Assembly: GCA_963727805.1 (NCBI GenBank)
Contig: CAVSHF010000005.1
Coordinates: 448,001-512,000, forward strand
Source of the DNA: an uncultured Nitrospiraceae bacterium
Lineage (GTDB): Bacteria > Nitrospirota > Thermodesulfovibrionia > Thermodesulfovibrionales > Dissulfurispiraceae
Direction of reading: 5' to 3'
Length of the DNA: 64,000 nt
Part shown: piece by piece, positions 1 to 64,000 of the stretch
How positions within the stretch are numbered: position 1 is the stretch's first letter
Layout of the letters: each line of letters opens with the position of its first letter
The notes under the pieces: generated by a model
Told to the model about the DNA's origin: nothing
The model's database searches: none
Seen by the model: only the letters and a program-made list of their open reading frames with translations
Translations under genes and position numbers: made by a program

Positions 1-371
1 TCACTTTGCCAATCTTCGATGCTGGACGTAACCGGGCCAATCTGGAAGTGTCAAAAGTCGACCGCGAAATATTCATTGCCCAGTATGAAAAGTCGATCCA
101 GAGCGCCTTCAGGGAGGTGTCTGACGCCCTTGCCCAACATGGCACACTTGGATCCCAGCTGGATGCACAGCAAGCTCTAACTGATGCCACTGACGCAGCA
201 TACCGCTTGTCGCAGGCGCGCTACAGCAAGGGTATATCGAGCTATCTTGATGTCCTTGTTTCCCAGCGCTCCCTTTACATCGCGCAGCAAGGACTGATTA
301 CCGTGCGTCTATCCCGTCTCACCAATCAGGTGACGCTCTATAAAGTGCTTGGCGGAGGGGCGGGCGAGTGA
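1..371 (+). CDS. Outer-membrane efflux protein, OprM/NodT family, C-terminal part (5' end outside window)
   Basis: PIFDAG...[16 protein letters not shown]...YLDVL...LYKVLGGG, the typical OEP C-terminus. Confidence 0.9.
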
Positions 372-785
372 GAGCCGAAGCCTCTTGGTTGCATTCCGAT
401 CTGCGAGTCTGCCTGCCCCTATATTCGATTGCCCATTTAGGCATTTAGCGCAGGGTCTTCAAGGAAAGGAATTTTAGTGATAGTTTCAGGTGGGATTAGT
501 GATTTCAAGGTATTGCTCATTATTCATTGCGATTGGTCAGCAGAAGATGCTATCTCAACCAGCAAACCATCGATGTAGTAGAGGTTTTAGATCTCTGGAG
601 AAGCGTTCAAAGTCCAGGTCTTTATGCAAGTACCCATTTGCGCATGCAGCGTATGAGACATCTTCATCCGATTGGAGCGAGGAGGAAATAACTACTATCC
701 AGGTACCATATGAAACTTGCCAGCATCTCGGATTTTTTGCAATGTCTCGATCCCTACCGATCCAGGCATTTTCAAGTCAAGTAAT

Positions 786-2118
786 GACAGTGTAATCTTT
801 ATTGTGTGAATTCAGAATAGGGCAAAAAAAAGGCGCACCTCCTATAAAATGTAGTTACCCCTAACAACATTAAGGAGGCGCACCCGATGGAACTAAAATT
901 TAGCGTACCAGAGTTGGTAAATTTGATCAAGGAGATTCAGGAGAAGCCCTCGCGGATATTCGAGATGGTGAGCATGAATGTACAAAAGGAAGTGGGACAG
1001 TATCTGAGTGGTCTTATGGACGCGGAATTAACGCATCATTTAGGGCGTCAGAAGTATGAGCGATTAGCCGGAAGGCGCAATCACCGCAATGGGGGTTATC
1101 AGAGGAGATTTTGCATCAAGGGAATCGGCGAAGTTGGCGTCAAAGTGCCGAGGGATCGTAACGGAGCCTTTCAGACACAGGTATTGCCGAGGAGCAAGCA
1201 ATACGAAGAGCGGATAGCTGAAGATCTGTCAGTAATGTATTTGACTGGGATAAGCACGAGGACGCTTTCGCTTTTAAGCAAGAGACTGATAGGGCGGAGC
1301 GTCTCTCACGAGGAAGTAAGCAAGGCGAGCCGTGAATTGAAGGAGTCGGTAGAGAGATGGCGGAACCGTGACCTGTCGAAAGAACAGATAAAGTATCTTT
1401 ACGTTGACGGGGTCAACTTCACCATGCGGACAGGAAAGAGCGTCGAGGCTGTGCCTGTGCTAGCTGCGATTGGTGTGACAGATGACGGGACGAAGCTGGT
1501 AGCGGGGCTGCAGAGCGGGGATAAGGAATCGGCGACTAACTGGAGAGAGTTCTTCAGGGATCTAAAGAGCAGAGGGCTCGATGGGTCACTGGTGAAGCTT
1601 GGAATCATGGACGGTCTGTCTGGATTGGAGAAAGTATTCAAAGAGGAGTTTCCAAACGCGAAAGTGCAGCGATGCCAGGTTCATGTGGCCAGGAATGTAT
1701 TGGCAAAAGTGCCTCACAAACTGAAACAGTTGATAGCAGATGATCTGAGATCGATCTTTTATGCATCCTCGAAAGACAAGGCCGAAACCTTTTATAAAGG
1801 CTTTGTCGAGAGGTGGGACAAGGAGGTCCCCTCAGCAGTCAAGTCTCTGAGTCAGTCCATCGACTCCTGCCTGGCATTCTTCTCATTTCCCGAGGAAGAA
1901 TGGATATCCTTACGGACAACGAATGTCATTGAGCGGCTAAACAAAGAGTTCAAACGCAGAACGAAATCAATGGAGATCGTAGCCGGCGAAGATGCCTGTT
2001 ATCGGCTGCTGGCATTCATATCGCTGAAGATGGAACTTGGCTGGCGAATAATGAAGGTTGGAAAGGTGCGTCCCAATTTGCCCCTTTACCAAATTTACAC
2101 AAAATAGTTGACACTATT
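786..2118 (+). mobile_element. IS256-family insertion sequence, complete
   Basis: Imperfect terminal inverted repeats (gacagtgtaatctttattgtgtgaatt / aatttacacaaaatagttgacactatt). Direct repeat CAAGTAAT at 778-785 and 2119-2126. Confidence 0.92.
887..2107 (+). CDS. IS256-family (Mutator-type) DDE transposase
   Basis: RNG..R, VPRDR.G.F, YLYVDG, MDGLSGL, QRCQVH, RTTNVIERLNKEFKRRT motifs; RBS aggagg. Confidence 0.95.
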   Translation: MELKFSVPELVNLIKEIQEKPSRIFEMVSMNVQKEVGQYLSGLMDAELTHHLGRQKYERLAGRRNHRNGGYQRRFCIKGIGEVGVKVPRDRNGAFQTQVLPRSKQYEERIAEDLSVMYLTGISTRTLSLLSKRLIGRSVSHEEVSKASRELKESVERWRNRDLSKEQIKYLYVDGVNFTMRTGKSVEAVPVLAAIGVTDDGTKLVAGLQSGDKESATNWREFFRDLKSRGLDGSLVKLGIMDGLSGLEKVFKEEFPNAKVQRCQVHVARNVLAKVPHKLKQLIADDLRSIFYASSKDKAETFYKGFVERWDKEVPSAVKSLSQSIDSCLAFFSFPEEEWISLRTTNVIERLNKEFKRRTKSMEIVAGEDACYRLLAFISLKMELGWRIMKVGKVRPNLPLYQIYTK

Positions 2119-2870
2119 CAAGTAATATTAGCGCGGGAGTATGTTTATTTTCTTGCAACCACTTAATAGATGCTTCCCCACTCGGACATGTTTCGATGTT
2201 TAGTCTATATCCCACTTTCTCTATAGCTATCTTAGTAAGCTCTATGGCTTTTTTCGACTCCTTTCTTACCTTTACACTCTTAAGCGCTAGTGCAAGGAAA
2301 GGAGGCATTTCCATCACGGCTTTTTCCCATCGGTAAACGGTGATTCTAGTAACGTCTAAAACGTCTGCCAGCCCTTCTTGGGCATAGCCATTTGCCCAGC
2401 TCCCTGCGGTTATTTTCCATAAAGTTTTTTAATATATTTTGATAGACAATTAATCTGTTTTATGGTACGTTATACTTCTTTGCATACATGTCTGCAACAA
2501 ATATTTTATTTTCACTCTTTTGAGCGAGACCGCCTTGCTGATAAAGGTTATTTTCAGAAATTCACATTGCGACGGTCTATCGCAATGTGCGGACTTTCAT
2601 TAGCACCAATTCAGCGACTTAGATATGGCTCCGTCAAAGATTACGACATGCTATACGTATTGTCAACTTTCCGGCAACGGTAGAGGGTACAATTGGCAAT
2701 CATCACAACGCAAAAAATATGGGAATCAAGCTTTCTTGAGCAAATTATCGCGCTCCACTGAATCTCTGAATTCAAGGTAGAATCTTATGTGACTGCGTAG
2801 TGCGATTAAGTGCATACGAGATAAATACGAGATGCATCTTTTATAGTTATCTCAACTGATTGAAAAATAA

Positions 2871-2914
2871 AGCCGGGAATCAGATTTGAACCGACGCCCT
2901 GCTGATTACGAATT
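2871..2914 (-). pseudogene. 3'-half remnant of tRNA-Thr(CGT), att-like
   Basis: Minus strand aattCGTaatcagcagggcgtcGGTTCAAATctgattcccggct gives the anticodon loop, T-arm and acceptor 3' strand. No D-arm, 5' half or CCA. Confidence 0.65.
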
Positions 2915-3129
2915 ACCTTAGCTAACTGGTGACCATTGATATTAAACATTCTAAAGCCTTCATTCGCAACCACGTGGTTGCATCTCTCCCCAACCCTACA
3001 AAAATGCAGTTATATATAAGATCTGTCATTGGATAACATATGTATTCAAACTCATACTGAAACAAGTTGAAAATGAGATATAACTGGCTTAGTCCATAGC
3101 ATTAGCCTATACTGTAAATATAGGGGGAG

Positions 3130-3414
3130 GTGAATCCTATGTTTGAAGGACTGTTCCAACCGATGCACCTGATCATAATCCTTGTGATAGCCATTTTAAT
3201 CTTTGGTCCAAGGAAACTGCCAGAACTGGGTAAAGGACTTGGCAAAAGCATCAGGGAATTCAAGAAAGCTATGGAGGGTATAAATAAAGATGTTGATGTT
3301 ACCCCTGAGGTTAAGGAAACACCAAAAGAAATAGCGCCCCCCACCTCGATGGAGATGAAGCAAGAAACCGCTGCAAAGGAAACGGTGGAAGCCAAGAAAG
3401 AAACTGCTGTATAA
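3130..3414 (+). CDS. tatA: Twin-arginine translocase TatA/E subunit
   Basis: Single TM then FGPRKLPELGKGLGKSIREFKKA; start may be MFEG at 3139. Confidence 0.93.
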   Translation: MNPMFEGLFQPMHLIIILVIAILIFGPRKLPELGKGLGKSIREFKKAMEGINKDVDVTPEVKETPKEIAPPTSMEMKQETAAKETVEAKKETAV

Positions 3415-3431
3415 GGTATGAGGTTAGCCTT

Positions 3432-3815
3432 ATGGACATATCCTTAGTGTTAGCAAGATTTTGGGGTCTCATTCTGGTGTTGCTGTGTTGTTCTGTGTTG
3501 GTCAACATCAAGTTTTACGTCAGCCTGGTCAAAGGATTCCAAGATGAATCAGTAAAATTCCTATATTTTTTTGTTGTGCTGGTAATCGGGGCTGTGAACG
3601 TTTCAGTTATGAACCAATGGACTTGGGATCAAAAAGGGTTGATAACATTGTTGGGGTGGGGTTCTTTGTTTAAAGGATTGTTTGGGATATTGCTGCCTGA
3701 TTTATCAAACAAGCTTATCCAAAAGATCAACCTGAGTCCTATGGTGATTTATCCATCAGCATTGGTAATGCTGGTTGTCGGTTGTTATTTGTTGTTTTGT
3801 GGTGTTGTTGGTTGA
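3432..3815 (+). CDS. Small 4-TM membrane protein of unknown function
   Basis: Four hydrophobic segments, LITLLGW..LFKG motif; RBS gagg. Confidence 0.75.
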   Translation: MDISLVLARFWGLILVLLCCSVLVNIKFYVSLVKGFQDESVKFLYFFVVLVIGAVNVSVMNQWTWDQKGLITLLGWGSLFKGLFGILLPDLSNKLIQKINLSPMVIYPSALVMLVVGCYLLFCGVVG

Positions 3816-4004
3816 ACTCAGAAAAAGTACCCAGAGTTTCTATTTTCTATTTTTTGAATTAATCACTTTGATTCTCTTTTATTCACAAACAATTGTTGTT
3901 ATTGAAACTATAGCTTGTTTTTGGATTATTGATCTGGGTTGGCAACATTAAGAAGGCGAAAATGTAGACAAATAGTTTTGCTGAGAGTCGCATCCCCGCC
4001 GCCA
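3592..4004 (+). repeat. Direct repeat copy 1 (segments 3592-3652 and ~3850-4004 recur, fused, at 8248-8465)
   Basis: ctgtgaacgtttcagt...gataacattgtt and tttgaattaatcactttg...gagagtcgcatccccgccgcca occur at both sites with few mismatches. Confidence 0.9.
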
Positions 4005-4239
4005 GCGCTGGTGGATTTAAAAACACCACCTCCTGTCCCCGCATAGACGACCTGGCTGTTGGACGGGTCGATGGCTAAGGCATATATTTCACCACCTTCA
4101 GGCCCTTACCAGTCCACTGGATGGCCCCTTCAGAAGCCTGTCCCACAGCCAAAAGCAGGCTGAATGTTACAATAAACGCTCTCAGCAGGTTGGTAAGCAT
4201 TTTGGATATTTCTTTTCCGATAGAACTATTCAAGATCAT
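3995..4239 (-). pseudogene. Truncated secreted BNR/VPS10-like beta-propeller protein
   Basis: RBS + MILNSS...LLLAVGQASEGAIQWTG, then a frameshift to GPEGGEIYALAIDPSNSQVVYAGTGGGVFKSTSAGG, which runs into the repeat. Confidence 0.65.
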
Positions 4240-4294
4240 GTTAATTCCTTCTCAATAATTTTTTTCATTGTCCATATCGTATCACCGTCTTTCT

Positions 4295-7273
4295 TTACCG
4301 CAAAACTACGGGTAAGTCGCCACTCATTCCAAAGGACGCACACACGTCCTCGACTCCATTTGCAGGGGCTCCACAGCCAACCCATGTGCCCGTCCCAGGA
4401 TAGTCAAGATACCACGTCCCATTTCTAAAGACTCCTATCTTCGACTTCCCGTCGGCACTGCCGTTCCAGTTGCCCACTACCGCGATATCGCTGCCCACTC
4501 CATAAGTTATGCACGCAGCTTTCGTCGGATCTGCAGGCGCTCCGCAACCAACCCATGTGCCCGTAACAGCGTACGTCCCGGAGTAGTCAAGATACCACGT
4601 CCCGTTTCTAAAGACTCCTATCTTCGACTTCCCGTCGGCACTGCCGTTCCAGTTGCCCACTACCGGGATATCGCTGCCCACTCCGTAAGTTATGCACGCA
4701 GCTTTCGTCGGATCCGCAGGCGCTCCGCAACCAACCCATGTGCCCGTAGCAGCGTACGTCCCGGAGTAGTCAAGATACCACGTCCCGTTTCTAAAGACTC
4801 CTATTTTCGACTTCCCGTCGGCACTGCCGTTCCAGTTGCCCACTACCGCGATATCACCTGGCGCTCCAAAAAGTATCGAGGCGTCTGAAGCATCCCATGT
4901 GTCGTTTCCATTCATATCGAGGTACCACCACCCGTTTCTGAAAACACCTATACGCATGATTCCCTTTCCATCCCAGTCTCCCGTTACCGCCTGGTCTCCC
5001 GCCATGCCATATGTATAACAGCCGTCAGGACCACATCCGCTCCATACGAAATTTTCGTCACGGTCCACATACCAGGCCCCTGCGCGAAATACCCCTATCT
5101 GCGCCTTTGTTGAGGTTGTCCCTTGTATAACTGTGAATGTCTGACCCGCTATCGTTATCGTGCCGGTCCGCACTCCACCCGTATTTGAGGCAACCGAATA
5201 CTGTACTGTGCCGTTGCCAGTGCCGCTTCTTCCTGAGGTGATGGTTATCCACGGCACATTGCTAACGGCAGTCCAGGCACATCCTGCCTTAGCAACGGAG
5301 AGATTCACGCTTGTACTGCCCCCTGCTGGCGCAACAGTGGAATAAGATGTGCCGAGGATAAAGTTACATCCCCAGTTGGTAACGAGTGCGTTTGCATCTA
5401 CCGAACCGAGGCCTGTGCAGAGGTCATAGCCCACGGTGCCAAAGTAGCCTGTCAGACCCGGGACACTGTTGTTCCCCGAAATGGTGTCGTGGAATACGAC
5501 CGTTCCACCGGCACCGTACTGGGCGTTGCCGAACTGATAGAAGCGGACGTTAGCGTTTCCCTGACGCTGCCCTGTCTCCTGCACGATGAGCGCCATAAGG
5601 CCAGCAAAGGAAACAGTGGATACCGACGTGCCGCTCACGACATAAAGCACCCCCTGAGACTGGATCAGGTAGGCATCATGGCCAGCCGCACTGAGGGATA
5701 CATCAGGCATGTCGCGTTTACCATCTGCAGGAACACCCGGCGATACCTGCCAAGCAGGCTTGTTGTATAACGACGAGACGCCACCACCGGTAGACCACAG
5801 ATTTGAGCCGCCGGAAACAGTGCCGCTCTCATTCCAGACTATCTCAGGTATGTAGCCGACAGCAGAGGTGTACCCCGATCCGTTAGTGGTATTCCAGTAA
5901 GTGCCGGACCCTTCATTAAACTCTGTTCCTCCTACCGCGACGTTGTAGGGTGTAGAAGCCAGCCCGTTAACCCCGAGACCCGAACCGATAGTGTCACTAG
6001 GATTATTGCAGCCTGCAGCTCCGGCGTCGCCCGATGCTACGAAAGAGGTTATGCCCTGGGCAGCTGCCTGCTGCCAGAGATTATTGTAAAAATTATTCTC
6101 AGCTGATGTCATAGCGGATTCGCATGAGCCGAAACTTGTACTCATCACCGGTGCCAGGTTATTGTCGACTATGTACTGAGCAGACAAGTCCACACCGTCC
6201 GTTGAATAGGTCGATTTCGAAACTACAAATTCAATGACTGCATTCGGTGCCACTGCTCCCGACCATTCGACGTCCAGATCAGCCTCACCATCCTCGTCAG
6301 CGCCGAGGTCTCCTGGGTCGGGGCCATTCACTATCACCTGCGGAGGATTGCTCGGCAGCCCCATCAGGCTGCGGAACGTTGCCCAGTTTGAACTGGACGG
6401 GTGGGTGCGTCCCACGATGGCTATGCTTGCGCCACTACCGTTGATTCCCGCGTTATAAAGTGAATTGACATTGTAGATAGTTGAAAAATCGCCGGGTGAC
6501 AAGTAATGGGTGGCACCGTCAGACGATGTATAATCTGGCAACGCTTCTTTTTGAACAACAGGCTGTATCCTGTTGATCATCGACTTGCGTGGAAAGTCGT
6601 TAAGGGACGCAATCCCCGCCATCAAATTTATTAATCCCTGCGGCACTGATGGGTCCTGCACATTAGCATGGTGGAGCCGACCGTCGACATAATACTCATG
6701 GATTGCAGTCAGGAAAGTACGTTCAACATCAGCCGCTGTCCCGGAGAAAATAATCCTTGTACGCCCTTTGGCGACCTCCTCGACCACGAAACCGTTGGCA
6801 GTAAGCCATCGAGTGATCGCGTCAAGATCAACGGAGGCCAGCCCGAACCGCTCACCGAATTCCTCCGGAGTGAGCCATCTGTGGAAGTTGGGAGAAGCTG
6901 GATCCTGCTGTTCGGCAAGAATTTTTTCCAACTCGGCCTGCTTGTCGGGATTCAGTCGCAAAGCGAGGATCATTCGCTCCATCGGTAGTGAAGGATCTGT
7001 GGCGCCCACGTCGTACTCAGGCCGGGCAAGCGGGTGCACATTACCCTGCAACACTACCCTATCCACCATGGAGTTATCAGTCGGTTTCTCACTAGCAACA
7101 GTGGTCGCATAAGCTATTAGATGTGAACTCAAACCAAACACAAGCACCGCCACCACTGTAACAAGAAACTTTGATAGCGCTCTTTTGAAAGCCTGTTTCA
7201 CAGACTTATATTCCCTCCGTAATCCGGCACCTTCTGTTGAAGGGCCAGCCAACCATATTGTCTCGTCCTTCAT
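4295..7273 (-). CDS. Secreted S53 (sedolisin/kumamolisin-like) peptidase with pro-domain, BACON-like Ig domain and C-terminal propeller-type repeats
   Basis: Pro-domain [15 protein letters not shown]. Catalytic EADLD, oxyanion SGDAG, nucleophile GTS, Ca-site [23 protein letters not shown] domain and repeated [11 protein letters not shown]. Confidence 0.92.
4401..4853 (-). repeat. Intragenic 183-bp (61-aa) near-perfect tandem repeat, about 2.5 copies
   Basis: tagtcaagataccacgtccc recurs at 4401, 4584 and 4767. Confidence 0.93.
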
Positions 7274-7281
7274 GGGTCATT

Positions 7282-7644
7282 TCAGTGTATTAATCCCCAG
7301 ATTTCTTTAGCCTCTCGATCAACTTCAATATTGAGAACTTTGCTATTGCCGGCATCTACCTTGACATCGGCTATCTGGCGGTCATCCCGGACAATCCCGA
7401 CCCGGTAGACAAGATAACCGTCTGCGTTCTCGAGTTCCACCTTAAATGCCTTTCCCGGTACCGACAAGAGGGCCGTCTTGACGGCAGATTCCATTGAGAT
7501 GGGTGCCATACCGACAAAGTCGGATTCAGTGTCATTATTCACGTGGATGCTGCCGACAGGTCTTGCCTGGCGGGTAAATCCCCATCCTATAGCCGCATAA
7601 ATAATAAGTACCATGCAGCTAATTAGCATCATCGCATGTTTCAT
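7282..7644 (-). CDS. PepSY-domain exported protein
   Basis: Signal peptide; ISMESAVKTAL..VPGK..KVELE..DGYLVY.V...VKVDAGN. Confidence 0.85.
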   Translation of the reverse strand: MKHAMMLISCMVLIIYAAIGWGFTRQARPVGSIHVNNDTESDFVGMAPISMESAVKTALLSVPGKAFKVELENADGYLVYRVGIVRDDRQIADVKVDAGNSKVLNIEVDREAKEIWGLIH

Positions 7645-7777
7645 TACCTTTACCTCCTGTTATGGAGCGGAATAGCAGATCCGTTCCCTGTCAAAAGCTT
7701 GTTGTAAGCAAGAGGCCGACACAACTTCAGAATCGTTACAATATCGACATCACACACCTGGTAGGCCGTCAGGTCCA

Positions 7778-7865
7778 TGGTTTTCATGCCGTTCATTTTT
7801 CACATGAGCATGTCACTTAAAATGACACATTGTTTGAATCTTTGCCAAAGTTTTAATCCCCTCCT
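7778..7865 (-). pseudogene. Possible receiver-domain remnant
   Basis: GLKLWQRFKQCVILSDMLM*KMNGMKT resembles the D..MP.MNG receiver motif with an internal stop. Confidence 0.35.
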
Positions 7866-8247
7866 TAAACGATAAGGCAATATATGTCCGGTAGCAGGCA
7901 TTGTTAACGAAGCTGCTACAGCAAATACCGAAAAATGACTAACCCTCTCATTATGCTTTCTTTATTGACAGCAGCTCTCCTATAAATGATAGACAAGAAA
8001 TATAAGCAGGAGGTTACAAGCGTGAAGATACTGCAGGAGAAAAAGTTAAAGTGCCTTGCGAGACTACATTGAATTTACTGCTTAATGAATGAAAAGATAT
8101 CCACCTCCCAACATTCTTGGTTTGCGTCGGGGTAACCACAAGATGGGATTCTATCTCCACAAGAGACATTTTTCGCATGAAATGATATTTTCTGCCCCAT
8201 ACGCTCAGCACTACGTTGACTGTTGTACAATGATTTAAGGCAGGTCA

Positions 8248-8465
8248 CTGTGAACGTTTCAGTCATGAACCAAATGGACTTGGGATCAAAAAGGGTTGAT
8301 AACATTGTTTTTGAATTAATCACTTTGTTTCTCTTTTATTCACAAACAAAAGTTGTTGTTCTTGAAACTATAGCTTGTTTTTGGATTATCGATCTGGGTT
8401 GGCAACATCAAGTAAGCGAAAATGTAGACAAAATAGTTTTGTTGAGAGTCGCATCCCCGCCGCCA
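8248..8465 (+). repeat. Direct repeat copy 2, lacking ~200 bp relative to copy 1
   Basis: Matches 3592-3652 joined directly to ~3850-4004. Confidence 0.9.
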
Positions 8466-8772
8466 TTTTTCTTGCAGAGGAATAAAAAGCAAAACGCTCT
8501 TGCAAGCACCCTAAACTGGATATTCCTGATCATCACAGATACCCGTTACAGACGTTCGTTCGACAATACTATCCCATGACAGTTGTGTCTAAATCATCAA
8601 GACAGTATATTTCCGGGATGAAATCCACGCTAGATGATTTGTTAATATATTGACCCGTCCCCCGCCCCTATAAAAGTGCTTTGTGTTAATATTAATCATT
8701 AATTAGATGAGGTTTCCTTCGATAGAAAAAAGCAGTTGAAAGTGATAGGCTTAGGGGGTCTGATATTTAACT

Positions 8773-10058
8773 GTGAAACCTCGAGGTAAATTAGACACTG
8801 CCTCATTGTTACGCAAAAAAGCAGAAAAGAAGCTGCAAGATGAGAACAATCGCTTGCAAGACCTCTCCGCTGTTGACAGCAAGCGTCTTGTTCACGAACT
8901 CGCAACTCATCAGATTGAGCTAGAAATGCAGAACGTAGAGTTGCGAGAGGCCCAGCAAGAGCTGGAGGCGTCTCACATAAAGTATTCTGAACTGTTCGAC
9001 TTTGCTCCAATCGGCTATTTCACCCTTGATAAAAATACACACGTGCTCGAGGTCAACCTCACCGGCGCAACCCTGCTAGGAATCGAGAGGCGTCTTTTGA
9101 TAAACTCTCCGTTTGGTGCTTTCGTTGCCAATGCCGCTGACCAATACACTTTTCATGATCACTGTAGAGAGGTCCTAGAAAAACAGGAACTAAGGACCTG
9201 TGAACTCAGGCTTAAGAGGAAAGACGGCACCGTCTTTTATGCGCAGTTACAAAGTGCTCCCACGGAAGGCTTGAAGGCTGGCATCACGGGATTCAAAACG
9301 ATGGTGAGCGATATCAGTGAGCGCAGGCACGCCGTGGACAAGCTAACATATGCAATGGCTGAATTGGCCCGTTCCAATGCAGAACTGGAACAATTCGCCT
9401 ATATAACGTCGCACGACTTGCAGGAGCCGCTCCGAATGGTATCAAGTTTCGTTCAACTTTTGGAGAGACGCTATAAAGGCAGACTTGATCAGGACGCCGA
9501 CGATTTCATCATGTATGCGGTGGACGGTGTCAATCGCATGCAAAGCTTAATTACCGATCTTCTTGCGTATTCACAGGTAGGCTCCCGGGGCAGACAATTC
9601 GAACCAGTGTCCAGTGAGGTCGCACTTAATTGTGCTCTGTCGAATTTACTGGTGGTTATTGACCAGAGCGGTGCGATTGTTACGCGGGACGCGCTGCCAG
9701 TAGTGATGGGGGATGACATCCAGCTTGTGCAACTTTTCCAGAATCTTATAGGCAACTCTATCAAGTTTTGTGGCGACCAGGCGCCCCGCATCCATATTTC
9801 GGCTGATAAACAAGGAGACGAATGGGTCTTTTCCATCCGTGATAACGGCATCGGCTTAGCACCCGAATATTTTGAGCGAATATTTTCGCTCTTTCAGCGA
9901 CTGCACAACAGAAAAGAATTTCCGGGAACCGGAATAGGCTGGCTATCTGCAAGAAGGTGGTAGAGCACCATGGCGGAAGGATTTGGTTGAAATCGGAACC
10001 GGGCAGAGGTTCGACATTTTATTTCACGATACCAGTGTGTTTGAGTCAAGTATCATGA
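8773..10058 (+). pseudogene. PAS-HisKA-HATPase histidine kinase, frameshifted in the G2 box
   Basis: HDLQEPLR H-box, QNLIGN, DNGIG. After GTGIG (~9938) the alternate frame gives [32 protein letters not shown], ending TGA at 10058. Confidence 0.85.
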
Positions 10059-11887
10059 CAAATATGAATCGGCCTATCAAGATTCTACTCATCGAGGACA
10101 ATCCCGGAGATGTTCGTATTATTCAGGAGATGCTGGCTGACGAAAAAGGTGATTTCTTTACCGTGGAATGCCATGATCGGTTGTCTGGGGCACTACATAG
10201 GCTGACTGAGAATAGAGTGGATGTGGTCCTGTTGGATTTAGGGCTACCTGACAGCCAGGGGCTCGATACCTATGCAAATGTGCATGCTCAATTTCCCCGG
10301 CTGCCGATTATAGTCTTATCCGGTCTTCACGATGAGAACATAGCGGTCAGAGCGGTCAGAAAAGGGGCCCAGGATTATTTGGTGAAGGGACAGATCGACG
10401 GTAAACTGCTGGTCCGCTCTATGCGGTATGCTATCGAACGCAAGAGGGCAGAAGAGGCACTTCTCAGGGCCCGTGATGAATTGGAAATAAGAGTTAAGGC
10501 GCGAACTGCTGAACTGTTTAGAGCCAATGAGGCGTTGGAAGCTGAAATTCGGGAGCGCAAACGAATGGAAGAGATAATAAGACAGCAGGCTACTCATGAT
10601 TCTCTTACCGGCTTGCCCAACAGAATACTTTTTCTGGACCATCTTACCCTCGGACTTACTCAGGCACGACGTAATCGCAATATGCTTGCCGTGCTATTTT
10701 TAGACCTCGATCGATTCAAGTTCGTCAATGATACTTTGGGACATGCTGCAGGCGATCAGTTGCTGATTAATGTTGCCGGGCGGCTGAAGACCTGTGTTCG
10801 CGAATCAGACACCGTTGCCCGTATTGGCGGTGATGAGTTCACCCTCCTGCTACCGGATATCACCCAGGTAGAAGATGCGGCCTTTATTGGAAGGAAAATT
10901 ATATCGGTCCTGAAAGAGCCTTATGGACTTTGCGGCCATCAAATACATATAACGGTGAGTCTCGGAATCAGCATCTATCCGGACGATGGTGACAATCCTG
11001 AAAAACTGCTTATGAACGCCGATATAGCCATGTACCACGCGAAAGAACAGATGATGAACGATTGCTCATTCTTCAATTCGGTCATGAACAACAACAGCCT
11101 TGAGCGGATGAAACTGGGGAATGACCTCCGGCGGTCTCTGGAACGGGAAGAACTGATTGTTTACTACCAGCCTCTAATGGATAGCAATACCGGAAAGATG
11201 GTCTGTGCCGAGGCACTCGTGCGTTGGAAACATCCGGAACTGGGGCTGCTCGAGGCCTTACAATTTATTCCCCTTGCGGGGGGGATCGGGTTTCTCATGT
11301 CGATTGACCGATGGGTAATGACTACCGCCTGCGCGCAGAATAAGCAATGGCAGAATGCAGGATACCCTCCTTTCTGTGTTACGGTAAATCTCTCGGCCCA
11401 TTGGTTTCATCAGGCAAACCTTGTAGAAGTCGTCTCCCAGGTGTTGCGGGAAACCGGCCTCAGCCCTGAGTTCCTGGGGCTTGAAATTACCGAGAGTACT
11501 GCCATGCAGGACGTGGAGCAGACTATTCTGACCCTAAACCACTTGATGGATATGGGTGTGAGGGTGTTGATGGACGATTTCGGCACCGGATACTCCTCAT
11601 TGAACTGGCTGAAGAAATTCCCCATCCAAAAACTCAAGATCGACAAATCCTTCATCAATGAACTCCAAAAGAATCCGGATGACAAGGCGATTGTCAATGC
11701 GATAGTGACAATGGCCCATAATCTGAAAATGATGGTTGTTGCAGAGGGCGTGGAGACCGAAAACCAATTGTCGTTCTTGCGCTCAAGCGGCTGTGATGAG
11801 ATACAGGGATTTCTTTTGGGCATGCCGCTGCCTCCTGATGATTTCAAAAAGATTCTGGTAAAACCTGAAAACAACTGCAAGAGTTAA
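10055..11887 (+). CDS. REC-GGDEF-EAL diguanylate cyclase/phosphodiesterase
   Basis: [42 protein letters not shown] overlaps the upstream TGA (ATGA). Confidence 0.93.
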
Positions 11888-11902
11888 GAATGTAATTGTA
11901 TA

Positions 11903-14018
11903 ATGCCGACAGAATCATAACCCCGTAAAATTCCTTGGAACCTCCTGATAATATTCTTCATTTTGGTAACTGCCATTACTGTCCTCGGATACATTTTTTT
12001 TGGAAGCCAGAAGGAGCACATGAGGAAGGAAAAGCAACATGATCTCTCAGCCATTGTGAATTTGAAGGTCACCCAGATCGTGAACTGGCGAAAGGAACGT
12101 CTGGGAGATCTGTCCTTTATTCTTAACAACCCATTGATCTTTTCCCAAATTCATGAATGGCTGCACAACCCGAGCAGCACCCGCCAAAGAGATAATATAT
12201 CGACATGGATGAAATCCTTACGTGAACGCTACCAGTTTAACCGCATCATCATTGTAAACGCTGATTGTAGTGTTCTGCTTTTAGTCCCTGAAGGGCCTGA
12301 TATTCTCGGACCTAATGACAAAAGGCTGATTGGCGAGGCAATGGAGACCAAAAGGCTGATCTTCTCAGATATATATGGCAGTAAGATTGCGAAGGCTACA
12401 CGTCTCAGTATTGTAGCCCCGATCATACATCCAGAGCGGAATAAAGGTTTGTCGGATGGGGCCTTCCTGTTGCGTATTGACCCGTACGAGTTTCTCTATC
12501 CGCTTATCCAATCATGGCCCACGCTGAGTCCGACGGCTGAGACACTGATGGTTCGCCGCGAGGGCAATGATGTACTCTTTCTTAACGAGCTACGCCACCG
12601 CAAAAACACAGCTCTTACCCTTCGCTACCCAATAGAGGAAAAAACCCTTATTGCAGCAAGGGCTGCAAGAGGCGAGGTAGGCGTCGTCGAGGGCGTCGAT
12701 TATCGTGGAGTTATGGTCCTTGCGGCAATTAAACCTGTGCCCGACTCGACATGGATAGTCATTTCTAAAGTGGACGAAGAGGAGGTCTATGCACCTGTTC
12801 GTAAGCTCTTCTGGATTATAGTAGCGTCAGGAGGAGTTCTCATAATAGCAGCGGGAGCAGGCATTGGTTTCATCTGGCGTCATCAACTAGCGCAGTTTTA
12901 CCTTAAACAATACGAGTCTGAACTCGAAAATTTGGCGCTTATCCGGCATTTTAAACCTTACCAAGTATGCCAATGATATCATTCTCATGTCGGACAAAAA
13001 TGGAAATATAATCGAGGCAAATGAAAAGGCGGCTGCTTCCTATGGGCATACGCGTGAAGAGCTGTTTCAATTGAAATTAACAGACATGCAGTCTCACGAG
13101 GTAGTCGATGAATATGTAGAACAAATGAAGCGACTTGAAGTCAGCAGCGAGAAGGGTGTGGCATTCGAAACAGTGCACCGGAGGAAAGACAATACGACCT
13201 TCCCGGTGGAAGTAAGTGCACGGCAAATGGAGATCGAAGGGACCGACTTTTATCAGTTTATCATTAGGGATATCAGTGAGCGGAAGCAGGCTGAGGAAAA
13301 GCTTTCACAGACAATGGAAGAATTGGTCCGTTCCAATGAAGAACTTGAAAAATTCGCCTATGTGGCGTCGCACGACTTACAGGAGCCGCTGCGCATGGTA
13401 GCAAGCTTTGTACAGCTTTTGTCAAAACGATATAAAGGAAAACTTGATTCCGATGCCGACGATTTTATAAACTACGCGGTGGATGGCGCCAACCGGATGC
13501 AGATCTTAATCAATGACCTTTTGGCTTATTCTAGGGTGGGGAGGCGAGGCAAAGAATTCAAAGAGATATCGTGCGAGAGGGCTTTAGATCGTGCTCTGTC
13601 GAATTTGAGGGTAGCCGTTGAACAGAGCGGTGCGGTGTGTTACTCGGGACCCGTTGCCTATCGTGACAGGCGATTACTCTCAGCTTGTGCAGCTATTCCA
13701 GAACCTCATCGGCAACGCTATCAAGTTTTGCAGGGACCGAACGCCCTGCATCCATATTTTGGCTGATCAGAAAGGAAACGAATGGTTTTTTCCGTCCGTG
13801 ATAATGGTATCGGCATAGAACCTGATTATTTTGAGCGCATGTTTTTCATGTTTCAGCGTCTGCAGGACAGAAAAGAATATCCCGGGACCGGCATAGATCT
13901 GGCTATCTGCAGGAAGGTCGTGGAACGTCATGGAGGAAGGATATGGGTGGAGTCAGAACTGGGCAAGGGCTCGACTTTTTATTTCACATTACCTGCGCAA
14001 AGGGAGCTTAAATCATGA
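11903..14018 (+). pseudogene. Membrane sensor (Cache-like)-PAS histidine kinase with an internal stop and three frameshifts
   Basis: ATG 11903 with in-frame TAA ~11918. Fragments 11963-12976, 12987-~13637, ~13638-13785 and 13782-14018 join into one kinase ([28 protein letters not shown]). Confidence 0.85.
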
Positions 14019-14464
14019 GGAGTGCTGATCAGCCTGTCGAGATTTTACTGGTAGAGGACAATCCCGGAGATGTGCGACTGACCTTAGAAGTGTTGAAGGA
14101 TGCAAGAGTCCGCAACAACATAAGCATGGTCAACGATGGCGTTGCAGCACTGGCGTTTCTCCGGCAGGAAGGGGATTATGTTAACGCACCACGTCCAGAC
14201 CTCATACTGCTTGACCTAAACCTGCCGAAAAAAAATGGTCTGGAAGTGCTGGCCGATATCAAAGCGGACCACGACCTGCGTGGCATCCCCGTGGTTATCC
14301 TTACAGTCTCTGGGGACGAAGAGGATTACCTGAAGTCATACGATCTATATGCAAACTGTTGTATTACAAAGCCGCTCGATCTGGACCAGTTCGTCAATGT
14401 AATTAGATCCATTGAGGACTTTTGGCTGACCATTGTCAAATTACCGCCACACAGCAAGAGATGA
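14015..14464 (+). CDS. Single-domain response regulator, Rcp1-like
   Basis: [34 protein letters not shown]. Confidence 0.92.
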
Positions 14465-15531
14465 ACAATAATCCGATAAAAATATTATTGATCGAAGACA
14501 ACCCCGGAGACGCGCGCCTCATTAGAGAATTGCTGACAGAGGCAAATAGCGCCCCTTTTATACTGGAATGGCGCGACCACCTAAATGCAGGCCTGCAGTG
14601 GCTGACTGAATATGGTGCTGATGTAGTCCTACTGGATTTGGGATTACCCGACAGCCAAGGGCTTGACACCTATGCAAAAGTGCATGATCAATTTCCCCGG
14701 CTGCCGATTGTAGTCTTGTCCGGTCTTCACGACGAGTCCATGGCAGTTAAGGCAGTCAGAGATGGAGCGCAGGACTATCTGGTCAAGGGGCAGATTGACG
14801 GTAAACTACTATTCCGTTCTATGCGGTATGCTATCGAACGCAAGCAGACATCCGAAGCATTGCAACAATCTCATGAACAATTGCGTAGCCTTACAATGCA
14901 CTTGCAATCGGTCAGAGAAGCAGAGCGGGCGAGCCTGGCTCGGGCGATACATGACGAATTGGGACAGTTATTGACGGGTATGAAAGTGCATTTGCTGTGG
15001 TTCACGAAGAAGTGCGCGGATCAGAAAGATATAGTCGATAAGGCGCAATTATTATTAAATCTTGTTGAATCAGCCGCAAAGTCGACCAAGAGGATGTGCA
15101 CAGATTTGAGGCCGTCGATACTAGACCATTTTGGCATTGGAGCGGCAATTGAGTGGCAAGCGGAAGAATTTGAAACTAGGATGGGTATTGAATGCAAGGT
15201 CACGATAGTTCCTAAGGATATAGTCTTAGATGAAGAACGCTCAATAGCTCTATTCAGGATTTTCCAGGAAGCACTCACAAATATCCTCAAACATGCAAAC
15301 GCAACAAAAGTAGTAGTAAGCCTGAAGGAAGAAGCAGATAAGATAACATTAGAAGTCAGTGATAACGGCAGAGGAATTGCTAAAGATGAGATTTCAAAGC
15401 CTCATTCTTTTGGGCTTCTGGGGATGCGCGAGCGTGTTTATCCCTGGAAAGGAAAAGTGAGTGTTAGCGCCCCACGCAGAGGCACCAGAATTGAAGTAAT
15501 CATTCCGATGGAAAAAGTAAGCACATGTTAG
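14461..15531 (+). CDS. REC + HisKA_3 (UhpB/NarX-type) histidine kinase
   Basis: [43 protein letters not shown]. Confidence 0.9.
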
Positions 15532-15591
15532 TGGTAAGCCTTGACCTTGAATTTAATCTGGCAAAGACAGTTACCACGATCCAATCCAAAG

Positions 15592-16806
15592 ATGAACAAT
15601 AATCCGATAAAAATATTATTGATCGAAGACAACCCTGGAGACGCACGCCTCATTAAGGAAATGTTGATCGAGGCAAAGAGTGCCCCCTTTATACTGGAAT
15701 GGCGCGACCGGCTGCATGCGGGACTACAGCGGCTGACCGAGTATTGTGCTGATGTAGTCCTGCTGGATTTGGGATTACCCGACAGCCAAGGGCTTGACAC
15801 TTATGCAAAAGTGCATGATCAATTTCCCCGGCTGCCGATTGTTGTCTTATCCGGTCTTCACGACGAGTCCGTGGCAGTTAAGGCAGTCAGGAACGGCGCG
15901 CAGGACTATTTGGTCAAGGGGCAGATTGATGGGCGATTGATGGCTCGCTCTATGCGATATGCTATCGAACGCAAGAACGCGGAGGAAGCGCTTCAAGAAG
16001 CGCACGACAATTTGGAACGGCGTGTGAAAGAACGCACTGTTGAATTATCAAATTTAAATGATCAATTGAAAGAAGAAATAGAGATTCGGAAACGAGCTGA
16101 AGAGGGATTAAAAGAACTGACGAATGCGTTGAAAGTTACTAACACTGACCTTATGAATTTTACTCATGTGATCTCACATGATTTGAAATCCCCATTGCAC
16201 ACAATTGGGGGGTTCGCAAACCTGCTGGCAAGGCGTTATAAGGGCAAAATCGATGCCGGAGCTGATGAAATTCTTGATGACATCGTTAACGGGGTTAATA
16301 GGATGCAGGAGCTTATTAAGGGCCTTTTGGAGTATTCTCAAGCCAGAACGAAAAAGAAACAATTCAAGCCGATTGCGTGCACCTCTGTTGTCAAAAAGGC
16401 TGTTAGTAATCTGGAGGCAGTAATCGACGCAAATAATGCCTCAATAACCTATGATGACCTTCCGACGATACGGGCTGATTCTCTTCAGTTGATCAGTTTA
16501 TTCCAGAACTTGATTGACAATGCCATTAAGTATCGAAAAGAGGAAGACCCGAGAATTCATGTTTCTGCTAAACAAAAAGGCAATGAATGGATCTTTTCTA
16601 TTCGGGATAATGGCATTGGAATAGACTCAAGAGGCTCAGAGCGGATATTTGGAATGTTCCAGCGCCTAAGCAATGACCAATCCGGAACTGGTATCGGTCT
16701 GGCAACCTGCAAGGAGATTGCTAAACGACATGGTGGCCGTATCTGGGTAGAGTCTAATCCGGGAAAAGGCTCAACATTTTACTTCACAATCGCTGTTGAA
16801 AATTAG
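15592..16806 (+). CDS. REC + HisKA-HATPase histidine kinase
   Basis: REC nearly identical to that of 14461; SHDLKSPL, QNLIDNA, GTGIGLA. Confidence 0.9.
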   Translation: MNNNPIKILLIEDNPGDARLIKEMLIEAKSAPFILEWRDRLHAGLQRLTEYCADVVLLDLGLPDSQGLDTYAKVHDQFPRLPIVVLSGLHDESVAVKAVRNGAQDYLVKGQIDGRLMARSMRYAIERKNAEEALQEAHDNLERRVKERTVELSNLNDQLKEEIEIRKRAEEGLKELTNALKVTNTDLMNFTHVISHDLKSPLHTIGGFANLLARRYKGKIDAGADEILDDIVNGVNRMQELIKGLLEYSQARTKKKQFKPIACTSVVKKAVSNLEAVIDANNASITYDDLPTIRADSLQLISLFQNLIDNAIKYRKEEDPRIHVSAKQKGNEWIFSIRDNGIGIDSRGSERIFGMFQRLSNDQSGTGIGLATCKEIAKRHGGRIWVESNPGKGSTFYFTIAVEN

Positions 16807-17078
16807 CTTAGAGTTACCTCAACCCAGGGGCGAGCAATGAATATTTTCTCATCCATCCATCACTTTTGAGGTTGAGGCCCATTTACGCATATATTGCCTA
16901 GCGCTTGCTCTCTTCAGATTGAATTATATGTGATATTTTAATACCTTAATACGTCTACTCAGACTATAATAAGACGGACTAGTTAGGGCATTTTTGCACT
17001 TCACTTTGCTTGTCTCTTCTTTGATAATACAACTTGAGTGCTAGTTACCAAACTCCAAAAGTTTGATCAGTTGTTCTT

Positions 17079-17309
17079 TCACGATCTCCAGTAGCCGGTC
17101 TCTCTTAGGGAAAACACCTGTTTCAACCTCAGAAAGCCTTCCATATCCCCAAAGCTTTCCGCTTGATCACGGGTAAAGTGTTGAGGATGTTTCAATGCGT
17201 CATCAGGGGTCTGCAAGTAAAGATAAGAACCCGTATGAGGGCACGTCGCTTTATATATGCAATCGCCAAGATTAGTGTTGAAACATGACAATTTACTGAT
17301 CGTATCCAT
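17079..17309 (-). CDS. Small hypothetical protein
   Basis: 76-aa ORF with a G-rich RBS-like run in otherwise non-coding DNA. Confidence 0.4.
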   Translation of the reverse strand: MDTISKLSCFNTNLGDCIYKATCPHTGSYLYLQTPDDALKHPQHFTRDQAESFGDMEGFLRLKQVFSLRETGYWRS

Positions 17310-17816
17310 TCCCCCCCCTGCGTTCTGAAAACTCTGTTAAAATAGTTCTGTCGCCACCTATTAACTCAGTCAAATTTGGTGAATTGACCATCCTACCGGG
17401 GAAATTCCCACATATATCCCACCAAAACCCCCATTAGATAGCCAACTCAGAGATTTCGCTTTTCTTAAGCATGTTCCATCTGATTATGCTTTTTCCCTTT
17501 ATAAACAATAGGCTTCACACAATAGCGAGAGCTTTCGATCGAGTAAGCATCGCCCTAAGATCTTATCTGCAAACTTATATAGGCGATCTTATCGGCCGAT
17601 GCATTATTAATTAGTCAATTTATATGCCAAGTTTGAGAATGCGGGATTTATTTTTTCCCTTATGAACAGATAAATGGAGCAAATGTATGTTATTTTTAAT
17701 TATAATGACAGGCATAGGCTAAAGGGAGTTTCAGACCCGTCTTGTATATGTCTGGGGAAGACCTATTTGTTGAGATCTTGCCTTCATTTTTCCATGAGAA
17801 CTGCTATCATTAAATT

Positions 17817-18092
17817 ATGAAAACACGGGCACATCTCCTTATTAAGGGGAGAGTACAAGGGGTTGGGTTTCGCTGGTTTGTAAGTGATATCGCCACCTCT
17901 TTCGGACTGACCGGCTGGACAAAAAACCTTCCAGACGGTCGAGTCGAGGCGATTTTTGAAGGAGAGCGTAGTGCGGTCGAAGCGGCTATCGCGAGATGCG
18001 CGGAAGGGCCGCGCTCTGCAATAGTGTCCGGTATCGAAGTCAATTGGAATGAGCATCCCGAGGACCTTAGTGGTTTCGGAATCAGGTATTAG
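17817..18092 (+). CDS. acyP: Acylphosphatase
   Basis: GRVQGVGFR and GW.KNLPDGRVE signatures. Confidence 0.95.
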   Translation: MKTRAHLLIKGRVQGVGFRWFVSDIATSFGLTGWTKNLPDGRVEAIFEGERSAVEAAIARCAEGPRSAIVSGIEVNWNEHPEDLSGFGIRY

Positions 18093-18398
18093 CCTGCAGC
18101 CATGACAAATCAGCCTTGCATCACCCATTCATCATTAATCATTATTTCTTCGTTGACTGTCGGCTGAAACGCGGATTAGAATGTTAGTAAGCACTTGCAT
18201 CCTGCAAAGATTCCGATAAGGATAAAAAAGGGGTTCCTGACAGTCGGCGGGATAGGCACAATGAATATCATGCTGGTATCCATTACTAAAAGGACGCGGG
18301 GAAAAATTGCAGCCTATTTGAAGAATTCTAATACATGCTCCCGATGGCTAAGAAAGAGGAGAGTAAGTCTCCCCTTTCTTAGCTCTATTGGGACTTTC

Positions 18399-19865
18399 TT
18401 ATCGAGTTGACAAAGTCAAGTAAATTGTTGAACCGTTTCTGAATATGAGTAGGAGGATATCCTCGCCGGACTTGATCTGCGATGTTACCATCTCATAGTC
18501 CTTCAGCGATGAGATCTTCTTCTTGTTGATCTCGATGAGTATATCACCTTGGGCCAATATGCCCTCGGCTGTGCTTCCCTCCTCTATTCCGCTGACAATA
18601 ACGCCCGTCGCGTGCTTAGGAATGTTCAACTTGTTCTTTATCTCGGGAGTAACATCCTGAACTTGAACTCCCTTGAGGAGGTTGTCGAATTCTTTCGCCG
18701 TCTTAAGCAGGTTGGTCGGTAGTTCGGCGATCACTATATTCATCGTTATCGGGTTTCCAGCGCGCAGGACCTTAATCATAACTTGCTTGTCAGGAGGAGT
18801 CCCTGCAACCATGTTCCTGAGTCCAACGGGATCAGTAACCTCTTTGCCATCATACTCAACAATGACATCTCCCCTCTGAATCCCGGACTTCTCAGCGGGT
18901 CCATCTTCAATGACATCTCCGACAAGAGCACCCTTTTCTTCCTTCAAGCCAAACTGCTTTGCAAGGTCAGGAGTCACCGGCTGGATCGATACCCCAAGCC
19001 ATCCCCTGACTACCTTGCCGCTTTTAATGAGACTGTCCATCACTACTTTTGCCATATTGCTCGGTATTGCAAAGCCGATACCTTGATAACCGCCTGAAGT
19101 ACTGAATATGGCAGTATTGATCCCAATAAGCTCCCCGCGAACGTTAACGAGCGCCCCGCCGGAGTTGCCAGGGTTGATCGCTGCATCGGTCTGGATAAAG
19201 TCCTCATAATCCGCGATGCCCACATTGGCCCTTCCCATAGCGCTTACAATCCCTGAGGTAACGGTTTGGTTAAGGCCGAAAGGATTGCCGATCGCAATCA
19301 CTGTTTCACCTACCCTCATTTTGTCGGAGTCTCCCATTTTGATCACCGGCAGATTATGGGCTTCGATCTTGATGATGGCAAGGTCTGTTTTAGGGTCCGT
19401 TCCGAGGACTTTACCCTTGAACTCACGCTTATCCGAGAGCCTGATCTTGATGTCGTCAGCATCCTTTACGACGTGATTGTTGGTAAGGATATATCCATCC
19501 TTATCTGCAATAACGCCCGACCCTAAACTAGCCTGCTTGAATTCCTTCGGTTTTTCAAGACCGCCATACTCATCACCAAAGAACCGCTTTAACATGGGGT
19601 CGTTAAGAAATGGGTGCGGTATGCCCTGCGATTTGATGGTGCGCGTAGAGGATATATTGACGATCGCAGGTTTTACTGCAGCGACAACTTCCGCCATCGC
19701 TGCTCCAGTTTTTGACAGTGTCTCGATAGCTCCCTTAGATATCGCTGGCTCCTCCGAATAGGCCGTGGAGTGTAAATTGAGCCCCGTGGAGATTCCGAGT
19801 CCGATAATGATGCCCACAAGGGCAAATATTGCTGCGATGAGCAGCGTCTTCTTTGTTGTTACCAT
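18399..19865 (-). CDS. degP: DegP/DegQ (Do) serine endoprotease with two PDZ domains
   Basis: LTNNHVV, DPKTDLA, TDAAINPGNSGG. Confidence 0.95.
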   Translation of the reverse strand: MVTTKKTLLIAAIFALVGIIIGLGISTGLNLHSTAYSEEPAISKGAIETLSKTGAAMAEVVAAVKPAIVNISSTRTIKSQGIPHPFLNDPMLKRFFGDEYGGLEKPKEFKQASLGSGVIADKDGYILTNNHVVKDADDIKIRLSDKREFKGKVLGTDPKTDLAIIKIEAHNLPVIKMGDSDKMRVGETVIAIGNPFGLNQTVTSGIVSAMGRANVGIADYEDFIQTDAAINPGNSGGALVNVRGELIGINTAIFSTSGGYQGIGFAIPSNMAKVVMDSLIKSGKVVRGWLGVSIQPVTPDLAKQFGLKEEKGALVGDVIEDGPAEKSGIQRGDVIVEYDGKEVTDPVGLRNMVAGTPPDKQVMIKVLRAGNPITMNIVIAELPTNLLKTAKEFDNLLKGVQVQDVTPEIKNKLNIPKHATGVIVSGIEEGSTAEGILAQGDILIEINKKKISSLKDYEMVTSQIKSGEDILLLIFRNGSTIYLTLSTR

Positions 19866-19947
19866 CTTTCTCCTCCTTGCACTATAATGTTGAATTTTGT
19901 AATTTCCGAATTATATCTTTAATTTTACACATTTTTCGGTCGCTTCC

Positions 19948-21060
19948 TCAAGAAAGTCTTTTTCTAAATCGTAACGCGCTTAGCAATATGATGATCACGC
20001 CGAGAGCAAGCAATGCGGCCATCTGTGGCCACAGAATGTCGAATCCACTGCCTTTGAGGAAGATCCCCCTGATGATAATGAGAAAATACCTAAGAGGGTT
20101 TAAATAAGTAAGATACTGAAATATCTGCGGCATGTTCTCTATGGGGAACATAAATCCAGAAAGGAGCATGGCGGGCATATTAAAGAACATAGTTGCCATT
20201 AAGGACTGCTGCTGCGTTTTAAGGATTGTCGAAAGAAACAGGCCGATACCCAGAACCGACAGCAGATAAACCGATGTGCCTAAAAAGAGAAATATAAGTG
20301 CTCCCTTGATCGTAATGTTGAACCAGAAGACACCAACTGAAGTGACCAGAATCATGTCCAGGAAACTGATAAGTGCAAAGGGGATCGTCTTGCCGAGCAT
20401 CAGCTCAATCGGACTAATAGGTGATACCATGAGTTGCTCCATGGTGCCCATCTCCCTTTCCCTAACAATCGCCATCGACGTCAGCATTAGGCAGATTAGC
20501 ATGATAATGGAGGCTATCACTCCGGGTACGTTGTAATTCCTGCTCTTGAGATCGGGATTGTACCAGAACCTCGTCCGGAAATCGATTGGCACAAGTTCGG
20601 CCTTGATCGACGGGACATTAATGTCCACCCCGTATTGGGTTATGATCTTAGCTGCATAGTTCATTGCTATCATCGCCGTATTGGAATCCGTGCCGTCGAC
20701 GAGCACTTGTATCTCCGCCGGTCTGTGCGTTGCTATATTTTTGGCAAACCGTTCATTGATTTGCAGAGCGCACAACACCTTCCCGCGGTCAAGAAGTTCG
20801 CGAATCTCGTCGGGTGATTGAGGCAAATAGCTGATGTCGAAGTAGCCGGATGCCTGCAACCGCCTCGCCAGTTCCCTGCTTTCCGGAGTCTTGTCGCGAT
20901 CGTATAGGGCGGTAGAAATATTATTGACATCTGTGGTGACAATATAGCCGAACATAAAGAGCTGTATAAGAGGTGTTCCAAAGAGCAGCACCCAGTTCCT
21001 TCTATCGCGAAAGGTCTGGATGAACTCCTTAATCACAATATACTTTATACGCCCGAACAT
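19948..21060 (-). CDS. ABC-2 transporter permease (YbhR-like)
   Basis: WYNPDLKS, IVREREMGTMEQL; start at MFGRIKY. Confidence 0.92.
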   Translation of the reverse strand: MFGRIKYIVIKEFIQTFRDRRNWVLLFGTPLIQLFMFGYIVTTDVNNISTALYDRDKTPESRELARRLQASGYFDISYLPQSPDEIRELLDRGKVLCALQINERFAKNIATHRPAEIQVLVDGTDSNTAMIAMNYAAKIITQYGVDINVPSIKAELVPIDFRTRFWYNPDLKSRNYNVPGVIASIIMLICLMLTSMAIVREREMGTMEQLMVSPISPIELMLGKTIPFALISFLDMILVTSVGVFWFNITIKGALIFLFLGTSVYLLSVLGIGLFLSTILKTQQQSLMATMFFNMPAMLLSGFMFPIENMPQIFQYLTYLNPLRYFLIIIRGIFLKGSGFDILWPQMAALLALGVIIILLSALRFRKRLS

Positions 21061-21061
21061 T

Positions 21062-22174
21062 TCACTCAATCCTTTTTTTGAATTTTCTATTGGCTGCGAT
21101 AAAAACAGTGGCACCGAAGACAGTAAGCAGGAGGGACTCCAGAGCTAGCATATCGAGCGAGCTTCCCTTAAGGAATATTCCCTTGGAGATAGTCACAAAA
21201 TAGCGTGCCGGTACGATATAGGTGATCAATTGTAGCGGCTTCGGCATATTTGATATGGCATACATGAAGCCCGAAAGCAAAAAAGCGGGAAGGAACGTGG
21301 ACAGGAGCGCCATCTGGCTCGCCACGGCCTGCGAGCCTCTGGCGCTGATCGAGATGAGAATGCCAAAGCAGACGCCCCCGAAAATAAATATACCGGAGAG
21401 GAGAATAAGAAGAAAAGCGCTCCCCTTCAATGGCACTCCAAACCAATAGACACCTGCCATGATTGCCAGGAGAATATCTATAAACCCGATTGCGAAATAA
21501 GGAATAAGCTTGCCAAGAATGAGCTCGACCGGCTTTAGCGGTGTCGAGATCAATTGTTCCATAGTCCCTCGCTCCCACTCCCTCGCAATGGTGAGTGAGG
21601 TAAGAAGGGCAACGATGACGGCCATGATCACAACAATAAGCCCCGGGATGATAAAATTACGGGACTTAAGCTCCGGGTTATACCAGACGCGACTCCGAAC
21701 ATCGATAACCGGAGAAATCTTGACACCCTTGATTCTCTGACTGAAGAGTCCCGCAACGGTATTTATATACCCATCGGCTATCGTTGCGGTATTGGAATCG
21801 CTTCCGTCAATAATCACCCCGACCTCCGCAGGCCTTCCCGTCCTGATATTTTTCGAAAAATGCTCAGGTATGATGAGGGCAACCTTCGCACTGTTCGTTT
21901 CGAGGTACTTATCGATCTCCCGATATCCATCAATATTTGCAGAGATGGTAAAATAGCCCGATTCCCTAAATTCAGATACCAGCTCCCTACTTATGCTGCT
22001 CTTATCCCTGTCATAAACCACGGTGCGTATATTGTTGACATCGAATGTAATGGCGTACCCGTAAATGAAGAGCTGCATAAGCGGCATCAAAAAGGCAATG
22101 GCGAGACTCAGCGGATCACGCCAGATCTGGATCAGCTCTTTTTTCGCTATGGCCTTGATCCTGAGAAGTTTCAT
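21062..22174 (-). CDS. ABC-2 transporter permease (YbhS-like)
   Basis: WYNPELKS, AREWERGTMEQL. Confidence 0.92.
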   Translation of the reverse strand: MKLLRIKAIAKKELIQIWRDPLSLAIAFLMPLMQLFIYGYAITFDVNNIRTVVYDRDKSSISRELVSEFRESGYFTISANIDGYREIDKYLETNSAKVALIIPEHFSKNIRTGRPAEVGVIIDGSDSNTATIADGYINTVAGLFSQRIKGVKISPVIDVRSRVWYNPELKSRNFIIPGLIVVIMAVIVALLTSLTIAREWERGTMEQLISTPLKPVELILGKLIPYFAIGFIDILLAIMAGVYWFGVPLKGSAFLLILLSGIFIFGGVCFGILISISARGSQAVASQMALLSTFLPAFLLSGFMYAISNMPKPLQLITYIVPARYFVTISKGIFLKGSSLDMLALESLLLTVFGATVFIAANRKFKKRIE

Positions 22175-22187
22175 TCGCTTACCCTGG

Positions 22188-23111
22188 TCACGCTACTTCT
22201 ATGAGCGTTACAAAAACATCCTCTAGCGAGGGTACGATCTTTTCAATCCTTCTCACTGCAATGCCGGATTGATCAAGAATACTGGTGATCATTGGTATTG
22301 CCGCATCGGCGTTCTCAACCGTAGCATGAATAAGGCTGCCAAAAATCGCTGCTTCCACCCCACCTTTGTAAAGCACCTCTAGGGCTTCGACTGACTTTGC
22401 AACGTCGATCTCAACAACATCCCACTTCATATGCTCCTGTTTAAGCTCGTTCGGCGTGCCTTCTGCAACGATCTTCCCGCGGTAAATGAGGGCGAGTCTA
22501 TCGCAGTAATCGGCTTCATCCATATAATGCGTCGTCACGAATACAGTAGTCCCCGCCTTTGACATCCCGTATATCAAGTTCCAAAAATTTCGACGCGAGA
22601 TAGGATCGACGCCCGATGTCGGTTCATCTAGAAAGAGGATCGAAGGCTCATGGAGGACTGCACACCCTAGCGCGAGTCTTTGCTTGAAACCGCCCGGAAG
22701 GTTTTTGGTTACCGTTTTTCTACGGTCTCCGATCCCGGCTATCTCAAAGACCCATTCCTTCCGCTCCCGCTTTTTCTCAGCAGGGATGCTGTAAATACCG
22801 CTAAAAAAATCGATGTTTTCTTCTACCGTCAGATCTTCGTAAAGCGAAAATTTCTGCGACATATAGCCGATATGTTTTTTGATCTCCTCTGATTGACGCA
22901 TGATATCGTAACCGCCCACAAACCCCTTTCCGGCGCTTGGCAAGAGCAGGCCACAAAGCATTTTAATCGTGGTTGATTTGCCCGCTCCGTTTGGCCCGAG
23001 GAAGCCAAAGACCTCACCCCTTTTTATACTCATACTGATAGTGTCGACAGCGACAAAATCGCCGAAACTGCGGGACAGCCCGTCAACCTTCACTGCAATG
23101 TCATTCGTCAC
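22188..23111 (-). CDS. ABC transporter ATP-binding protein
   Basis: GPNGAGKST, LPGGFKQ, LFLDEPT, TTH. Confidence 0.95.
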   Translation of the reverse strand: MTNDIAVKVDGLSRSFGDFVAVDTISMSIKRGEVFGFLGPNGAGKSTTIKMLCGLLLPSAGKGFVGGYDIMRQSEEIKKHIGYMSQKFSLYEDLTVEENIDFFSGIYSIPAEKKRERKEWVFEIAGIGDRRKTVTKNLPGGFKQRLALGCAVLHEPSILFLDEPTSGVDPISRRNFWNLIYGMSKAGTTVFVTTHYMDEADYCDRLALIYRGKIVAEGTPNELKQEHMKWDVVEIDVAKSVEALEVLYKGGVEAAIFGSLIHATVENADAAIPMITSILDQSGIAVRRIEKIVPSLEDVFVTLIEVA

Positions 23112-23135
23112 CCTGTCCTCTCACTATCTATCACC

Positions 23136-24056
23136 CTATTTATTTTCGACCATCGCAATGAAGACATCCTCGATCGAAGGAATAATCTCCCTGTAGTCCT
23201 TTACCTCGATCGATGCTTTTTTCAGTTTCTCGATGACAGCGAAAACGGCGTCCTTTTTCTCCATTGCAATATGGAGGCGGTCACCGTAGACGTTTATCCT
23301 CTTTATACCGGAAGCTCCCTTGATAACTTCTGCGGCATGTCGTGAGTCATTGCACCAGATCTCTATCATTGAATACGGGAGAGACTTTTTCACATTTACA
23401 GGTTCATCCTTGATAAGCAGTTTTCCTCTGTACATTAGCCCGATTCTTGTGCATCGTTCGGCCTCATCAAGATAAGATGTCGAGACGAATATCGTCACAT
23501 TCTCATTCAGCAGATCGTAGAGTATCCTCCAGAAGTCCCTCCGCGATACCGGATCGACTCCATTCGTAGGCTCGTCGAGAATAAGCACCTCGGGAGTATG
23601 GATAAGTGCGCATGCAAGTCCGAGCTTCTGCTTCATACCTCCCGAGAGTTTTCCTGCAAGACGGTCTTTGAAAGGAGTTAGATTGCTGAAGCTGAGAAGC
23701 CGTCCAATCCGCGCGGGCCGTTCTCGCGACGAAACGTCATAAAGGTCAGCATAGAAAAGGATGTTTTCCATAACAGTAAGGTCCTCATAAAGCCCGAATC
23801 TCTGTGACATGTAGCCGATCTTTTCCTTGATCCGTTCGCCCTCAGTAAGAACTGAATGACCGGCGACAAAGGCCTCACCAGAGGATGGCTCCATTATCGA
23901 TGCAAGAAGCCTCATAGTAGTCGTCTTTCCGGCGCCATCAGGACCGACGAGACCGAAGAGCTCGCCCCTATAGACATCGAGATTCAGATGATCAACGGCG
24001 ACATTATTCCCGAAAGATTTGGTGAGATCCGAAGTACGTATGGCAATATCGCTCAT
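23136..24056 (-). CDS. ABC transporter ATP-binding protein
   Basis: GPDGAGKTT, LSGGMKQ, LILDEPT. Confidence 0.95.
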   Translation of the reverse strand: MSDIAIRTSDLTKSFGNNVAVDHLNLDVYRGELFGLVGPDGAGKTTTMRLLASIMEPSSGEAFVAGHSVLTEGERIKEKIGYMSQRFGLYEDLTVMENILFYADLYDVSSRERPARIGRLLSFSNLTPFKDRLAGKLSGGMKQKLGLACALIHTPEVLILDEPTNGVDPVSRRDFWRILYDLLNENVTIFVSTSYLDEAERCTRIGLMYRGKLLIKDEPVNVKKSLPYSMIEIWCNDSRHAAEVIKGASGIKRINVYGDRLHIAMEKKDAVFAVIEKLKKASIEVKDYREIIPSIEDVFIAMVENK

Positions 24057-25039
24057 CTCAGATGGATATTGACGTCGGCAGGCATTCCAGGCTTAAGTTC
24101 CTGATTGACGTTCTTCACTCTTACCTTAACACCGAAGACGAGCTTGACCCTTTCCTCCTGTGTCTGTACAGTTTTCGGAGTAAACTCAGCCTGTGATGAA
24201 ATATATGACACAGTCCCTTCATATACCTTGTCGCGATAGGTATCGACGGTAATCGTCGCCCTCTGGCCGAGTTTCACAAGAGCGAGTTTATCCTCTTTAA
24301 TATAAACCTTTATCCAAGGATCATCGATTTCTCCGATGGTAAAAACCGGAGTTCCCGACTGCACAACTTCGCCGGATTCGACATTCTTCTTAAGTACCAC
24401 TCCAGAAACCGGCGCAAAGAGAGTCGTGTCACCAAGCCGCTCCTCGGTAACGCGCAGCGCAGCACGCGCCGACTGAACATGGTCTTCCGCAGCTTTGATC
24501 ACTTCTTTCCTCGGCCCTTCTTTGAGAAGGCTCAACTGTTCCCCAGCGGCTTTCACCTTTTCGAGCCAGCTGTCATGGACGCTCCTTGCGGCATCTAGCT
24601 GAGACGCCGATATGGCTTCATTTGTATAAAGCCTCTCGGCCCGTTCATAATCTTTTTTAGCTTTAAGAAGCTCTGCCTCAGCCGCCTTCATATTCGCTGC
24701 TGCTTGAGCGATTTCCTGTGGCCTCGATCCTGTCCTAAGCTCCTCAAGTTTTGCCAAAGCTTCGCTCAAAACTGCCCGGCTTTGCGCCATGAGGCTTTCC
24801 AGTTCTGCGCTCTCCAGAACAGCGATTTTACCGCCTTTTTGAACAAGCTTGCCTTCATCTGTAAGCAGATCAATGATCCTTCCCGATATCTTAAATCCCG
24901 TATCCACTTCGGTGACCTCGACATTGCCGGACAGCGAAATGACCCCTTGATCCCTCTGCTTCCAAAAACGCCCCGACAAGAGCACGGCTGCAATTACCAC
25001 GGCAACTAGAATGACGATGACGGTCATCCTCTTCTTCAT
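24053..25039 (-). CDS. HlyD/YbhG-family membrane fusion protein
   Basis: N-terminal TM, coiled coil, AEFTPKTVQT, LKPGMPAD. Confidence 0.93.
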   Translation of the reverse strand: MKKRMTVIVILVAVVIAAVLLSGRFWKQRDQGVISLSGNVEVTEVDTGFKISGRIIDLLTDEGKLVQKGGKIAVLESAELESLMAQSRAVLSEALAKLEELRTGSRPQEIAQAAANMKAAEAELLKAKKDYERAERLYTNEAISASQLDAARSVHDSWLEKVKAAGEQLSLLKEGPRKEVIKAAEDHVQSARAALRVTEERLGDTTLFAPVSGVVLKKNVESGEVVQSGTPVFTIGEIDDPWIKVYIKEDKLALVKLGQRATITVDTYRDKVYEGTVSYISSQAEFTPKTVQTQEERVKLVFGVKVRVKNVNQELKPGMPADVNIHLR

Positions 25040-25288
25040 TTGTGGGCCTCCCTATCTATATCCATATTTTATATCATCAGGCGAGCAATGGGTGTACTGA
25101 GCGAATTGAGTGTTACTTCCCGCTTCGTTCCGTGATAACCAACAGCTTAAAGCATTTATTTTGTCAAGTCAATTCCGGAATTCGATCGGACAAATAGAAT
25201 TCGGTTGATCAGAGTGAAAGAAGAGATGAAAAAAGAAGTGAGTCGAATATTGGGACAGGTCCCGGTAACCCGGGACCCATTTTCTTAG

Positions 25289-25489
25289 CTAGATTTTTAC
25301 GACATTCTCCGCCTTAGGTCCCTTCGGGCCTTCAACCACATCAAAGCTCACCGCCTGGCCCTCACCGAGGGTTTTGAAGCCGTCACCCTGAATGGCAGAA
25401 TAGTGTACAAACACATCCCCTCCGTCTTCCTTGGTCAGGAAACCAAAGCCCTTGGACTCATTAAACCACTTCACAGTCCCTTTTGCCAC
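25289..25489 (-). CDS. csp: Cold-shock protein
   Basis: GTG start after aggagg; [20 protein letters not shown]. Confidence 0.95.
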
Positions 25490-25830
25490 GTTGCTGCACC
25501 TCCTAATAATTGTTGATCGAAGCTGAGGAAGAATGCCAAAAAAAACCGCAAAGCGGAAAGTCTCTGCGGTGACAACAAAAACTTCCATAACTTCTGAACA
25601 GTAGTATTGCACAGATAAAATAAAAGATCAAGCCCTTTTATGGTCTTCTATGGTCTTGCTAATGCCAATGCGAGATCCGGACTTACTCGCCATATTTCCT
25701 TGCAGTATATCTATAACGGTCATTACAGCCATATCATCTATTTGCAGCTGGAATAGTTAACAGGCAGCCGTACAAATGAGGATAAGCATTCCTGCACGGC
25801 ATTGCACTTCCACGTTATAATAAACAGATC

Positions 25831-26985
25831 ATGAGCCTTTTTCTGCTAGTTTTCTTTTTGCTATACGGGGCGTTGCATGCTCACGCTTTTTTAAAGGCTC
25901 GGGCTGCCTTTGATATCGGCGCGCGCACAAGCATAATTTTGATCTTGTTTTTCGCCCTGATGGTTCTTGCGCCAATCATCGTCCGGCAGGCCGAGAATGA
26001 AGGACTAGAACTGTTTGCTAGAATTACGGCCTATGCAGGTTATTTCTGGATGGGCATTATCTTTCTCTTCTTTTCCGCTTCGCTTCTAACCGATCTTTAT
26101 CGCCTCTTTGTCTATCTTAGCGGTTCAATTCTCCATAAGGACGTCGCATTATTCATCATCTCTGCAAAGGCAGCATTCTTAATTCCTCTTTTCATATCAC
26201 TCTGCGTGTCTGCTTACGGATATAGGGAAGCACTGAACATCGGGACCGAGCACCTCGTGATCCGGACCGAGAAACTGCCTCAGGGAGTCGACAGACTCAG
26301 GATAGTCCAGATTTCCGATGTACATCTGGGGCTGATCGTAAGAAGAGAACGCTTGAGGTTGATCCTTGAAAAGGTGAAAGAGTCAAATCCCGATATCCTT
26401 GTTTCGACAGGAGACCTTGTCGACGGCCAGATCAATCACCTCGAGGGTCTTGCCGAAATGCTGAGAGAGATTAAGCCTCGTTATGGTAAATACGCCGTTC
26501 TGGGTAATCACGAATATTATGCAGGAATCAAACAAGCACTTGCGTTCAAAAACGCAGCCGGGTTCATACTGCTCAGAGACGAAGGGGTAAGCATCGACAA
26601 TGTAATCACACTAGTTGGTGTCGATGATCCGGCAGCAAAATATTCAGGTATCTACAACAAGATTGACGAAAAGACCCTACTTTCTTCTTTCCCCCGTGAG
26701 CGGTTTACTGTTCTCCTCAAACACAGGCCACTCATTGCTTCTGGGTCGGTTGGACTCTTCGATCTCCAGCTGTCAGGTCATGTTCACAAGGGGCAGATAT
26801 TTCCCTTCAGCCTACTAACAAAACTTTACTATCCGAACTATGCGGGATTGCTGAAAGTTGACGGAAGTTTGCTTTATGTAAGCAGGGGAGCAGGCACCTG
26901 GGGGCCGCCCATCAGATTTCTTGCTCCTCCCGAAGTGACCGTGATCGACATCGTTCGGGACAATGAGGACAAAGGTCGCTCCTGA
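25831..26985 (+). CDS. Membrane-bound metallophosphoesterase (YkuE-like)
   Basis: N-terminal TMs; SDVH, GDLVD, GNHE, LKHRP, SGHVH. Confidence 0.9.
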   Translation: MSLFLLVFFLLYGALHAHAFLKARAAFDIGARTSIILILFFALMVLAPIIVRQAENEGLELFARITAYAGYFWMGIIFLFFSASLLTDLYRLFVYLSGSILHKDVALFIISAKAAFLIPLFISLCVSAYGYREALNIGTEHLVIRTEKLPQGVDRLRIVQISDVHLGLIVRRERLRLILEKVKESNPDILVSTGDLVDGQINHLEGLAEMLREIKPRYGKYAVLGNHEYYAGIKQALAFKNAAGFILLRDEGVSIDNVITLVGVDDPAAKYSGIYNKIDEKTLLSSFPRERFTVLLKHRPLIASGSVGLFDLQLSGHVHKGQIFPFSLLTKLYYPNYAGLLKVDGSLLYVSRGAGTWGPPIRFLAPPEVTVIDIVRDNEDKGRS

Positions 26986-28216
26986 TATGCCAAATGAATT
27001 TACAGTTATCCCCCCAGAGACGTTTACGAAACATACTATTGAGCTTATATATAAAGGCCATTTCTCCGCTGCCGCTAAGGTCAGGCTTCTTTACAAGGGA
27101 CATCAGACCTTTTCTGCAATATTTAATGCTGTCCGGTCCGCACAGGCAATCATCTGCTTGCAATTCTATATCTTCAGGAATGACGAAACAGGCCTGGAAC
27201 TTTCCGAGATATTAAAAGAGAAGAGCAGAGAAGGAGTGAAGGTTTATATCCTCTATGATCACTTCGGCTCTTGGGGTACGCCACGGAGCTTCTGGCAGGA
27301 GTTGAGGGATGCCGGGATCACGGTGCTCGCCTCCCATCCCTTCAAATGGACTGCTCCTTTTCACTACGTCCACAGGGATCATCGAAAGCTCATTATCGTC
27401 GATTTGAAGAAGGCCTTTACCGGGGGGCTTAACATCGCCAACGAATATCGCGGGTTCCACCGAAAGCTGCGCCCGAGAGTCAGGTGGAAGAGTTGGCGGG
27501 ATACAGGCATTTTACTCGAGGGCCCTATCGTCTCGGCCCTCTTTCACTCCTTCAGGAAGAGCTGGGATGTCTGGCAAGGAGAGCGGATAATGCTCAAATC
27601 AGGCGAGGCGAAGCGGGACGATGGATCTGCCTTTCTGACCGGCGGGAGGCAAACTCCTGTGGAACACGGCATGCCGGTGCTACCAATCTTTACAGCCGGC
27701 GCCAGGGGCAGAAGAAAGATGAGGCGAATGCTCTATTACAGCATCAACCATGCCCAAAAAAGCATTACGCTCACGACACCTTATTTCACCCCAAGCCACA
27801 GGATGATCGAAACCCTTGAGAGTGCTATCGGAAGGGGTGTGAAGGTGCGGCTGCTCATTCCGGGCAAGAGCGACGTCCCGGCTGCATATTACGTTGCCAG
27901 GGCTTTTTTCACCCGCCTCCTGAAGGCTGGGGTAGAAATCTATACCTACACTGGTGAGATTCTGCACGCCAAGACATACATCTTTGACGACTGCTGGAGC
28001 ATCATGGGCTCAACTAACCTCGATTTTCAGTCTCTCCGATACAACGATGAAGGCAGCATCGGGATACTCGACGGTGGATTTAACCTTAAGATGAAGAACG
28101 TATTTGAAGAAGATATAATGAAATCGTTGAAGATAGACCTGAGAACTTGGCACCAGAGGCCTTTCCCGGAAAAGGTCAAAGAGTGGTTTTTCTCTATTTT
28201 CAGGAGAAGGCTATAA
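26963..28216 (+). CDS. Cardiolipin synthase-like phospholipase D (ClsB-like)
   Basis: Two HKD motifs (HRKLIIVD, HAKTYIFD), GSTNLD; start may be 26987. Confidence 0.9.
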   Translation: MRTKVAPDMPNEFTVIPPETFTKHTIELIYKGHFSAAAKVRLLYKGHQTFSAIFNAVRSAQAIICLQFYIFRNDETGLELSEILKEKSREGVKVYILYDHFGSWGTPRSFWQELRDAGITVLASHPFKWTAPFHYVHRDHRKLIIVDLKKAFTGGLNIANEYRGFHRKLRPRVRWKSWRDTGILLEGPIVSALFHSFRKSWDVWQGERIMLKSGEAKRDDGSAFLTGGRQTPVEHGMPVLPIFTAGARGRRKMRRMLYYSINHAQKSITLTTPYFTPSHRMIETLESAIGRGVKVRLLIPGKSDVPAAYYVARAFFTRLLKAGVEIYTYTGEILHAKTYIFDDCWSIMGSTNLDFQSLRYNDEGSIGILDGGFNLKMKNVFEEDIMKSLKIDLRTWHQRPFPEKVKEWFFSIFRRRL

Positions 28217-28257
28217 GGTTCCAGTGTTCTAGGCTCCAACTATGAGCAGCAGAAATA

Positions 28258-28289
28258 CAACGGGCCGGATCTCGCGGTCCGGCCCGTTG
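28258..28289. terminator. GC-rich hairpin between convergent genes
   Basis: caacgggccggatc-tcgc-ggtccggcccgttg. Confidence 0.75.
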
Positions 28290-28310
28290 CAATAGATGCT
28301 TTGTTTAGTG

Positions 28311-29606
28311 CTATTTTCCGCCCTTTGCGATGCTTAACGTCTTTGTGACCTTCTGCCATAGCTGGGAATTGCCTTCGTCATCCTTATTGCCGTAAGGCAG
28401 ATACCATAGCTCGACCTCAACGGTGAAGGCGTTGGCGATTATCTCGCGGATTAATTTCCCTTCCTTTTTAGATTCATTATAGCCAGGGATATAGAATTTT
28501 TCAGTCACCGTCCTGAGAGGTGGGAGGCTAGTGTCGCGAAGAATTCCGCTTTTCTCATACGGACCTCTTCCCATCTTGTCACCGATACCGAACTGCTGCG
28601 GAATCGGCATGTAAATGCGCTGATCCTGGAAAAATACTTTACCTTCTTTTGTTTTCGCGGTCACATACAGGACCACCCGGTTTGGAGTAGGTCAGCCATC
28701 GGGGATCGCATGTCCTGCGTTGTTAGTAAGATCCACCCGAACCGCTGCGGCTGGTGTTGTGGTTACTACATCGCGCCACTGGTAGGCCATAGCATCAACC
28801 TTCATGTCAACAGCGCTCTGCCCCATGGCACGATAGCTCTGCATATTATGACCAAGTTTCGATTTCTTCATGTGACAATCCTGGCAGTTCTCTGTGCCAC
28901 CCTCTGGCCGATAGGCAAAATTGTAACTGCCGTACAGGGTCGCGCACTGCGTAGGATTTTCGAGTTCAAAATTCGGACCTTGACCATGACATTGGCCGCA
29001 AAGAATGGACTCCTTCATGTAAGGGCTCTTCTTCATCTTTGCAAAATCAGGAGCTGCATGCTCTCCGTCTTTGCTTCCGTATACGGCGCCCTTTTCAGGC
29101 GCACCAAACTTCCACTTATGAATGATCGCATTTCTCTGATGACAGATAAGGCAGCCGATATTTAGCTTTTGCAGATTCTGTGCAGCCTCATCCCCCGGCT
29201 CCTTAAAGGCATAGAGATTTTTCACGATCTCCTGTGCGACGCTGTCCTCGGCCTCCATCAGCTGCGGCAGATGACACTTCGCGCAAACCATCAGATGTCT
29301 GACGCCGACATCCTCCGGTTTTTTGACCCCAGATGCCGGCCAGTCCTTGAAACCGTTTTCGATAGTCGTCTTGAAAGTAGCTGCTGTCCTCCCAACTTCG
29401 GCGACCCCGAAGATTGAGCGAGCATGCAAGGATTTATCCCACTCTGCGTGAATGTCAGCATGGCAGTCCTTGCATGAACTTGAATCATACATCTTAGCAA
29501 GTTCATCGATCGTCTTGGCCTTCTTCATTTCTTCTCCCTGGGCACTTAAAACTATGCCAGGAAGCAGAATGAGAAGACCAATGATAAGCAGTCTAAAACA
29601 CTTCAT
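28311..29606 (-). CDS. Pentaheme c-type cytochrome selenoprotein (ExtKL-like), in-frame UGA at 28692-28694 read as Sec; 431 aa
   Basis: The two track ORFs are in frame and join as HAIPDG-UGA-PTPNRVVL. Signal peptide, five CxxCH, hairpin 15 nt after the UGA. Confidence 0.88.
28657..28676 (-). promoter_or_regulatory. Putative bacterial SECIS hairpin
   Basis: GUGGUC-CUGUAUGU-GACCGC stem-loop with a G-containing loop starting 21 nt after the UGA. Confidence 0.65.
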
Positions 29607-29900
29607 AAGTCCTCCTTTTTCGATATTGGTACAGAATTAAAATGAATCTTATCGTTATTTTGTCGTATAAAAATAAACCATCCTATAGATAAAGGCAAAT
29701 TAATAGTAATTATCAATTTATGATGAATACTAATATATATATAATGCCGATATTAGTGATAGTCATTGTCTCTTCTTTTCGTGACTAAACTTTTTATGAA
29801 AAGGGCGGGAGTCCCTAATATTTTAATGCCGGGATGAAAGCTAGGCCTTATTATGATTAGGGTTGATAAGACTGACCGATCGTTAGAATCGAAAGTGAAA

Positions 29901-31706
29901 TCAGTGCAAGAATGTCCCTTTCTTGTATTTTTTCTCCAGTTTCTCATAAGTTGCATGGTCTTTGATTTCCGGAAAAGCAAAATTTCCGCCCAAAGCCCAT
30001 TTATCCCTGAATGGTTCAAGCCCTTCCGGCAGCGGTGTCGCATCAGTTTCGTTCAATAATTTCACTCTAATCCCTGTTTCATCCGCGATGACTGTATACC
30101 TTCCTTCGCCGACATCTTTATAAGAACCTTCACTGTATGGAGTCATTATCGTCTGTTTCGGAGAATCATGGCAGCTTCCACAGCTCCTCGATTTGCCGGT
30201 CGCATGGGCAACCCTATCAAAGTTGAGCCATACCATAGTGTCATGATCTTTGTTGTCGAGGTCTCTTACAAGGCCAGTGATAGCATATGCGTCGTTCGAA
30301 TAATAGAGTCTGTCTATAGTCACATCGGGGCTGTGCCTGAAGATAAGTCCCCGGGAAAGTACCACCTCAGCCGCTTTAACATTGCCGGAAGTATGCGGAA
30401 CAACATGCATAGGAACCCATATTCCTTTCGGGTTTTTTATGATAAGGGGAGATACCGCACCGACCAGATAATCCTGAATCCTGGTAAGAGGATTCTCGTT
30501 ACCCTTCGGACCTATAGCACTCCAAAAGTTGAAGGCATATCCGCCGATTAGAGTTGTATGACACGCTGCGCAATCCACTCTCTGATGAGGGCCTTTCATG
30601 TGTGCTTTGACCACAGAGGAATGGCACTTTGAGCAGTTAACGTCCCTCTGTAGATCAGCGTGAAGCCCCGATTTCCTGTTAGGCTCATGGCAGTCGACGC
30701 AAAAAATGCCTTTCTGCATATGAATATCAGGCTGATCCTTCAATATCCTGATACCTTCTTCGGTTGCCTGGGTAAATTCGGCCCTGATATATCCGTCACC
30801 TCTCCTGCGCTCCAGCGGTCCCGCGTGGCAACTGAAAGACTTTCCGCCACCGTAGCAAGAGATAGGATCCGGCCTTTTCATAAAGGTATGAGCCCCTTTT
30901 TTCGGATCTTTATCATTGTTCCTCTGTGGTGATAAATGGCAATCAAGACAGCCGACATGACATTGATTGCAACGTCTCTGATTATCATAGGCTGTCTTTT
31001 CGGACAGAGGCATCGTAGAGTGGAGGTTATAATAGTCTGCGTTTTCCTTTGTAAAAGAGGCTTGATCGGGTTCGGCAAGCCTACCGACCCAGAGCCCGCA
31101 ACTCTGTGGCCCCGTGGGACCTGTCCATGATTTGTACTGGCTCTGCGTGTGCGCCTTCTTGCCGCCACCCATAGGGCTACGAAGGAACTTCTTCACGATA
31201 TCACTATGACACACACCGCAGGTCTTTTCCGTCACCACCGGGTTGAAGGCAAGAGTATCAGCATTCCTGTCGTGCCATATGATCAATTTATAATCGGGAT
31301 TGTTTTTGATGTTATCGCCAGATATAATTTTCGGCAGTAGTGCATCAGCCCTGTTGACTCCCCTGGGAACAAGCATCGGCCACAAGTTCAGCTCAACGGT
31401 TTTCATCATGCTTCGGCGAACCACTTCCCAGGTCCTATCCTTTATAGCTAGAACAGTCAGGAGCCCTTCATGGGCACGATCCTTATCCAGCGTCTCGGGA
31501 TTGCCGAGATGGCAGTCCGTGCATGATGCGGGCATGCGTGTCTGAGCCGCAATTTCGTGAGTGGTTACAGTTAACTGCGCGTATCCCAGAGACAGCATTT
31601 TGGGGAGATCACTATGACATTGTATACATCCCTGCGCAGCGGATGCACAATAGGGGAAGGCAAATAAAATGATGCCTACGACATAAATCAGCCTCTTGAT
31701 ATTCAT
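29901..31706 (-). CDS. Exported multiheme cytochrome c (9 CxxCH plus one CX8CH)
   Basis: Signal peptide; CIQCH, CTDCH, CGVCH, CNQCH, CLDCH, CVDCH, CSKCH, CAACH, CGSCH; CYGGGKSFSCH. Confidence 0.9.
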   Translation of the reverse strand: MNIKRLIYVVGIILFAFPYCASAAQGCIQCHSDLPKMLSLGYAQLTVTTHEIAAQTRMPASCTDCHLGNPETLDKDRAHEGLLTVLAIKDRTWEVVRRSMMKTVELNLWPMLVPRGVNRADALLPKIISGDNIKNNPDYKLIIWHDRNADTLAFNPVVTEKTCGVCHSDIVKKFLRSPMGGGKKAHTQSQYKSWTGPTGPQSCGLWVGRLAEPDQASFTKENADYYNLHSTMPLSEKTAYDNQRRCNQCHVGCLDCHLSPQRNNDKDPKKGAHTFMKRPDPISCYGGGKSFSCHAGPLERRRGDGYIRAEFTQATEEGIRILKDQPDIHMQKGIFCVDCHEPNRKSGLHADLQRDVNCSKCHSSVVKAHMKGPHQRVDCAACHTTLIGGYAFNFWSAIGPKGNENPLTRIQDYLVGAVSPLIIKNPKGIWVPMHVVPHTSGNVKAAEVVLSRGLIFRHSPDVTIDRLYYSNDAYAITGLVRDLDNKDHDTMVWLNFDRVAHATGKSRSCGSCHDSPKQTIMTPYSEGSYKDVGEGRYTVIADETGIRVKLLNETDATPLPEGLEPFRDKWALGGNFAFPEIKDHATYEKLEKKYKKGTFLH

Positions 31707-31744
31707 GGCCTCTCAACTACTAATTATGAACATTGAAGCTACTT

Positions 31745-32074
31745 TCAGCACCCCGCAGTCTTTCTGAAAGAAAATGGGACATTCTTACCGTCTTTAATTA
31801 TATATTTTACATTAACATCGTCACCGACCTTGATTCGGGTCTCTCTGAACTTATCGATGGTCTGTTTATCCTCGATCGAGAGTTTAATATCCTTCCCCTC
31901 ATAGTCGGTAACCACGACTGTATTTGCAGCGAGATCAATGCTCTTGACCCTTCCATTCAACAGGACCTGACCGGCTGGTGCTGCCAATGCATCCGTAGCC
32001 ATCCATCCGCAAAGTACAAAGATAACGAAGGCCACTATCGATATCCGATACTCCATCACCACGTGAACTCTCAT
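31745..32074 (-). CDS. Small exported OB-fold-like protein ending in ...AGC (ExtJ-like)
   Basis: RBS ggagg, signal peptide, GRVKSID...IKVGDDVNVKY beta pattern, terminal Cys. Confidence 0.75.
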   Translation of the reverse strand: MRVHVVMEYRISIVAFVIFVLCGWMATDALAAPAGQVLLNGRVKSIDLAANTVVVTDYEGKDIKLSIEDKQTIDKFRETRIKVGDDVNVKYIIKDGKNVPFSFRKTAGC

Positions 32075-32091
32075 ATCATAGCCTCCATTGA

Positions 32092-32124
32092 AAAGAAAAC
32101 CGGGAGAGGTTTCCCCCTCCCGGC
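32092..32124 (-). terminator. Intrinsic terminator after the porin gene
   Basis: ccgggagggg-gaaa-cctctcccgg followed by ttttctttt on the minus strand. Confidence 0.8.
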
Positions 32125-32129
32125 GTGTT

Positions 32130-33704
32130 CTAGAAGAGGACGTCGAAGGTCAGGTAGACATCCTGTGCGTTTTTAAGTACGGGAAAGAACTGAGGGACCG
32201 TAGTCGGCCCAGGAGTGGAACTGAGACTGCTAATTTTCGAGGGTGCACCAACCCAGTTGTTACTGCCGCTGTATTGGAAGTCATAATACTGGTAACCGAG
32301 CCTAAAGAACGCCTTCCCTCTCTTTGAGATGGGTTTCTTGTTCAGCTCCTGGATTACATATGCTTCAAGTACGCTTCCTCTGGTACCAAGCTTGCTCGTC
32401 CACATGTCATCGGATGCGGGAGTAAAGGTTATCCAGTATTCGGACCCGTAGTTGTATTCGAGTCCGAGTTTCGTTCCGGTAGATTTGATATCATACCGTA
32501 CACCAGTATAGGCACCGTACCCTGTGCGGCTCTTTTTTCCGGTACTGGAATCCCACATCAGCCCATATTGAGGGAGCATTCCCCCGCCCAAAGCCTGATC
32601 GTTCGGGTCCGTATGGCTTGCGGCGGCTGAAAGGAAGAGATTTAAGTCGCCGGGGCCGAGATTGTCGATCTTGCCCGTAACAAGACCTCCGTATTGTGTG
32701 ATATTACCAAGATTGGTATTCGGAAAAGATACAGGGCCTAAAAAGGTTTGAAAAGTTGAACTCATGGATTCAGGAAATGCGAAGATGTCGAACCCGCGGC
32801 TCACTTGCAATTCCACATGTAAATTGTCGGTGTCATATGGGACAACATTGAAGCCGAGGAAATTAACGTCTTTCATGGAATTGGACGATGTCCTGAACCC
32901 GCTGTCGAAGCCCTTACCATAGCAGAGTTTTGCATAAGCACCCGGAAGCACCGAAATATCTGGAGCGACGCCTATCGTGGCCCCGTCAAAAGCATAGTCT
33001 ATCAGCAGTCCCGGTACCCCCGCAGTCCCGATCTTTTCGGTATTCTGTCTGTAATTTGTCGGCACGCCGCCCGTTGAAGGTCTTCTGCCTACCGAGAACC
33101 ATATCGGCTGACTCAATATGTTGCTCCACGTAGCATAAGCGGAGTCGACGCGCAAGGCATTATCTGATGGAGTATGAGTAACATTTCCGTCAAAGACCGA
33201 TTGCTTATCAGCAAAGAAGGCATTATTCCCTGTGACAGGCTCGGAAGTCTCTTCCCCCCAGACCTTGTACATAAGCAATCTCGCTTTGACCTGAATATCT
33301 TCTGTTGCCTTTGCCTTTACATTTAAACCAAGGCGGTTCGTAAGTAAAGATTCGTTCTTGTAAGTCTGTGCATTGGAGGGTCCGTCGAAAGTAAATGCAT
33401 CGTGGGTTTTGCCGGTCAGATAATCATACCTTCCGCGGTAGTCTCCCCCGATCTCAAGCCATGATGGCCCGGCCGCCTCTTCAGCCTTCTTTTCGACCAC
33501 AGCGATCCTGTCATCCTTGACCGCATCTTTTTTCTGGATTTCCTGCATCTGCTGCTTAAGATTATCGAGTTCCTTCGAGAGCATATCGATTTTCTTAAGC
33601 AGATCGTCCTGGTCAACCGCTTGGGCCATGCCCGGCATACTGCACATAAAAAGTACAGTAACCAGCATAAGCCTTACAGCTAATCCGAAGCCAGTTTTTT
33701 TCAT
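32130..33704 (-). CDS. DUF3373-type outer-membrane beta-barrel (putative porin)
   Basis: Signal peptide, N-terminal coiled coil, GGDYRGRYD, GRRPSTGG, GSEYWITFT, C-terminal Phe. Confidence 0.8.
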   Translation of the reverse strand: MKKTGFGLAVRLMLVTVLFMCSMPGMAQAVDQDDLLKKIDMLSKELDNLKQQMQEIQKKDAVKDDRIAVVEKKAEEAAGPSWLEIGGDYRGRYDYLTGKTHDAFTFDGPSNAQTYKNESLLTNRLGLNVKAKATEDIQVKARLLMYKVWGEETSEPVTGNNAFFADKQSVFDGNVTHTPSDNALRVDSAYATWSNILSQPIWFSVGRRPSTGGVPTNYRQNTEKIGTAGVPGLLIDYAFDGATIGVAPDISVLPGAYAKLCYGKGFDSGFRTSSNSMKDVNFLGFNVVPYDTDNLHVELQVSRGFDIFAFPESMSSTFQTFLGPVSFPNTNLGNITQYGGLVTGKIDNLGPGDLNLFLSAAASHTDPNDQALGGGMLPQYGLMWDSSTGKKSRTGYGAYTGVRYDIKSTGTKLGLEYNYGSEYWITFTPASDDMWTSKLGTRGSVLEAYVIQELNKKPISKRGKAFFRLGYQYYDFQYSGSNNWVGAPSKISSLSSTPGPTTVPQFFPVLKNAQDVYLTFDVLF

Positions 33705-33763
33705 TGCCACCTCCTGATTTGTATTCTCCTGCCAAAGGCAGGTCCTCTTTTAAGAGAAGAGAT

Positions 33764-33779
33764 AGCAATGTCTGTGCCT
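33764..33779 (-). promoter_or_regulatory. Sigma54 (-24/-12) promoter upstream of the porin gene
   Basis: aGGcacagacattGCt, GG-N10-GC. Confidence 0.75.
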
Positions 33780-33959
33780 CGCTAACCGGATAAACCAAGA
33801 TCCTAAATGTAATCAAATTACATCTATATTTTAATTAGTTGCAGAATTTCGATTCTGAGGCTGCAATAAAGATGCGTTTAGAGATACGTTAAGAGATTAA
33901 CGCCTTAACATGGAGATTAACAGTCGGAGGGCAAAATGCAATGGACAAGAGGACTTAAT

Positions 33960-35486
33960 CTAGCCTTTCGATCGTTCGTAGGTTTCCTCGAACTCACCCG
34001 CCAGGTTCTTGAAGGCTTGCAGCACCAACGGATCGAAGTGATGAGGCATAGTCCTGCCATCCCCTTCCACAATAATCCGGTATACGGTTTTATGGTCGAA
34101 CGATGGCTTATATACCCGCTCATTCCGAAGCGCGTCATACTGGTCTGCTATAGTAACTATCCTCCCTTCGAGAGGGATCTGATCACTCACCAGACCAAGG
34201 GGATATCCGCTCCCATCCCATCTTTCATGGTGAGTCAACGCGATATTGCCCGCCATCCCCAGCCTGAGATGCTCCCCGATGATCTTCTTACCGTAGAGAG
34301 TATGCTTCTTTATCTCCTCCCATTCTTCCGGAGTATGCTTTCCCGGCTTCTTCAGGATATCGGGAGGAGTATGGATCTTGCCGACATCGTGCATCTGCGC
34401 CTGGATTCTTATTGTCCTCACAAAAGCCTCGGGCATGCCAAGCTTGCGGGCGATTAGGGAACTGTATTCGCCAACCCTCACAATATGGTTTCCTGTATCC
34501 TCATCATTCAGTTCCGATGCGCGGGCAAGGGCATAAACAGTGTACTCGAAGGCATCCTCAGTCTCTTTGATTTGACTCGAGAGCGATTTCAAAAATAGGG
34601 CCTGCATAACCAGGCTGTCGAGGACAGCTGCGTCATGGGACGTGATATCTCTCCCATAATCCATAGCGATGATGCAAAAATCGTGGCTCGCGTGGAGAAC
34701 CATGTTAACGGTGCTCATGTTGAGCAAGCCGGCAATCTTCAAAAAGGGCTGAGTTTCGGATCGCATCATATCAGACGTATTGCAGATCAAGGTTGCCGAT
34801 TTTCCCTTTTCGGGCAAACTAACTGTGCACTGGATATCTCCGTGCAGTTCGTTCCTGCTCAGTCCTGCAAAAGCATATTCATATTGATACCACTTCCATG
34901 TGCTCAATCGTTCGTCAAATACTCCGACGACAACCACGCGTGGTTTGTCACTCGTTTCGGGGTCCCTCCGTATAATCTGCCCGACGATACTGTCGATCTT
35001 CGACATAAACTCAAAAGAGAAAGGATCAAACGCCTTGACGATACTCTCTCCGAATGAAACAAGATTATTTATATTGGCATACGCCGAATTGAGGCTGTCG
35101 TTCAGCTCCTTCATCCTAAGGAGCATTTTAATCCTTGCCACTACTTCAGCCTGATCAAACGGCTTTGATATAAAATCCTCAGCACCAGCCTCGATACCTT
35201 TGATGCGGTCCTTCTTCGACGCCAGTGCGGTAATCATGACAACAGGAATATTCCGGTAACGCTCGTCATTTTTAATGGCCTTGCATACTTCAAAACCGTT
35301 CATTTCGGGCATCATGACATCCAGAAGAGCCAGATCGATATTGAGCTTTCCAATCTGGTCAAGAGCCTCCCTGCCGTTCTGCGCCTTGACAACCTCATAC
35401 CCCCGGGGAACCAGCACCGCTTCAAGGAGCTTCAGATTAGCCGGTTCGTCATCTGCGCACAGTATTTTTTTTATGCCCCTAAGCAT
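33960..35486 (-). CDS. REC + HD-GYP cyclic-dinucleotide phosphodiesterase
   Basis: ADDE..LLDVMMP REC; HDVGK, HHERWDGSGYP, RVYK. Confidence 0.92.
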   Translation of the reverse strand: MLRGIKKILCADDEPANLKLLEAVLVPRGYEVVKAQNGREALDQIGKLNIDLALLDVMMPEMNGFEVCKAIKNDERYRNIPVVMITALASKKDRIKGIEAGAEDFISKPFDQAEVVARIKMLLRMKELNDSLNSAYANINNLVSFGESIVKAFDPFSFEFMSKIDSIVGQIIRRDPETSDKPRVVVVGVFDERLSTWKWYQYEYAFAGLSRNELHGDIQCTVSLPEKGKSATLICNTSDMMRSETQPFLKIAGLLNMSTVNMVLHASHDFCIIAMDYGRDITSHDAAVLDSLVMQALFLKSLSSQIKETEDAFEYTVYALARASELNDEDTGNHIVRVGEYSSLIARKLGMPEAFVRTIRIQAQMHDVGKIHTPPDILKKPGKHTPEEWEEIKKHTLYGKKIIGEHLRLGMAGNIALTHHERWDGSGYPLGLVSDQIPLEGRIVTIADQYDALRNERVYKPSFDHKTVYRIIVEGDGRTMPHHFDPLVLQAFKNLAGEFEETYERSKG

Positions 35487-36050
35487 GTCCCTCTCTCGCC
35501 TGAATATTTATTCTCTATTTTACTATACCGGCACTACTCTACGCCTCTTTTACATTTCTCCCGAAAGAGACTTTAGATTGCCCAAGACGATGAAAATGAT
35601 CAAGCTCATGATGACTAACCCATCAGAAGGTTCTTTACAATGCAGCCATTATCCATAATATTCGTATGCCTTCCCACAAAGTTATCTGACCTGCAAAATA
35701 TAAACCACTCAATATCAATTGTAGGAGAATACATGCTGATTGTCGATCACTTTTAAATCCCTAATACCAACGGCAACGCTGATCTCCGCCTGAACGAGTT
35801 GCGTCTTCTTTATCAGAGCGCATCATTTCATAGGCAAAATTAAATTACGTACTAGAGTAGTATCGCAATATTTTAGGATATATTAGGAGAGGTGATTAGT
35901 ATTGTGTAGATGGACTATGGGAGTGGTGTTATGCCCTTGAATGATAGTAATTTCACCAAAACACTATGCATAATAACTCAGCGTCACGCACATCAGCGTA
36001 TTATTAACTTACAGATCAATTAGATCCAGGCGGCATGGGAGGATTGCCTA

Positions 36051-36066
36051 TGGCATGACACTTGCT
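36051..36066 (+). promoter_or_regulatory. Sigma54 promoter motif
   Basis: tGGcatgacacttGCt. Confidence 0.65.
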
Positions 36067-36077
36067 TCTATTATTCC

Positions 36078-36452
36078 GTGAAAAAAATATTAGTGGTTGA
36101 CGATAATGACTTGATGCTTTATAGCTTTGTGAAGACTTTTTGTCGCTACCCTGCGGAAATCTCCATCGCCCGCAACGGCATCGATGCATTGGTCAAGATT
36201 TCGTCTGACTTATACGACGTGTGTCTACTTGACACTCCCCTTTCTGATATCGACGGTATCGATATCATGAAGCGGATAAAGACGCTTTCGCCAGCCACAA
36301 AGATAGCATTTATCACGGCATCGCCTATGAGTGATGATTCAAGGGATTTCGTTGAAAAAGAGTCAATACATTCTATTTCAAAGCCTTTCGAACTGGCCGA
36401 AATGAAAATGATCATCAAAAATTTACTGGAGGATGCAAGTCCGTCTCTATAA
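36078..36452 (+). CDS. Single-domain response regulator
   Basis: ILVVDDN, CLLD, ITA, SKPF. Confidence 0.85.
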   Translation: MKKILVVDDNDLMLYSFVKTFCRYPAEISIARNGIDALVKISSDLYDVCLLDTPLSDIDGIDIMKRIKTLSPATKIAFITASPMSDDSRDFVEKESIHSISKPFELAEMKMIIKNLLEDASPSL

Positions 36453-36604
36453 AATCACTGGACCGCTTAGATGTGCCATCGTTGACAGTCAACAGGGGGA
36501 AAAGGGACATTTTCATTTTACCGAAAATCAGACATTATTTATTTTACCTTGACAGAAATATGCAATAGATTGACAGTTACATAAAATTTTGTTAATAAAG
36601 AAGT

Positions 36605-37231
36605 ATGCATAGATACAATTCTTCAGGTATGCTAATGATTAGGCTCTTCCATATATTATATTTTCTGGTGATAGTTCTCTTTTGGGTCGCGTCCGAATCG
36701 GCCCGGGCATCTGACTGTCTCGAATGCCACAAGGATCTAACAGAGGGCAAGGTAGTGCATGCGGCCGTTCAGATGGGTTGCGAAAGCTGCCACACAGGGG
36801 TTGACGCATCCGCGATTCCGCATAAGTTCATCGGCAACAAAGGGCTCAAGGCACAACCTCCAACTCTTTGTTATGAATGCCATTCCAAGGATACTTTTAC
36901 AAAAAAAATTCAGCACGTCCCAGTTTCAAAAGGTATGTGCCTGAGCTGCCATGTCCCGCATTCGGGGCCGAACGACGCACTGCTTTTGAAGGATACATAC
37001 CAGCTTTGTATACAATGTCATGAGAATGTCGACAAAAAGCCCCACGCGGTGTTCGGTACCCCTCCGCGAAGTCACGTGCTCAGGGGCCATCAAGATCCCA
37101 ATCGGGAAGGGAAGCGTTTTGATTGCTTAAGTTGTCATTTGCCTCACTCCTCTGCCTGGGGGAAATTATTCCGATATGAAGCACAGAACACAGCAGGGCT
37201 CTGCAAGAATTGTCATGATTTTATGCAGTAA
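36605..37231 (+). CDS. Heptaheme cytochrome c
   Basis: Signal peptide and seven CxxCH. Confidence 0.9.
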   Translation: MHRYNSSGMLMIRLFHILYFLVIVLFWVASESARASDCLECHKDLTEGKVVHAAVQMGCESCHTGVDASAIPHKFIGNKGLKAQPPTLCYECHSKDTFTKKIQHVPVSKGMCLSCHVPHSGPNDALLLKDTYQLCIQCHENVDKKPHAVFGTPPRSHVLRGHQDPNREGKRFDCLSCHLPHSSAWGKLFRYEAQNTAGLCKNCHDFMQ

Positions 37232-37316
37232 AGCTAATTGATCAATCAGGCGTGACATCTCTTGATTATTGGATTTCTGAACAGCACATCGTTGAGCTAG
37301 AATTGATGGCAGTAGT

Positions 37317-38445
37317 GATGTTCTTGATATAGGGGTTTGCGGAACAGAAGGGGTCTATTTTGCAACCTTCCACGAACGGCTGGACGGCGAGTCATAACCC
37401 CATTGACTATAATGGCATGAAACTGGTGCAGGAGGATGCGCGACCGATCAGCGGAGATACCGGTTTTAACGACATCAAGGAACTGGTGCGAGCCAACTGT
37501 TTTGAACCGGTGGATAGAATCGGAACCGTTGTGCCGTTGAACATCGAGTCTGCATATATATCCCACCTGCTTGGCTACGTGGACGTCTCTTCCCTGCGTC
37601 CGCTGAAGGTTGTAGTGAATTCTGGAAACGGCTGCGCCGGCAGGGTCATTGACCTACTTGAAAAGAGTCTTCCGGTATCGTTTATCAAAGTAAATCACCA
37701 ACCGGACGGGAGCTTTCCCAACGGTGTACCAAACCCTCTGCTGCCTGAAAATCGTGCCGCGACGATTGCCGCTGTGCGGGACAGCCGGGCGGACATCGGT
37801 ATTGCCTGGGACGGTGATTTTGACCGCTGTTTTTTGTTTGATGAACAGGGTGCGTTTGTCGAAGGTTACTATGTAGTTGGGCTCTTGTCATCTGCCATTC
37901 TGGCAAAGCACCCAAGTGGCCGCATCATTCACGACCCGCGTCTTACCTGGAATACAGTGGACATGGCGAGCAATGCCGGCGGGGTTCCGGTCATGACCAA
38001 GACAGGGCATGCATTCATCAAAGAACGAATGCGTGCGGAAGATGCTGTGTATGGTGGAGAGATGAGCGCTCACCATTATTTCAGGGATTTCGCTTATTGT
38101 GACAGCGGCATGATCCCTTGGCTTCTGGTGCTGGAGATTATGAGCAGTACCGGGCTGGCATTATCGAAGCTCGTCGTCGATAGGATCGGGCTTTTTCCGG
38201 TCAGCGGCGAGATCAACCGGACACTTGCCAATCCCGAAGCAGCCATCGAACGGATACGTCAGCACTACATTCCGCTGCATCCGGGCGTTGACTACACCGA
38301 CGGCCTTTCTAGGGAGTTTGAACAGTGGCGTTTTAACATTCGTCGTTCCCACACAGAGCCTGTTGTTCGCCTCAATGTCGAAGCGAGGGGCGATGAGACC
38401 CTCATGCGGGAGAAGACATAAGAGCTCCTCCGCCTGATAGATTAA
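37317..38445 (+). pseudogene. manB: Phosphomannomutase (ManB/CpsG) pseudogene
   Basis: N-terminus missing. [24 protein letters not shown] is out of frame with TASHNP. DGDFDR and GEMSAH are present. Premature TAA at 38419 precedes ELLRLID*. Confidence 0.82.
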
Positions 38446-38476
38446 ATCCTCAAATGAGAACAAGGAGAGCTGTCGC

Positions 38477-39562
38477 ATGAAAAAAGCGCTTATTACCGGT
38501 ATCACGGGCCAGGACGGGGCATATCTGGCAGAATTCCTGCTCAAGAAAGGGTACATTGTGCATGGAATTAAACGCAGGGCGTCTATGTTTAATACAGGTA
38601 GGATCGACCATTTGTACCAGGACCCCCATGAGAAACAATTGAATTTAGTGTTGCATTATGGTGATCTTACGGATTCGACCAATCTAATTCGTATCATTCA
38701 GGAAGTGCAGCCTGATGAAATTTATAACCTTGCGGCACAGAGCCATGTGAAAGTTTCTTTTGAAACGCCGGAGTACACAGCGAATTCAGATGCCGTGGGG
38801 ACATTGAGACTTCTTGAAGCAATCAGGATATTAAGTTTGGAGAAAAAGACACGTTTCTATCAGGCCTCAACCTCGGAATTATACGGGAAAGTCCAGGAAT
38901 CGCCCCAAACAGAGAAAACCCCCTTTTACCCCAGAAGTCCTTATGCCGCTGCAAAACTCTACGCATATTGGATAACGGTGAACTACCGTGAAGCGTATGG
39001 TTTATTCGCCTGTAACGGCATTCTTTTCAACCACGAATCGCCGTTACGGGGTGAGACTTTTGTCACTAGAAAAATTACAAGGGCCGTGGCGAGGAAGAAG
39101 CTCGGCTTGCAGGATAAGCTTTTCTTGGGGAGTTTGGATTCCAGGCGTGACTGGGGCCATGCCAAAGATTACGTAGAGGCACAGTGGCTGATGCTTCAGC
39201 AGGACAGCCCTGAAGATTATGTGATAGCCACTGGCGAGCAGCATTCCGTCCGGGACTTTGTCGAAGCGGCTTTTAATGAAATCGGGATCAGGGTCAGCTG
39301 GGAAGGGAAGGGTATTAGCGAAAAAGGGTACGATTATCATAAAGGTGAGGTCCTGGTGGAGGTTGATCCGAGATATTTCCGCCCGACAGAAGTGGAGACA
39401 TTACTTGGTGATCCGTCTAAAGCAGCAGAAAAGCTGGGATGGAAGGCGAAAATCGGCTTTCATGAGCTGGTTGCTGAGATGGTAAGAGAGGACATAAAAG
39501 AAGCCGAGCGAGATCTGTTCTGTAAAAAAAGCGGGTTTAAAACATTCAGATATTATGAATAA
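38477..39562 (+). CDS. gmd: GDP-mannose 4,6-dehydratase
   Basis: [36 protein letters not shown]. Confidence 0.97.
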
Positions 39563-40550
39563 ATCAGCGAAAATATATGTTGCCGGACACCGGGGACTTG
39601 CAGGTTCGGCAATCGTCCGCAAGCTTAACGCAGAGGGCTATACCAAATTAATAGTGCGCACTAGCAACGAACTGGACCTGCGAAATCAGGCTGATGTTGC
39701 TGTTTTTTTCGAGCGGGAAAGGCCGGAATATGTTTTTCTCGCTGCGGCAAAGGTAGGCGGCATTGTCGCCAATAACACCTATCCGGCTGAATTCATTTAC
39801 GATAACCTGATGATCCAGAGCAACATCATTCACCAGTCTTATCTAACCGGTGTAAAAAGACTGCTGTTTTTGGGAAGCACTTGTATCTATCCAAAGCATG
39901 CCCCACAGCCCATGAAAGAAGAATACTTTCTCACCGGACCGCTGGAGCCAACCAACGATGCGTATGCTGTGGCCAAGATAGCAGGAATCACCATGTGCCG
40001 CTCATACAATCGCCAGTATGGCACACAGTTTTTAGCTGCCATGCCGACAAATCTGTATGGACCGGGCGATAACTTTGAACTTGAGACCTCCCATGTCCTG
40101 CCGGCACTTATGCGCAAGTTTCACGAAGCACAGGCTTCCGCAACTCCGACGGTAACTGTCTGGGGCAGCGGTACTCCGAAACGGGAATTTCTGCATGTTG
40201 ACGACCTCGCAGACGCCTGCCTGTTCCTAATGAATCTTCCCAAGGATGAATTCTTATCAATTCTCACACATTGCGATTCGCCTGCCCTGATAAACGTAGG
40301 CAGCGGTGAAGAGAGGACAATCCGTGAGCTGGCGCTTCTCATAAAGGAGATAGTTGGCTTTACCGGGGCGCTGGAATTTGACGGTACAAAACCCGACGGA
40401 ACGCCACGCAAACTCAGCGATATCGGCAAGATCGCAACGCTCGGGTGGAGACATAAGATCAAGTTGGAAAATGGCATAAGGAGAACGTATGAGTGGTATA
40501 GGGCATCCGAGCCTCTTCACTATCCCCCTGAACCACCGACCCCAGCATAG
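39555..40550 (+). CDS. fcl: GDP-L-fucose synthase
   Basis: [38 protein letters not shown]. Confidence 0.96.
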
Positions 40551-40771
40551 CTGAGGCCATAATGCATAGCAAGGTAATATGTGGGACTATGAGTTTCTTA
40601 TCCTTGCACGGGTGATCATATTTTTATCGGCTGCATATATATTATGCAATACCGTCCGAGCCGATTGAATCCACATAAGCTCGTTGCCGCACCGGATTAC
40701 CAAGGGAATAACGGCAATTTGACTATATCTTTTTTTCAACAGTAGGCGCAGCCCAGTTAGGGATAAGGTAT

Positions 40772-41083
40772 TTACTTCTCCTTTGATTCAAGCATGAACT
40801 TGTACAAAGCCTGGCACCTATCTAATCTTCGCAGATAAACTCTTCTCTGTATTTCGTCTTGTTTTTGGATAATTGGCTTTAACCTGTCACACCTATCAAT
40901 CAACTGCGTTAGCTGATCCTTTGTTAAGTCCATCGCGTCATCAGTCTGTGAGCAGACCGCCTCAAATTCCCTTTGCCACGCATCCACTGCATACACAAGT
41001 CCCGGTTCTGAGAATGTCGCAGCAAAAAAAGTAGCCAAAGAGATGATACAGAATATAAAACCTATCACCCCTGATGCTTTCAT
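40772..41083 (-). CDS. Small exported helical protein, last gene of the cytochrome cluster
   Basis: Signal peptide; ATGA overlap with the upstream cytochrome; three Cys in the mature part. Confidence 0.75.
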   Translation of the reverse strand: MKASGVIGFIFCIISLATFFAATFSEPGLVYAVDAWQREFEAVCSQTDDAMDLTKDQLTQLIDRCDRLKPIIQKQDEIQRRVYLRRLDRCQALYKFMLESKEK

Positions 41084-42009
41084 TTGTCTGTTCCATGGTT
41101 GTGACCGAGGTTTTGCTTAACAGGTTGCCGTTCATTCTCACTGGATTCCGGTTGCTGAAGCGGTTCCCGTTGTTCGGGCTGATGCTCAGACTGTTCATCG
41201 ACCAACTTTGTATGGCATCTCTGACAATCAAGCAATGGAAAAGCGACTTTCCCATGGCATACACCGCAATACTTTCCTTCAAAGATCTCCGGCATGGAGT
41301 ATTTGGTTAGCCCTTTTTTCACCCCTGAGAATATTTCAGGATGACACAATTCACAACCGTTCCAAACAATATGTTTCTTATGAGAAAAGATGATCTGAGG
41401 CATCCCCTCAACTTTGGGCTCCAGAGAAAAATCTTTCTGAATTTTAAGCGATGGCCTCTTCACAGATATTCCCGGTAGAAATCCAATCGGATTGATCAAA
41501 CCTCTTTCTTCTGCCTTTTCCCAATCTATGCCGTTGCCAAACCGTTCCTTCGGCAATTTTTCAGTAAACTTACTAAAATCGTATTCTTTTTTCACCTCTT
41601 TGCCCAAGGAATGGCATCTCTCACATCTATTCAAATCCTTATGTCCATACTCCTTTGAACATGCTTCAAAGACCTTTCTGTCCTGCCATTGCATCTTACC
41701 ATTGTGACATGTACCGCAATAGTATCCTTTACTGTTGTCTGCCGCCCTAATGCCTGTCGCTCCGGCCTTCATCGCAAATGCGATATCTACGTGGCAAAGC
41801 CTACAAGTGAAATTAGATCTATGAAGCCAGTGGTCAAATACAACTGGAGCCAAATAAGCTTTTTCCGAGTAATTATTAATCACAACCCTTCCATATTCGA
41901 ACGGTAAGGGTCTTTTTTTCTTTACCCCGGTTTGAGCTAGCGTCAAGCCCGCAAAGGCAAGAACTAAAATCAGTATCACAAATACTCTCTTCATATGTTT
42001 CCTCCCCAT
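41080..42009 (-). CDS. Hexaheme cytochrome with two c7-type triheme modules
   Basis: VVFDHWLH, FSHKKH, six CxxCH. Confidence 0.9.
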   Translation of the reverse strand: MGRKHMKRVFVILILVLAFAGLTLAQTGVKKKRPLPFEYGRVVINNYSEKAYLAPVVFDHWLHRSNFTCRLCHVDIAFAMKAGATGIRAADNSKGYYCGTCHNGKMQWQDRKVFEACSKEYGHKDLNRCERCHSLGKEVKKEYDFSKFTEKLPKERFGNGIDWEKAEERGLINPIGFLPGISVKRPSLKIQKDFSLEPKVEGMPQIIFSHKKHIVWNGCELCHPEIFSGVKKGLTKYSMPEIFEGKYCGVCHGKVAFPLLDCQRCHTKLVDEQSEHQPEQREPLQQPESSENERQPVKQNLGHNHGTDK

Positions 42010-42058
42010 GCTGACTTAACAAGACGGTCCTCAAAAGTATTGGGCGGTCATCTCCCGA

Positions 42059-42871
42059 TTAATGCAACTGCTTCACATGACACCTCTGGCATTCGGCAAT
42101 CGGGAAAGCTACATTGAGATGACATAAACCGCAGTATTCCCCCCTCGCGATCTCGAACATCGTATATTTCACGTCACCTCTCTTGACGCTCGGAAAAATT
42201 TCGGGGTGGCAGACCTCACAGCCGTTCCACTTGGCATGTTTCTTATGGGAGAATATTATGTCTGCTGATATCCATTGGCCCCTTGCCTTGATAATGAAAT
42301 CCTCTTGCGGCTTAATCGCTTTCCTCTTCACCGATATCCCTTTTAAAAAATCAACAAGGTGAATTCTGCCCTCTTCTTCAGCTGCCTCCCAATCTATACC
42401 GTTGCCGAGTCCTTTTTTAGGGAGGCGCTCAGTAAAGGTAGCAAAGTCGTATTCTTTCTTGACTTCCTTATCGAAAGAATGACACCGGTCACAACGCTGA
42501 TCCTTCACATCCTCCGATTTGGTAGAGCAAGTCGCAAACACTTTCTTGTCTTCAAAAACAAAAGTGCCGTTATGACATGACCCGCAATAAAATCCTTTTT
42601 CGTTTGTTTCAGCTTTGATTCTGGTTCCCCCCGCCTCCATGGCGAACCCAATATCCACATGACACAGCCTGCAGGTAAAACGAGCTCTGTGGAGCCAATG
42701 ATTAAATACCACAGGAGCACGGCCGGCACGGACCGAATAATTCTTTATAACGACCTGTCCATATTCCTGAGGGGGTACCGCGGTAAAAGCGGACAGTTCA
42801 TTGTTAACGCCAAGAACTCCGCCAATGACAAGGAAAACTATGCCCCAATTAATCACTCCTCTCAATAACAT
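42059..42871 (-). CDS. Hexaheme cytochrome with two c7-type modules (paralog of 41080-42009)
   Basis: VVFNHWLH, GNGIDWE, FSHKKH, six CxxCH. Confidence 0.9.
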   Translation of the reverse strand: MLLRGVINWGIVFLVIGGVLGVNNELSAFTAVPPQEYGQVVIKNYSVRAGRAPVVFNHWLHRARFTCRLCHVDIGFAMEAGGTRIKAETNEKGFYCGSCHNGTFVFEDKKVFATCSTKSEDVKDQRCDRCHSFDKEVKKEYDFATFTERLPKKGLGNGIDWEAAEEEGRIHLVDFLKGISVKRKAIKPQEDFIIKARGQWISADIIFSHKKHAKWNGCEVCHPEIFPSVKRGDVKYTMFEIARGEYCGLCHLNVAFPIAECQRCHVKQLH

Positions 42872-42878
42872 GGCATCA

Positions 42879-43787
42879 CTATTGTACTATACTGAATATC
42901 TCAACTCTGTTATTGTCCCTGTCTGCAATGAACAGATCGCCGCTGTTTGTGATGCATATTTGGGTCGGATAGTGAAGAAAGCCCTCTTTCCACCCTTGGG
43001 CCAAATGCCTTGCCTGAAAGGAGCCATCCCTGTTGACGGTAATAATCGTACTGCTGTTCTGGTCTGACAGGAATATGGTCCCCATGCTATCAATAGTGAT
43101 ATTGGCAGCGAAAGTTATGTTCTCTTTCAAGGATTTCGTCAGGGGAGTAAAACCTTGGGCGTCCTTACCGGCAGCGTATACGATGGAATTTACGCTATCA
43201 ATCAGAAATATCGCACCTTGAGCGTCCACTGCAAGATCTGATATGAAACCATATCCATCGGGAAATGGCAGCGACCGCATGAATTTGCCTGCTGGATCGA
43301 GAACCAGCACTCGTCCATTAAATATATCAAGGATATAAATAGCATCGGTTCTATCGATACTGAAGCTCCTCGGCATAAAATCAGAGGGAGCCGGTAGTCC
43401 CTGGGGTGTGATATAACCCGTTAGCGCACCCTCCGGGCTTATCCGGGCAATGCGACGCTGCTTTCCGTCAAGAACGAAGATTTCTCCCTTTGAATTCACA
43501 TGGACCCGCAGTGGATTGGACAGTCCTGAAACTGACAGCTCATCTCCCCCCTTCAATACGCCGTCAACGAACGTATACTTGAGCAGATGATTCCCCCCCG
43601 TATCGGCAACTACAACGAGCGATTTATAGTTGCAGGCGACCCCCTCTGGCAGTTTTATGGCGCCACCCTTGCTGTCAGTGTATATTGAAGCCACAAACCG
43701 AAGTTTGGTTGAGTCGGCACTGAATGCGCCAATCGGCAGGAGCAGAAGTACTACTACAGTAACCAGTTTTATTATCCTCTTTATCAT
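42879..43787 (-). CDS. Exported NHL-repeat beta-propeller protein
   Basis: Repeated P.G..../VADTG, LFIADRDNNRV. Confidence 0.88.
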   Translation of the reverse strand: MIKRIIKLVTVVVLLLLPIGAFSADSTKLRFVASIYTDSKGGAIKLPEGVACNYKSLVVVADTGGNHLLKYTFVDGVLKGGDELSVSGLSNPLRVHVNSKGEIFVLDGKQRRIARISPEGALTGYITPQGLPAPSDFMPRSFSIDRTDAIYILDIFNGRVLVLDPAGKFMRSLPFPDGYGFISDLAVDAQGAIFLIDSVNSIVYAAGKDAQGFTPLTKSLKENITFAANITIDSMGTIFLSDQNSSTIITVNRDGSFQARHLAQGWKEGFLHYPTQICITNSGDLFIADRDNNRVEIFSIVQ

Positions 43788-43791
43788 TTGA

Positions 43792-45081
43792 TCACCTCTT
43801 TAATTTAACGTGACACTGTGTGCATAATTCATTGATGGGAGAAGCATAAATCATGTACTTATGCTCGGTACCGTGAGCGCGGTGACAGCTCAGGCACTGC
43901 AGCGTAAGATTTTTGTTCCGAGGGTCTATTACCTTTTCACCGATCGGATGTGTCGAATGCTTCTGCCACTCATGACATGTACTGCACAAATCGATAACAT
44001 TCGGCTGTTTGAAAAAGTATGCATTGTCACTGGCATGGGGATCGTGACATGAGCTGCACATTCCGTCTTTTATCGGCGGATGCTTCGTCTGTGACCTGTC
44101 CTGACGCTCAATGCTATCGGCATGACAGGCGCCGCAAACTTGACGCATCGGAGCTTTTACAAGCTTGGGTTCGGCTGAAGCATGTGGATTGTGGCAGGTG
44201 AGACAGCTTTTTTTGGTCATTAGTGGCCAGTGTATCTTATTCTTGCTGAAAACATTGTTAAGCATAGAGACATGGCAATCCATGCATAACTGGGATCCCG
44301 ACTTCTTTGTCGCCAGCGGGTTCGGCGAGGTCGGATCTTGATGACATTGGCCGCACATCTTGGCTGCAACCGGTTTATGGACATTTTCAAAGAGAATGCC
44401 CGGCTTATTAGAGCCGTGCGGGTTGTGGCAGGTCGTGCAGCGAGCTTTCGCCACTGGGTAATTCATGTGCTGTTTGGCAAATATTGGCCTATTAGTAGTG
44501 TGGCATTTCAGACACAGTGACGGCACCTCATCTCTGAGGAGGAACTTCGCCTTTGTCGATGCGTGAGGGTCGTGGCAGCTCAGGCACCCCTTTTCCACCG
44601 GCGAGTGCTTGAACTTCACCTTCTGCACCGCTTCCCCCATTTCCTTATGGCAGCCGAAGCACAGCTCATTGCCTGCCTTCAACAGATTGAATTTGTTTTG
44701 GGATGAATGCGGATCATGACAGAGCACACAATTGTTTTCTACGACTACCTTATGAGAGCTTACGCTTTTTTCTGGGATCACTGTCTTATGACAGGTGCGG
44801 CAAATGGCGCTTTGGTCTGCAATAAGGAGCTTGCCGTGCTTTGAAGTATGTGGATTGTGACATCCGGTACATTCACCTGCTTTAACAGGGGTGTGAATAT
44901 AAGGATTTTTGAGCTTGTCCTGAAAGGCGACATGACAGTTCAGGCAGACCTTTCCCCTAGCCCCTATGTTCAGGTTAAACTTGTTGTCTGCTGAACTGGC
45001 AGGCGTTCCCACGGAGAGAACACAGACAATGAAAAGCAGAAGAGGCAATGTGATTTTCAAATATGAAACAGCTCCCTTCAT
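43792..45081 (-). CDS. 16-heme cytochrome c (paired CxxCHxxH repeats)
   Basis: Signal peptide; 16 CxxCH counted. Confidence 0.93.
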   Translation of the reverse strand: MKGAVSYLKITLPLLLFIVCVLSVGTPASSADNKFNLNIGARGKVCLNCHVAFQDKLKNPYIHTPVKAGECTGCHNPHTSKHGKLLIADQSAICRTCHKTVIPEKSVSSHKVVVENNCVLCHDPHSSQNKFNLLKAGNELCFGCHKEMGEAVQKVKFKHSPVEKGCLSCHDPHASTKAKFLLRDEVPSLCLKCHTTNRPIFAKQHMNYPVAKARCTTCHNPHGSNKPGILFENVHKPVAAKMCGQCHQDPTSPNPLATKKSGSQLCMDCHVSMLNNVFSKNKIHWPLMTKKSCLTCHNPHASAEPKLVKAPMRQVCGACHADSIERQDRSQTKHPPIKDGMCSSCHDPHASDNAYFFKQPNVIDLCSTCHEWQKHSTHPIGEKVIDPRNKNLTLQCLSCHRAHGTEHKYMIYASPINELCTQCHVKLKR

Positions 45082-47060
45082 TTCTTACCTCCCACCACGT
45101 GGCATTCTTCACATGTCCGAGCATCAAAGGGCGGATGAACAACTTCTTTGAAGAAGTGCGCATCCTTTGATGCATGGGGGTCATGACACGTCCTGCAGTC
45201 GATCACATCGGGATTAATACCGATGTGTGCTTTGCTGAAGGCCTCGTCTTTCAGATCGTGACATTGACTGCATATATCTTTAAGAGGTTGGACAAGCAGT
45301 GTCCGCTCGCCCGAATAATGAGGCTTGTGGCAGGTCAGACAATCGCTGGCGGCCGGCGGATGGGCCTTTTCCTTCTTCATTTTCTCACTCTTGTCCTTAT
45401 GGCAGGAGAAGCAGAGATCGGGACCTTCCGCCAGCAGAAGCTTATTCAGTTTCGACTTATGCGGGTTATGGCATTTTGTGCACTCACCCGATGCAAGAGG
45501 CTTGTGTTTGCTCACGCTCCCGTCAAGTCCTTTGCCGAGTTCAACATGACACGAAAGGCAGAGCTTATTCTGCTTATCAAGAAGCACCCCGGAAACATCG
45601 CTTGAATGCGAGCTATGGCAGGAAAAGCACATGCCACCTGCAAATGGGACGTGGTTTGAACCGCCTTTAACTTCTTTCATGAGCTCGGCGTGGCACTTTG
45701 CGCATAACTGCGCTCCGTCAGCCTTCAGCAGTTTCTCTGTTGCCGATCCGTGAGGGCTATGGCAGGCGGCACATTGCGCTTTCCGCACCGGATCATGCAT
45801 ATAAGTTTTTTGGAACCGCGTTTCAGCATCGATATGGCAGCTAAAGCAGACCTTGTCCATTCTGTCCTTCATCATGCCCTGCAGATTCGAACCATGCGGA
45901 TCATGACACGTGCTGCACTTTTGCTCGGCAAACGGCGGGTGAATGACCTTGCTCTTCAGCACCTCTTTCAACTTAATGTGGCAGGTCAGGCAGATCTCGC
46001 CATCCTTGACCTGCAGGAGCCGCGGATTTTTTGCAGCATGCGGTGCATGGCATGACAGGCAGCCCTTCCCACCTGTAACCGCGGAGTGGCTAAAGGCAGG
46101 TTTTTCACTTTTATCTTTATGACATATGAAACAAAGATTATTGCCGCCTTGCATGAGCAGCCTTGGATTTTCCGATGAGTGCGGATTATGGCATGATAGG
46201 CAGAGGCCTTTTTTGAACGGTGCATGATCAACCGTCCCACCTGCCCTTAAAGATGCTGAATCATGGCACATTTCGCACATAGTGCTACCCTTTTGTGTCA
46301 CCTCAAATGGCTTCTGTGACTGGGCCGCTACGTGGCATACATCACATGTCCCCGACGCAACAGGGTTATGCACACTCGTCTTCAGCAGTTTCGGCTGTTC
46401 CGATGCATGGGGATTATGGCAAACAGTGCACGATTTGGTTTCCACCGGATACTCCCCGTGCGCCTTCTTAAAAACTGCAGCGCTCTTGTCATGACAGGAA
46501 AGGCATAATGGGGTCTCCGGCTTTATAAGCAGATTTGTCTCGTCGGAGCTGTGTGAGAAATGACATGCCTTGCAGCCCTCTGTTTGCATCACTTTATGAA
46601 TAACTTTCTTTTCAAACATCTCCTTCTTATGACACTGGAAGCAGACATCATTGCCCGTCGCATTCAACAAATGGCTCGCTTGTGATGCATGGGGATTATG
46701 GCATTGCGTACATTTGCCCGACTTCAACACAGAATGGACATGAGGTTTAGATAGACCGAGCTTCTCTTTTGCGTGGCAGGTATAACAGAGCTCGTTGCCC
46801 GCTTTTTTAAGGACGTTCTTTGGCACCATTCCATGCCTTATGTGGCATTCTTCGCACTTTTTCTCTTTCACCACGGCATGAACGCTCTTCATCGAAAAGT
46901 ATTTTTCAGCAAACGTTGTATGGCAGTCCAGGCATTCTTTACGGGTAAATTTCCTCTCGGCAGCACTCCCAAACACTGCAAAAAGAATAACCATGCTGCA
47001 CAAGAGCCCTGCCACCACCGCTAATCCCTTCTTATGTCGTGCCAATGAGCTCCTCCTCAT
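45078..47060 (-). CDS. 26-heme cytochrome c
   Basis: 26 CxxCH counted; start MRRSS after gagggag RBS. Confidence 0.93.
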   Translation of the reverse strand: MRRSSLARHKKGLAVVAGLLCSMVILFAVFGSAAERKFTRKECLDCHTTFAEKYFSMKSVHAVVKEKKCEECHIRHGMVPKNVLKKAGNELCYTCHAKEKLGLSKPHVHSVLKSGKCTQCHNPHASQASHLLNATGNDVCFQCHKKEMFEKKVIHKVMQTEGCKACHFSHSSDETNLLIKPETPLCLSCHDKSAAVFKKAHGEYPVETKSCTVCHNPHASEQPKLLKTSVHNPVASGTCDVCHVAAQSQKPFEVTQKGSTMCEMCHDSASLRAGGTVDHAPFKKGLCLSCHNPHSSENPRLLMQGGNNLCFICHKDKSEKPAFSHSAVTGGKGCLSCHAPHAAKNPRLLQVKDGEICLTCHIKLKEVLKSKVIHPPFAEQKCSTCHDPHGSNLQGMMKDRMDKVCFSCHIDAETRFQKTYMHDPVRKAQCAACHSPHGSATEKLLKADGAQLCAKCHAELMKEVKGGSNHVPFAGGMCFSCHSSHSSDVSGVLLDKQNKLCLSCHVELGKGLDGSVSKHKPLASGECTKCHNPHKSKLNKLLLAEGPDLCFSCHKDKSEKMKKEKAHPPAASDCLTCHKPHYSGERTLLVQPLKDICSQCHDLKDEAFSKAHIGINPDVIDCRTCHDPHASKDAHFFKEVVHPPFDARTCEECHVVGGKK

Positions 47061-47402
47061 GTATTCTCCCTCAATTTGGATTTGAATATTGTCCATTCAT
47101 AACTCGGAACGTCGATTAAGTCTTTTGATAGCAGGAAATTGTTTATAACAGTGTTTCCCCAACTGTGCACTCTCAGGTTATCGCTCTGTTCATTGCATGC
47201 GCTGACGGGACTTTGGAGGATGATCGTTTCTGCACGTGAAAAGCGTAGATCAGAAGGTTTTGCAATTGCACTTGCAACCGACAAAAAAAGGACCTCGGAA
47301 CCGCAGCCTAAAAGTCTGCGACCTTTCGGGGAACCCTGTGCAGAAATGCCGATTTCTTCCCACATAAAATAATTCCTGTATGTAGTCTGTAACTACTATA
47401 TA

Positions 47403-49193
47403 TTACCCGGATTTGGAAAGGTAAATCTTTACGTCGCCAGCCGCTCTCAGCCTGGCCGCATATTCTTCCACAGAATCTTTAAGCTTCTTGTTGTATACCT
47501 TTTCCGCTATTTTCTGCTGAACCGCAGTCAGGGTTTCAGCCTTCGGAGGCACAATCTGCTTTACAATAAGTACATAAAAATAGCCCCCGGGACTCGCAAA
47601 GAGTCTCGCATCATCCGCTTTGGCCCCGCCCACAACCTTCTGTATCCCCTCCGGCAGGCTTTTAACAGTCAGGATATTCCCCTCAAACGAGAGCGAGTCC
47701 TTGGCATCTTTCTTCACCTGCCCTTCGGCATTGCTCAGCAGCCAATTATAGTCGGTGCCCTTTCTCAGTTTCTCCATGGCATTTTCAGCATCTTCTTTTT
47801 TTGTAAAAGCAAGACTGTTCAATCTAATCATCTCTGGAGAGGAGTATTCGTTTATATGTTCTTTGTAATACCCCTCAATCTCATCTTTACTTAATTTCAC
47901 GTCGGGGGCTACAACCTTTTCGACGAACGTGCCGAAAATAACAGAGTCTCTGTATTCTTTTATCAAGGTCTTGAATTCATCAGTCTTGTCCACACCCTGT
48001 CTGGCGGCTTCGCTGTCCAGAAGCGCTTTATCAAGCATGTTCCCGAGCACTTCATATTTCTTTTCATTGATTCGCTTCTCGGCAACGGCCTCTTGTATGC
48101 CATGAAAGAATGACTTCTTGATGGCGGCAGCCAAAATACCAACGGTGACAGGCTTCTCTCCCTGTATTACCGCGACAGTCCTCTTGTCCTTCGAGAGTTT
48201 TTCGAGGCCGGGTTTAGCGGCTTCAAAATCAAGGTTTTTGAGTAGCTGTTTGTTGACTTTCACATATTTCCTAATGAGCGCTGCCATGTACTGCCGAATC
48301 ATTTTGGCCTTCTGGTCGGCAAGCGACCGCTGCTCCGCTTTTGCCTTTGCCTCCGCATTGTCCACATAGCGAACATCTATCAGCTTGACCACCGAATATC
48401 CCGAATTATCCTTGCCAGCCATAATCCTGATGACAGGACTTACAGAACCTGTCTTCATCACCGCCACGGCATCAGCCACCTGCGGGAGGAGATATGCGGG
48501 CGCGATGAACTCTTCCTGCTCATTTCCCTTCGCTTTTTTATCTGCTACAGCCTTTGCAGCCAGTTCCTCAAAGTTCTTCCCGGCCTTGATATCTTCCAGC
48601 ATATTCTTCGCGTCTTCTTCCTGGAAGAATAGAACGGATCTGATCTTCCATTCCTTGATCATGTCTCTGTATAGTGCCTCAACCTCTTTAGGGTCCGCCC
48701 TGGCGTCTTTCGCAGCTCCTTGCAGGAGCAGTTCCCTGCGTAACTGTTTCTCATAAGCGCTGACCGTATCCGTCACTTCAGGCAGCTCGTCGATACCCAT
48801 CCCATGGGCTTCCTGGACAATCAGCCTTACGTTAATAAGGCGATCGAGTATTGAAGCATAATCCAGCTTCTGAGCTGCCGTCTGTTCGCTCCTCTCTTCA
48901 TGAGAAGCAATCAGCGCGTCCCTGACTTCCTTAAGTGTGATGCTCTCGTCGTTTACCTTTACCACGGGGACGTTGGAAAATATTGGTGAAAAAAGCGGCA
49001 CGCTGAGACCTATATTTACCTCACCAGGGCCGGACTTTGGAGCAGGCTTTGCCTCGGGACCAGCTGTCTCGGATGTTTGAACGTAGCTTTCTGCAGGCGC
49101 TTTCTTATCTTCTGCGTACGCCGGGATAGTGAAGTAAATGGGCAGCATGAGTGTACAGACAAACACAATGATCATTCTCATTATTTTCTCCAC
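47403..49193 (-). CDS. SurA/PrsA-like periplasmic chaperone with two parvulin-like repeats
   Basis: VKVNDESITL, ILDRLINVRLIVQEA, GKNFEELA, VSPVI, repeated architecture. Confidence 0.8.
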   Translation of the reverse strand: MEKIMRMIIVFVCTLMLPIYFTIPAYAEDKKAPAESYVQTSETAGPEAKPAPKSGPGEVNIGLSVPLFSPIFSNVPVVKVNDESITLKEVRDALIASHEERSEQTAAQKLDYASILDRLINVRLIVQEAHGMGIDELPEVTDTVSAYEKQLRRELLLQGAAKDARADPKEVEALYRDMIKEWKIRSVLFFQEEDAKNMLEDIKAGKNFEELAAKAVADKKAKGNEQEEFIAPAYLLPQVADAVAVMKTGSVSPVIRIMAGKDNSGYSVVKLIDVRYVDNAEAKAKAEQRSLADQKAKMIRQYMAALIRKYVKVNKQLLKNLDFEAAKPGLEKLSKDKRTVAVIQGEKPVTVGILAAAIKKSFFHGIQEAVAEKRINEKKYEVLGNMLDKALLDSEAARQGVDKTDEFKTLIKEYRDSVIFGTFVEKVVAPDVKLSKDEIEGYYKEHINEYSSPEMIRLNSLAFTKKEDAENAMEKLRKGTDYNWLLSNAEGQVKKDAKDSLSFEGNILTVKSLPEGIQKVVGGAKADDARLFASPGGYFYVLIVKQIVPPKAETLTAVQQKIAEKVYNKKLKDSVEEYAARLRAAGDVKIYLSKSG

Positions 49194-49491
49194 AGAATTC
49201 CTCCCCCGTATCCCTGTATTAATGATTCTTTACGATGGCAACAATGCAAGCATACCGTGCAATAGTCCCATTATAACTATTTATTACGCCATTTTCAATA
49301 GTCCAAATCTAATCAAAATCTATCAGAATCTGACAAACCCGGACATGCCTGCGGGTCGAGTGCTTTAGTTATGTTGTGGCGCGAATTTCGTGTGAGGAGA
49401 CCTCCAGTTCTGATGAAAACCGCCGGCTATCCAAGAATAAGCCATAGATTCCGAGGTCATTGCGCATTTATCCGTTAATGAATTATTCGGG

Positions 49492-50664
49492 TTATGATTC
49501 CATAGAAGACTGAGTGATGAAAAGATTTTTCTGCAGCATTCTCAAGATCCTCGTGGTGATTCTGGAAGTCAACTCGTGGGCAGTGTATACTTTGCCCCAG
49601 TCAAAGGCGTATATGTAGTCATCCCCTTCATTATGACTTCTCGATGCCCATATGATCCTTCCGCTTGTGAATATCCCGCCTGTCCTGTATATGACATCCA
49701 TCGAGAATTCCACCTTTGCTGCCTCTGCCGAACTTTGAGGATCCAGATATTCAAAATCGTTGCCGATCAGCACAAGGTCTGTGTCAAGGAGGCTGCAGAG
49801 AAGATCGATGTCGGAGATTGATATGCCTTCAGGCGTTACCAGTCTCATGTTCAAAAGGTTCTGCCGTACAATTCCGGGCTCGATAACCTCGAAGTCTCCG
49901 CTTTTCACAAGTTTTTCGACAAAATTCAATGCAATCAAGTCACCTGCGTTCCGTCGCATACTTCTATTTGTAAATGGGACCACGGCAATGCTATGTCGTT
50001 TGCCCTTATGAAGAACAGCCGATGAGAAGACGGCCCTGGGACTATATCCCCACCCGCCTTTATTCAAAGTTCCGGCTTTGCCGGAAAAATTATCCACGAT
50101 GGAGTCATAGAGCCGCCCAAACGCCTTTGCTACCAGTTTTTCAGGGTCTTCAATCAACCAGATGCCTAATATCCCCGGTGACTCATCGCCCGCAAGCGAG
50201 ACACTATCTATCCAGAGAATCGACACCTGTTCTCCGGTTGAAACAAGGCGGCTGAGCACAGCGATTTTCGGCGGCGCCTTCTCATCGTATAATTCGATAT
50301 CAGTGATAAGCACTGCACCGATGTCTAACTCAGACTTGAAGGCTTGTGCTGTCTCGATATCTATGCCGCCTGTATAACGCAGTCTGTGGGCCGCCATAAA
50401 CCGATTGAGAGTTGTATCATCCAAGATGGAAAATCCCAAAGACTTTAGATGATCAACTGCCGATTGCCGGAAGGCTTTGAGCGGAACCGCCTTTCCGCTC
50501 AGGTTTTGAAATGGCAGGACTGCTATTTTGAGCTGGCCGATATTAGATTGTTTCGGGAGCGCCTGTTGTCTTGAGCCTGTTGCACAACCGAACAGAATGA
50601 GCAGGCTCAGGCATACCGGAATAACAAAAAAATATCTATTTAAAAAGCTTATCGAGCAGATCAT
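49492..50664 (-). CDS. Lipoprotein with two PelC/CsgG/DUF799-like domains
   Basis: Lipobox LFGC; IAVLPFQNLS and IAVVPFTNRS repeats. Confidence 0.75.
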   Translation of the reverse strand: MICSISFLNRYFFVIPVCLSLLILFGCATGSRQQALPKQSNIGQLKIAVLPFQNLSGKAVPLKAFRQSAVDHLKSLGFSILDDTTLNRFMAAHRLRYTGGIDIETAQAFKSELDIGAVLITDIELYDEKAPPKIAVLSRLVSTGEQVSILWIDSVSLAGDESPGILGIWLIEDPEKLVAKAFGRLYDSIVDNFSGKAGTLNKGGWGYSPRAVFSSAVLHKGKRHSIAVVPFTNRSMRRNAGDLIALNFVEKLVKSGDFEVIEPGIVRQNLLNMRLVTPEGISISDIDLLCSLLDTDLVLIGNDFEYLDPQSSAEAAKVEFSMDVIYRTGGIFTSGRIIWASRSHNEGDDYIYAFDWGKVYTAHELTSRITTRILRMLQKNLFITQSSMES

Positions 50665-51226
50665 TCACTGCTTTTTCGGTCACATCGTTCATAGGGGTAC
50701 CGCCTCCACCAAGGAGCCTGTCTTTTAGTTTTATTCCTCCTTTTGTGGAAGATGCTGTCCATACCACCCTTCCTGTTTGACCATCGAGTATCTGTAGGCT
50801 CATCGAAATGACGTTTGCTTCTGCACTTCCCGAACGCATTTCGCCATATTCTCTTATTACACCGGTGACCACAGCATTCACTTTCAAGTTAGATGCCAAG
50901 CTAATCACTTCTTCAGTGGACGGTGCAACAGGATTGGCTATATTGATCCTTGAGAGAGCGCGGTAGACTTCCCCGGGCGGCAGCACGTAAACACTCCCCG
51001 TCTCCATCAGCATGGGAGTGAAAACGTCTCTAACTCTATCGCCGGCCATTGAGTCCCTTGAGAGATTTGCAAATGGCATCACAGCCACCGTCTGTATCGA
51101 GGTGAAGTCCATATTCTGGTCTCGCCAGACCTCGCCATGTCCGCCACATCCCGATAGGGCGCTCACAGCAACCAAAAGGATAATCAGTTTAAATATGAAT
51201 GTTTTCATGTACTTTACAGTCTCCAT
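50636..51226 (-). CDS. PelC/CsgG/DUF799-like outer-membrane lipoprotein
   Basis: Lipobox LSGC; VAVMPFANLS, VVTGVIREY, GRVVWTAS; start may be 51208. Confidence 0.8.
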   Translation of the reverse strand: METVKYMKTFIFKLIILLVAVSALSGCGGHGEVWRDQNMDFTSIQTVAVMPFANLSRDSMAGDRVRDVFTPMLMETGSVYVLPPGEVYRALSRINIANPVAPSTEEVISLASNLKVNAVVTGVIREYGEMRSGSAEANVISMSLQILDGQTGRVVWTASSTKGGIKLKDRLLGGGGTPMNDVTEKAVNDLLDKLFK

Positions 51227-51296
51227 TTAACCATTCTAACATTAATACCATCTTCCTTCAACTTCGTTGCAAATATTTCCAAATGCCCAGCAAATT

Positions 51297-53606
51297 TCAG
51301 AATGTAGCATGGAGTATCGCATTAAACGTGTCCTGGCTTGTGTGCTGGGTTAAGCTTGTTATGATGGACTGTGACTTAAAGGCCAGATATGAAATGGTCA
51401 GAAATGCATACCTGCTGATATTCCAGCGAATGCTTGGCGAGAGTAATGTATCCTTCGTACTGTTCAATGAGGACAGATTTTGATTGTAGCTGCAATTGAA
51501 CAGGAGTGTGCCATCGGGGAACGGCGACCAGTTTGCGCCGTAACTCGTAAGCGTTGTCTGCTGCACATTGACTCCGGAAAAGATACCGTATGACCCGAAA
51601 AGGCTCAACGTAGGGAAAGGAGTATAAGTGAATGATATGTCGCTTCGTGTGGATATCGTCTTGGAATCGGGTGCGCCTCCTCCCGTTGTATTGGAATTAG
51701 TCCACGAATAGTCAGCGTTTATAGTCAGAACCCTGTAGGGAACGAGACTGAGTGTGGAGGTCATAATTTCACTTTTGTTTTCTTGAAGTGTCGCCGAGGT
51801 GCTCCAGCTTGCCCCCCCTGAGATCGATGCATTCACCCCTTTATATAATTCGGCCAGATTGGTGAGGAATAGCGAGGATGTGTCATTCGGCTTACCTCCT
51901 AACTGTTCCTTCCTGTTGCTGAAGACAAGTGAGTCACTCAGCGTCCTGATGGGTACCGCAGTAAGGGATGCATTACTGATATATGCGACGCCGGTACCCT
52001 GCAAGCCGTAGCTATCCTCCCTTGCCACCCTAGCGTTTGTAGAAAATACCGGGTTGAACTTGTAAGCCCCGGACAGTCCATTGGTGATAATGTAGCTTTT
52101 CTGGCTCGGTTGCCCGACAGCGAAGCCTGAACCCGCATTCGACGTCTCTGAATAGAAGGCCGACATGTCGTAATAAAGAGTCGGGCTGTTGAGTATTCTC
52201 GTCCTCACGTTCAGGTTATAGGTCTGTGAAGTCGTGGTAGTCTTGAATTTCGCATTTTGCGAAGAAGTTGCCGTATCGAATGCCTGGATTTGGCTGATCA
52301 GGATGTTATTGACATCCACTCCCGGCACAGCAGCCGGCACAGGGAGAGGCCTTGTTACCACCTTGATGAACTGGGTTGTTACTTTTTGAAAGGTAATTCG
52401 AAACGTCCTATCTATCTGCGAGAATATAAAAGTCGCCGCCGGCTGGTAGAGGGTCCACTGCTGCGTGGCTGTGGGATTCACCCCTTGCCCGATATTGGGG
52501 TCGGAGCTTATATAGACATCCCAGGAATACGATGTGGCTATACTGCTGACATCCTGATTAACAGTGACAAAAATGGCATTGACTTCAGTGGGCGTAGCAA
52601 AGGCCACCCCCATATCACGAGGGTTGCTGTCGGCCGGGTTCGTCTGGGGAAATCCGATATTCAGCTTTCCCACATTTCCGATGAAATCGCCGCCGTTAAC
52701 AAGGAAAGGTGTGGACTTCATCGCATCATTGGCCGGCGTATGAGGCGGCAAATCCACGCCTAACGGTGAGTCGGCTGTCGAGTCGACAGCGTATAGACCC
52801 GAAACGGGAAACAGGCTGACTTGTATCTGGCTGCTGCCCCCGCCACTGGCAGCAGTTGTGTCCTGCTGGGAGATGTCCCCATCGGCGGTGAGCGACACGC
52901 GGTTGTTAAGAAAAGAATGCCAATAGATGAATCTGCCCTCATTGGCGATTTGCTTTGTATCTGTATTCTGCAGTTTGTCCTTTGAATCGTTGTAAGTAAA
53001 CTGATAATTCAGATCGAGGTTGCTTATGGGGGTAAATTTGGAGCCCACGATGAACCGGTCGCCGATTGTATCCTGAAGGGCACGCTGTGCGTCATATGTC
53101 TCTGTCCTCTGCCCCGTCAAATCCAACTCCGGCAGCCCCGCAGGCTTGAAGGTGAACAGCCCGCTGTAATTATTATTGATAATGGTCTGGGGTGCCGAGC
53201 CTGTGGAATTCGTCGTAATCTGGAGCCTGTTATAAGTGATCACCGCTGAATAAGGTGCGCTGTTTAGAGTAAGGGTGACATTCGGTTGCAAGGTCTTTGT
53301 CCTGGACGTTGTGTCGACGTTATCCGTGCTGGACTTTGTCAGATCATCCTGAAAAATACCATTCGCAGAAAGTATGAGGTTGGGAAAGAGTGTCTTCTTG
53401 AGCATAAGGGTATATTGCTGCAGGTAATCATCCGTGGTCGTGCTGGAAACTTTTCCATTTCCACTGTCGGTCTTCGATCGGGTATTAGAATAGTCCCATT
53501 CCGCATTAACACTTATATCGTCGGCACAGGCACTTCCGGGGAATGCTGCCGTATTTATGATAGCAACGGCAAGCAGAAATAAACAGAACAGCCATTGTCG
53601 TATCAT
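51297..53606 (-). CDS. Large outer-membrane beta-barrel with a central inserted domain
   Basis: Signal peptide, amphipathic beta-strand pattern at both ends, C-terminal ...LHATF. Confidence 0.75.
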   Translation of the reverse strand: MIRQWLFCLFLLAVAIINTAAFPGSACADDISVNAEWDYSNTRSKTDSGNGKVSSTTTDDYLQQYTLMLKKTLFPNLILSANGIFQDDLTKSSTDNVDTTSRTKTLQPNVTLTLNSAPYSAVITYNRLQITTNSTGSAPQTIINNNYSGLFTFKPAGLPELDLTGQRTETYDAQRALQDTIGDRFIVGSKFTPISNLDLNYQFTYNDSKDKLQNTDTKQIANEGRFIYWHSFLNNRVSLTADGDISQQDTTAASGGGSSQIQVSLFPVSGLYAVDSTADSPLGVDLPPHTPANDAMKSTPFLVNGGDFIGNVGKLNIGFPQTNPADSNPRDMGVAFATPTEVNAIFVTVNQDVSSIATSYSWDVYISSDPNIGQGVNPTATQQWTLYQPAATFIFSQIDRTFRITFQKVTTQFIKVVTRPLPVPAAVPGVDVNNILISQIQAFDTATSSQNAKFKTTTTSQTYNLNVRTRILNSPTLYYDMSAFYSETSNAGSGFAVGQPSQKSYIITNGLSGAYKFNPVFSTNARVAREDSYGLQGTGVAYISNASLTAVPIRTLSDSLVFSNRKEQLGGKPNDTSSLFLTNLAELYKGVNASISGGASWSTSATLQENKSEIMTSTLSLVPYRVLTINADYSWTNSNTTGGGAPDSKTISTRSDISFTYTPFPTLSLFGSYGIFSGVNVQQTTLTSYGANWSPFPDGTLLFNCSYNQNLSSLNSTKDTLLSPSIRWNISRYAFLTISYLAFKSQSIITSLTQHTSQDTFNAILHATF

Positions 53607-53627
53607 TACCGGCGACCGCCTCCTATC

Positions 53628-55055
53628 CTATCGTTCGCCCATTACGGTCACCCAGTATGGGTTAGCATCAACGTCTAGTTCCGCGATTACCTTTCTGCTC
53701 GTAAGATTAATGATCTTGACCAGCCTCTTTTCAGGGACGACAACGCAGAGGGTGTTCTCGTCGTTATCTATTGTCATAGAGACAACCTCTCCCTCCACAG
53801 GGATGAAGTCGCCAGCAATGAGAGAAAAGGGATCATGAACCTCGATGTCCCTTCCTCCGGTCAGCCCGATATACAGTATATTCGTCTGCGGATCTACCTT
53901 GATCGCGCTTCCTCCAGTACCAAGATAAACCCTGTTGCTGAGTGAGTTCGAAGCCGGATCGCGTATTGTCAGATACGGTGATCGCTGATGGAGCACGTAA
54001 AGTTTGTCTTCCCTGCTGCTGAACTGTCCGATAATGGGACCCGGTTCAGTGCGAATTGTTTGGACTGCCTGGGCAGTGACGGCACGACCGGACAGGAATG
54101 CAGAAAGGTTAATTACCGAAATGGTGTTGGAAAGAGAATTGAACACATAAGCCCTGCTCCCAGTCCTGTTGATGAGTATCGAATGAGACCCTTCTCCGAC
54201 GGGTACCCTCGCTATTGCGACCAGCGAGTTTGTATTGATAATGCTCACTGTCTGTGAGCCCTTGTTCACCGTAAGCAAAAACTTCCTGTCGGCGGTGAGC
54301 GCCAATTCACCGGGGCCGTCCCCTCCATTGAGAAATATTCTGTCGACAATCGTGCCTGACAAGAGGTCGATGATACCGACTGTGTCATCACCCTCAAACG
54401 CAACATAGGCCTTGCGCAAAGTCTGGTCCAGTGCTATACCCCTCGGCTGCTGACCTGTGGCAATGATCCCTTTCACGAGCCCTGACTGTTTGTCAAAAAC
54501 TGTAATAGTATTGGCCCCACTGTTGGATACATACCCGATAAGATTAGCCATCGTTGTACTTGGGATGGAAACAGTGAATACCGGCCTGAAACTGTAGTTC
54601 TCCTGCACCGCCTTGGCATGCTGATAGACAAGGCTGAGGAGAAGGGCCCTTTTCCTGGTCACTTCAAAGAGGAATTCGTTCTTCTGAGGCTCAGACGGCA
54701 CAAGAAGTGCCGCCTCACCCTCATCCGCAGTTACTTTCGCACTCTTCGCCTTTACGGAAAGGCCTGTATATTGACCTGGAGGAAGCTGGCCCGAGGCAAA
54801 GAAACGTTGTCTCTTGAGACTGCTTCCTTTCAGCGTTGCAAACGAAAGAGTAAGGGGAAACTCCTTGCCGTCAATGCGCGTCGCCGTAATGCTCTCGATT
54901 TCGATGGTAACCCTGTCTGCTTCCTGGGAGAAGGGCTGCAGATATACGAAGACCTCGCCATCATTTTCGAGCACCGGTTTCACCTGAGCTTTTATCACCT
55001 CACAGCCTGTGGTAAAGAGGAAGAAACAAAGTACAATGACGAGTGACCTTTTCAC
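53628..55055 (-). CDS. YVTN/YncE beta-propeller lipoprotein
   Basis: Lipobox TTGC; GYVSNSGANTITVFD, AYVFNSLSNTISVIN. Confidence 0.85.
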   Translation of the reverse strand: MKRSLVIVLCFFLFTTGCEVIKAQVKPVLENDGEVFVYLQPFSQEADRVTIEIESITATRIDGKEFPLTLSFATLKGSSLKRQRFFASGQLPPGQYTGLSVKAKSAKVTADEGEAALLVPSEPQKNEFLFEVTRKRALLLSLVYQHAKAVQENYSFRPVFTVSIPSTTMANLIGYVSNSGANTITVFDKQSGLVKGIIATGQQPRGIALDQTLRKAYVAFEGDDTVGIIDLLSGTIVDRIFLNGGDGPGELALTADRKFLLTVNKGSQTVSIINTNSLVAIARVPVGEGSHSILINRTGSRAYVFNSLSNTISVINLSAFLSGRAVTAQAVQTIRTEPGPIIGQFSSREDKLYVLHQRSPYLTIRDPASNSLSNRVYLGTGGSAIKVDPQTNILYIGLTGGRDIEVHDPFSLIAGDFIPVEGEVVSMTIDNDENTLCVVVPEKRLVKIINLTSRKVIAELDVDANPYWVTVMGER

Positions 55056-55433
55056 CCTTTATACCCCCCATTTTGAGAGATGGTAGATGCAATACTGTAA
55101 TCGTACCGCTGCCTGACTGTCGCCGCCATTGCAGCGGTAAACAAGAAGTTGTTAGAAGGCAACTGCCTTCAGATCAAGACCCCCGGAATGATAAAATTCA
55201 CCCAATACATATAGTAAACTCAGAACAGCAATAATTCAATATAGAAGCTGGAACTGATGCACGGAATCCGCTATGTGCTTCTCATTGTACCAATATGTCC
55301 TTTGGAAGGCAAGATATAACAGATATATCAGATATATCAGATGAAACAATATTTTGAGCTATCAATATCTTCTAAAAACGTGACAAAAGCCGATAATTCA
55401 TTAATTGCTATCGAGAAGACTGTGTTCATAAGG

Positions 55434-55470
55434 CAATATGGCGCCGGTCTCTCTGACCGGCGCCATATTG
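55434..55470 (-). terminator. Perfect 16-bp hairpin after the omcS-like gene
   Basis: caatatggcgccggtc-tctct-gaccggcgccatattg; no strong U-tract. Confidence 0.75.
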
Positions 55471-55503
55471 AATGCTCAAGGCGTCTATACTTTGTCTGCT
55501 AAA

Positions 55504-56910
55504 TTAGTCTTTCGCGTGGCACTTGTTGCAAAGTACGCGCTGATTCGCTGCAAATACACTTGACGGCCTGCCGTCCATTGCGTTTTTGTACTGTGCGCTG
55601 GAATATAATACTCCGCGTTGCCCCGGCGTAAGGTCATTACTTAGGTAGCTACCAGCTATCGTCGTCAGCTCGTCAGCAGCATCAAATCTGGTCATATTCG
55701 CCCATGCTGAGGCATGAGCCTTATGGCAGGAAAGACACGACACACTTTGAGAGCCGGTGACGGCTGGAGCGTTGTTGACAGTGGTGGCAGTTCCAGCAGC
55801 CAAGGCTACTAAGGATACGCCTTCTACGGGAACCAATGATGAGTAAAGATTGGTGCCGGTCAAGTTGCCGGAGTATACATAGGCGTTATAATTAGAAGCG
55901 AGGGTGTTAGTGCCGGCGGTGGCGACCCCCAGTAATGCAGTGCCGTCAGAGGTGCCGGCAGGGTGAATAAAGCTGCCCATTCCGCCTTTTATGTTGGTGT
56001 GACAGTTCTGGCACCATTCAGACATACCCTTGCCATATTGAACCACAACCTCCGTAGCAGCAGGCTGACCAGCCGTGATACCGAAGGTAGTGGCCACTAT
56101 GTCATAGTTGGTGGGTGCTATCGCAGTAGGGGAATCTTTGGCAAATGCATATGAGCTGCCGACAGACGCCGGTGCATACCCTGCGCCTGCAAGCAGCCTG
56201 TAAACGCCAACCGCAGAGCCTGTTGGTGCCAAAACACCATAGGACCCGGAACCATTAGTAGAAGAGGTTGTACCACCGGTGAATCCGCTTGTAAAGACGG
56301 TGCTCTTGATGTCACTTGTCTGCGTCGGATCTCCAGTAGTATGTCTGTATGTGCCGTGAGGGTCATGGCAGCTCGAGCAATGCAGGTTTGCCTGCGGATA
56401 GCTTCCGCCCGGTGCGGTCTGGAGCGTGATAGCATAACCGGCAGACGATCCCAAACCCCAGTCAGCCGCATTGATGTTGTGGCCGCGACGGCTCTTATCA
56501 TAGGATGAAGTCGCAGAAGCAGGAGTTGCCAGCAGCCAGCCGAAATCACCGCCGGGGGTAAAATGGGTCGGAAGGCCGGTTGTAACTGCATCAGGTGACA
56601 TAATATGATAACCTGAGCCAGGGGTTTCGGCATTGGCGTGGCAGTTCAGACAGGTAGAACTCTGGTCACTGCCCTGAAGCAGAAAAGCGTTACCCGAAAA
56701 CTGCGCCGAGGCTCCTTTATAGCTGAAGCCTGTCTGGGCTTTTACCCCGTGGCCTCCCATAACGCCTGTGGTACCGCTTGCATTGTGCATGGTATGGCAG
56801 CTGTCGCAAGTGGCGACACCGCCATCGTGAAAAGCATAGGAAATGCCGCTTAACCCGAGAGTCACCATCGCTGCTGCCATGATAACCATTAAAACTTTTG
56901 TTGCTTTCAT
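55504..56910 (-). CDS. omcS: OmcS/OmcT-type hexaheme extracellular cytochrome (candidate nanowire subunit)
   Basis: Signal ...SYA|FHDGGVATCDSCHTMHN; LLQGSDQSSTCLNCH, TPGGDFGWL, LHCSSCHDPHG.YR, YRLLAG, YGKGMSEWCQNCH, VSCLSCHKAHAS, QRVLCNKCHAKD; RBS aggagg. Confidence 0.88.
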   Translation of the reverse strand: MKATKVLMVIMAAAMVTLGLSGISYAFHDGGVATCDSCHTMHNASGTTGVMGGHGVKAQTGFSYKGASAQFSGNAFLLQGSDQSSTCLNCHANAETPGSGYHIMSPDAVTTGLPTHFTPGGDFGWLLATPASATSSYDKSRRGHNINAADWGLGSSAGYAITLQTAPGGSYPQANLHCSSCHDPHGTYRHTTGDPTQTSDIKSTVFTSGFTGGTTSSTNGSGSYGVLAPTGSAVGVYRLLAGAGYAPASVGSSYAFAKDSPTAIAPTNYDIVATTFGITAGQPAATEVVVQYGKGMSEWCQNCHTNIKGGMGSFIHPAGTSDGTALLGVATAGTNTLASNYNAYVYSGNLTGTNLYSSLVPVEGVSLVALAAGTATTVNNAPAVTGSQSVSCLSCHKAHASAWANMTRFDAADELTTIAGSYLSNDLTPGQRGVLYSSAQYKNAMDGRPSSVFAANQRVLCNKCHAKD

Positions 56911-57050
56911 CGAAGTCCTCCTTTTTTTTTGTTGCAGATTATTATTTCTTGTGAGTCGGCAAAACAACTTCTTAAGATGCTCATTGTTCAGTGTTTGCTT
57001 GGCTTATCCCGTCCGTCACCTCCTGATAAACTGAAATTGCTTTGCCTGCT

Positions 57051-57066
57051 AGCAATCACAGTACCG
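57051..57066 (-). promoter_or_regulatory. Sigma54 promoter for the omcS-like gene
   Basis: cGGtactgtgattGCt, GG-N10-GC. Confidence 0.7.
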
Positions 57067-57082
57067 TGTATTTTCATGTGCA

Positions 57083-58048
57083 TTATTGATCAAAGTTCAC
57101 GGCGAAAACGCTGACACCGCGCCCTCTCAATTGACTTACATAAACCTTGCCGTTGTTATCCACCGCCAGGTCATTGGGGACGATCAGGTTATCCGTGTTG
57201 AACCCCCTATACCCGAACTCCGTCTTGAAGTTATAGTCCCGGTCAAAGACTATGACTGCGCATTTGAGCTTGTCAGTTACATAAATATTCCCCTTGTTAT
57301 CCTCGGCAATCCCGGAAACAATGTTGAATTTCCCGGGAGAACTGCCGCGCTTGCCGAAAGATGTCAACGTGCCGTCGGGAGACACTATGTAAACACTGAA
57401 CATAGAGGGCATCGTGAAGAGGATCCTACCGCCATTGTCAACCGTGAGACCGAAGATGCCCGTATTGGACTGAATTTTTTTCTCGTCGAATTTAATCAAC
57501 GCTGCAAGATCGTAGCCGGCCTGGAAAATACCGTTTGAGTCGGTTACGGCAACCTTCATCTTTGAATCGCTTGCAAGGTAAAGGCGGCCGTTTTTATAAA
57601 AAAGTCGGTTGGGAAAAAAGTCGGATGCCATTTTCGGCGGGAAGCCCTTGAATTCGGTCCTTGAAACAAATTCACCGCGGTAGTTGCACTTCGTCAGTGT
57701 CGGCTGAGAGCCGGGGTTCTGATAATTAAGGAGGAGGAAATTGCCTTCATTATCTACCACGAAATCGACAACGTTACCAAACTGACCTGTGTCGAAATCA
57801 AAGATCTGCATCCCGAACTTGTTAAAAATCACTATGGACTGCGTTACCGGATCGGCGACCGAGACTTCTCCAGTAGCATCGTCAATACTCATCCGCACCC
57901 AGTTAAATGGTGCAATCCCGTCAAAATTGGAAAGACTATAAAGATATGAGGCCTTTGCTGCCAGAACATCCACCGGCATCAACGCTATTGTCATGATGAG
58001 CGCTAACGCCAAGGTTAGAAGAGTATTGTTTAGTCGCTTTCTTTCCAT
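57083..58048 (-). CDS. Exported NHL-repeat beta-propeller protein upstream of omcS
   Basis: FGKRGSSPGKF...GIA.D.KGNIYVTD; VPNDLAVD..GKVYV. Confidence 0.88.
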   Translation of the reverse strand: MERKRLNNTLLTLALALIMTIALMPVDVLAAKASYLYSLSNFDGIAPFNWVRMSIDDATGEVSVADPVTQSIVIFNKFGMQIFDFDTGQFGNVVDFVVDNEGNFLLLNYQNPGSQPTLTKCNYRGEFVSRTEFKGFPPKMASDFFPNRLFYKNGRLYLASDSKMKVAVTDSNGIFQAGYDLAALIKFDEKKIQSNTGIFGLTVDNGGRILFTMPSMFSVYIVSPDGTLTSFGKRGSSPGKFNIVSGIAEDNKGNIYVTDKLKCAVIVFDRDYNFKTEFGYRGFNTDNLIVPNDLAVDNNGKVYVSQLRGRGVSVFAVNFDQ

Positions 58049-58062
58049 GATAAAAAAGATAA

Positions 58063-58078
58063 AGCAATGTTTGTACCA
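58063..58078 (-). promoter_or_regulatory. Sigma54 promoter motif
   Basis: tGGtacaaacattGCt. Confidence 0.65.
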
Positions 58079-58346
58079 GCTCGCATTAATCTTTCATATC
58101 ATTGATATTTCACGATTAATATCACATTGCACGTGCGCCATGCCCATCGAGCCGGTGTATGCACCAAGTCCGGTCAGCGGTTTCACCAGATAGCAATCAA
58201 GGGTTTTGAAGCCGGCATTGTTGCTTGTCGATGATAATAAATTGCCCGGCTGCGATGAAATCTATTCGCGTGGATTATATGGCTAAAAGAGGCAGCTGAT
58301 AATTAAAGAGGGTTACCGTCAGAAGGGTCGTAGCATTATGGATCTG

Positions 58347-58829
58347 TCAAGGATGGAATGTTACTCTTATCGGCACTCCTGTCAATTCTCTTGGTGGGAG
58401 CCCAAAAGGTGCAGCAGCATCTACTGCCTGCAATGCCGTCGCGTCGAAACTGGAATTGCCGGATCTTTTCTCCAGATTCTTCCCGCTAACATTTCCATCT
58501 CTAGAAATCTTGAACGTGATAACTGCAGAGAGGTCTTTGTAGATACCACTCGGCAAGATAAAGTGCGCTGCGATTTTGCCCTCAACACCAGACATATAAT
58601 CAGGCTTAACTTGTCCACTATCAGGCGATAATAGTAGTCGTCCAGCAGTATTACCTGATGCTCGTTTCGATGTTTGGTCACATGCATTGTTTCTAATTCC
58701 TGAGCTGCATACGTGCAAAATTCTATTAGTGAATTTAGTGTTTGCCACATCTTCTGCGGAAAGCATTCCAATAAAAAGATATAATGGAAGGATGAGTAGA
58801 ACTACATATGAACAATTTTTACATTTCAT
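58347..58829 (-). CDS. TonB/TolA C-terminal domain protein
   Basis: ITFKISRDGNV...SGNSSFDATALQAV..AAPF..PP. Confidence 0.75.
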   Translation of the reverse strand: MKCKNCSYVVLLILPLYLFIGMLSAEDVANTKFTNRILHVCSSGIRNNACDQTSKRASGNTAGRLLLSPDSGQVKPDYMSGVEGKIAAHFILPSGIYKDLSAVITFKISRDGNVSGKNLEKRSGNSSFDATALQAVDAAAPFGLPPRELTGVPIRVTFHP

Positions 58830-59183
58830 AACAGTCTCTTCACTTTGGCATTTTATTAATGAGTTAATATATTTATAACATATTATAAGCAGTTTTTAAA
58901 AATACATACGACTTCGTCGGACTAGAAAGGCTTAAAGCGTATCGCAATCAATGCGGTCCACTTGGGCCAGATGTCGATGCATCCAATAGTTGCAAACACG
59001 CGATTGCAAGGCGATGTGGTCGGGAGGGGATGCCGAGCCAACTCCAAGTTACCCTCCCCCTATCCGTGAGATGTTGGTGCAGACATTAACGGAGATAAAC
59101 GGTTTTTTTGTAGAGATCAAAGGGTTGAGCATAAATTGACAAATTTCCCTAGAATGCGGGATATTATCCCAAACAGATAATCC

Positions 59184-60137
59184 ATGGGAATAAGTTCTAT
59201 GAGTACCCAGAAGGTAGCCGTTGTAATACCCGCATACAGGGTAGCCGATCACATCGAGGATGTAATTTCGTCGATTCCGGAGAATATTGATTTCATCATC
59301 GTTGTGGATGACAAATGTCCACATGCCTCCGGGAAAAAAGCTGAAGGACTGAACAGAGGTAATGTTGTCGTGCTCTACCATGAACGGAATGAAGGCGTGG
59401 GAGGAGCCGTCATTACCGGCTATAGAAAAGCCATCGAACTGGGCTGTGATATTATAGTAAAAATAGATGGTGATGGCCAGATGGACCCGGCTCATATCGA
59501 CGACTTTATGGAAATATTGCTGAAGGATGATGCAGACTATGCCAAAGGCAACCGCTTCAGGGATTTCAAAAGGCTCAAGCATATGCCCAAAGCGAGACTT
59601 TTGGGCAATAGTACTCTTTCGTTCCTCGTAAAGGCTGCGTCTGGGTATTGGAATATTATGGACCCCACGAACGGCTTCACTGCGATACAAAGCAAAGTCC
59701 TCAGCGATATCAGCATGGATAAGCTGTCGAAGCGCTTTTTCTTTGAGTGTGACATGCTGATTAATCTCAATATCGCCAACGCAGTTGTCACGGATATCAG
59801 TATACCGGCGCAATACGGAGAGGAAAAGAGTTCCCTCAAGATCAGAAGAATTCTGTTTCAGTTCCCACCACAACTCTTGAAGGGTTTTGTTAAACGGATA
59901 TTCCTCAAATATTTCGTCTATGATTTCAACATGGCCTCAGTATACCTGCTCATCGGCCTGCCTGTCTTCATCTTCGGTCTATATTTCGGAGTAAGCGAAT
60001 GGATTGATACCATCATTACAGGAAAGGCGCGGTCCGCTGGAACGATTATGCTCGCAGCTTTACCCATTATTGTCTCCTTTCAGATGCTTCTGCAAGCGAT
60101 AAACATCGATATCCAATCGACGCCGAAGAAAAAATAG
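59184..60137 (+). CDS. GT2 glycosyltransferase (DPM1/GtrB-like) with C-terminal TMs
   Basis: VVIPAY, VVDD, DGDGQ, DPTNGF; start may be 59199. Confidence 0.92.
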   Translation: MGISSMSTQKVAVVIPAYRVADHIEDVISSIPENIDFIIVVDDKCPHASGKKAEGLNRGNVVVLYHERNEGVGGAVITGYRKAIELGCDIIVKIDGDGQMDPAHIDDFMEILLKDDADYAKGNRFRDFKRLKHMPKARLLGNSTLSFLVKAASGYWNIMDPTNGFTAIQSKVLSDISMDKLSKRFFFECDMLINLNIANAVVTDISIPAQYGEEKSSLKIRRILFQFPPQLLKGFVKRIFLKYFVYDFNMASVYLLIGLPVFIFGLYFGVSEWIDTIITGKARSAGTIMLAALPIIVSFQMLLQAINIDIQSTPKKK

Positions 60138-60324
60138 AACCATGTCCGCAGCAATCTCGGGGATTCCCTAATGCAGACCGGGAGGGAGGCAATCATGGTT
60201 GCGGAATAGTAATCCGTCATCAACTTTTCGCCGCCTTTGAAGCAATTCCCTTTTGCGTTTGGTCCTTGGGAGAAGGACGCAAAAAGTGAGACGCGCCTTT
60301 ACCATTCGTCACGCCTGCCGCAGG

Positions 60325-60900
60325 TCAAACTTTACAAAGGGAAAGAGGCTTTTGAACGCGTGAACGAAAATGGAAAGCAACAGAAGTATAGGGGGAATGG
60401 CGAATTTCGTAATTCGTGATGATATTAAGAAGCGCGTTCCTCGTATCGTAAAAGATACGCACGGGCGTATGGCGGCATGCTCCAGAATAGTCTCCAAACT
60501 TGTGAGAGACGAAGTGTGGGGGAGTATAAACCATCTATTGCCCGAACAGCCGGTATCTCCAACACAGATCAATGTCCTCAAAGTACATGAAATAATCCTA
60601 ATCAAAACCGCCGAAGCCAAGGGAATCATACCTGAGCACCATCATTGCGGCACGCACTCCGCCTAGCTCGTCCGGCAATTTGTATTTTCCCGAATCTTTG
60701 TCTAGAAATTAGATACCATAGACACCGCCATTGAACGTAATGACACTACCGACGGAGTTTATGATTCCAGTCGTGCAGAACATAAGGATCTTGCTCCCAA
60801 TAATCTCCACAGCTGCTTGTCCCTCAATGGCATCCGAGGAGTCCGTTCAACCATTCGGGAGTAACGACGGTATCGTTGTTGAAAAAAACGATATGAGATG
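60325..60900 (-). pseudogene. GT2 (WbbL/rhamnosyltransferase-like) pseudogene; boundaries approximate
   Basis: HIVFFNNDTVVTPEWLNGL ... GGFD*DYFMYFEDIDLCWRYRLFGQ*MVYTP ... RIFYDTRNAL, with stops and frameshifts. Confidence 0.75.
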
Positions 60901-61188
60901 CAGTCGCGGCAGGTCGCTTCATCGACGAAGTGTACACGAGCAGGAAGTCAAGATTTGAGTCTAGAGTCAGTCCCAAAAGCTATAGTTGAAGGTGTGAAGG
61001 CCTCTGATACTCCCATATGTCTTCTTCCTTCACCCGCACGCTCTTCACCAGGCTGCAGATAAAGAAGAAGATCTTCAAGCTGTAGACGACAGAGAAGAAC
61101 TGGATTCTATCGACAAGAAATTACATGATCAATGCCACTCCCAACAACTGCAACCTCTTATCAATCATGGTTGGAAATTCAAATCACG

Positions 61189-61986
61189 TTACGGCTTGAT
61201 CCATCGATATATTATGCTGGTGCGTAGTCTCAATAGTCGGTGCAGCATCAGTGCACAGCGCCCTTTCATGCCGAAGCTGCCGGCATGCTCCCGGGCGGTG
61301 GTGTATGCCGCGTCTAACTGTTCCTCTGTCTGCCTGCTCCCCTTGGCTGCCCCATGAACCCGAAAATCGGCCAGTTCATCAGTAAGAACATACGGTTCAG
61401 CGATGAAGGCAAAGCGCAGCCAGAGATCATAGTCCATGTCGAGGTGTTTTTCGAGATTTAAACCGCCAGCCTGCTCCCACATCGGCCTGTTCCAGAAGAC
61501 TGACATCTGGGGGATGAAGTCCTCGGTCAGCAACTTCGCTGAAGAGAAACGCTTCCCCCGCCAGTTCTTATAACTAATTATAAAGCTCAGGATGGGCCGT
61601 CCCTCGGCGTTGATGATCCCAGCACGGCCGTAGAGCCATGCCGGTTCTTCCCTTTGTAGGAGGGGAACCACCTTGGCGAGGGCGCCGGTCCTCAGCCGGT
61701 CGTCGGAATTGAGCCACCCCAGGACATGTCCACTGATCAGGGCCATGCCACGGTTCACCGCATCCGACTGACCAGCGTCGCGGGCAAAATGCAAAATCAG
61801 TTTTGCACCGTATTCGGACTTCAGATACTGCAGTAAATCGCGAGAGCCGTCGGTCGAGCCGGGGTCCATCACTATCAGCTCCACATCGACCCCACGTTGG
61901 TCGAGAACCGAGCGCACCGCCTCCTCCAGATAGGCGGCCTGCTGGTAGGAGGGCATGACGATTGAAATAAGTGGCTTTTTTTCCAT
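61189..61986 (-). CDS. GT2 glycosyltransferase
   Basis: ISIVMPSY, DPGSTDGS, WLNSDD, MDYDLWLR. Confidence 0.92.
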   Translation of the reverse strand: MEKKPLISIVMPSYQQAAYLEEAVRSVLDQRGVDVELIVMDPGSTDGSRDLLQYLKSEYGAKLILHFARDAGQSDAVNRGMALISGHVLGWLNSDDRLRTGALAKVVPLLQREEPAWLYGRAGIINAEGRPILSFIISYKNWRGKRFSSAKLLTEDFIPQMSVFWNRPMWEQAGGLNLEKHLDMDYDLWLRFAFIAEPYVLTDELADFRVHGAAKGSRQTEEQLDAAYTTAREHAGSFGMKGRCALMLHRLLRLRTSIIYRWIKP

Positions 61987-62006
61987 AGTTCCATCAGAAC
62001 AGTGCG

Positions 62007-63230
62007 TCAGCTGGGCTTCCCGCAGAGTTCACCAATGAGCTCCAAGAGCGGCCGCAGGGTCACTTCCCACTCGAATTTGCGGGCTTGCTCCGCCACCCGG
62101 TCGAAATAGGAAGGGTTTGCCTCCAACTCCGTGAGGAATGAACTGATCGTCTCGATCCATGCCCCTTCTTCGAGGGAATCAACAAGTCGACCGCAAGCGT
62201 CGTTGATGAATTCCCGCGGCCCGCCGCTATTGTGGGAGACGACCGGCGTGCCGCAGGCGATCGCCTCAAGCGGCGCCATGCCGAACGGCTCCCCCACGCT
62301 CCCGTGGAGAAAAAGCATTGAACGGCGGTGGAGTTTCACTAACTCATCATTGCCGAGGGCTCCGTGGAACAGCACTCGTGAAGCGACTCCCAGCACCCCG
62401 GCAAGAGCCCGCAAGGCCCACTCGTCCTCACCCTGGCCAACGATGTGGTATACCATGTGCGGATGGCGCCGCAACACCCGTGCGAACACCCGCAGCAGGA
62501 AATCAACCCGTTTGAAGCGGCTGAGCTTCGCGACGGTGATAATTTCCCAACTCTTTTCCCTCAGCTCCCCCATTTGGAAAACGTTGAAATCTATAGCTGG
62601 ATAGGCTACGGCAGCGGGTTTCACGCCATACACCGACTCAACCTGGCTGGCGGTGAACAGGCTGTTCGCCGCCACCATATCGCAGAAACGGCTTAGGTAA
62701 CGGTCCACCGCTGAGAGGAGTGGCCGCAGCATGACGGCCAGGTATCGCTTCCAGAATGGCTCAAGGGCCGCAATCCAGTTCCGGGAGTGGATGAAGGCGC
62801 TCGGTTCGTGGCAGACCCACAGGAGCCTCGTTCCGCGGTGGCGCATCTTGTAAAGCCACCCCCACCAGTTGGCCGGAAAGATCTGGGGAAGGAGCACATC
62901 GGGGTGCCACACCGCGATCCGCCGGCTAATCCTGGTCTGCCAGAACGGGAAGAGCGTCCAGTACTCCATGCTAGACGTCACCGGCCCGTCGAGGGAGAGC
63001 ATCTCCACCCCCTGCGGTAGCGCGAACTTGGCCGAGTCGAGCCGCATAGTGAGGACACCAACAGTGGCGCCATGTTCTGCTAAGATCTCGGCCATCTTGA
63101 GCGCGTAATTTCCCGCCCCTCCTGGTGTGGTGAAATGGGGGAAGAGGATGAGCACGCGTTTCCCCGTCAGGGCCATGCCGTTATCGTTCGACAAATTGTT
63201 CACAGGACGCGTTCCCGCTGCGCGAAACAT
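62007..63230 (-). CDS. GT4 glycosyltransferase
   Basis: GGAG, KRVD, EPFGMAPLEAIACGTPVV. Confidence 0.92.
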   Translation of the reverse strand: MFRAAGTRPVNNLSNDNGMALTGKRVLILFPHFTTPGGAGNYALKMAEILAEHGATVGVLTMRLDSAKFALPQGVEMLSLDGPVTSSMEYWTLFPFWQTRISRRIAVWHPDVLLPQIFPANWWGWLYKMRHRGTRLLWVCHEPSAFIHSRNWIAALEPFWKRYLAVMLRPLLSAVDRYLSRFCDMVAANSLFTASQVESVYGVKPAAVAYPAIDFNVFQMGELREKSWEIITVAKLSRFKRVDFLLRVFARVLRRHPHMVYHIVGQGEDEWALRALAGVLGVASRVLFHGALGNDELVKLHRRSMLFLHGSVGEPFGMAPLEAIACGTPVVSHNSGGPREFINDACGRLVDSLEEGAWIETISSFLTELEANPSYFDRVAEQARKFEWEVTLRPLLELIGELCGKPS

Positions 63231-63248
63231 TGTGTATCATCATCCATA

Positions 63249-64000
63249 CTAGGGTCTATCCGCCATGAAAACTGCATCCAGTTTCTTCCAGCAGCAGTCG
63301 GCGGTGAATTTCTCCCGGAAGTAATCGATCCCCTCCTGTCTTACCGAGCAGTAAAGGGCTTCGTCGGCAACCAGTCGAGTCACCGCATCGGCAAAGCTAC
63401 GTTCATCGTCGGCAAGGATGCAGCCGTTGCGGCTCTTTTGCAACATCCCGGTGAGACCCCATTTGGTGGTGACGACCGGTCTACCATAGGATAATGCCTC
63501 GACAACTTTCACCTTGAGACCGGTCCCCGAAATCAGGGGGCAGATGACAACCTTTGCTTTGCGGTAGATCGTGTCGAGATCGACTACATGAGGGATGAGT
63601 GTGAGGTTGGGCTTGGGTGCGACGGAACCCGCTATCTTTCCCACCACGGAAATCTTGAAGGTATCCGGTAGCAGAGGATATACCCGCTCCATGAACCAGG
63701 CCATTCCTTCTTTGTTAAATACGTTGTCGGAACCGATGAACATGGCATCGTACTGATACTCCCTCTCCGTTTGGAACCTCTCGACAAACGCTACAGGAAC
63801 GTCCACAAACCGAGTATGGGGGCAGAAAGGAGCAAGCATTACCGTTTCTTCTTCCGCAATGCTCAAGGCAAAGTCAAACTTGCTGATTGCATTCACCTCT
63901 GCCTCAAACATCCGGCCGAATTTGAACACTTTGTTCTTTGAAGTCAGATGCTCATTTAGCGTCACGAAATCATGGAGGTCGATTACGGTGGTTATATTTT
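63249..64000 (-). CDS. GT4-type glycosyltransferase, 5' end outside window
   Basis: GTGLKVKVVEALSYGRPVVTT; frame open to the window edge. Confidence 0.88.
   Translation of the reverse strand, partial: NITTVIDLHDFVTLNEHLTSKNKVFKFGRMFEAEVNAISKFDFALSIAEEETVMLAPFCPHTRFVDVPVAFVERFQTEREYQYDAMFIGSDNVFNKEGMAWFMERVYPLLPDTFKISVVGKIAGSVAPKPNLTLIPHVVDLDTIYRKAKVVICPLISGTGLKVKVVEALSYGRPVVTTKWGLTGMLQKSRNGCILADDERSFADAVTRLVADEALYCSVRQEGIDYFREKFTADCCWKKLDAVFMADRP

Follow-up and report, generated by a model that had tools for sequence, protein, structure and literature searches.

The two open reading frames at 28311..29606 of the window, the 64,000-nucleotide stretch of Nitrospirota DNA that was analysed, very likely encode a single enzyme that belongs to MccSep/ExtKL, a family characterised before. 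The in-frame UGA that separates them, at residue 305, is almost certainly read as selenocysteine (Sec), to judge from the comparison of homologous genes. By analogy with the orthologue from Geobacter sulfurreducens, polysulfide reduction is the probable main role of the read-through product (a probability of approximately 0.85 is given to this reading as a whole). A sequence-only reading of the same DNA had proposed one 431-aa Sec/heme enzyme that is split by gene callers. This proposal is supported by the occurrence of TGA or Cys at the same column in homologues, by the Sec machinery of the genome and by membership of the ExtKL family. The features are listed in Table 1.

Table 1. Features of the mccsep/extKL locus and its neighbourhood (positions in the window)
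Feature	Position	Strand	Basis
mccsep/extKL gene, 431 aa, Sec at residue 305, predicted five-heme periplasmic cytochrome c selenoprotein	28311..29606	-	NF040886, 9wt8/9wt9
In-frame UGA, likely selenocysteine U305 (= MccSep U325)	28692..28694	-	alignment and 66 loci
SECIS-like hairpin with apical UGUAU loop on a 7-bp stem that has a bulged U	28657..28676	-	folding, conservation, covariation
Five CxxCH heme motifs (C45, C108, C152, C203, C241)	28872..29474	-	sequence
R73 (= MccSep R83)	29390-29388	-	alignment
C221 (= MccSep C239, heme 2 distal Cys)	28946-28944	-	alignment
K352 (= MccSep K372), in C-terminal domain	28553-28551	-	alignment
C-terminal beta-sandwich (Ig-like) domain 3′ of Sec, mis-called as separate 121-aa ORF	28311..28691	-	alignment, all-beta prediction
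Predicted signal peptide, approximately residues 1-22	29541..29606	-	hydropathy only
Shine–Dalgarno region of the true start codon	29607..29618	-	duplex energy
Stem-loop of 14 bp resembling a terminator, 3′ of the true stop	28256..28291	-	terminator scan; weak alone
Nine-CxxCH cytochrome, 601 aa, with weak similarity to ExtN; Cys form within a family that also has Sec-type members	29901..31706	-	profile search, homologues
109-aa protein, N-terminal hydrophobic stretch, no family match	31745..32074	-	profile search
DUF3373 protein, 526 aa, putative outer-membrane porin	32130..33710	-	PF11853, 464 bits

When TGA is translated as U, the minus strand from 29606 to 28311 holds a single frame of 431 codons with exactly one internal TGA. 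The two listed pieces, 29606-28692 (304 aa) and 28676-28311 (121 aa, with a GTG start), both lie on this strand, and the peptide at their junction is ...HAIPDG-U-PTPNR-VVL. The claim that they share one frame, interrupted by a single TGA followed by five sense codons, is thereby borne out, as is the claim that the downstream piece has no ribosome-binding site of its own. Indeed, the internal GTG is without a Shine–Dalgarno sequence (duplex energy of only -1.1 kcal/mol); the upstream ATG has a strong match (-11.6 kcal/mol). The N-terminus of the 431-aa protein is basic and contains its sole strongly hydrophobic stretch (15-aa Kyte–Doolittle value of 3.1 at residue 6, with values of at most 1.2 beyond residue 30). 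Cleavage of the predicted signal peptide would take place after LSA, and no lipobox was seen in it. A promoter scan upstream of the start found nothing. The terminator scan, which returned two sites where 1.9 are expected by chance, found no terminator-like stem-loop at the UGA.

Comparative evidence comes from the codon at the Sec column. Among relatives, 28 of 41 genomes have a match to mccsep, and throughout the phylum 88 of 251 genomes have one above the cut-off of NCBIfam model NF040886. Scanning of 83 fetched loci gave 79 with a match, from which six distant matches (22-24% identity, no C221 equivalent), one locus ending before the junction and six duplicates were excluded, leaving 66 distinct loci, own gene included. 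The Sec column of these loci, which are the best-scoring ones and therefore tilted towards close relatives, holds TGA in 61 cases, TGC (Cys) in four and TGG (Trp) in one, and never TAA or TAG. The sequence-only reading had expected Cys or Sec at this column, as is found in 65 of the 66 loci. It had also named Trp as a refuting sign, and this sign is present once, in L057 (30% identity), but as a divergent outlier this locus does not count against the gene. L057 (G023:C106) is a five-heme ExtKL-like gene that keeps C239 and is without equivalents of R83 and K372. It resembles a U-LW[ST] subgroup (L052, L054, L055 and L056) in which Sec is kept and R83 and K372 are missing; the substrate of the subgroup may differ.

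Conservation continues across the UGA. The closest named loci are from Dissulfurispiraceae/Nitrospiraceae MAGs with 86-88% identity, and the closest relatives are 85% identical in the part after the UGA. In general, identity 3′ of the UGA is similar to that 5′ of it, usually slightly lower: L034 has 103/121 identical residues after the UGA vs. 237/277 before it, and L004 58/119 vs. 163/274. In the five codons between TGA and GTG, all five amino acids are kept in six of eight relatives checked, while the synonymous sites vary freely.

Some other family members were encountered in these searches. In the phylum search, a distant ExtKL-like protein occurs in 44 of 44 genomes of family f25 and in 20 of 21 of family f27 (G095 and G201 are examples); the listed matches score approximately 100-111 bits, below the cut-off, and have no internal stop. 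Two MccSep-family genes are present in some relatives (L099/G218, L095/G011 and G014), adjacent and on the same strand in G218 and approximately 5.5 kb apart in G011. Separate from its full gene, G003 contains a stray short fragment across the Sec junction (G003:C2:2088705-2088848; residues 294-341, 81% identity). The idea that carriers of the Cys type would be without selA proved uninformative, as selA is found in 43 of 47 genomes, including the Cys-type carriers G027, G037 and G039.

Downstream of the UGA, the stem-loop GUGGUC/GACCGC that had been noticed 15 nt after it is confirmed at 28676-28657. In full, the hairpin is GUGGUC-C-UGUAU-G-U-GACCGC, its loop beginning 22 nt past the UGA. According to the Fig. 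2 legend of PMC13188914, the bacterial SECIS model has a loop of 3-9 nt, a stem of 4-16 bp, a G in loop position 1 or 2, a spacing of 16-37 nt and a minimum free energy of at most -7.5 kcal/mol. The hairpin fits this model in every respect, with a 5-nt loop, 7 bp, G at loop position 2, a spacing of 22 nt and an energy of -7.7 kcal/mol bare or -9.3 kcal/mol with flanks, which answers the proposal to check it against a SECIS predictor. Its energy is not above chance, with z values of -0.6 to -1.3 in five windows and 22-45 of 200 shuffles folding equally well. It is conservation, and not energy, that makes the hairpin more than chance. With our own implementation of the model, an energy of -7.5 kcal/mol is attained by 33 of the 61 TGA loci and one of -4 kcal/mol by 57, and the loop lies at 22-23 nt in 47. 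Of the loci with Cys, one of four attains -7.5 kcal/mol, as does the one with Trp, both at a different spacing. The loop starts with UG in 60 of 61 TGA loci vs. two of the five others. Synonymous identity points to the same element: among 139 codons scored (median 0.32), the top three are codons 311, 313 and 316 (0.96, 0.93 and 0.92), all within the hairpin, and the synonymous sites of codons 306-310 are free to vary. Moreover, 86.9% of the cells are paired in 50 distinct segments, with 17 double-sided changes. None of 500 shuffles is as high and slid registers are lower, controls that are inflated because the structure was derived from the own sequence and the rows are related. The outermost pair is broken in 28 of the 50 segments. 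A genome-wide hairpin filter was passed by 10 of 1032 long-frame TGA stops and by two of 80 TGA codons with a long open frame downstream, namely mccsep and one formate dehydrogenase-like gene; the filter is only suggestive, as the spacing window was chosen after the hairpin had been seen and as one or more other UGA genes of the formate dehydrogenase-like kind in the same set were missed.

The genome, which is 100% complete by markers, has the Sec machinery that the sequence-only reading had said should be looked for: selA (608 bits), selB (354 bits) and two selD genes (361 and 332 bits) are all above cut-off, and a tRNA-Sec is present. Both selD genes contain an in-frame TGA in a U-A-A-K motif (G000:C3:481460-485383, L028; G000:C5:156006-159920, L029), and three molybdopterin enzymes have one TGA each. 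The same genome carries dsrA and aprA above cut-off. A further frame pair around a TGA, of 229+118 codons, occurs in seven identical copies in contigs C3 and C5 and is probably an insertion sequence.

If the UGA were a true stop, it would separate two genes (ExtK and ExtL) or mark a nonsense pseudogene. This is what databases suggest, as gene callers split the gene, 118 of the best 120 protein database matches span only 62-71% of the query and six of eight fetched database homologues stop at the residue preceding the UGA; in addition, a GTG start lies five codons downstream. Such a stop is nevertheless very improbable, being already contradicted by comparative data. TAA and TAG are never found at the column and TGA alternates with Cys, the codons between the two ORFs are under protein-level selection, the GTG is without a ribosome-binding site, and the orthologue consists of one chain of 49 kDa, in which 0.96 Se per subunit was measured and the Sec peptide was confirmed by MS (PMC13510729). 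Besides, two full-length database homologues (P0077 and P0096) have Cys at the Sec column. Hardly credible is that UGA is reassigned genome-wide to Trp or Gly, or is read as Cys or Trp without selenium: TGA terminates 1032 frames of at least 200 codons in this genome, of which only 80 have at least 100 open codons after it, the sole UCA-anticodon tRNA is called as tRNA-Sec, and the U325C variant of the Geobacter protein is inactive (PMC13510729), which together outweigh the one divergent locus with TGG (L057).

The read-through protein scores 566.6 bits (curated cut-off of 250 bits) against NF040886, the model for the multiheme c-type cytochrome (seleno)protein ExtKL, and the match covers positions 12-422 of the 423 in the profile. 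No other copy in the genome is above this cut-off. It also matches PDB entries 9wt8 and 9wt9, i.e., Geobacter MccSep, with approximately 525 bits over residues 28-431. Opposite U305, these entries have X (wild type) or A (U325A mutant). The tie to Geobacter ExtKL, which the sequence-only reading had drawn, is thus exact. By sequence equivalence only, R73, H112, C221, U305 and K352 correspond to R83, H122, C239, U325 and K372 of MccSep, H122 being the proximal ligand of heme 2, and each of the five CxxCH motifs is kept in 62 of 62 full-length homologues. A structure model of the 431-aa protein from a 45-sequence alignment (pLDDT 81, pTM 0.76) has a helical heme region up to approximately residue 250 and strands in 266-425, with an all-beta C-terminal domain. 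The fold search ranks PDB 5ze8 first (E 1e-12, TM 0.52 over 446 columns). This is the pentaheme cytochrome c552 from Thermochromatium tepidum, a single chain that spans both halves, and the identity is 19%. Along with c552, the small pentaheme cytochromes of cable bacteria (PMC11976967) count among the closest known systems. The list of fold matches does not contain 9wt8, presumably owing to a fold library that stops in April 2026.

MccSep is the product of extKL (GSU2937-2936) in G. sulfurreducens, for which the earlier prediction is described in PMC5877670. Mihara et al. (2026; PMC13510729) have since proven its Sec, solved its structure (PDB 9wt8, 9wt9, 9wta, 9wtb and 9wtc), shown its polysulfide reductase activity and catalogued its Nitrospirota homologues. 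The protein forms a homotetramer in the periplasm, and each subunit carries five hemes and one Sec, the latter confirmed by MS. It reduces polysulfide and, less well, selenite, and does not reduce thiosulfate, sulfite or nitrite. Activity is lost in C239H, U325A and U325C. In the mechanism proposed there, the substrate is attacked by Sec, a bridge to the heme-ligating Cys is formed, and heme electrons cleave this bridge (PMC13510729). TsdA, SoxAX and the molybdenum polysulfide reductase PsrABC resemble MccSep in sulfur-sulfur bond chemistry, with a His/Cys heme in TsdA and SoxA (PMC13510729); they are without the Sec-heme site and are not known to be homologous. The same study lists 637 homologues, with Nitrospirota (Thermodesulfovibrionia) as a main carrier. 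Its Data S1 has 29 Dissulfurispiraceae hits; the eight of these rows that were read are all Sec-type, clade 1 and periplasmic, and some of the eight have the same hairpin core. An exact search there for the own UGA plus 30 nt returned no row, and the allele described here may be absent from the catalogue.

With Geobacter MccSep, the protein shares the five CxxCH motifs, the His/Cys ligands of heme 2 (H112/C221), the equivalents of R83 and K372, Sec in an H-x-I-P-D-G-U-P-T-P-N-R loop, the C-terminal beta domain and a SECIS-like hairpin 3′ of the UGA; a comparable N-terminal export signal is predicted. It is shorter (431 vs. 450 aa) and has Ala at the position of C240, which is dispensable in MccSep. 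G. sulfurreducens is unable to use sulfate or sulfite, but the present host, a Nitrospirota relative, carries dsrA and aprA. Unlike Geobacter extKL, the gene lies outside any extHIJKLMNOPQS cluster.

The Geobacter mechanism is transferred to this protein because every tested residue is kept. Following general bacterial Sec decoding, SelB with Sec-tRNA would bind the hairpin loop 22 nt past the UGA, translation would then continue into the Ig-like domain, and the product would be exported and receive its five hemes. As in the Geobacter orthologue, the selenol of Sec305 would attack the S-S bond of polysulfide (or selenite) near R73, the adduct would be handed to the heme-2 ligand C221, and electrons from the heme chain would cleave it, upon which sulfide leaves. 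In a Nitrospirota relative that bears dsrA and aprA, the enzyme would be used to respire S0/polysulfide, or else for the reductive half of sulfur disproportionation.

The transfer of function is weakened by several points. Polysulfide and selenite activity, the tetramer and one Se per subunit have been demonstrated in G. sulfurreducens only (PMC13510729), the genome has no ExtN above cut-off, the gene is not in an ext cluster, and two PhsA/PsrA-like molybdoenzymes of the genome (537 and 444 bits, under the cut-off of 694) could do the same polysulfide job. The main job of the same selenoprotein might then be selenite reduction, periplasmic polysulfide clearance or an oxidative direction in disproportionation, instead of respiratory S0 reduction. 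That MccSep also reduces selenite, that the host has dsrA, aprA and PhsA/PsrA-like enzymes, that the gene context is unlike that of Geobacter, and that MccSep has been noted to be akin to TsdA and SoxAX, His/Cys enzymes that work oxidatively (Discussion of PMC13510729), are all in line with this. Such a role is still considered quite unlikely, since all tested catalytic residues match those of the polysulfide reductase, polysulfide is preferred over selenite (K0.5 of 0.19 vs. 0.99 mM), and mccsep deletion cripples S0 respiration in Geobacter (PMC13510729).

The nine-heme gene ends 294 AT-rich bases upstream of the mccsep start, on the same strand, and downstream of mccsep lies a convergent cardiolipin synthase-like gene. 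The 526-aa DUF3373 protein further upstream is presumably an outer-membrane porin. This agrees with a listing in PMC4827864. The nine-heme protein scores 36 bits against ExtN (cut-off of 200), and the extHIJ/extM/extN/extOPQS arrangement around extKL is not present at the locus; three Geomonas/Citrifermentans loci do have an ext arrangement. The order DUF3373, 109-aa protein, nine-heme cytochrome and mccsep is found in three of 23 distinct neighbourhoods (G002, G004 and G007), and DUF3373 alone is adjacent to mccsep in two more. A family-wide conserved operon was rejected on this count. As the three are all close relatives, the module is specific to a lineage, and its order may have been inherited. 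Frameshifts seem to be present in G004 (L091/L001), in its DUF3373 gene and its response-regulator gene upstream of the module. Elsewhere in the window, at 36605-37231 (+) and 41080-42009 (-), there are two more multiheme cytochromes (doubled-CXXCH, c7-type), unlinked to mccsep.

The nine-heme cytochrome has a 641-aa paralogue in the genome (G000:C3:716434-718359, minus strand; L122:8435-10360) with a TGA in GPQN-U-GPSFAD, opposite a conserved Cys, and a hairpin loop approximately 26 nt after it. From these features, the paralogue is likely a second selenocysteine multiheme cytochrome of this genome. In 121 genomes of the class, four of 56 family matches have one TGA, in the same column and with a hairpin; the same TGA and hairpin are found in G199, G098 and G150. 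In a motif set of 39 loci, three of which were added because they bear the TGA, the other 36 read Cys. No NCBIfam model matches the paralogue above cut-off, and no row with the motif GP[QH]x[U/C]G was noticed in the part consulted of Table 1 of PMC13188914, a 2026 table of prokaryotic selenoproteins. Main text of the Dissulfuribacter proteomics paper makes no mention of ExtK or seleno-. Any functional link between the nine-heme cytochrome and MccSep is putative. Carried further, the DUF3373 porin, the small exported protein and the nine-heme cytochrome, a partner from a second Sec/Cys cytochrome family with the above motif, would form a non-Geobacter module with MccSep as its end point in the genus. 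This module would supply the electron donor and the sulfur entry of MccSep, and would make up the reductive branch of elemental-sulfur disproportionation in a dsr-bearing Nitrospirota. This proposal is tentative and, in its entirety, rather improbable.

Although the feature is real, it has been described before: PMC13510729 reports the family with its Sec, its structure, its mechanism and its occurrence in Nitrospirota, and the finding therefore adds one more member. The only addition is the genomic context. In close relatives, the gene follows those of a putative DUF3373 porin and of a nine-heme cytochrome, in place of the Geobacter ext cluster. Standard gene callers mis-split the gene, so that annotations lose the catalytic residue and the C-terminal domain; the corrected annotation marks the organism as a likely S0/polysulfide reducer. 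The electron donor and sulfur entry route of MccSep are given as unknown in PMC13510729, and the abstracts of PMC8780430 and PMC13490349 describe the first steps of sulfur disproportionation as unresolved. The finding would gain weight if the porin and the nine-heme cytochrome were the missing sulfur conduit and electron donor, and likewise if MccSep were the reductive step of sulfur disproportionation.

Follow-up and report, generated by a model that had tools for sequence, protein, structure and literature searches.

A complete omcS-osc-type gene cluster in a Nitrospirota genome with a single OmcS-family hexaheme as the predicted filament subunit

The window analysed here, a 64,000-nucleotide stretch of a Nitrospirota genome, carries from 58048 down to 40772 a set of 13 open reading frames (ORFs) that run in the same direction on the minus strand (Table 1), which agrees with the 13 co-oriented genes of an earlier note on this DNA. 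All 13 frames are open and intact, and, judged by eye, each of the 13 translations has either an N-terminal hydrophobic export signal or a lipobox. A motif count for each protein reproduces the total of 60 CxxCH motifs given in the same note, with six in the ORF of g02 (55504-56967 in its longest form), 26 in g08, 16 in g09, and six each in g11 and g12, every heme motif being kept, while the other eight proteins of the locus have none. A 102-aa ORF at 47057-47365, lying between the genes for g07 and g08, is probably spurious.

Table 1. Genes and RNA feature of the locus, all on the minus strand of the window
Feature	Position	Strand	Description	Basis
g01	57083..58048	-	Exported NHL/beta-propeller; GSU2505 counterpart by position	Pfam Reg_prop, NHL; NCBIfam ScyF-like NHL
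g02	55504..56910	-	OmcS-family hexaheme, predicted filament subunit, 468 aa	phmmer; 6 CxxCH
Hairpin	55434..55470	-	16-bp perfect hairpin	34 nt after g02 stop codon, head of 448-nt gap
g03	53628..55055	-	YVTN beta-propeller lipoprotein; OscD (GSU2500) counterpart	TIGR02276, Lactonase/YNCE propeller matches
g04	51297..53606	-	769-aa predicted outer-membrane beta-barrel; OscE (GSU2499) counterpart by position	Structure prediction
g05	50636..51226	-	196-aa lipoprotein, one PelC/GNA1162-like domain; OscF (GSU2498) by position	Lipobox LSGC
g06	49492..50664	-	390-aa lipoprotein, two tandem PelC-like domains; OscG (GSU2497) by position	Lipobox LFGC
g07	47403..49193	-	Periplasmic PPIase chaperone, weak SurA-like N-terminal domain; OscH (GSU2496) counterpart	Pfam
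g08	45078..47096	-	26-heme cytochrome, N-terminal hydrophobic anchor or signal; OscI (GSU2495) counterpart	26 CxxCH
g09	43792..45081	-	16-heme cytochrome; OscJ (GSU2494) counterpart	16 CxxCH
g10	42879..43787	-	Exported NHL propeller; GSU2493 counterpart	Pfam NHL, 55.2 bits
g11	42059..42871	-	Hexaheme, two c7-type triheme domains, GSU1996 family	TIGR04257, 105 bits, two stretches
g12	41080..42009	-	Second c7-type hexaheme, tandem paralog of g11	TIGR04257, 107 bits
g13	40772..41083	-	Small exported 103-aa protein, 4 Cys	Accompanies c7 hexahemes

For the hexaheme g02, the most likely start is the ATG at 56910, which has an AGGAGG 6 nt upstream; a TTG at 56967 was set aside in its favour. Cleavage of the signal peptide is predicted after SYA, leaving a mature protein that begins with FHDGG. 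The reading of g02 as an OmcS-type hexaheme stands, as it matches OmcS over the whole chain (PDB 6ef8/6nef; phmmer E 6.5e-72, query residues 46-487 aligned to chain residues 1-407) at about 40% identity, with all six CxxCH motifs aligned and the six distal histidines kept. OmcS (GSU2504; 6EF8, 6NEF) and g02 share the mature N-terminal motif FH.GGVA.C..CHTMHN and the C-terminal QR.LCNKCHAKD, and the homology is full-length; mature g02, at about 442 aa versus 407 in OmcS, is some 35 residues longer and has three insertions. The earlier note had treated the histidine that ligates a heme of the neighbouring OmcS subunit as a discriminating feature. This residue is indeed present (His42, corresponding to His16 of mature OmcS), but it belongs to a set of 12 histidines that, like the six CxxCH motifs, are conserved without exception in all 28 aligned homologs, including paralogs with no known filament; its conservation throughout the family therefore does not predict polymerisation.

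In tblastn, g02 is 40% identical to OmcS, 38% to OmcT, and 38% to OscC of the reference used throughout, a Geobacter genome encoding authentic OmcS (938 bits to 6ef8). A quick tree places g02 in a clade (support 100) separate from a nine-row clade (96) with OmcS, OmcT, OmcJ, and OscC. Lying apart from all four G. sulfurreducens paralogs, g02 is thus not an ortholog of OmcS proper, and it has no exclusive orthology to OmcS relative to OmcT, OmcJ, or OscC. Its place in the gene order, directly before OscD, is that of OscC. The OscC branch is, however, long and unstable (end branch 0.97), and a tree excluding OscC from the OmcS/OmcT/OmcJ group is not rejected (p-AU 0.79), so g02 cannot be called specifically OscC-like. 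No other OmcS-family member was found in the genome, which makes g02 the only candidate cargo for the machinery encoded beside it.

Each of the genes g01–g10 has its counterpart, in unchanged order, in the omcS-osc region of the reference (GSU2505 to GSU2493; 35-56% identity in tblastn with the 13 proteins), so the G. sulfurreducens companion cluster named in the earlier note is matched gene for gene. The domain calls of that note also hold in Pfam and NCBIfam searches and structure predictions. NHL or propeller matches were obtained for each of the flanking NHL proteins. g01 shares 43% identity over 290 aa with the reference ORF that precedes authentic omcS, and in 55 of the 73 related loci a homolog lies close to the hexaheme gene (gene-order counts among these loci being bounded by 10-kb flanks); g10 is 47% identical over 304 aa to its counterpart, the closing gene of the Geobacter eight-gene block. 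The proposed YVTN lipoprotein is g03, a YVTN propeller with a lipobox, 39% identical over 471 aa to the gene after oscC; it lacks CxxCH, as do 51 of 51 homologs from related loci, whereas the Geobacter copy of OscD has one.

For g04, Pfam and NCBIfam searches returned no family, but its AF2 model (pLDDT 86.4) has the long antiparallel strands of a large beta-barrel, as proposed, with an inserted domain of about 190 aa. Foldseek matches are outer-membrane barrels, namely TonB-dependent receptors, PapC/FimD ushers, LptD, and MtrB (6r2q_B, TM 0.37/0.43), and identity to the reference is 35% over 718 aa. The two lipoproteins described as PelC/CsgG-like follow. The AF2 model of g06 (pLDDT 88.0) consists of two PelC/GNA1162-like domains that match PelC (5t0z/5t10, TMt 0.68-0.79), GNA1162, LpoB, and, more weakly, CsgG; g05 resembles both halves of g06, which is a tandem duplicate of the g05 domain. 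The Pfam GNA1162-like score of g05 (20.9 bits) lies under the 25.9 cut-off. Identities to the Geobacter counterparts are 56% for g05 and 42% for g06. The SurA-like chaperone g07 scores 74.1 bits for Rotamase_2 and 27.6 bits for Rotamase, its SurA_N matches being below the cut-off, and is 38% identical over 545 aa to the reference. The large cytochromes come next, g08 with 13 paired-CXXCH repeats (Pfam) at 53% over 672 aa and g09 at 52% over 336 aa plus 49% over 139 aa; 26 hemes have also been reported for GSU2495 (10.1101/2025.11.06.686851).

The omcS-osc locus has been described by Shen et al. (2025, Cell Chem Biol 32:239), and GSU2500-2493 have been tied to nanowire maturation and secretion (10.1101/2025.11.06.686851). 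In the accessible part of another paper, which equates oscC with GSU2501, oscI with GSU2495, and oscJ with GSU2494, OscH is given a role in folding, OscE/F/G in secretion, and OscD in morphology (PMC13194489). Gene order and content from the first NHL gene to the closing one are common to this region and the window. Unlike the Geobacter locus with its three hexahemes, the window has a single one, without OmcT or a separate OscC, and lacks both a counterpart of the GSU2502-like 1035-aa gene and the riboswitch. Its hexaheme falls in another clade of the family than the Geobacter omcS-osc paralogs, its host is a Nitrospirota bacterium with dsrA and aprA, and the cluster is extended by two c7-type hexahemes and a small protein.

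These appended cytochromes, correctly identified as c7-type, have two triheme domains each (TIGR04257) and are 57% identical to one another. No match to g11 was found by tblastn in the omcS-osc region of the reference, and the gene is absent from the Geobacter block. g12, which ends in a low-complexity acidic/Gln-rich tail, matches PDB 3ov0 (E 3.5e-30) as well as 3oue, 3ouq, and 1rwj. Such domains are shared with the GSU1996 dodecaheme (3OV0, 3OUE, 3OUQ, 1RWJ) and PpcA-E, but g11 and g12 have two domains (six hemes) versus four or one, respectively, and lie inside the putative nanowire operon itself. This arrangement is found in only 6 of 73 loci, counted by a g12 homolog within 10 kb of an OmcS-like gene. 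g13 has no family in Pfam or NCBIfam searches; its homologs adjoin a c7 hexaheme in three of the 73 loci (L023, L060, L061). Elsewhere in the genome, there are four small PpcA-like triheme frames and one 12-heme c7 protein, which matches the reported route in which PpcA-E act as donors charging OmcS wires.

The host is not a Geobacter, as had been suspected from its housekeeping genes: its RpoB is 82-84% identical to those of two Nitrospirota-labelled genomes and 59% identical to that of the OmcS-bearing Geobacter genome. The genome encodes DsrA (515 bits, cut-off 393) and AprA (923 bits, cut-off 642). The novelty that the earlier note attached to such a host has not survived: Shen et al. (2025) had already called the osc "nanowire assembly" cluster "widespread and ancient", and a 2021 report had described OmcS genes from Thermodesulfovibrionia MAGs. 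Among species-representative genomes, relatives are encoded in at least 611 stretches; of the 73 loci kept, 20 carry a Nitrospirota label; an OscD-like gene adjoins the hexaheme in 53 of the 73, and the order NHL-hexaheme-OscD...OscH recurs in 42-55 of them across several phyla.

Several other systems bear comparison. DA_402 of Desulfurivibrio alkaliphilus is likewise an OmcS-family cytochrome in a dsrAB-bearing organism outside Geobacter, predicted to polymerise and, according to the accessible text of PMC12545173, upregulated more than 100-fold when the cells respire iron oxide; it belongs, however, to a different phylum and to a sister clade with a seventh motif, and Desulfurivibrionaceae-labelled homologs are only 33-35% identical to g02. 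In the PelB-PelC exopolysaccharide pore (5T0Z, 5T10, 9H80), PelC-fold lipoproteins stand beside a large barrel, as do g05 and g06, but the latter lack sequence-level family membership, and their cargo would be a heme protein instead of a polysaccharide. OmcE clusters combine two multiheme cytochromes, two propeller lipoproteins, a subunit, and a large barrel in a similar way, although OmcE subunits are tetrahemes unrelated in sequence to g02.

Taken together, the locus is best read as a full omcS-osc homologue whose single hexaheme is predicted to be exported and probably polymerises into an extracellular heme filament, a reading to which we give a probability of roughly 0.7. Since the Geobacter-type gene set is complete and intact, the host likely makes conductive filaments, an ability that we infer by analogy with OmcS, the one proven wire. 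By the same analogy with G. sulfurreducens, g02 would cross the inner membrane by Sec, receive six hemes, be kept assembly-competent by the OscH-like g07, and leave through the OscE-like barrel g04, with g05 and g06 forming a periplasmic cap. Subunits would then join head to tail, His42 ligating a heme of the neighbour, while the propellers g01, g03, and g10 would influence the shape of the filament. Electrons would cross the periplasm and reach the filament through the 26- and 16-heme cytochromes and the two c7-type hexahemes; given dsrA and aprA in the host, such a wire would connect an energy metabolism based on sulfur with minerals or partner cells.

It is rather unlikely that g02 is instead a non-polymerising monomer of the OscC/OmcT kind in the periplasm or on the cell surface. 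In that case, no long filament would be built, and the products of the osc-like genes would serve to mature, export, or anchor g02, which might join the 26- and 16-heme proteins in a conduit of the porin-cytochrome type. Filaments have been demonstrated for OmcS alone, whereas OmcT, OmcJ, and GSU2501/OscC are described as having no known function (10.1101/2025.11.06.686851); OscC is listed as periplasmic in a table of one paper, in which the physiological need for OmcS wires is described as disputed even in Geobacter (PMC13194489, accessible part). The OscC position of g02, its place outside the OmcS-containing clade, and MtrB of the Mtr porin-cytochrome complex as the top single structural match of g04 by TM-score all point the same way. 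Against this, the genome offers the conserved machinery no other OmcS-family protein to serve, all heme ligands are kept, the inter-subunit histidine included, and the instability of the OscC branch weakens the resemblance to OscC. Moreover, in 12 Geobacter genomes the block always occurs with an adjacent hexaheme, for which the authors of that work raise the possibility of an uncharacterised nanowire (10.1101/2025.11.06.686851). A tentative alternative that is compatible with the filament and concerns the direction of flow is that the wire mostly takes up electrons, whether from a syntrophic partner by direct interspecies electron transfer (DIET) to a sulfate reducer, from reduced minerals, or from metallic iron, and that sulfate or sulfite is the terminal acceptor. 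Multiheme chains are reversible conductors, the genome encodes DsrA and AprA, and OmcS homologs are reported to be highly expressed in methane-oxidising DIET consortia, but the OmcS-like gene of the dsr-bearing D. alkaliphilus is induced during electron export to iron oxide (PMC12545173, accessible part).

It is very improbable that the cluster is a silent, recently transferred relic without current function. Its distribution among relatives is patchy (one of seven other genomes in the genus, three of 18 in the family, none of 12 in the order's other families), and the window contains an IS256 transposase at 887-2107. That transposase, however, lies 39 kb from the cluster, the 13 frames and their heme motifs are intact, and the GC content of the locus (0.45-0.50) matches that of the genome (0.45-0.49). 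The nearest osc proteins come from a genome of the same family, with 61-81% identity for g01 and g03–g08 (55% for the hexaheme) against 82% for RpoB, which fits inheritance within the lineage.

The hairpin that follows the hexaheme gene is unusually stable (centroid -31 kcal/mol, MFE -32.8, z -6.78 versus 200 shuffles). It has no T-run and was not called by a terminator scan; it may act as an attenuator that sets the ratio of the subunit to its machinery.

The locus is an intact example of a system already described and known to be widespread, omcS–osc; it has a minimal single-subunit layout and would not surprise a specialist. It comprises 13 consecutive ORFs on the minus strand between 58048 and 40772 (g01–g13 in the order of reading; see the table). 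Both the 13 co-oriented genes and the 60 CxxCH motifs claimed in the earlier note are confirmed by the ORF listing of the window and by motif counts in the translations, where g02, g08, g09, g11, and g12 bear 6, 26, 16, 6, and 6 motifs and the remaining eight proteins bear none. Chance clustering of the motifs is ruled out, since the proteins bearing them have strong family matches. By eye, either a hydrophobic signal peptide or a lipobox can be recognized at the start of all 13 products, the lipoboxes being FTTGC (g03), LSGC (g05), and LFGC (g06).

Genes of the cluster with their matches in the Geobacter genome G055, and other features of the window
Feature	Position (strand)	Family match (Pfam/NCBIfam) or content	tblastn match in ~28 kb around G055 omcS	Identity
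g01, NHL protein		NHL or propeller repeats	NHL gene upstream of omcS	43%
g02, OmcS-family hexaheme			OmcS; OmcT; GSU2501-position hexaheme	40%; 38%; 38%
g03, OscD-like		seven-bladed YVTN propeller	first of eight genes after hexahemes	39%
g04, OscE-like barrel		no family	second of the eight	35%
g05, lipoprotein		GNA1162-like only, sub-threshold (Pfam)	third of the eight	56%
g06, lipoprotein		no family	fourth of the eight	42%
g07, OscH-like		PPIase, Rotamase_2 74 bits; SurA-like N-terminal matches weak	fifth of the eight	38%, over 545 aa
g08, 26-heme		paired-CXXCH repeats	sixth of the eight	53%
g09, 16-heme		paired-CXXCH repeats	seventh of the eight	52%
g10, NHL protein		NHL or propeller repeats	eighth of the eight	47%
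g11 and g12, hexahemes		two c7-type triheme domains each (TIGR04257)	no match
g13, small protein		no family	no match
Transposase	887-2107 (+)	IS256 family, 339 bits
992-aa protein	4295-7273 (-)	pro-kumamolisin activation and BACON domains
Signalling block	8773-16806 and 33960-35486	PAS histidine kinases, hybrid kinase/response regulators
GGDEF-EAL protein	9983-11887	in the signalling block
Second candidate conduit	28311-33710 (-)
ExtKL-type multiheme cytochrome	28692-29606 and 28311-28676	NF040886, 420 and 106 bits, respectively
601-aa cytochrome	29901-31706 (-)	9 CxxCH
DUF3373 protein	32130-33710 (-)	464 bits
c-di-GMP phosphodiesterase	33960-35486	response-regulator type, NosR family type
Response regulator	36078-36452	single-domain
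208-aa cytochrome	36605-37231 (+)	7 CxxCH, paired-CXXCH repeats
Sugar-nucleotide genes	37360-40550 (+)	GDP-mannose/GDP-fucose synthesis: phosphomannomutase, Gmd, Fcl
Glycosyltransferase genes	59184-63965	at least four glycosyltransferases
Promoter-like match	49270-49298 (-)	TTGAAA-17-TATAAT, 11/12; in 298-nt gap before g07

To choose a reference, 87 genomes from the family of a Geobacter-labelled locus were searched, with a match in 28, and G055 was picked, a genome with three matches in a cluster and one more at another site. Against 6ef8, its ORF L084:6652-7944 reaches 938 bits across chain residues 1-407 and is therefore authentic OmcS. In the reciprocal comparison proposed in the earlier note, the 13 window proteins were aligned by tblastn with ~28 kb around this gene, and the matches of g01–g10 are collinear. 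The hexaheme g02 sits between the NHL gene g01 and the OscD-like propeller lipoprotein g03, which follows it directly, after a gap of only 448 nt; then come a large barrel (g04) and two lipoproteins (g05, g06) as candidates for the OscE/F/G channel, an OscH-type PPIase (g07), the 26- and 16-heme counterparts of OscI and OscJ (g08, g09), and the closing NHL protein g10. There is no CxxCH motif in g03 or in 51 of 51 other homologs, the G055 copy alone having one. In G. sulfurreducens, the locus also includes OmcT, OscC, and GSU2502, whereas the window has neither OmcT nor a separate OscC nor a GSU2502-like gene. Since these three are reported, in a recent preprint, to vary even within Geobacter (10.1101/2025.11.06.686851), they are probably not defining for the osc cluster.

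According to one study, the operon of omcS companion (osc) genes encodes a folding factor (OscH), secretion components (OscE/F/G), and a determinant of morphology (OscD), with oscC, oscI, and oscJ corresponding to GSU2501, GSU2495, and GSU2494 (PMC13194489); the other osc letters were given to genes by consecutive order, a presumptive mapping. The genetics by which osc genes are needed for filament secretion are reported for G. sulfurreducens only (10.1101/2025.11.06.686851; PMC13194489), and in some Geobacter studies neither anode growth nor Fe(III) oxide reduction required OmcS wires (PMC13194489).

The predicted folds of the putative channel proteins agree with the labels "beta-barrel" and "PelC/CsgG-like lipoproteins" assigned at first reading, which proved right, given the barrel model of g04, the PelC-like model of g06, and the domain match between g05 and g06. 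The g04 model (pLDDT 86.4, from an alignment of 45 homologs) consists of long antiparallel strands with a domain inserted at about residues 260-450. Foldseek returned 221 PDB matches at E <= 0.001, and the rows shown are all large outer-membrane barrels, including TonB-dependent receptors, MtrB (best TM, 0.37/0.43), the ushers PapC and FimD, and LptD; because the TM-scores are low, a large outer-membrane barrel is supported and no particular family. The g06 model (pLDDT 88.0, 31 homologs) matches PelC (TMt 0.68-0.79), GNA1162, and LpoB, and CsgG more weakly; g06 contains two copies of the domain that is single in g05 (E 1e-12 and 0.006).

The most likely start of g02 is the ATG at 56910, which has AGGAGG 6 nt upstream; the resulting 468-aa form is also present in the protein collection. 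The description of g02 as an OmcS-like hexaheme is borne out by an end-to-end phmmer match to the solved OmcS subunit (6ef8/6nef; E 6.5e-72, query 46-487 on chain 1-407) and by the presence of a His16 counterpart, which follows from the alignment of the predicted mature N-terminus FHDGGVATCDSCHTMHN with OmcS FHSGGVAECEGCHTMHN. Residue His16 is aligned with H61 of g02 in the 487-aa frame, that is, H42 of the 468-aa protein. At the sequence ...GISYA/FHDGG, the Phe-His start falls on residue 1 of mature OmcS in the alignment, and a Sec signal peptide would be cut there to leave N-terminal Phe-His. Full-length homology, bis-His heme ligands, the His16 counterpart, and a signal peptide are thus all found in g02, the sole OmcS-family gene detected by a search of the host genome. 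The family itself is large, with 3075 proteins at E <= 1e-10 among 8000 candidates scored.

Whether the hexahemes of the g02 clade polymerise is the main uncertainty of this reading. His16 of OmcS, as Wang et al. reportedly found in 2019, ligates a heme of the next subunit in the filament. The six CxxCH motifs and six further, distal His residues (12 His in all, including the His16 counterpart) are invariant in 28 of 28 aligned family members, which share 44-87% identity; being kept across the whole family, the His16 counterpart is useless for predicting which members form wires. OmcS is the sole member reported to polymerise (10.1101/2025.11.06.686851). A 74-row tree from a quick search places the four G055 paralogs together in a 9-row clade (96 in this quick tree) and g02 among metagenomic and Nitrospirota-type sequences in another clade (16 rows, 100); no grouping of g02 with OmcS (GSU2504) to the exclusion of its paralogs OmcT, OmcJ, and OscC was found in this tree. 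With g02 and the G055 paralogs in separate clades, g02 is co-orthologous to the Geobacter set as a whole rather than to OmcS by itself. The placement of OscC, which has a long branch (0.97) and an odd composition, is not robust: a constrained tree uniting OmcS, OmcT, OmcJ, and five relatives (8 rows) without OscC lies 27.6 log-likelihood units above the free tree, and separation of OscC from these sequences is not rejected (p-AU 0.79).

The mechanism proposed for the locus maps the published Geobacter assignments onto window homologs, for which homology, gene order, export signals, and predicted folds were shown. By analogy, g02 would be chaperoned by the PPIase g07 and would leave via the barrel g04 with a PelC-like ring, its subunits could be joined by His-heme cross-linking, and electrons might be supplied by the 26-heme, 16-heme, and c7 cytochromes; any physiological role of the wire is likewise putative. 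The host genome also contains, at other sites, a 12-heme c7 protein and four small triheme frames resembling PpcA, which fit the reported PpcA-to-OmcS charging route (PMC10954620). A more far-reaching reading, which appears rather unlikely, would see here an ancestral minimal OmcS system, in which the single cluster-adjacent hexaheme is the wire, the c7 hexahemes are periplasmic chargers kept in the operon, and a sulfur-metabolising Nitrospirota bacterium exchanges electrons with minerals or partners such as methane-oxidising archaea. If true, it would settle whether OscC-position hexahemes are nanowires.

Cytochrome nanowires are proposed drivers of mineral respiration and interspecies electron transfer. 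To our knowledge, only a few Desulfuromonadia and two archaea have supplied nanowire structures and genetics. No new kind of system is revealed by the locus; as a clean, intact, single-subunit version of OmcS–osc, it is a good candidate for heterologous expression, which would address whether an OscC-position hexaheme yields wires and whether the machinery is transferable between phyla. The locus is also further evidence that Thermodesulfovibrionia-type Nitrospirota of sediments and aquifers may join iron cycling or direct electron exchange.

The operon ends with the tandem c7-type hexahemes g11 and g12 (57% identity to each other) and the small Cys-bearing protein g13. The c7 hexahemes match 3ov0, the GSU1996 dodecaheme (E 3.5e-30). 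Among the matches listed, a c7-type hexaheme lies within 10 kb of an OmcS-like gene in 6 of the 73 kept loci, in varying positions and strands, and is accompanied by a g13-like small protein in 3 of those 6. These hexahemes are a lineage-specific appendage to the osc system.

As to regulation, Rfam gave no match in the whole window at gathering score and none in 54900-58500 at E <= 1, so no cyclic-dinucleotide riboswitch was found ahead of the hexaheme. Scans of 40500-58700 returned 34 promoter-like sites, where shuffles gave 25.3 +/- 4.4, and 16 terminator-like sites, where shuffles gave 16.8 +/- 4.8; with counts this near to shuffled ones, nothing usable came from them. The top promoter-like match of the region, before g07, hints at an internal promoter for g07–g13, in a scan that overall is not above chance. 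A perfect 16-bp hairpin, spotted by eye and folded separately (z -6.8), follows the g02 stop codon at the head of the 448-nt gap and would fit expression of the subunit above that of the machinery. Of the 15 sequencing runs listed for the stretch, 13 contain part of it and 1 contains half or more; no RNA run is listed among those that contain it.

The host is a sulfur-metabolising Nitrospirota bacterium, not a member of Geobacteraceae. Its genome (3.89 Mb, five contigs, rated 100% complete) carries dsrA and aprA, and its RpoB shares 84% and 82% identity with those of two MAGs titled Nitrospira sp. and Nitrospirota bacterium, one of them from the same family as the host, against 59% for the OmcS-bearing Geobacter genome and likewise 59% for Anaeromyxobacter oryzae; no RpoB match was obtained in the genome of the Thermodesulfovibrionales-labelled locus L041, the other four of the five genomes compared having matched. 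The earlier interpretation was correct as to gene identities and the non-Geobacter host; its claim of novelty did not hold, the system being already described and widespread. A 2021 study assigned OmcS genes to Thermodesulfovibrionia MAGs (PMC8478452), OmcS homologs are reported as widespread in diverse bacteria (PMC10954620), and in the dsr-bearing Desulfurivibrio an OmcS-like gene is reported to be induced >100-fold during iron oxide respiration (PMC12545173).

A scan with one genome per species gave at least 661 pattern matches, at least 611 of which encode a relative, and 73 loci were kept. By title, with overlapping labels merged, the 73 among the matches listed are Nitrospirota-type (20, 16 isolates), Geobacteraceae (9), Anaeromyxobacter(aceae) (4), Pseudomonadota/Proteobacteria (3), "bacterium" (1), and other Thermodesulfobacteriota/deltaproteobacterial (36). 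Homologs with at least 50% coverage inside the 10-kb flanks of the OmcS-like gene were counted in these loci, again among the matches listed, for g01 (55), g03 (53), g04 (49), g05 (48), g06 (42), g07 (42), g08 (31), and g09 (33), the later genes being under-counted because the flanks end. In the lineage of the host, the OmcS-family gene is patchy: with the query used, it turned up in 1 of 7 further genomes of the genus, in 3 of 18 from the family, and in 0 of 12 from other families of the order. Members of the lineage also differ in how many copies of the subunit gene they carry: the genome of the same-family, Nitrospirota-labelled locus L023 has two full-length OmcS-family copies and a third that appears as two pieces in one 422-aa frame, and another related genome, G034, has five OmcS-family matches against one in the host.

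Among other features of the window, the second candidate electron conduit combines an ExtKL-type cytochrome, in which one in-frame TGA is read as selenocysteine, with the 601-aa cytochrome next to it and the DUF3373 protein, which may be the porin. The phosphodiesterase of the dense signalling block lies upstream of cytochrome genes, and the 208-aa cytochrome adjoins the single-domain response regulator. The nanowire cluster is flanked by sugar-nucleotide synthesis genes on one side and glycosyltransferase genes on the other; glycosylation genes have been reported after OmcE nanowire clusters, and the flanking genes here may be linked to the filament or may just form an EPS/LPS locus. The 992-aa protein is likely a secreted sedolisin-type protease, and the transposase adjoins the truncated 3′ end of an efflux outer-membrane factor gene at the window start.
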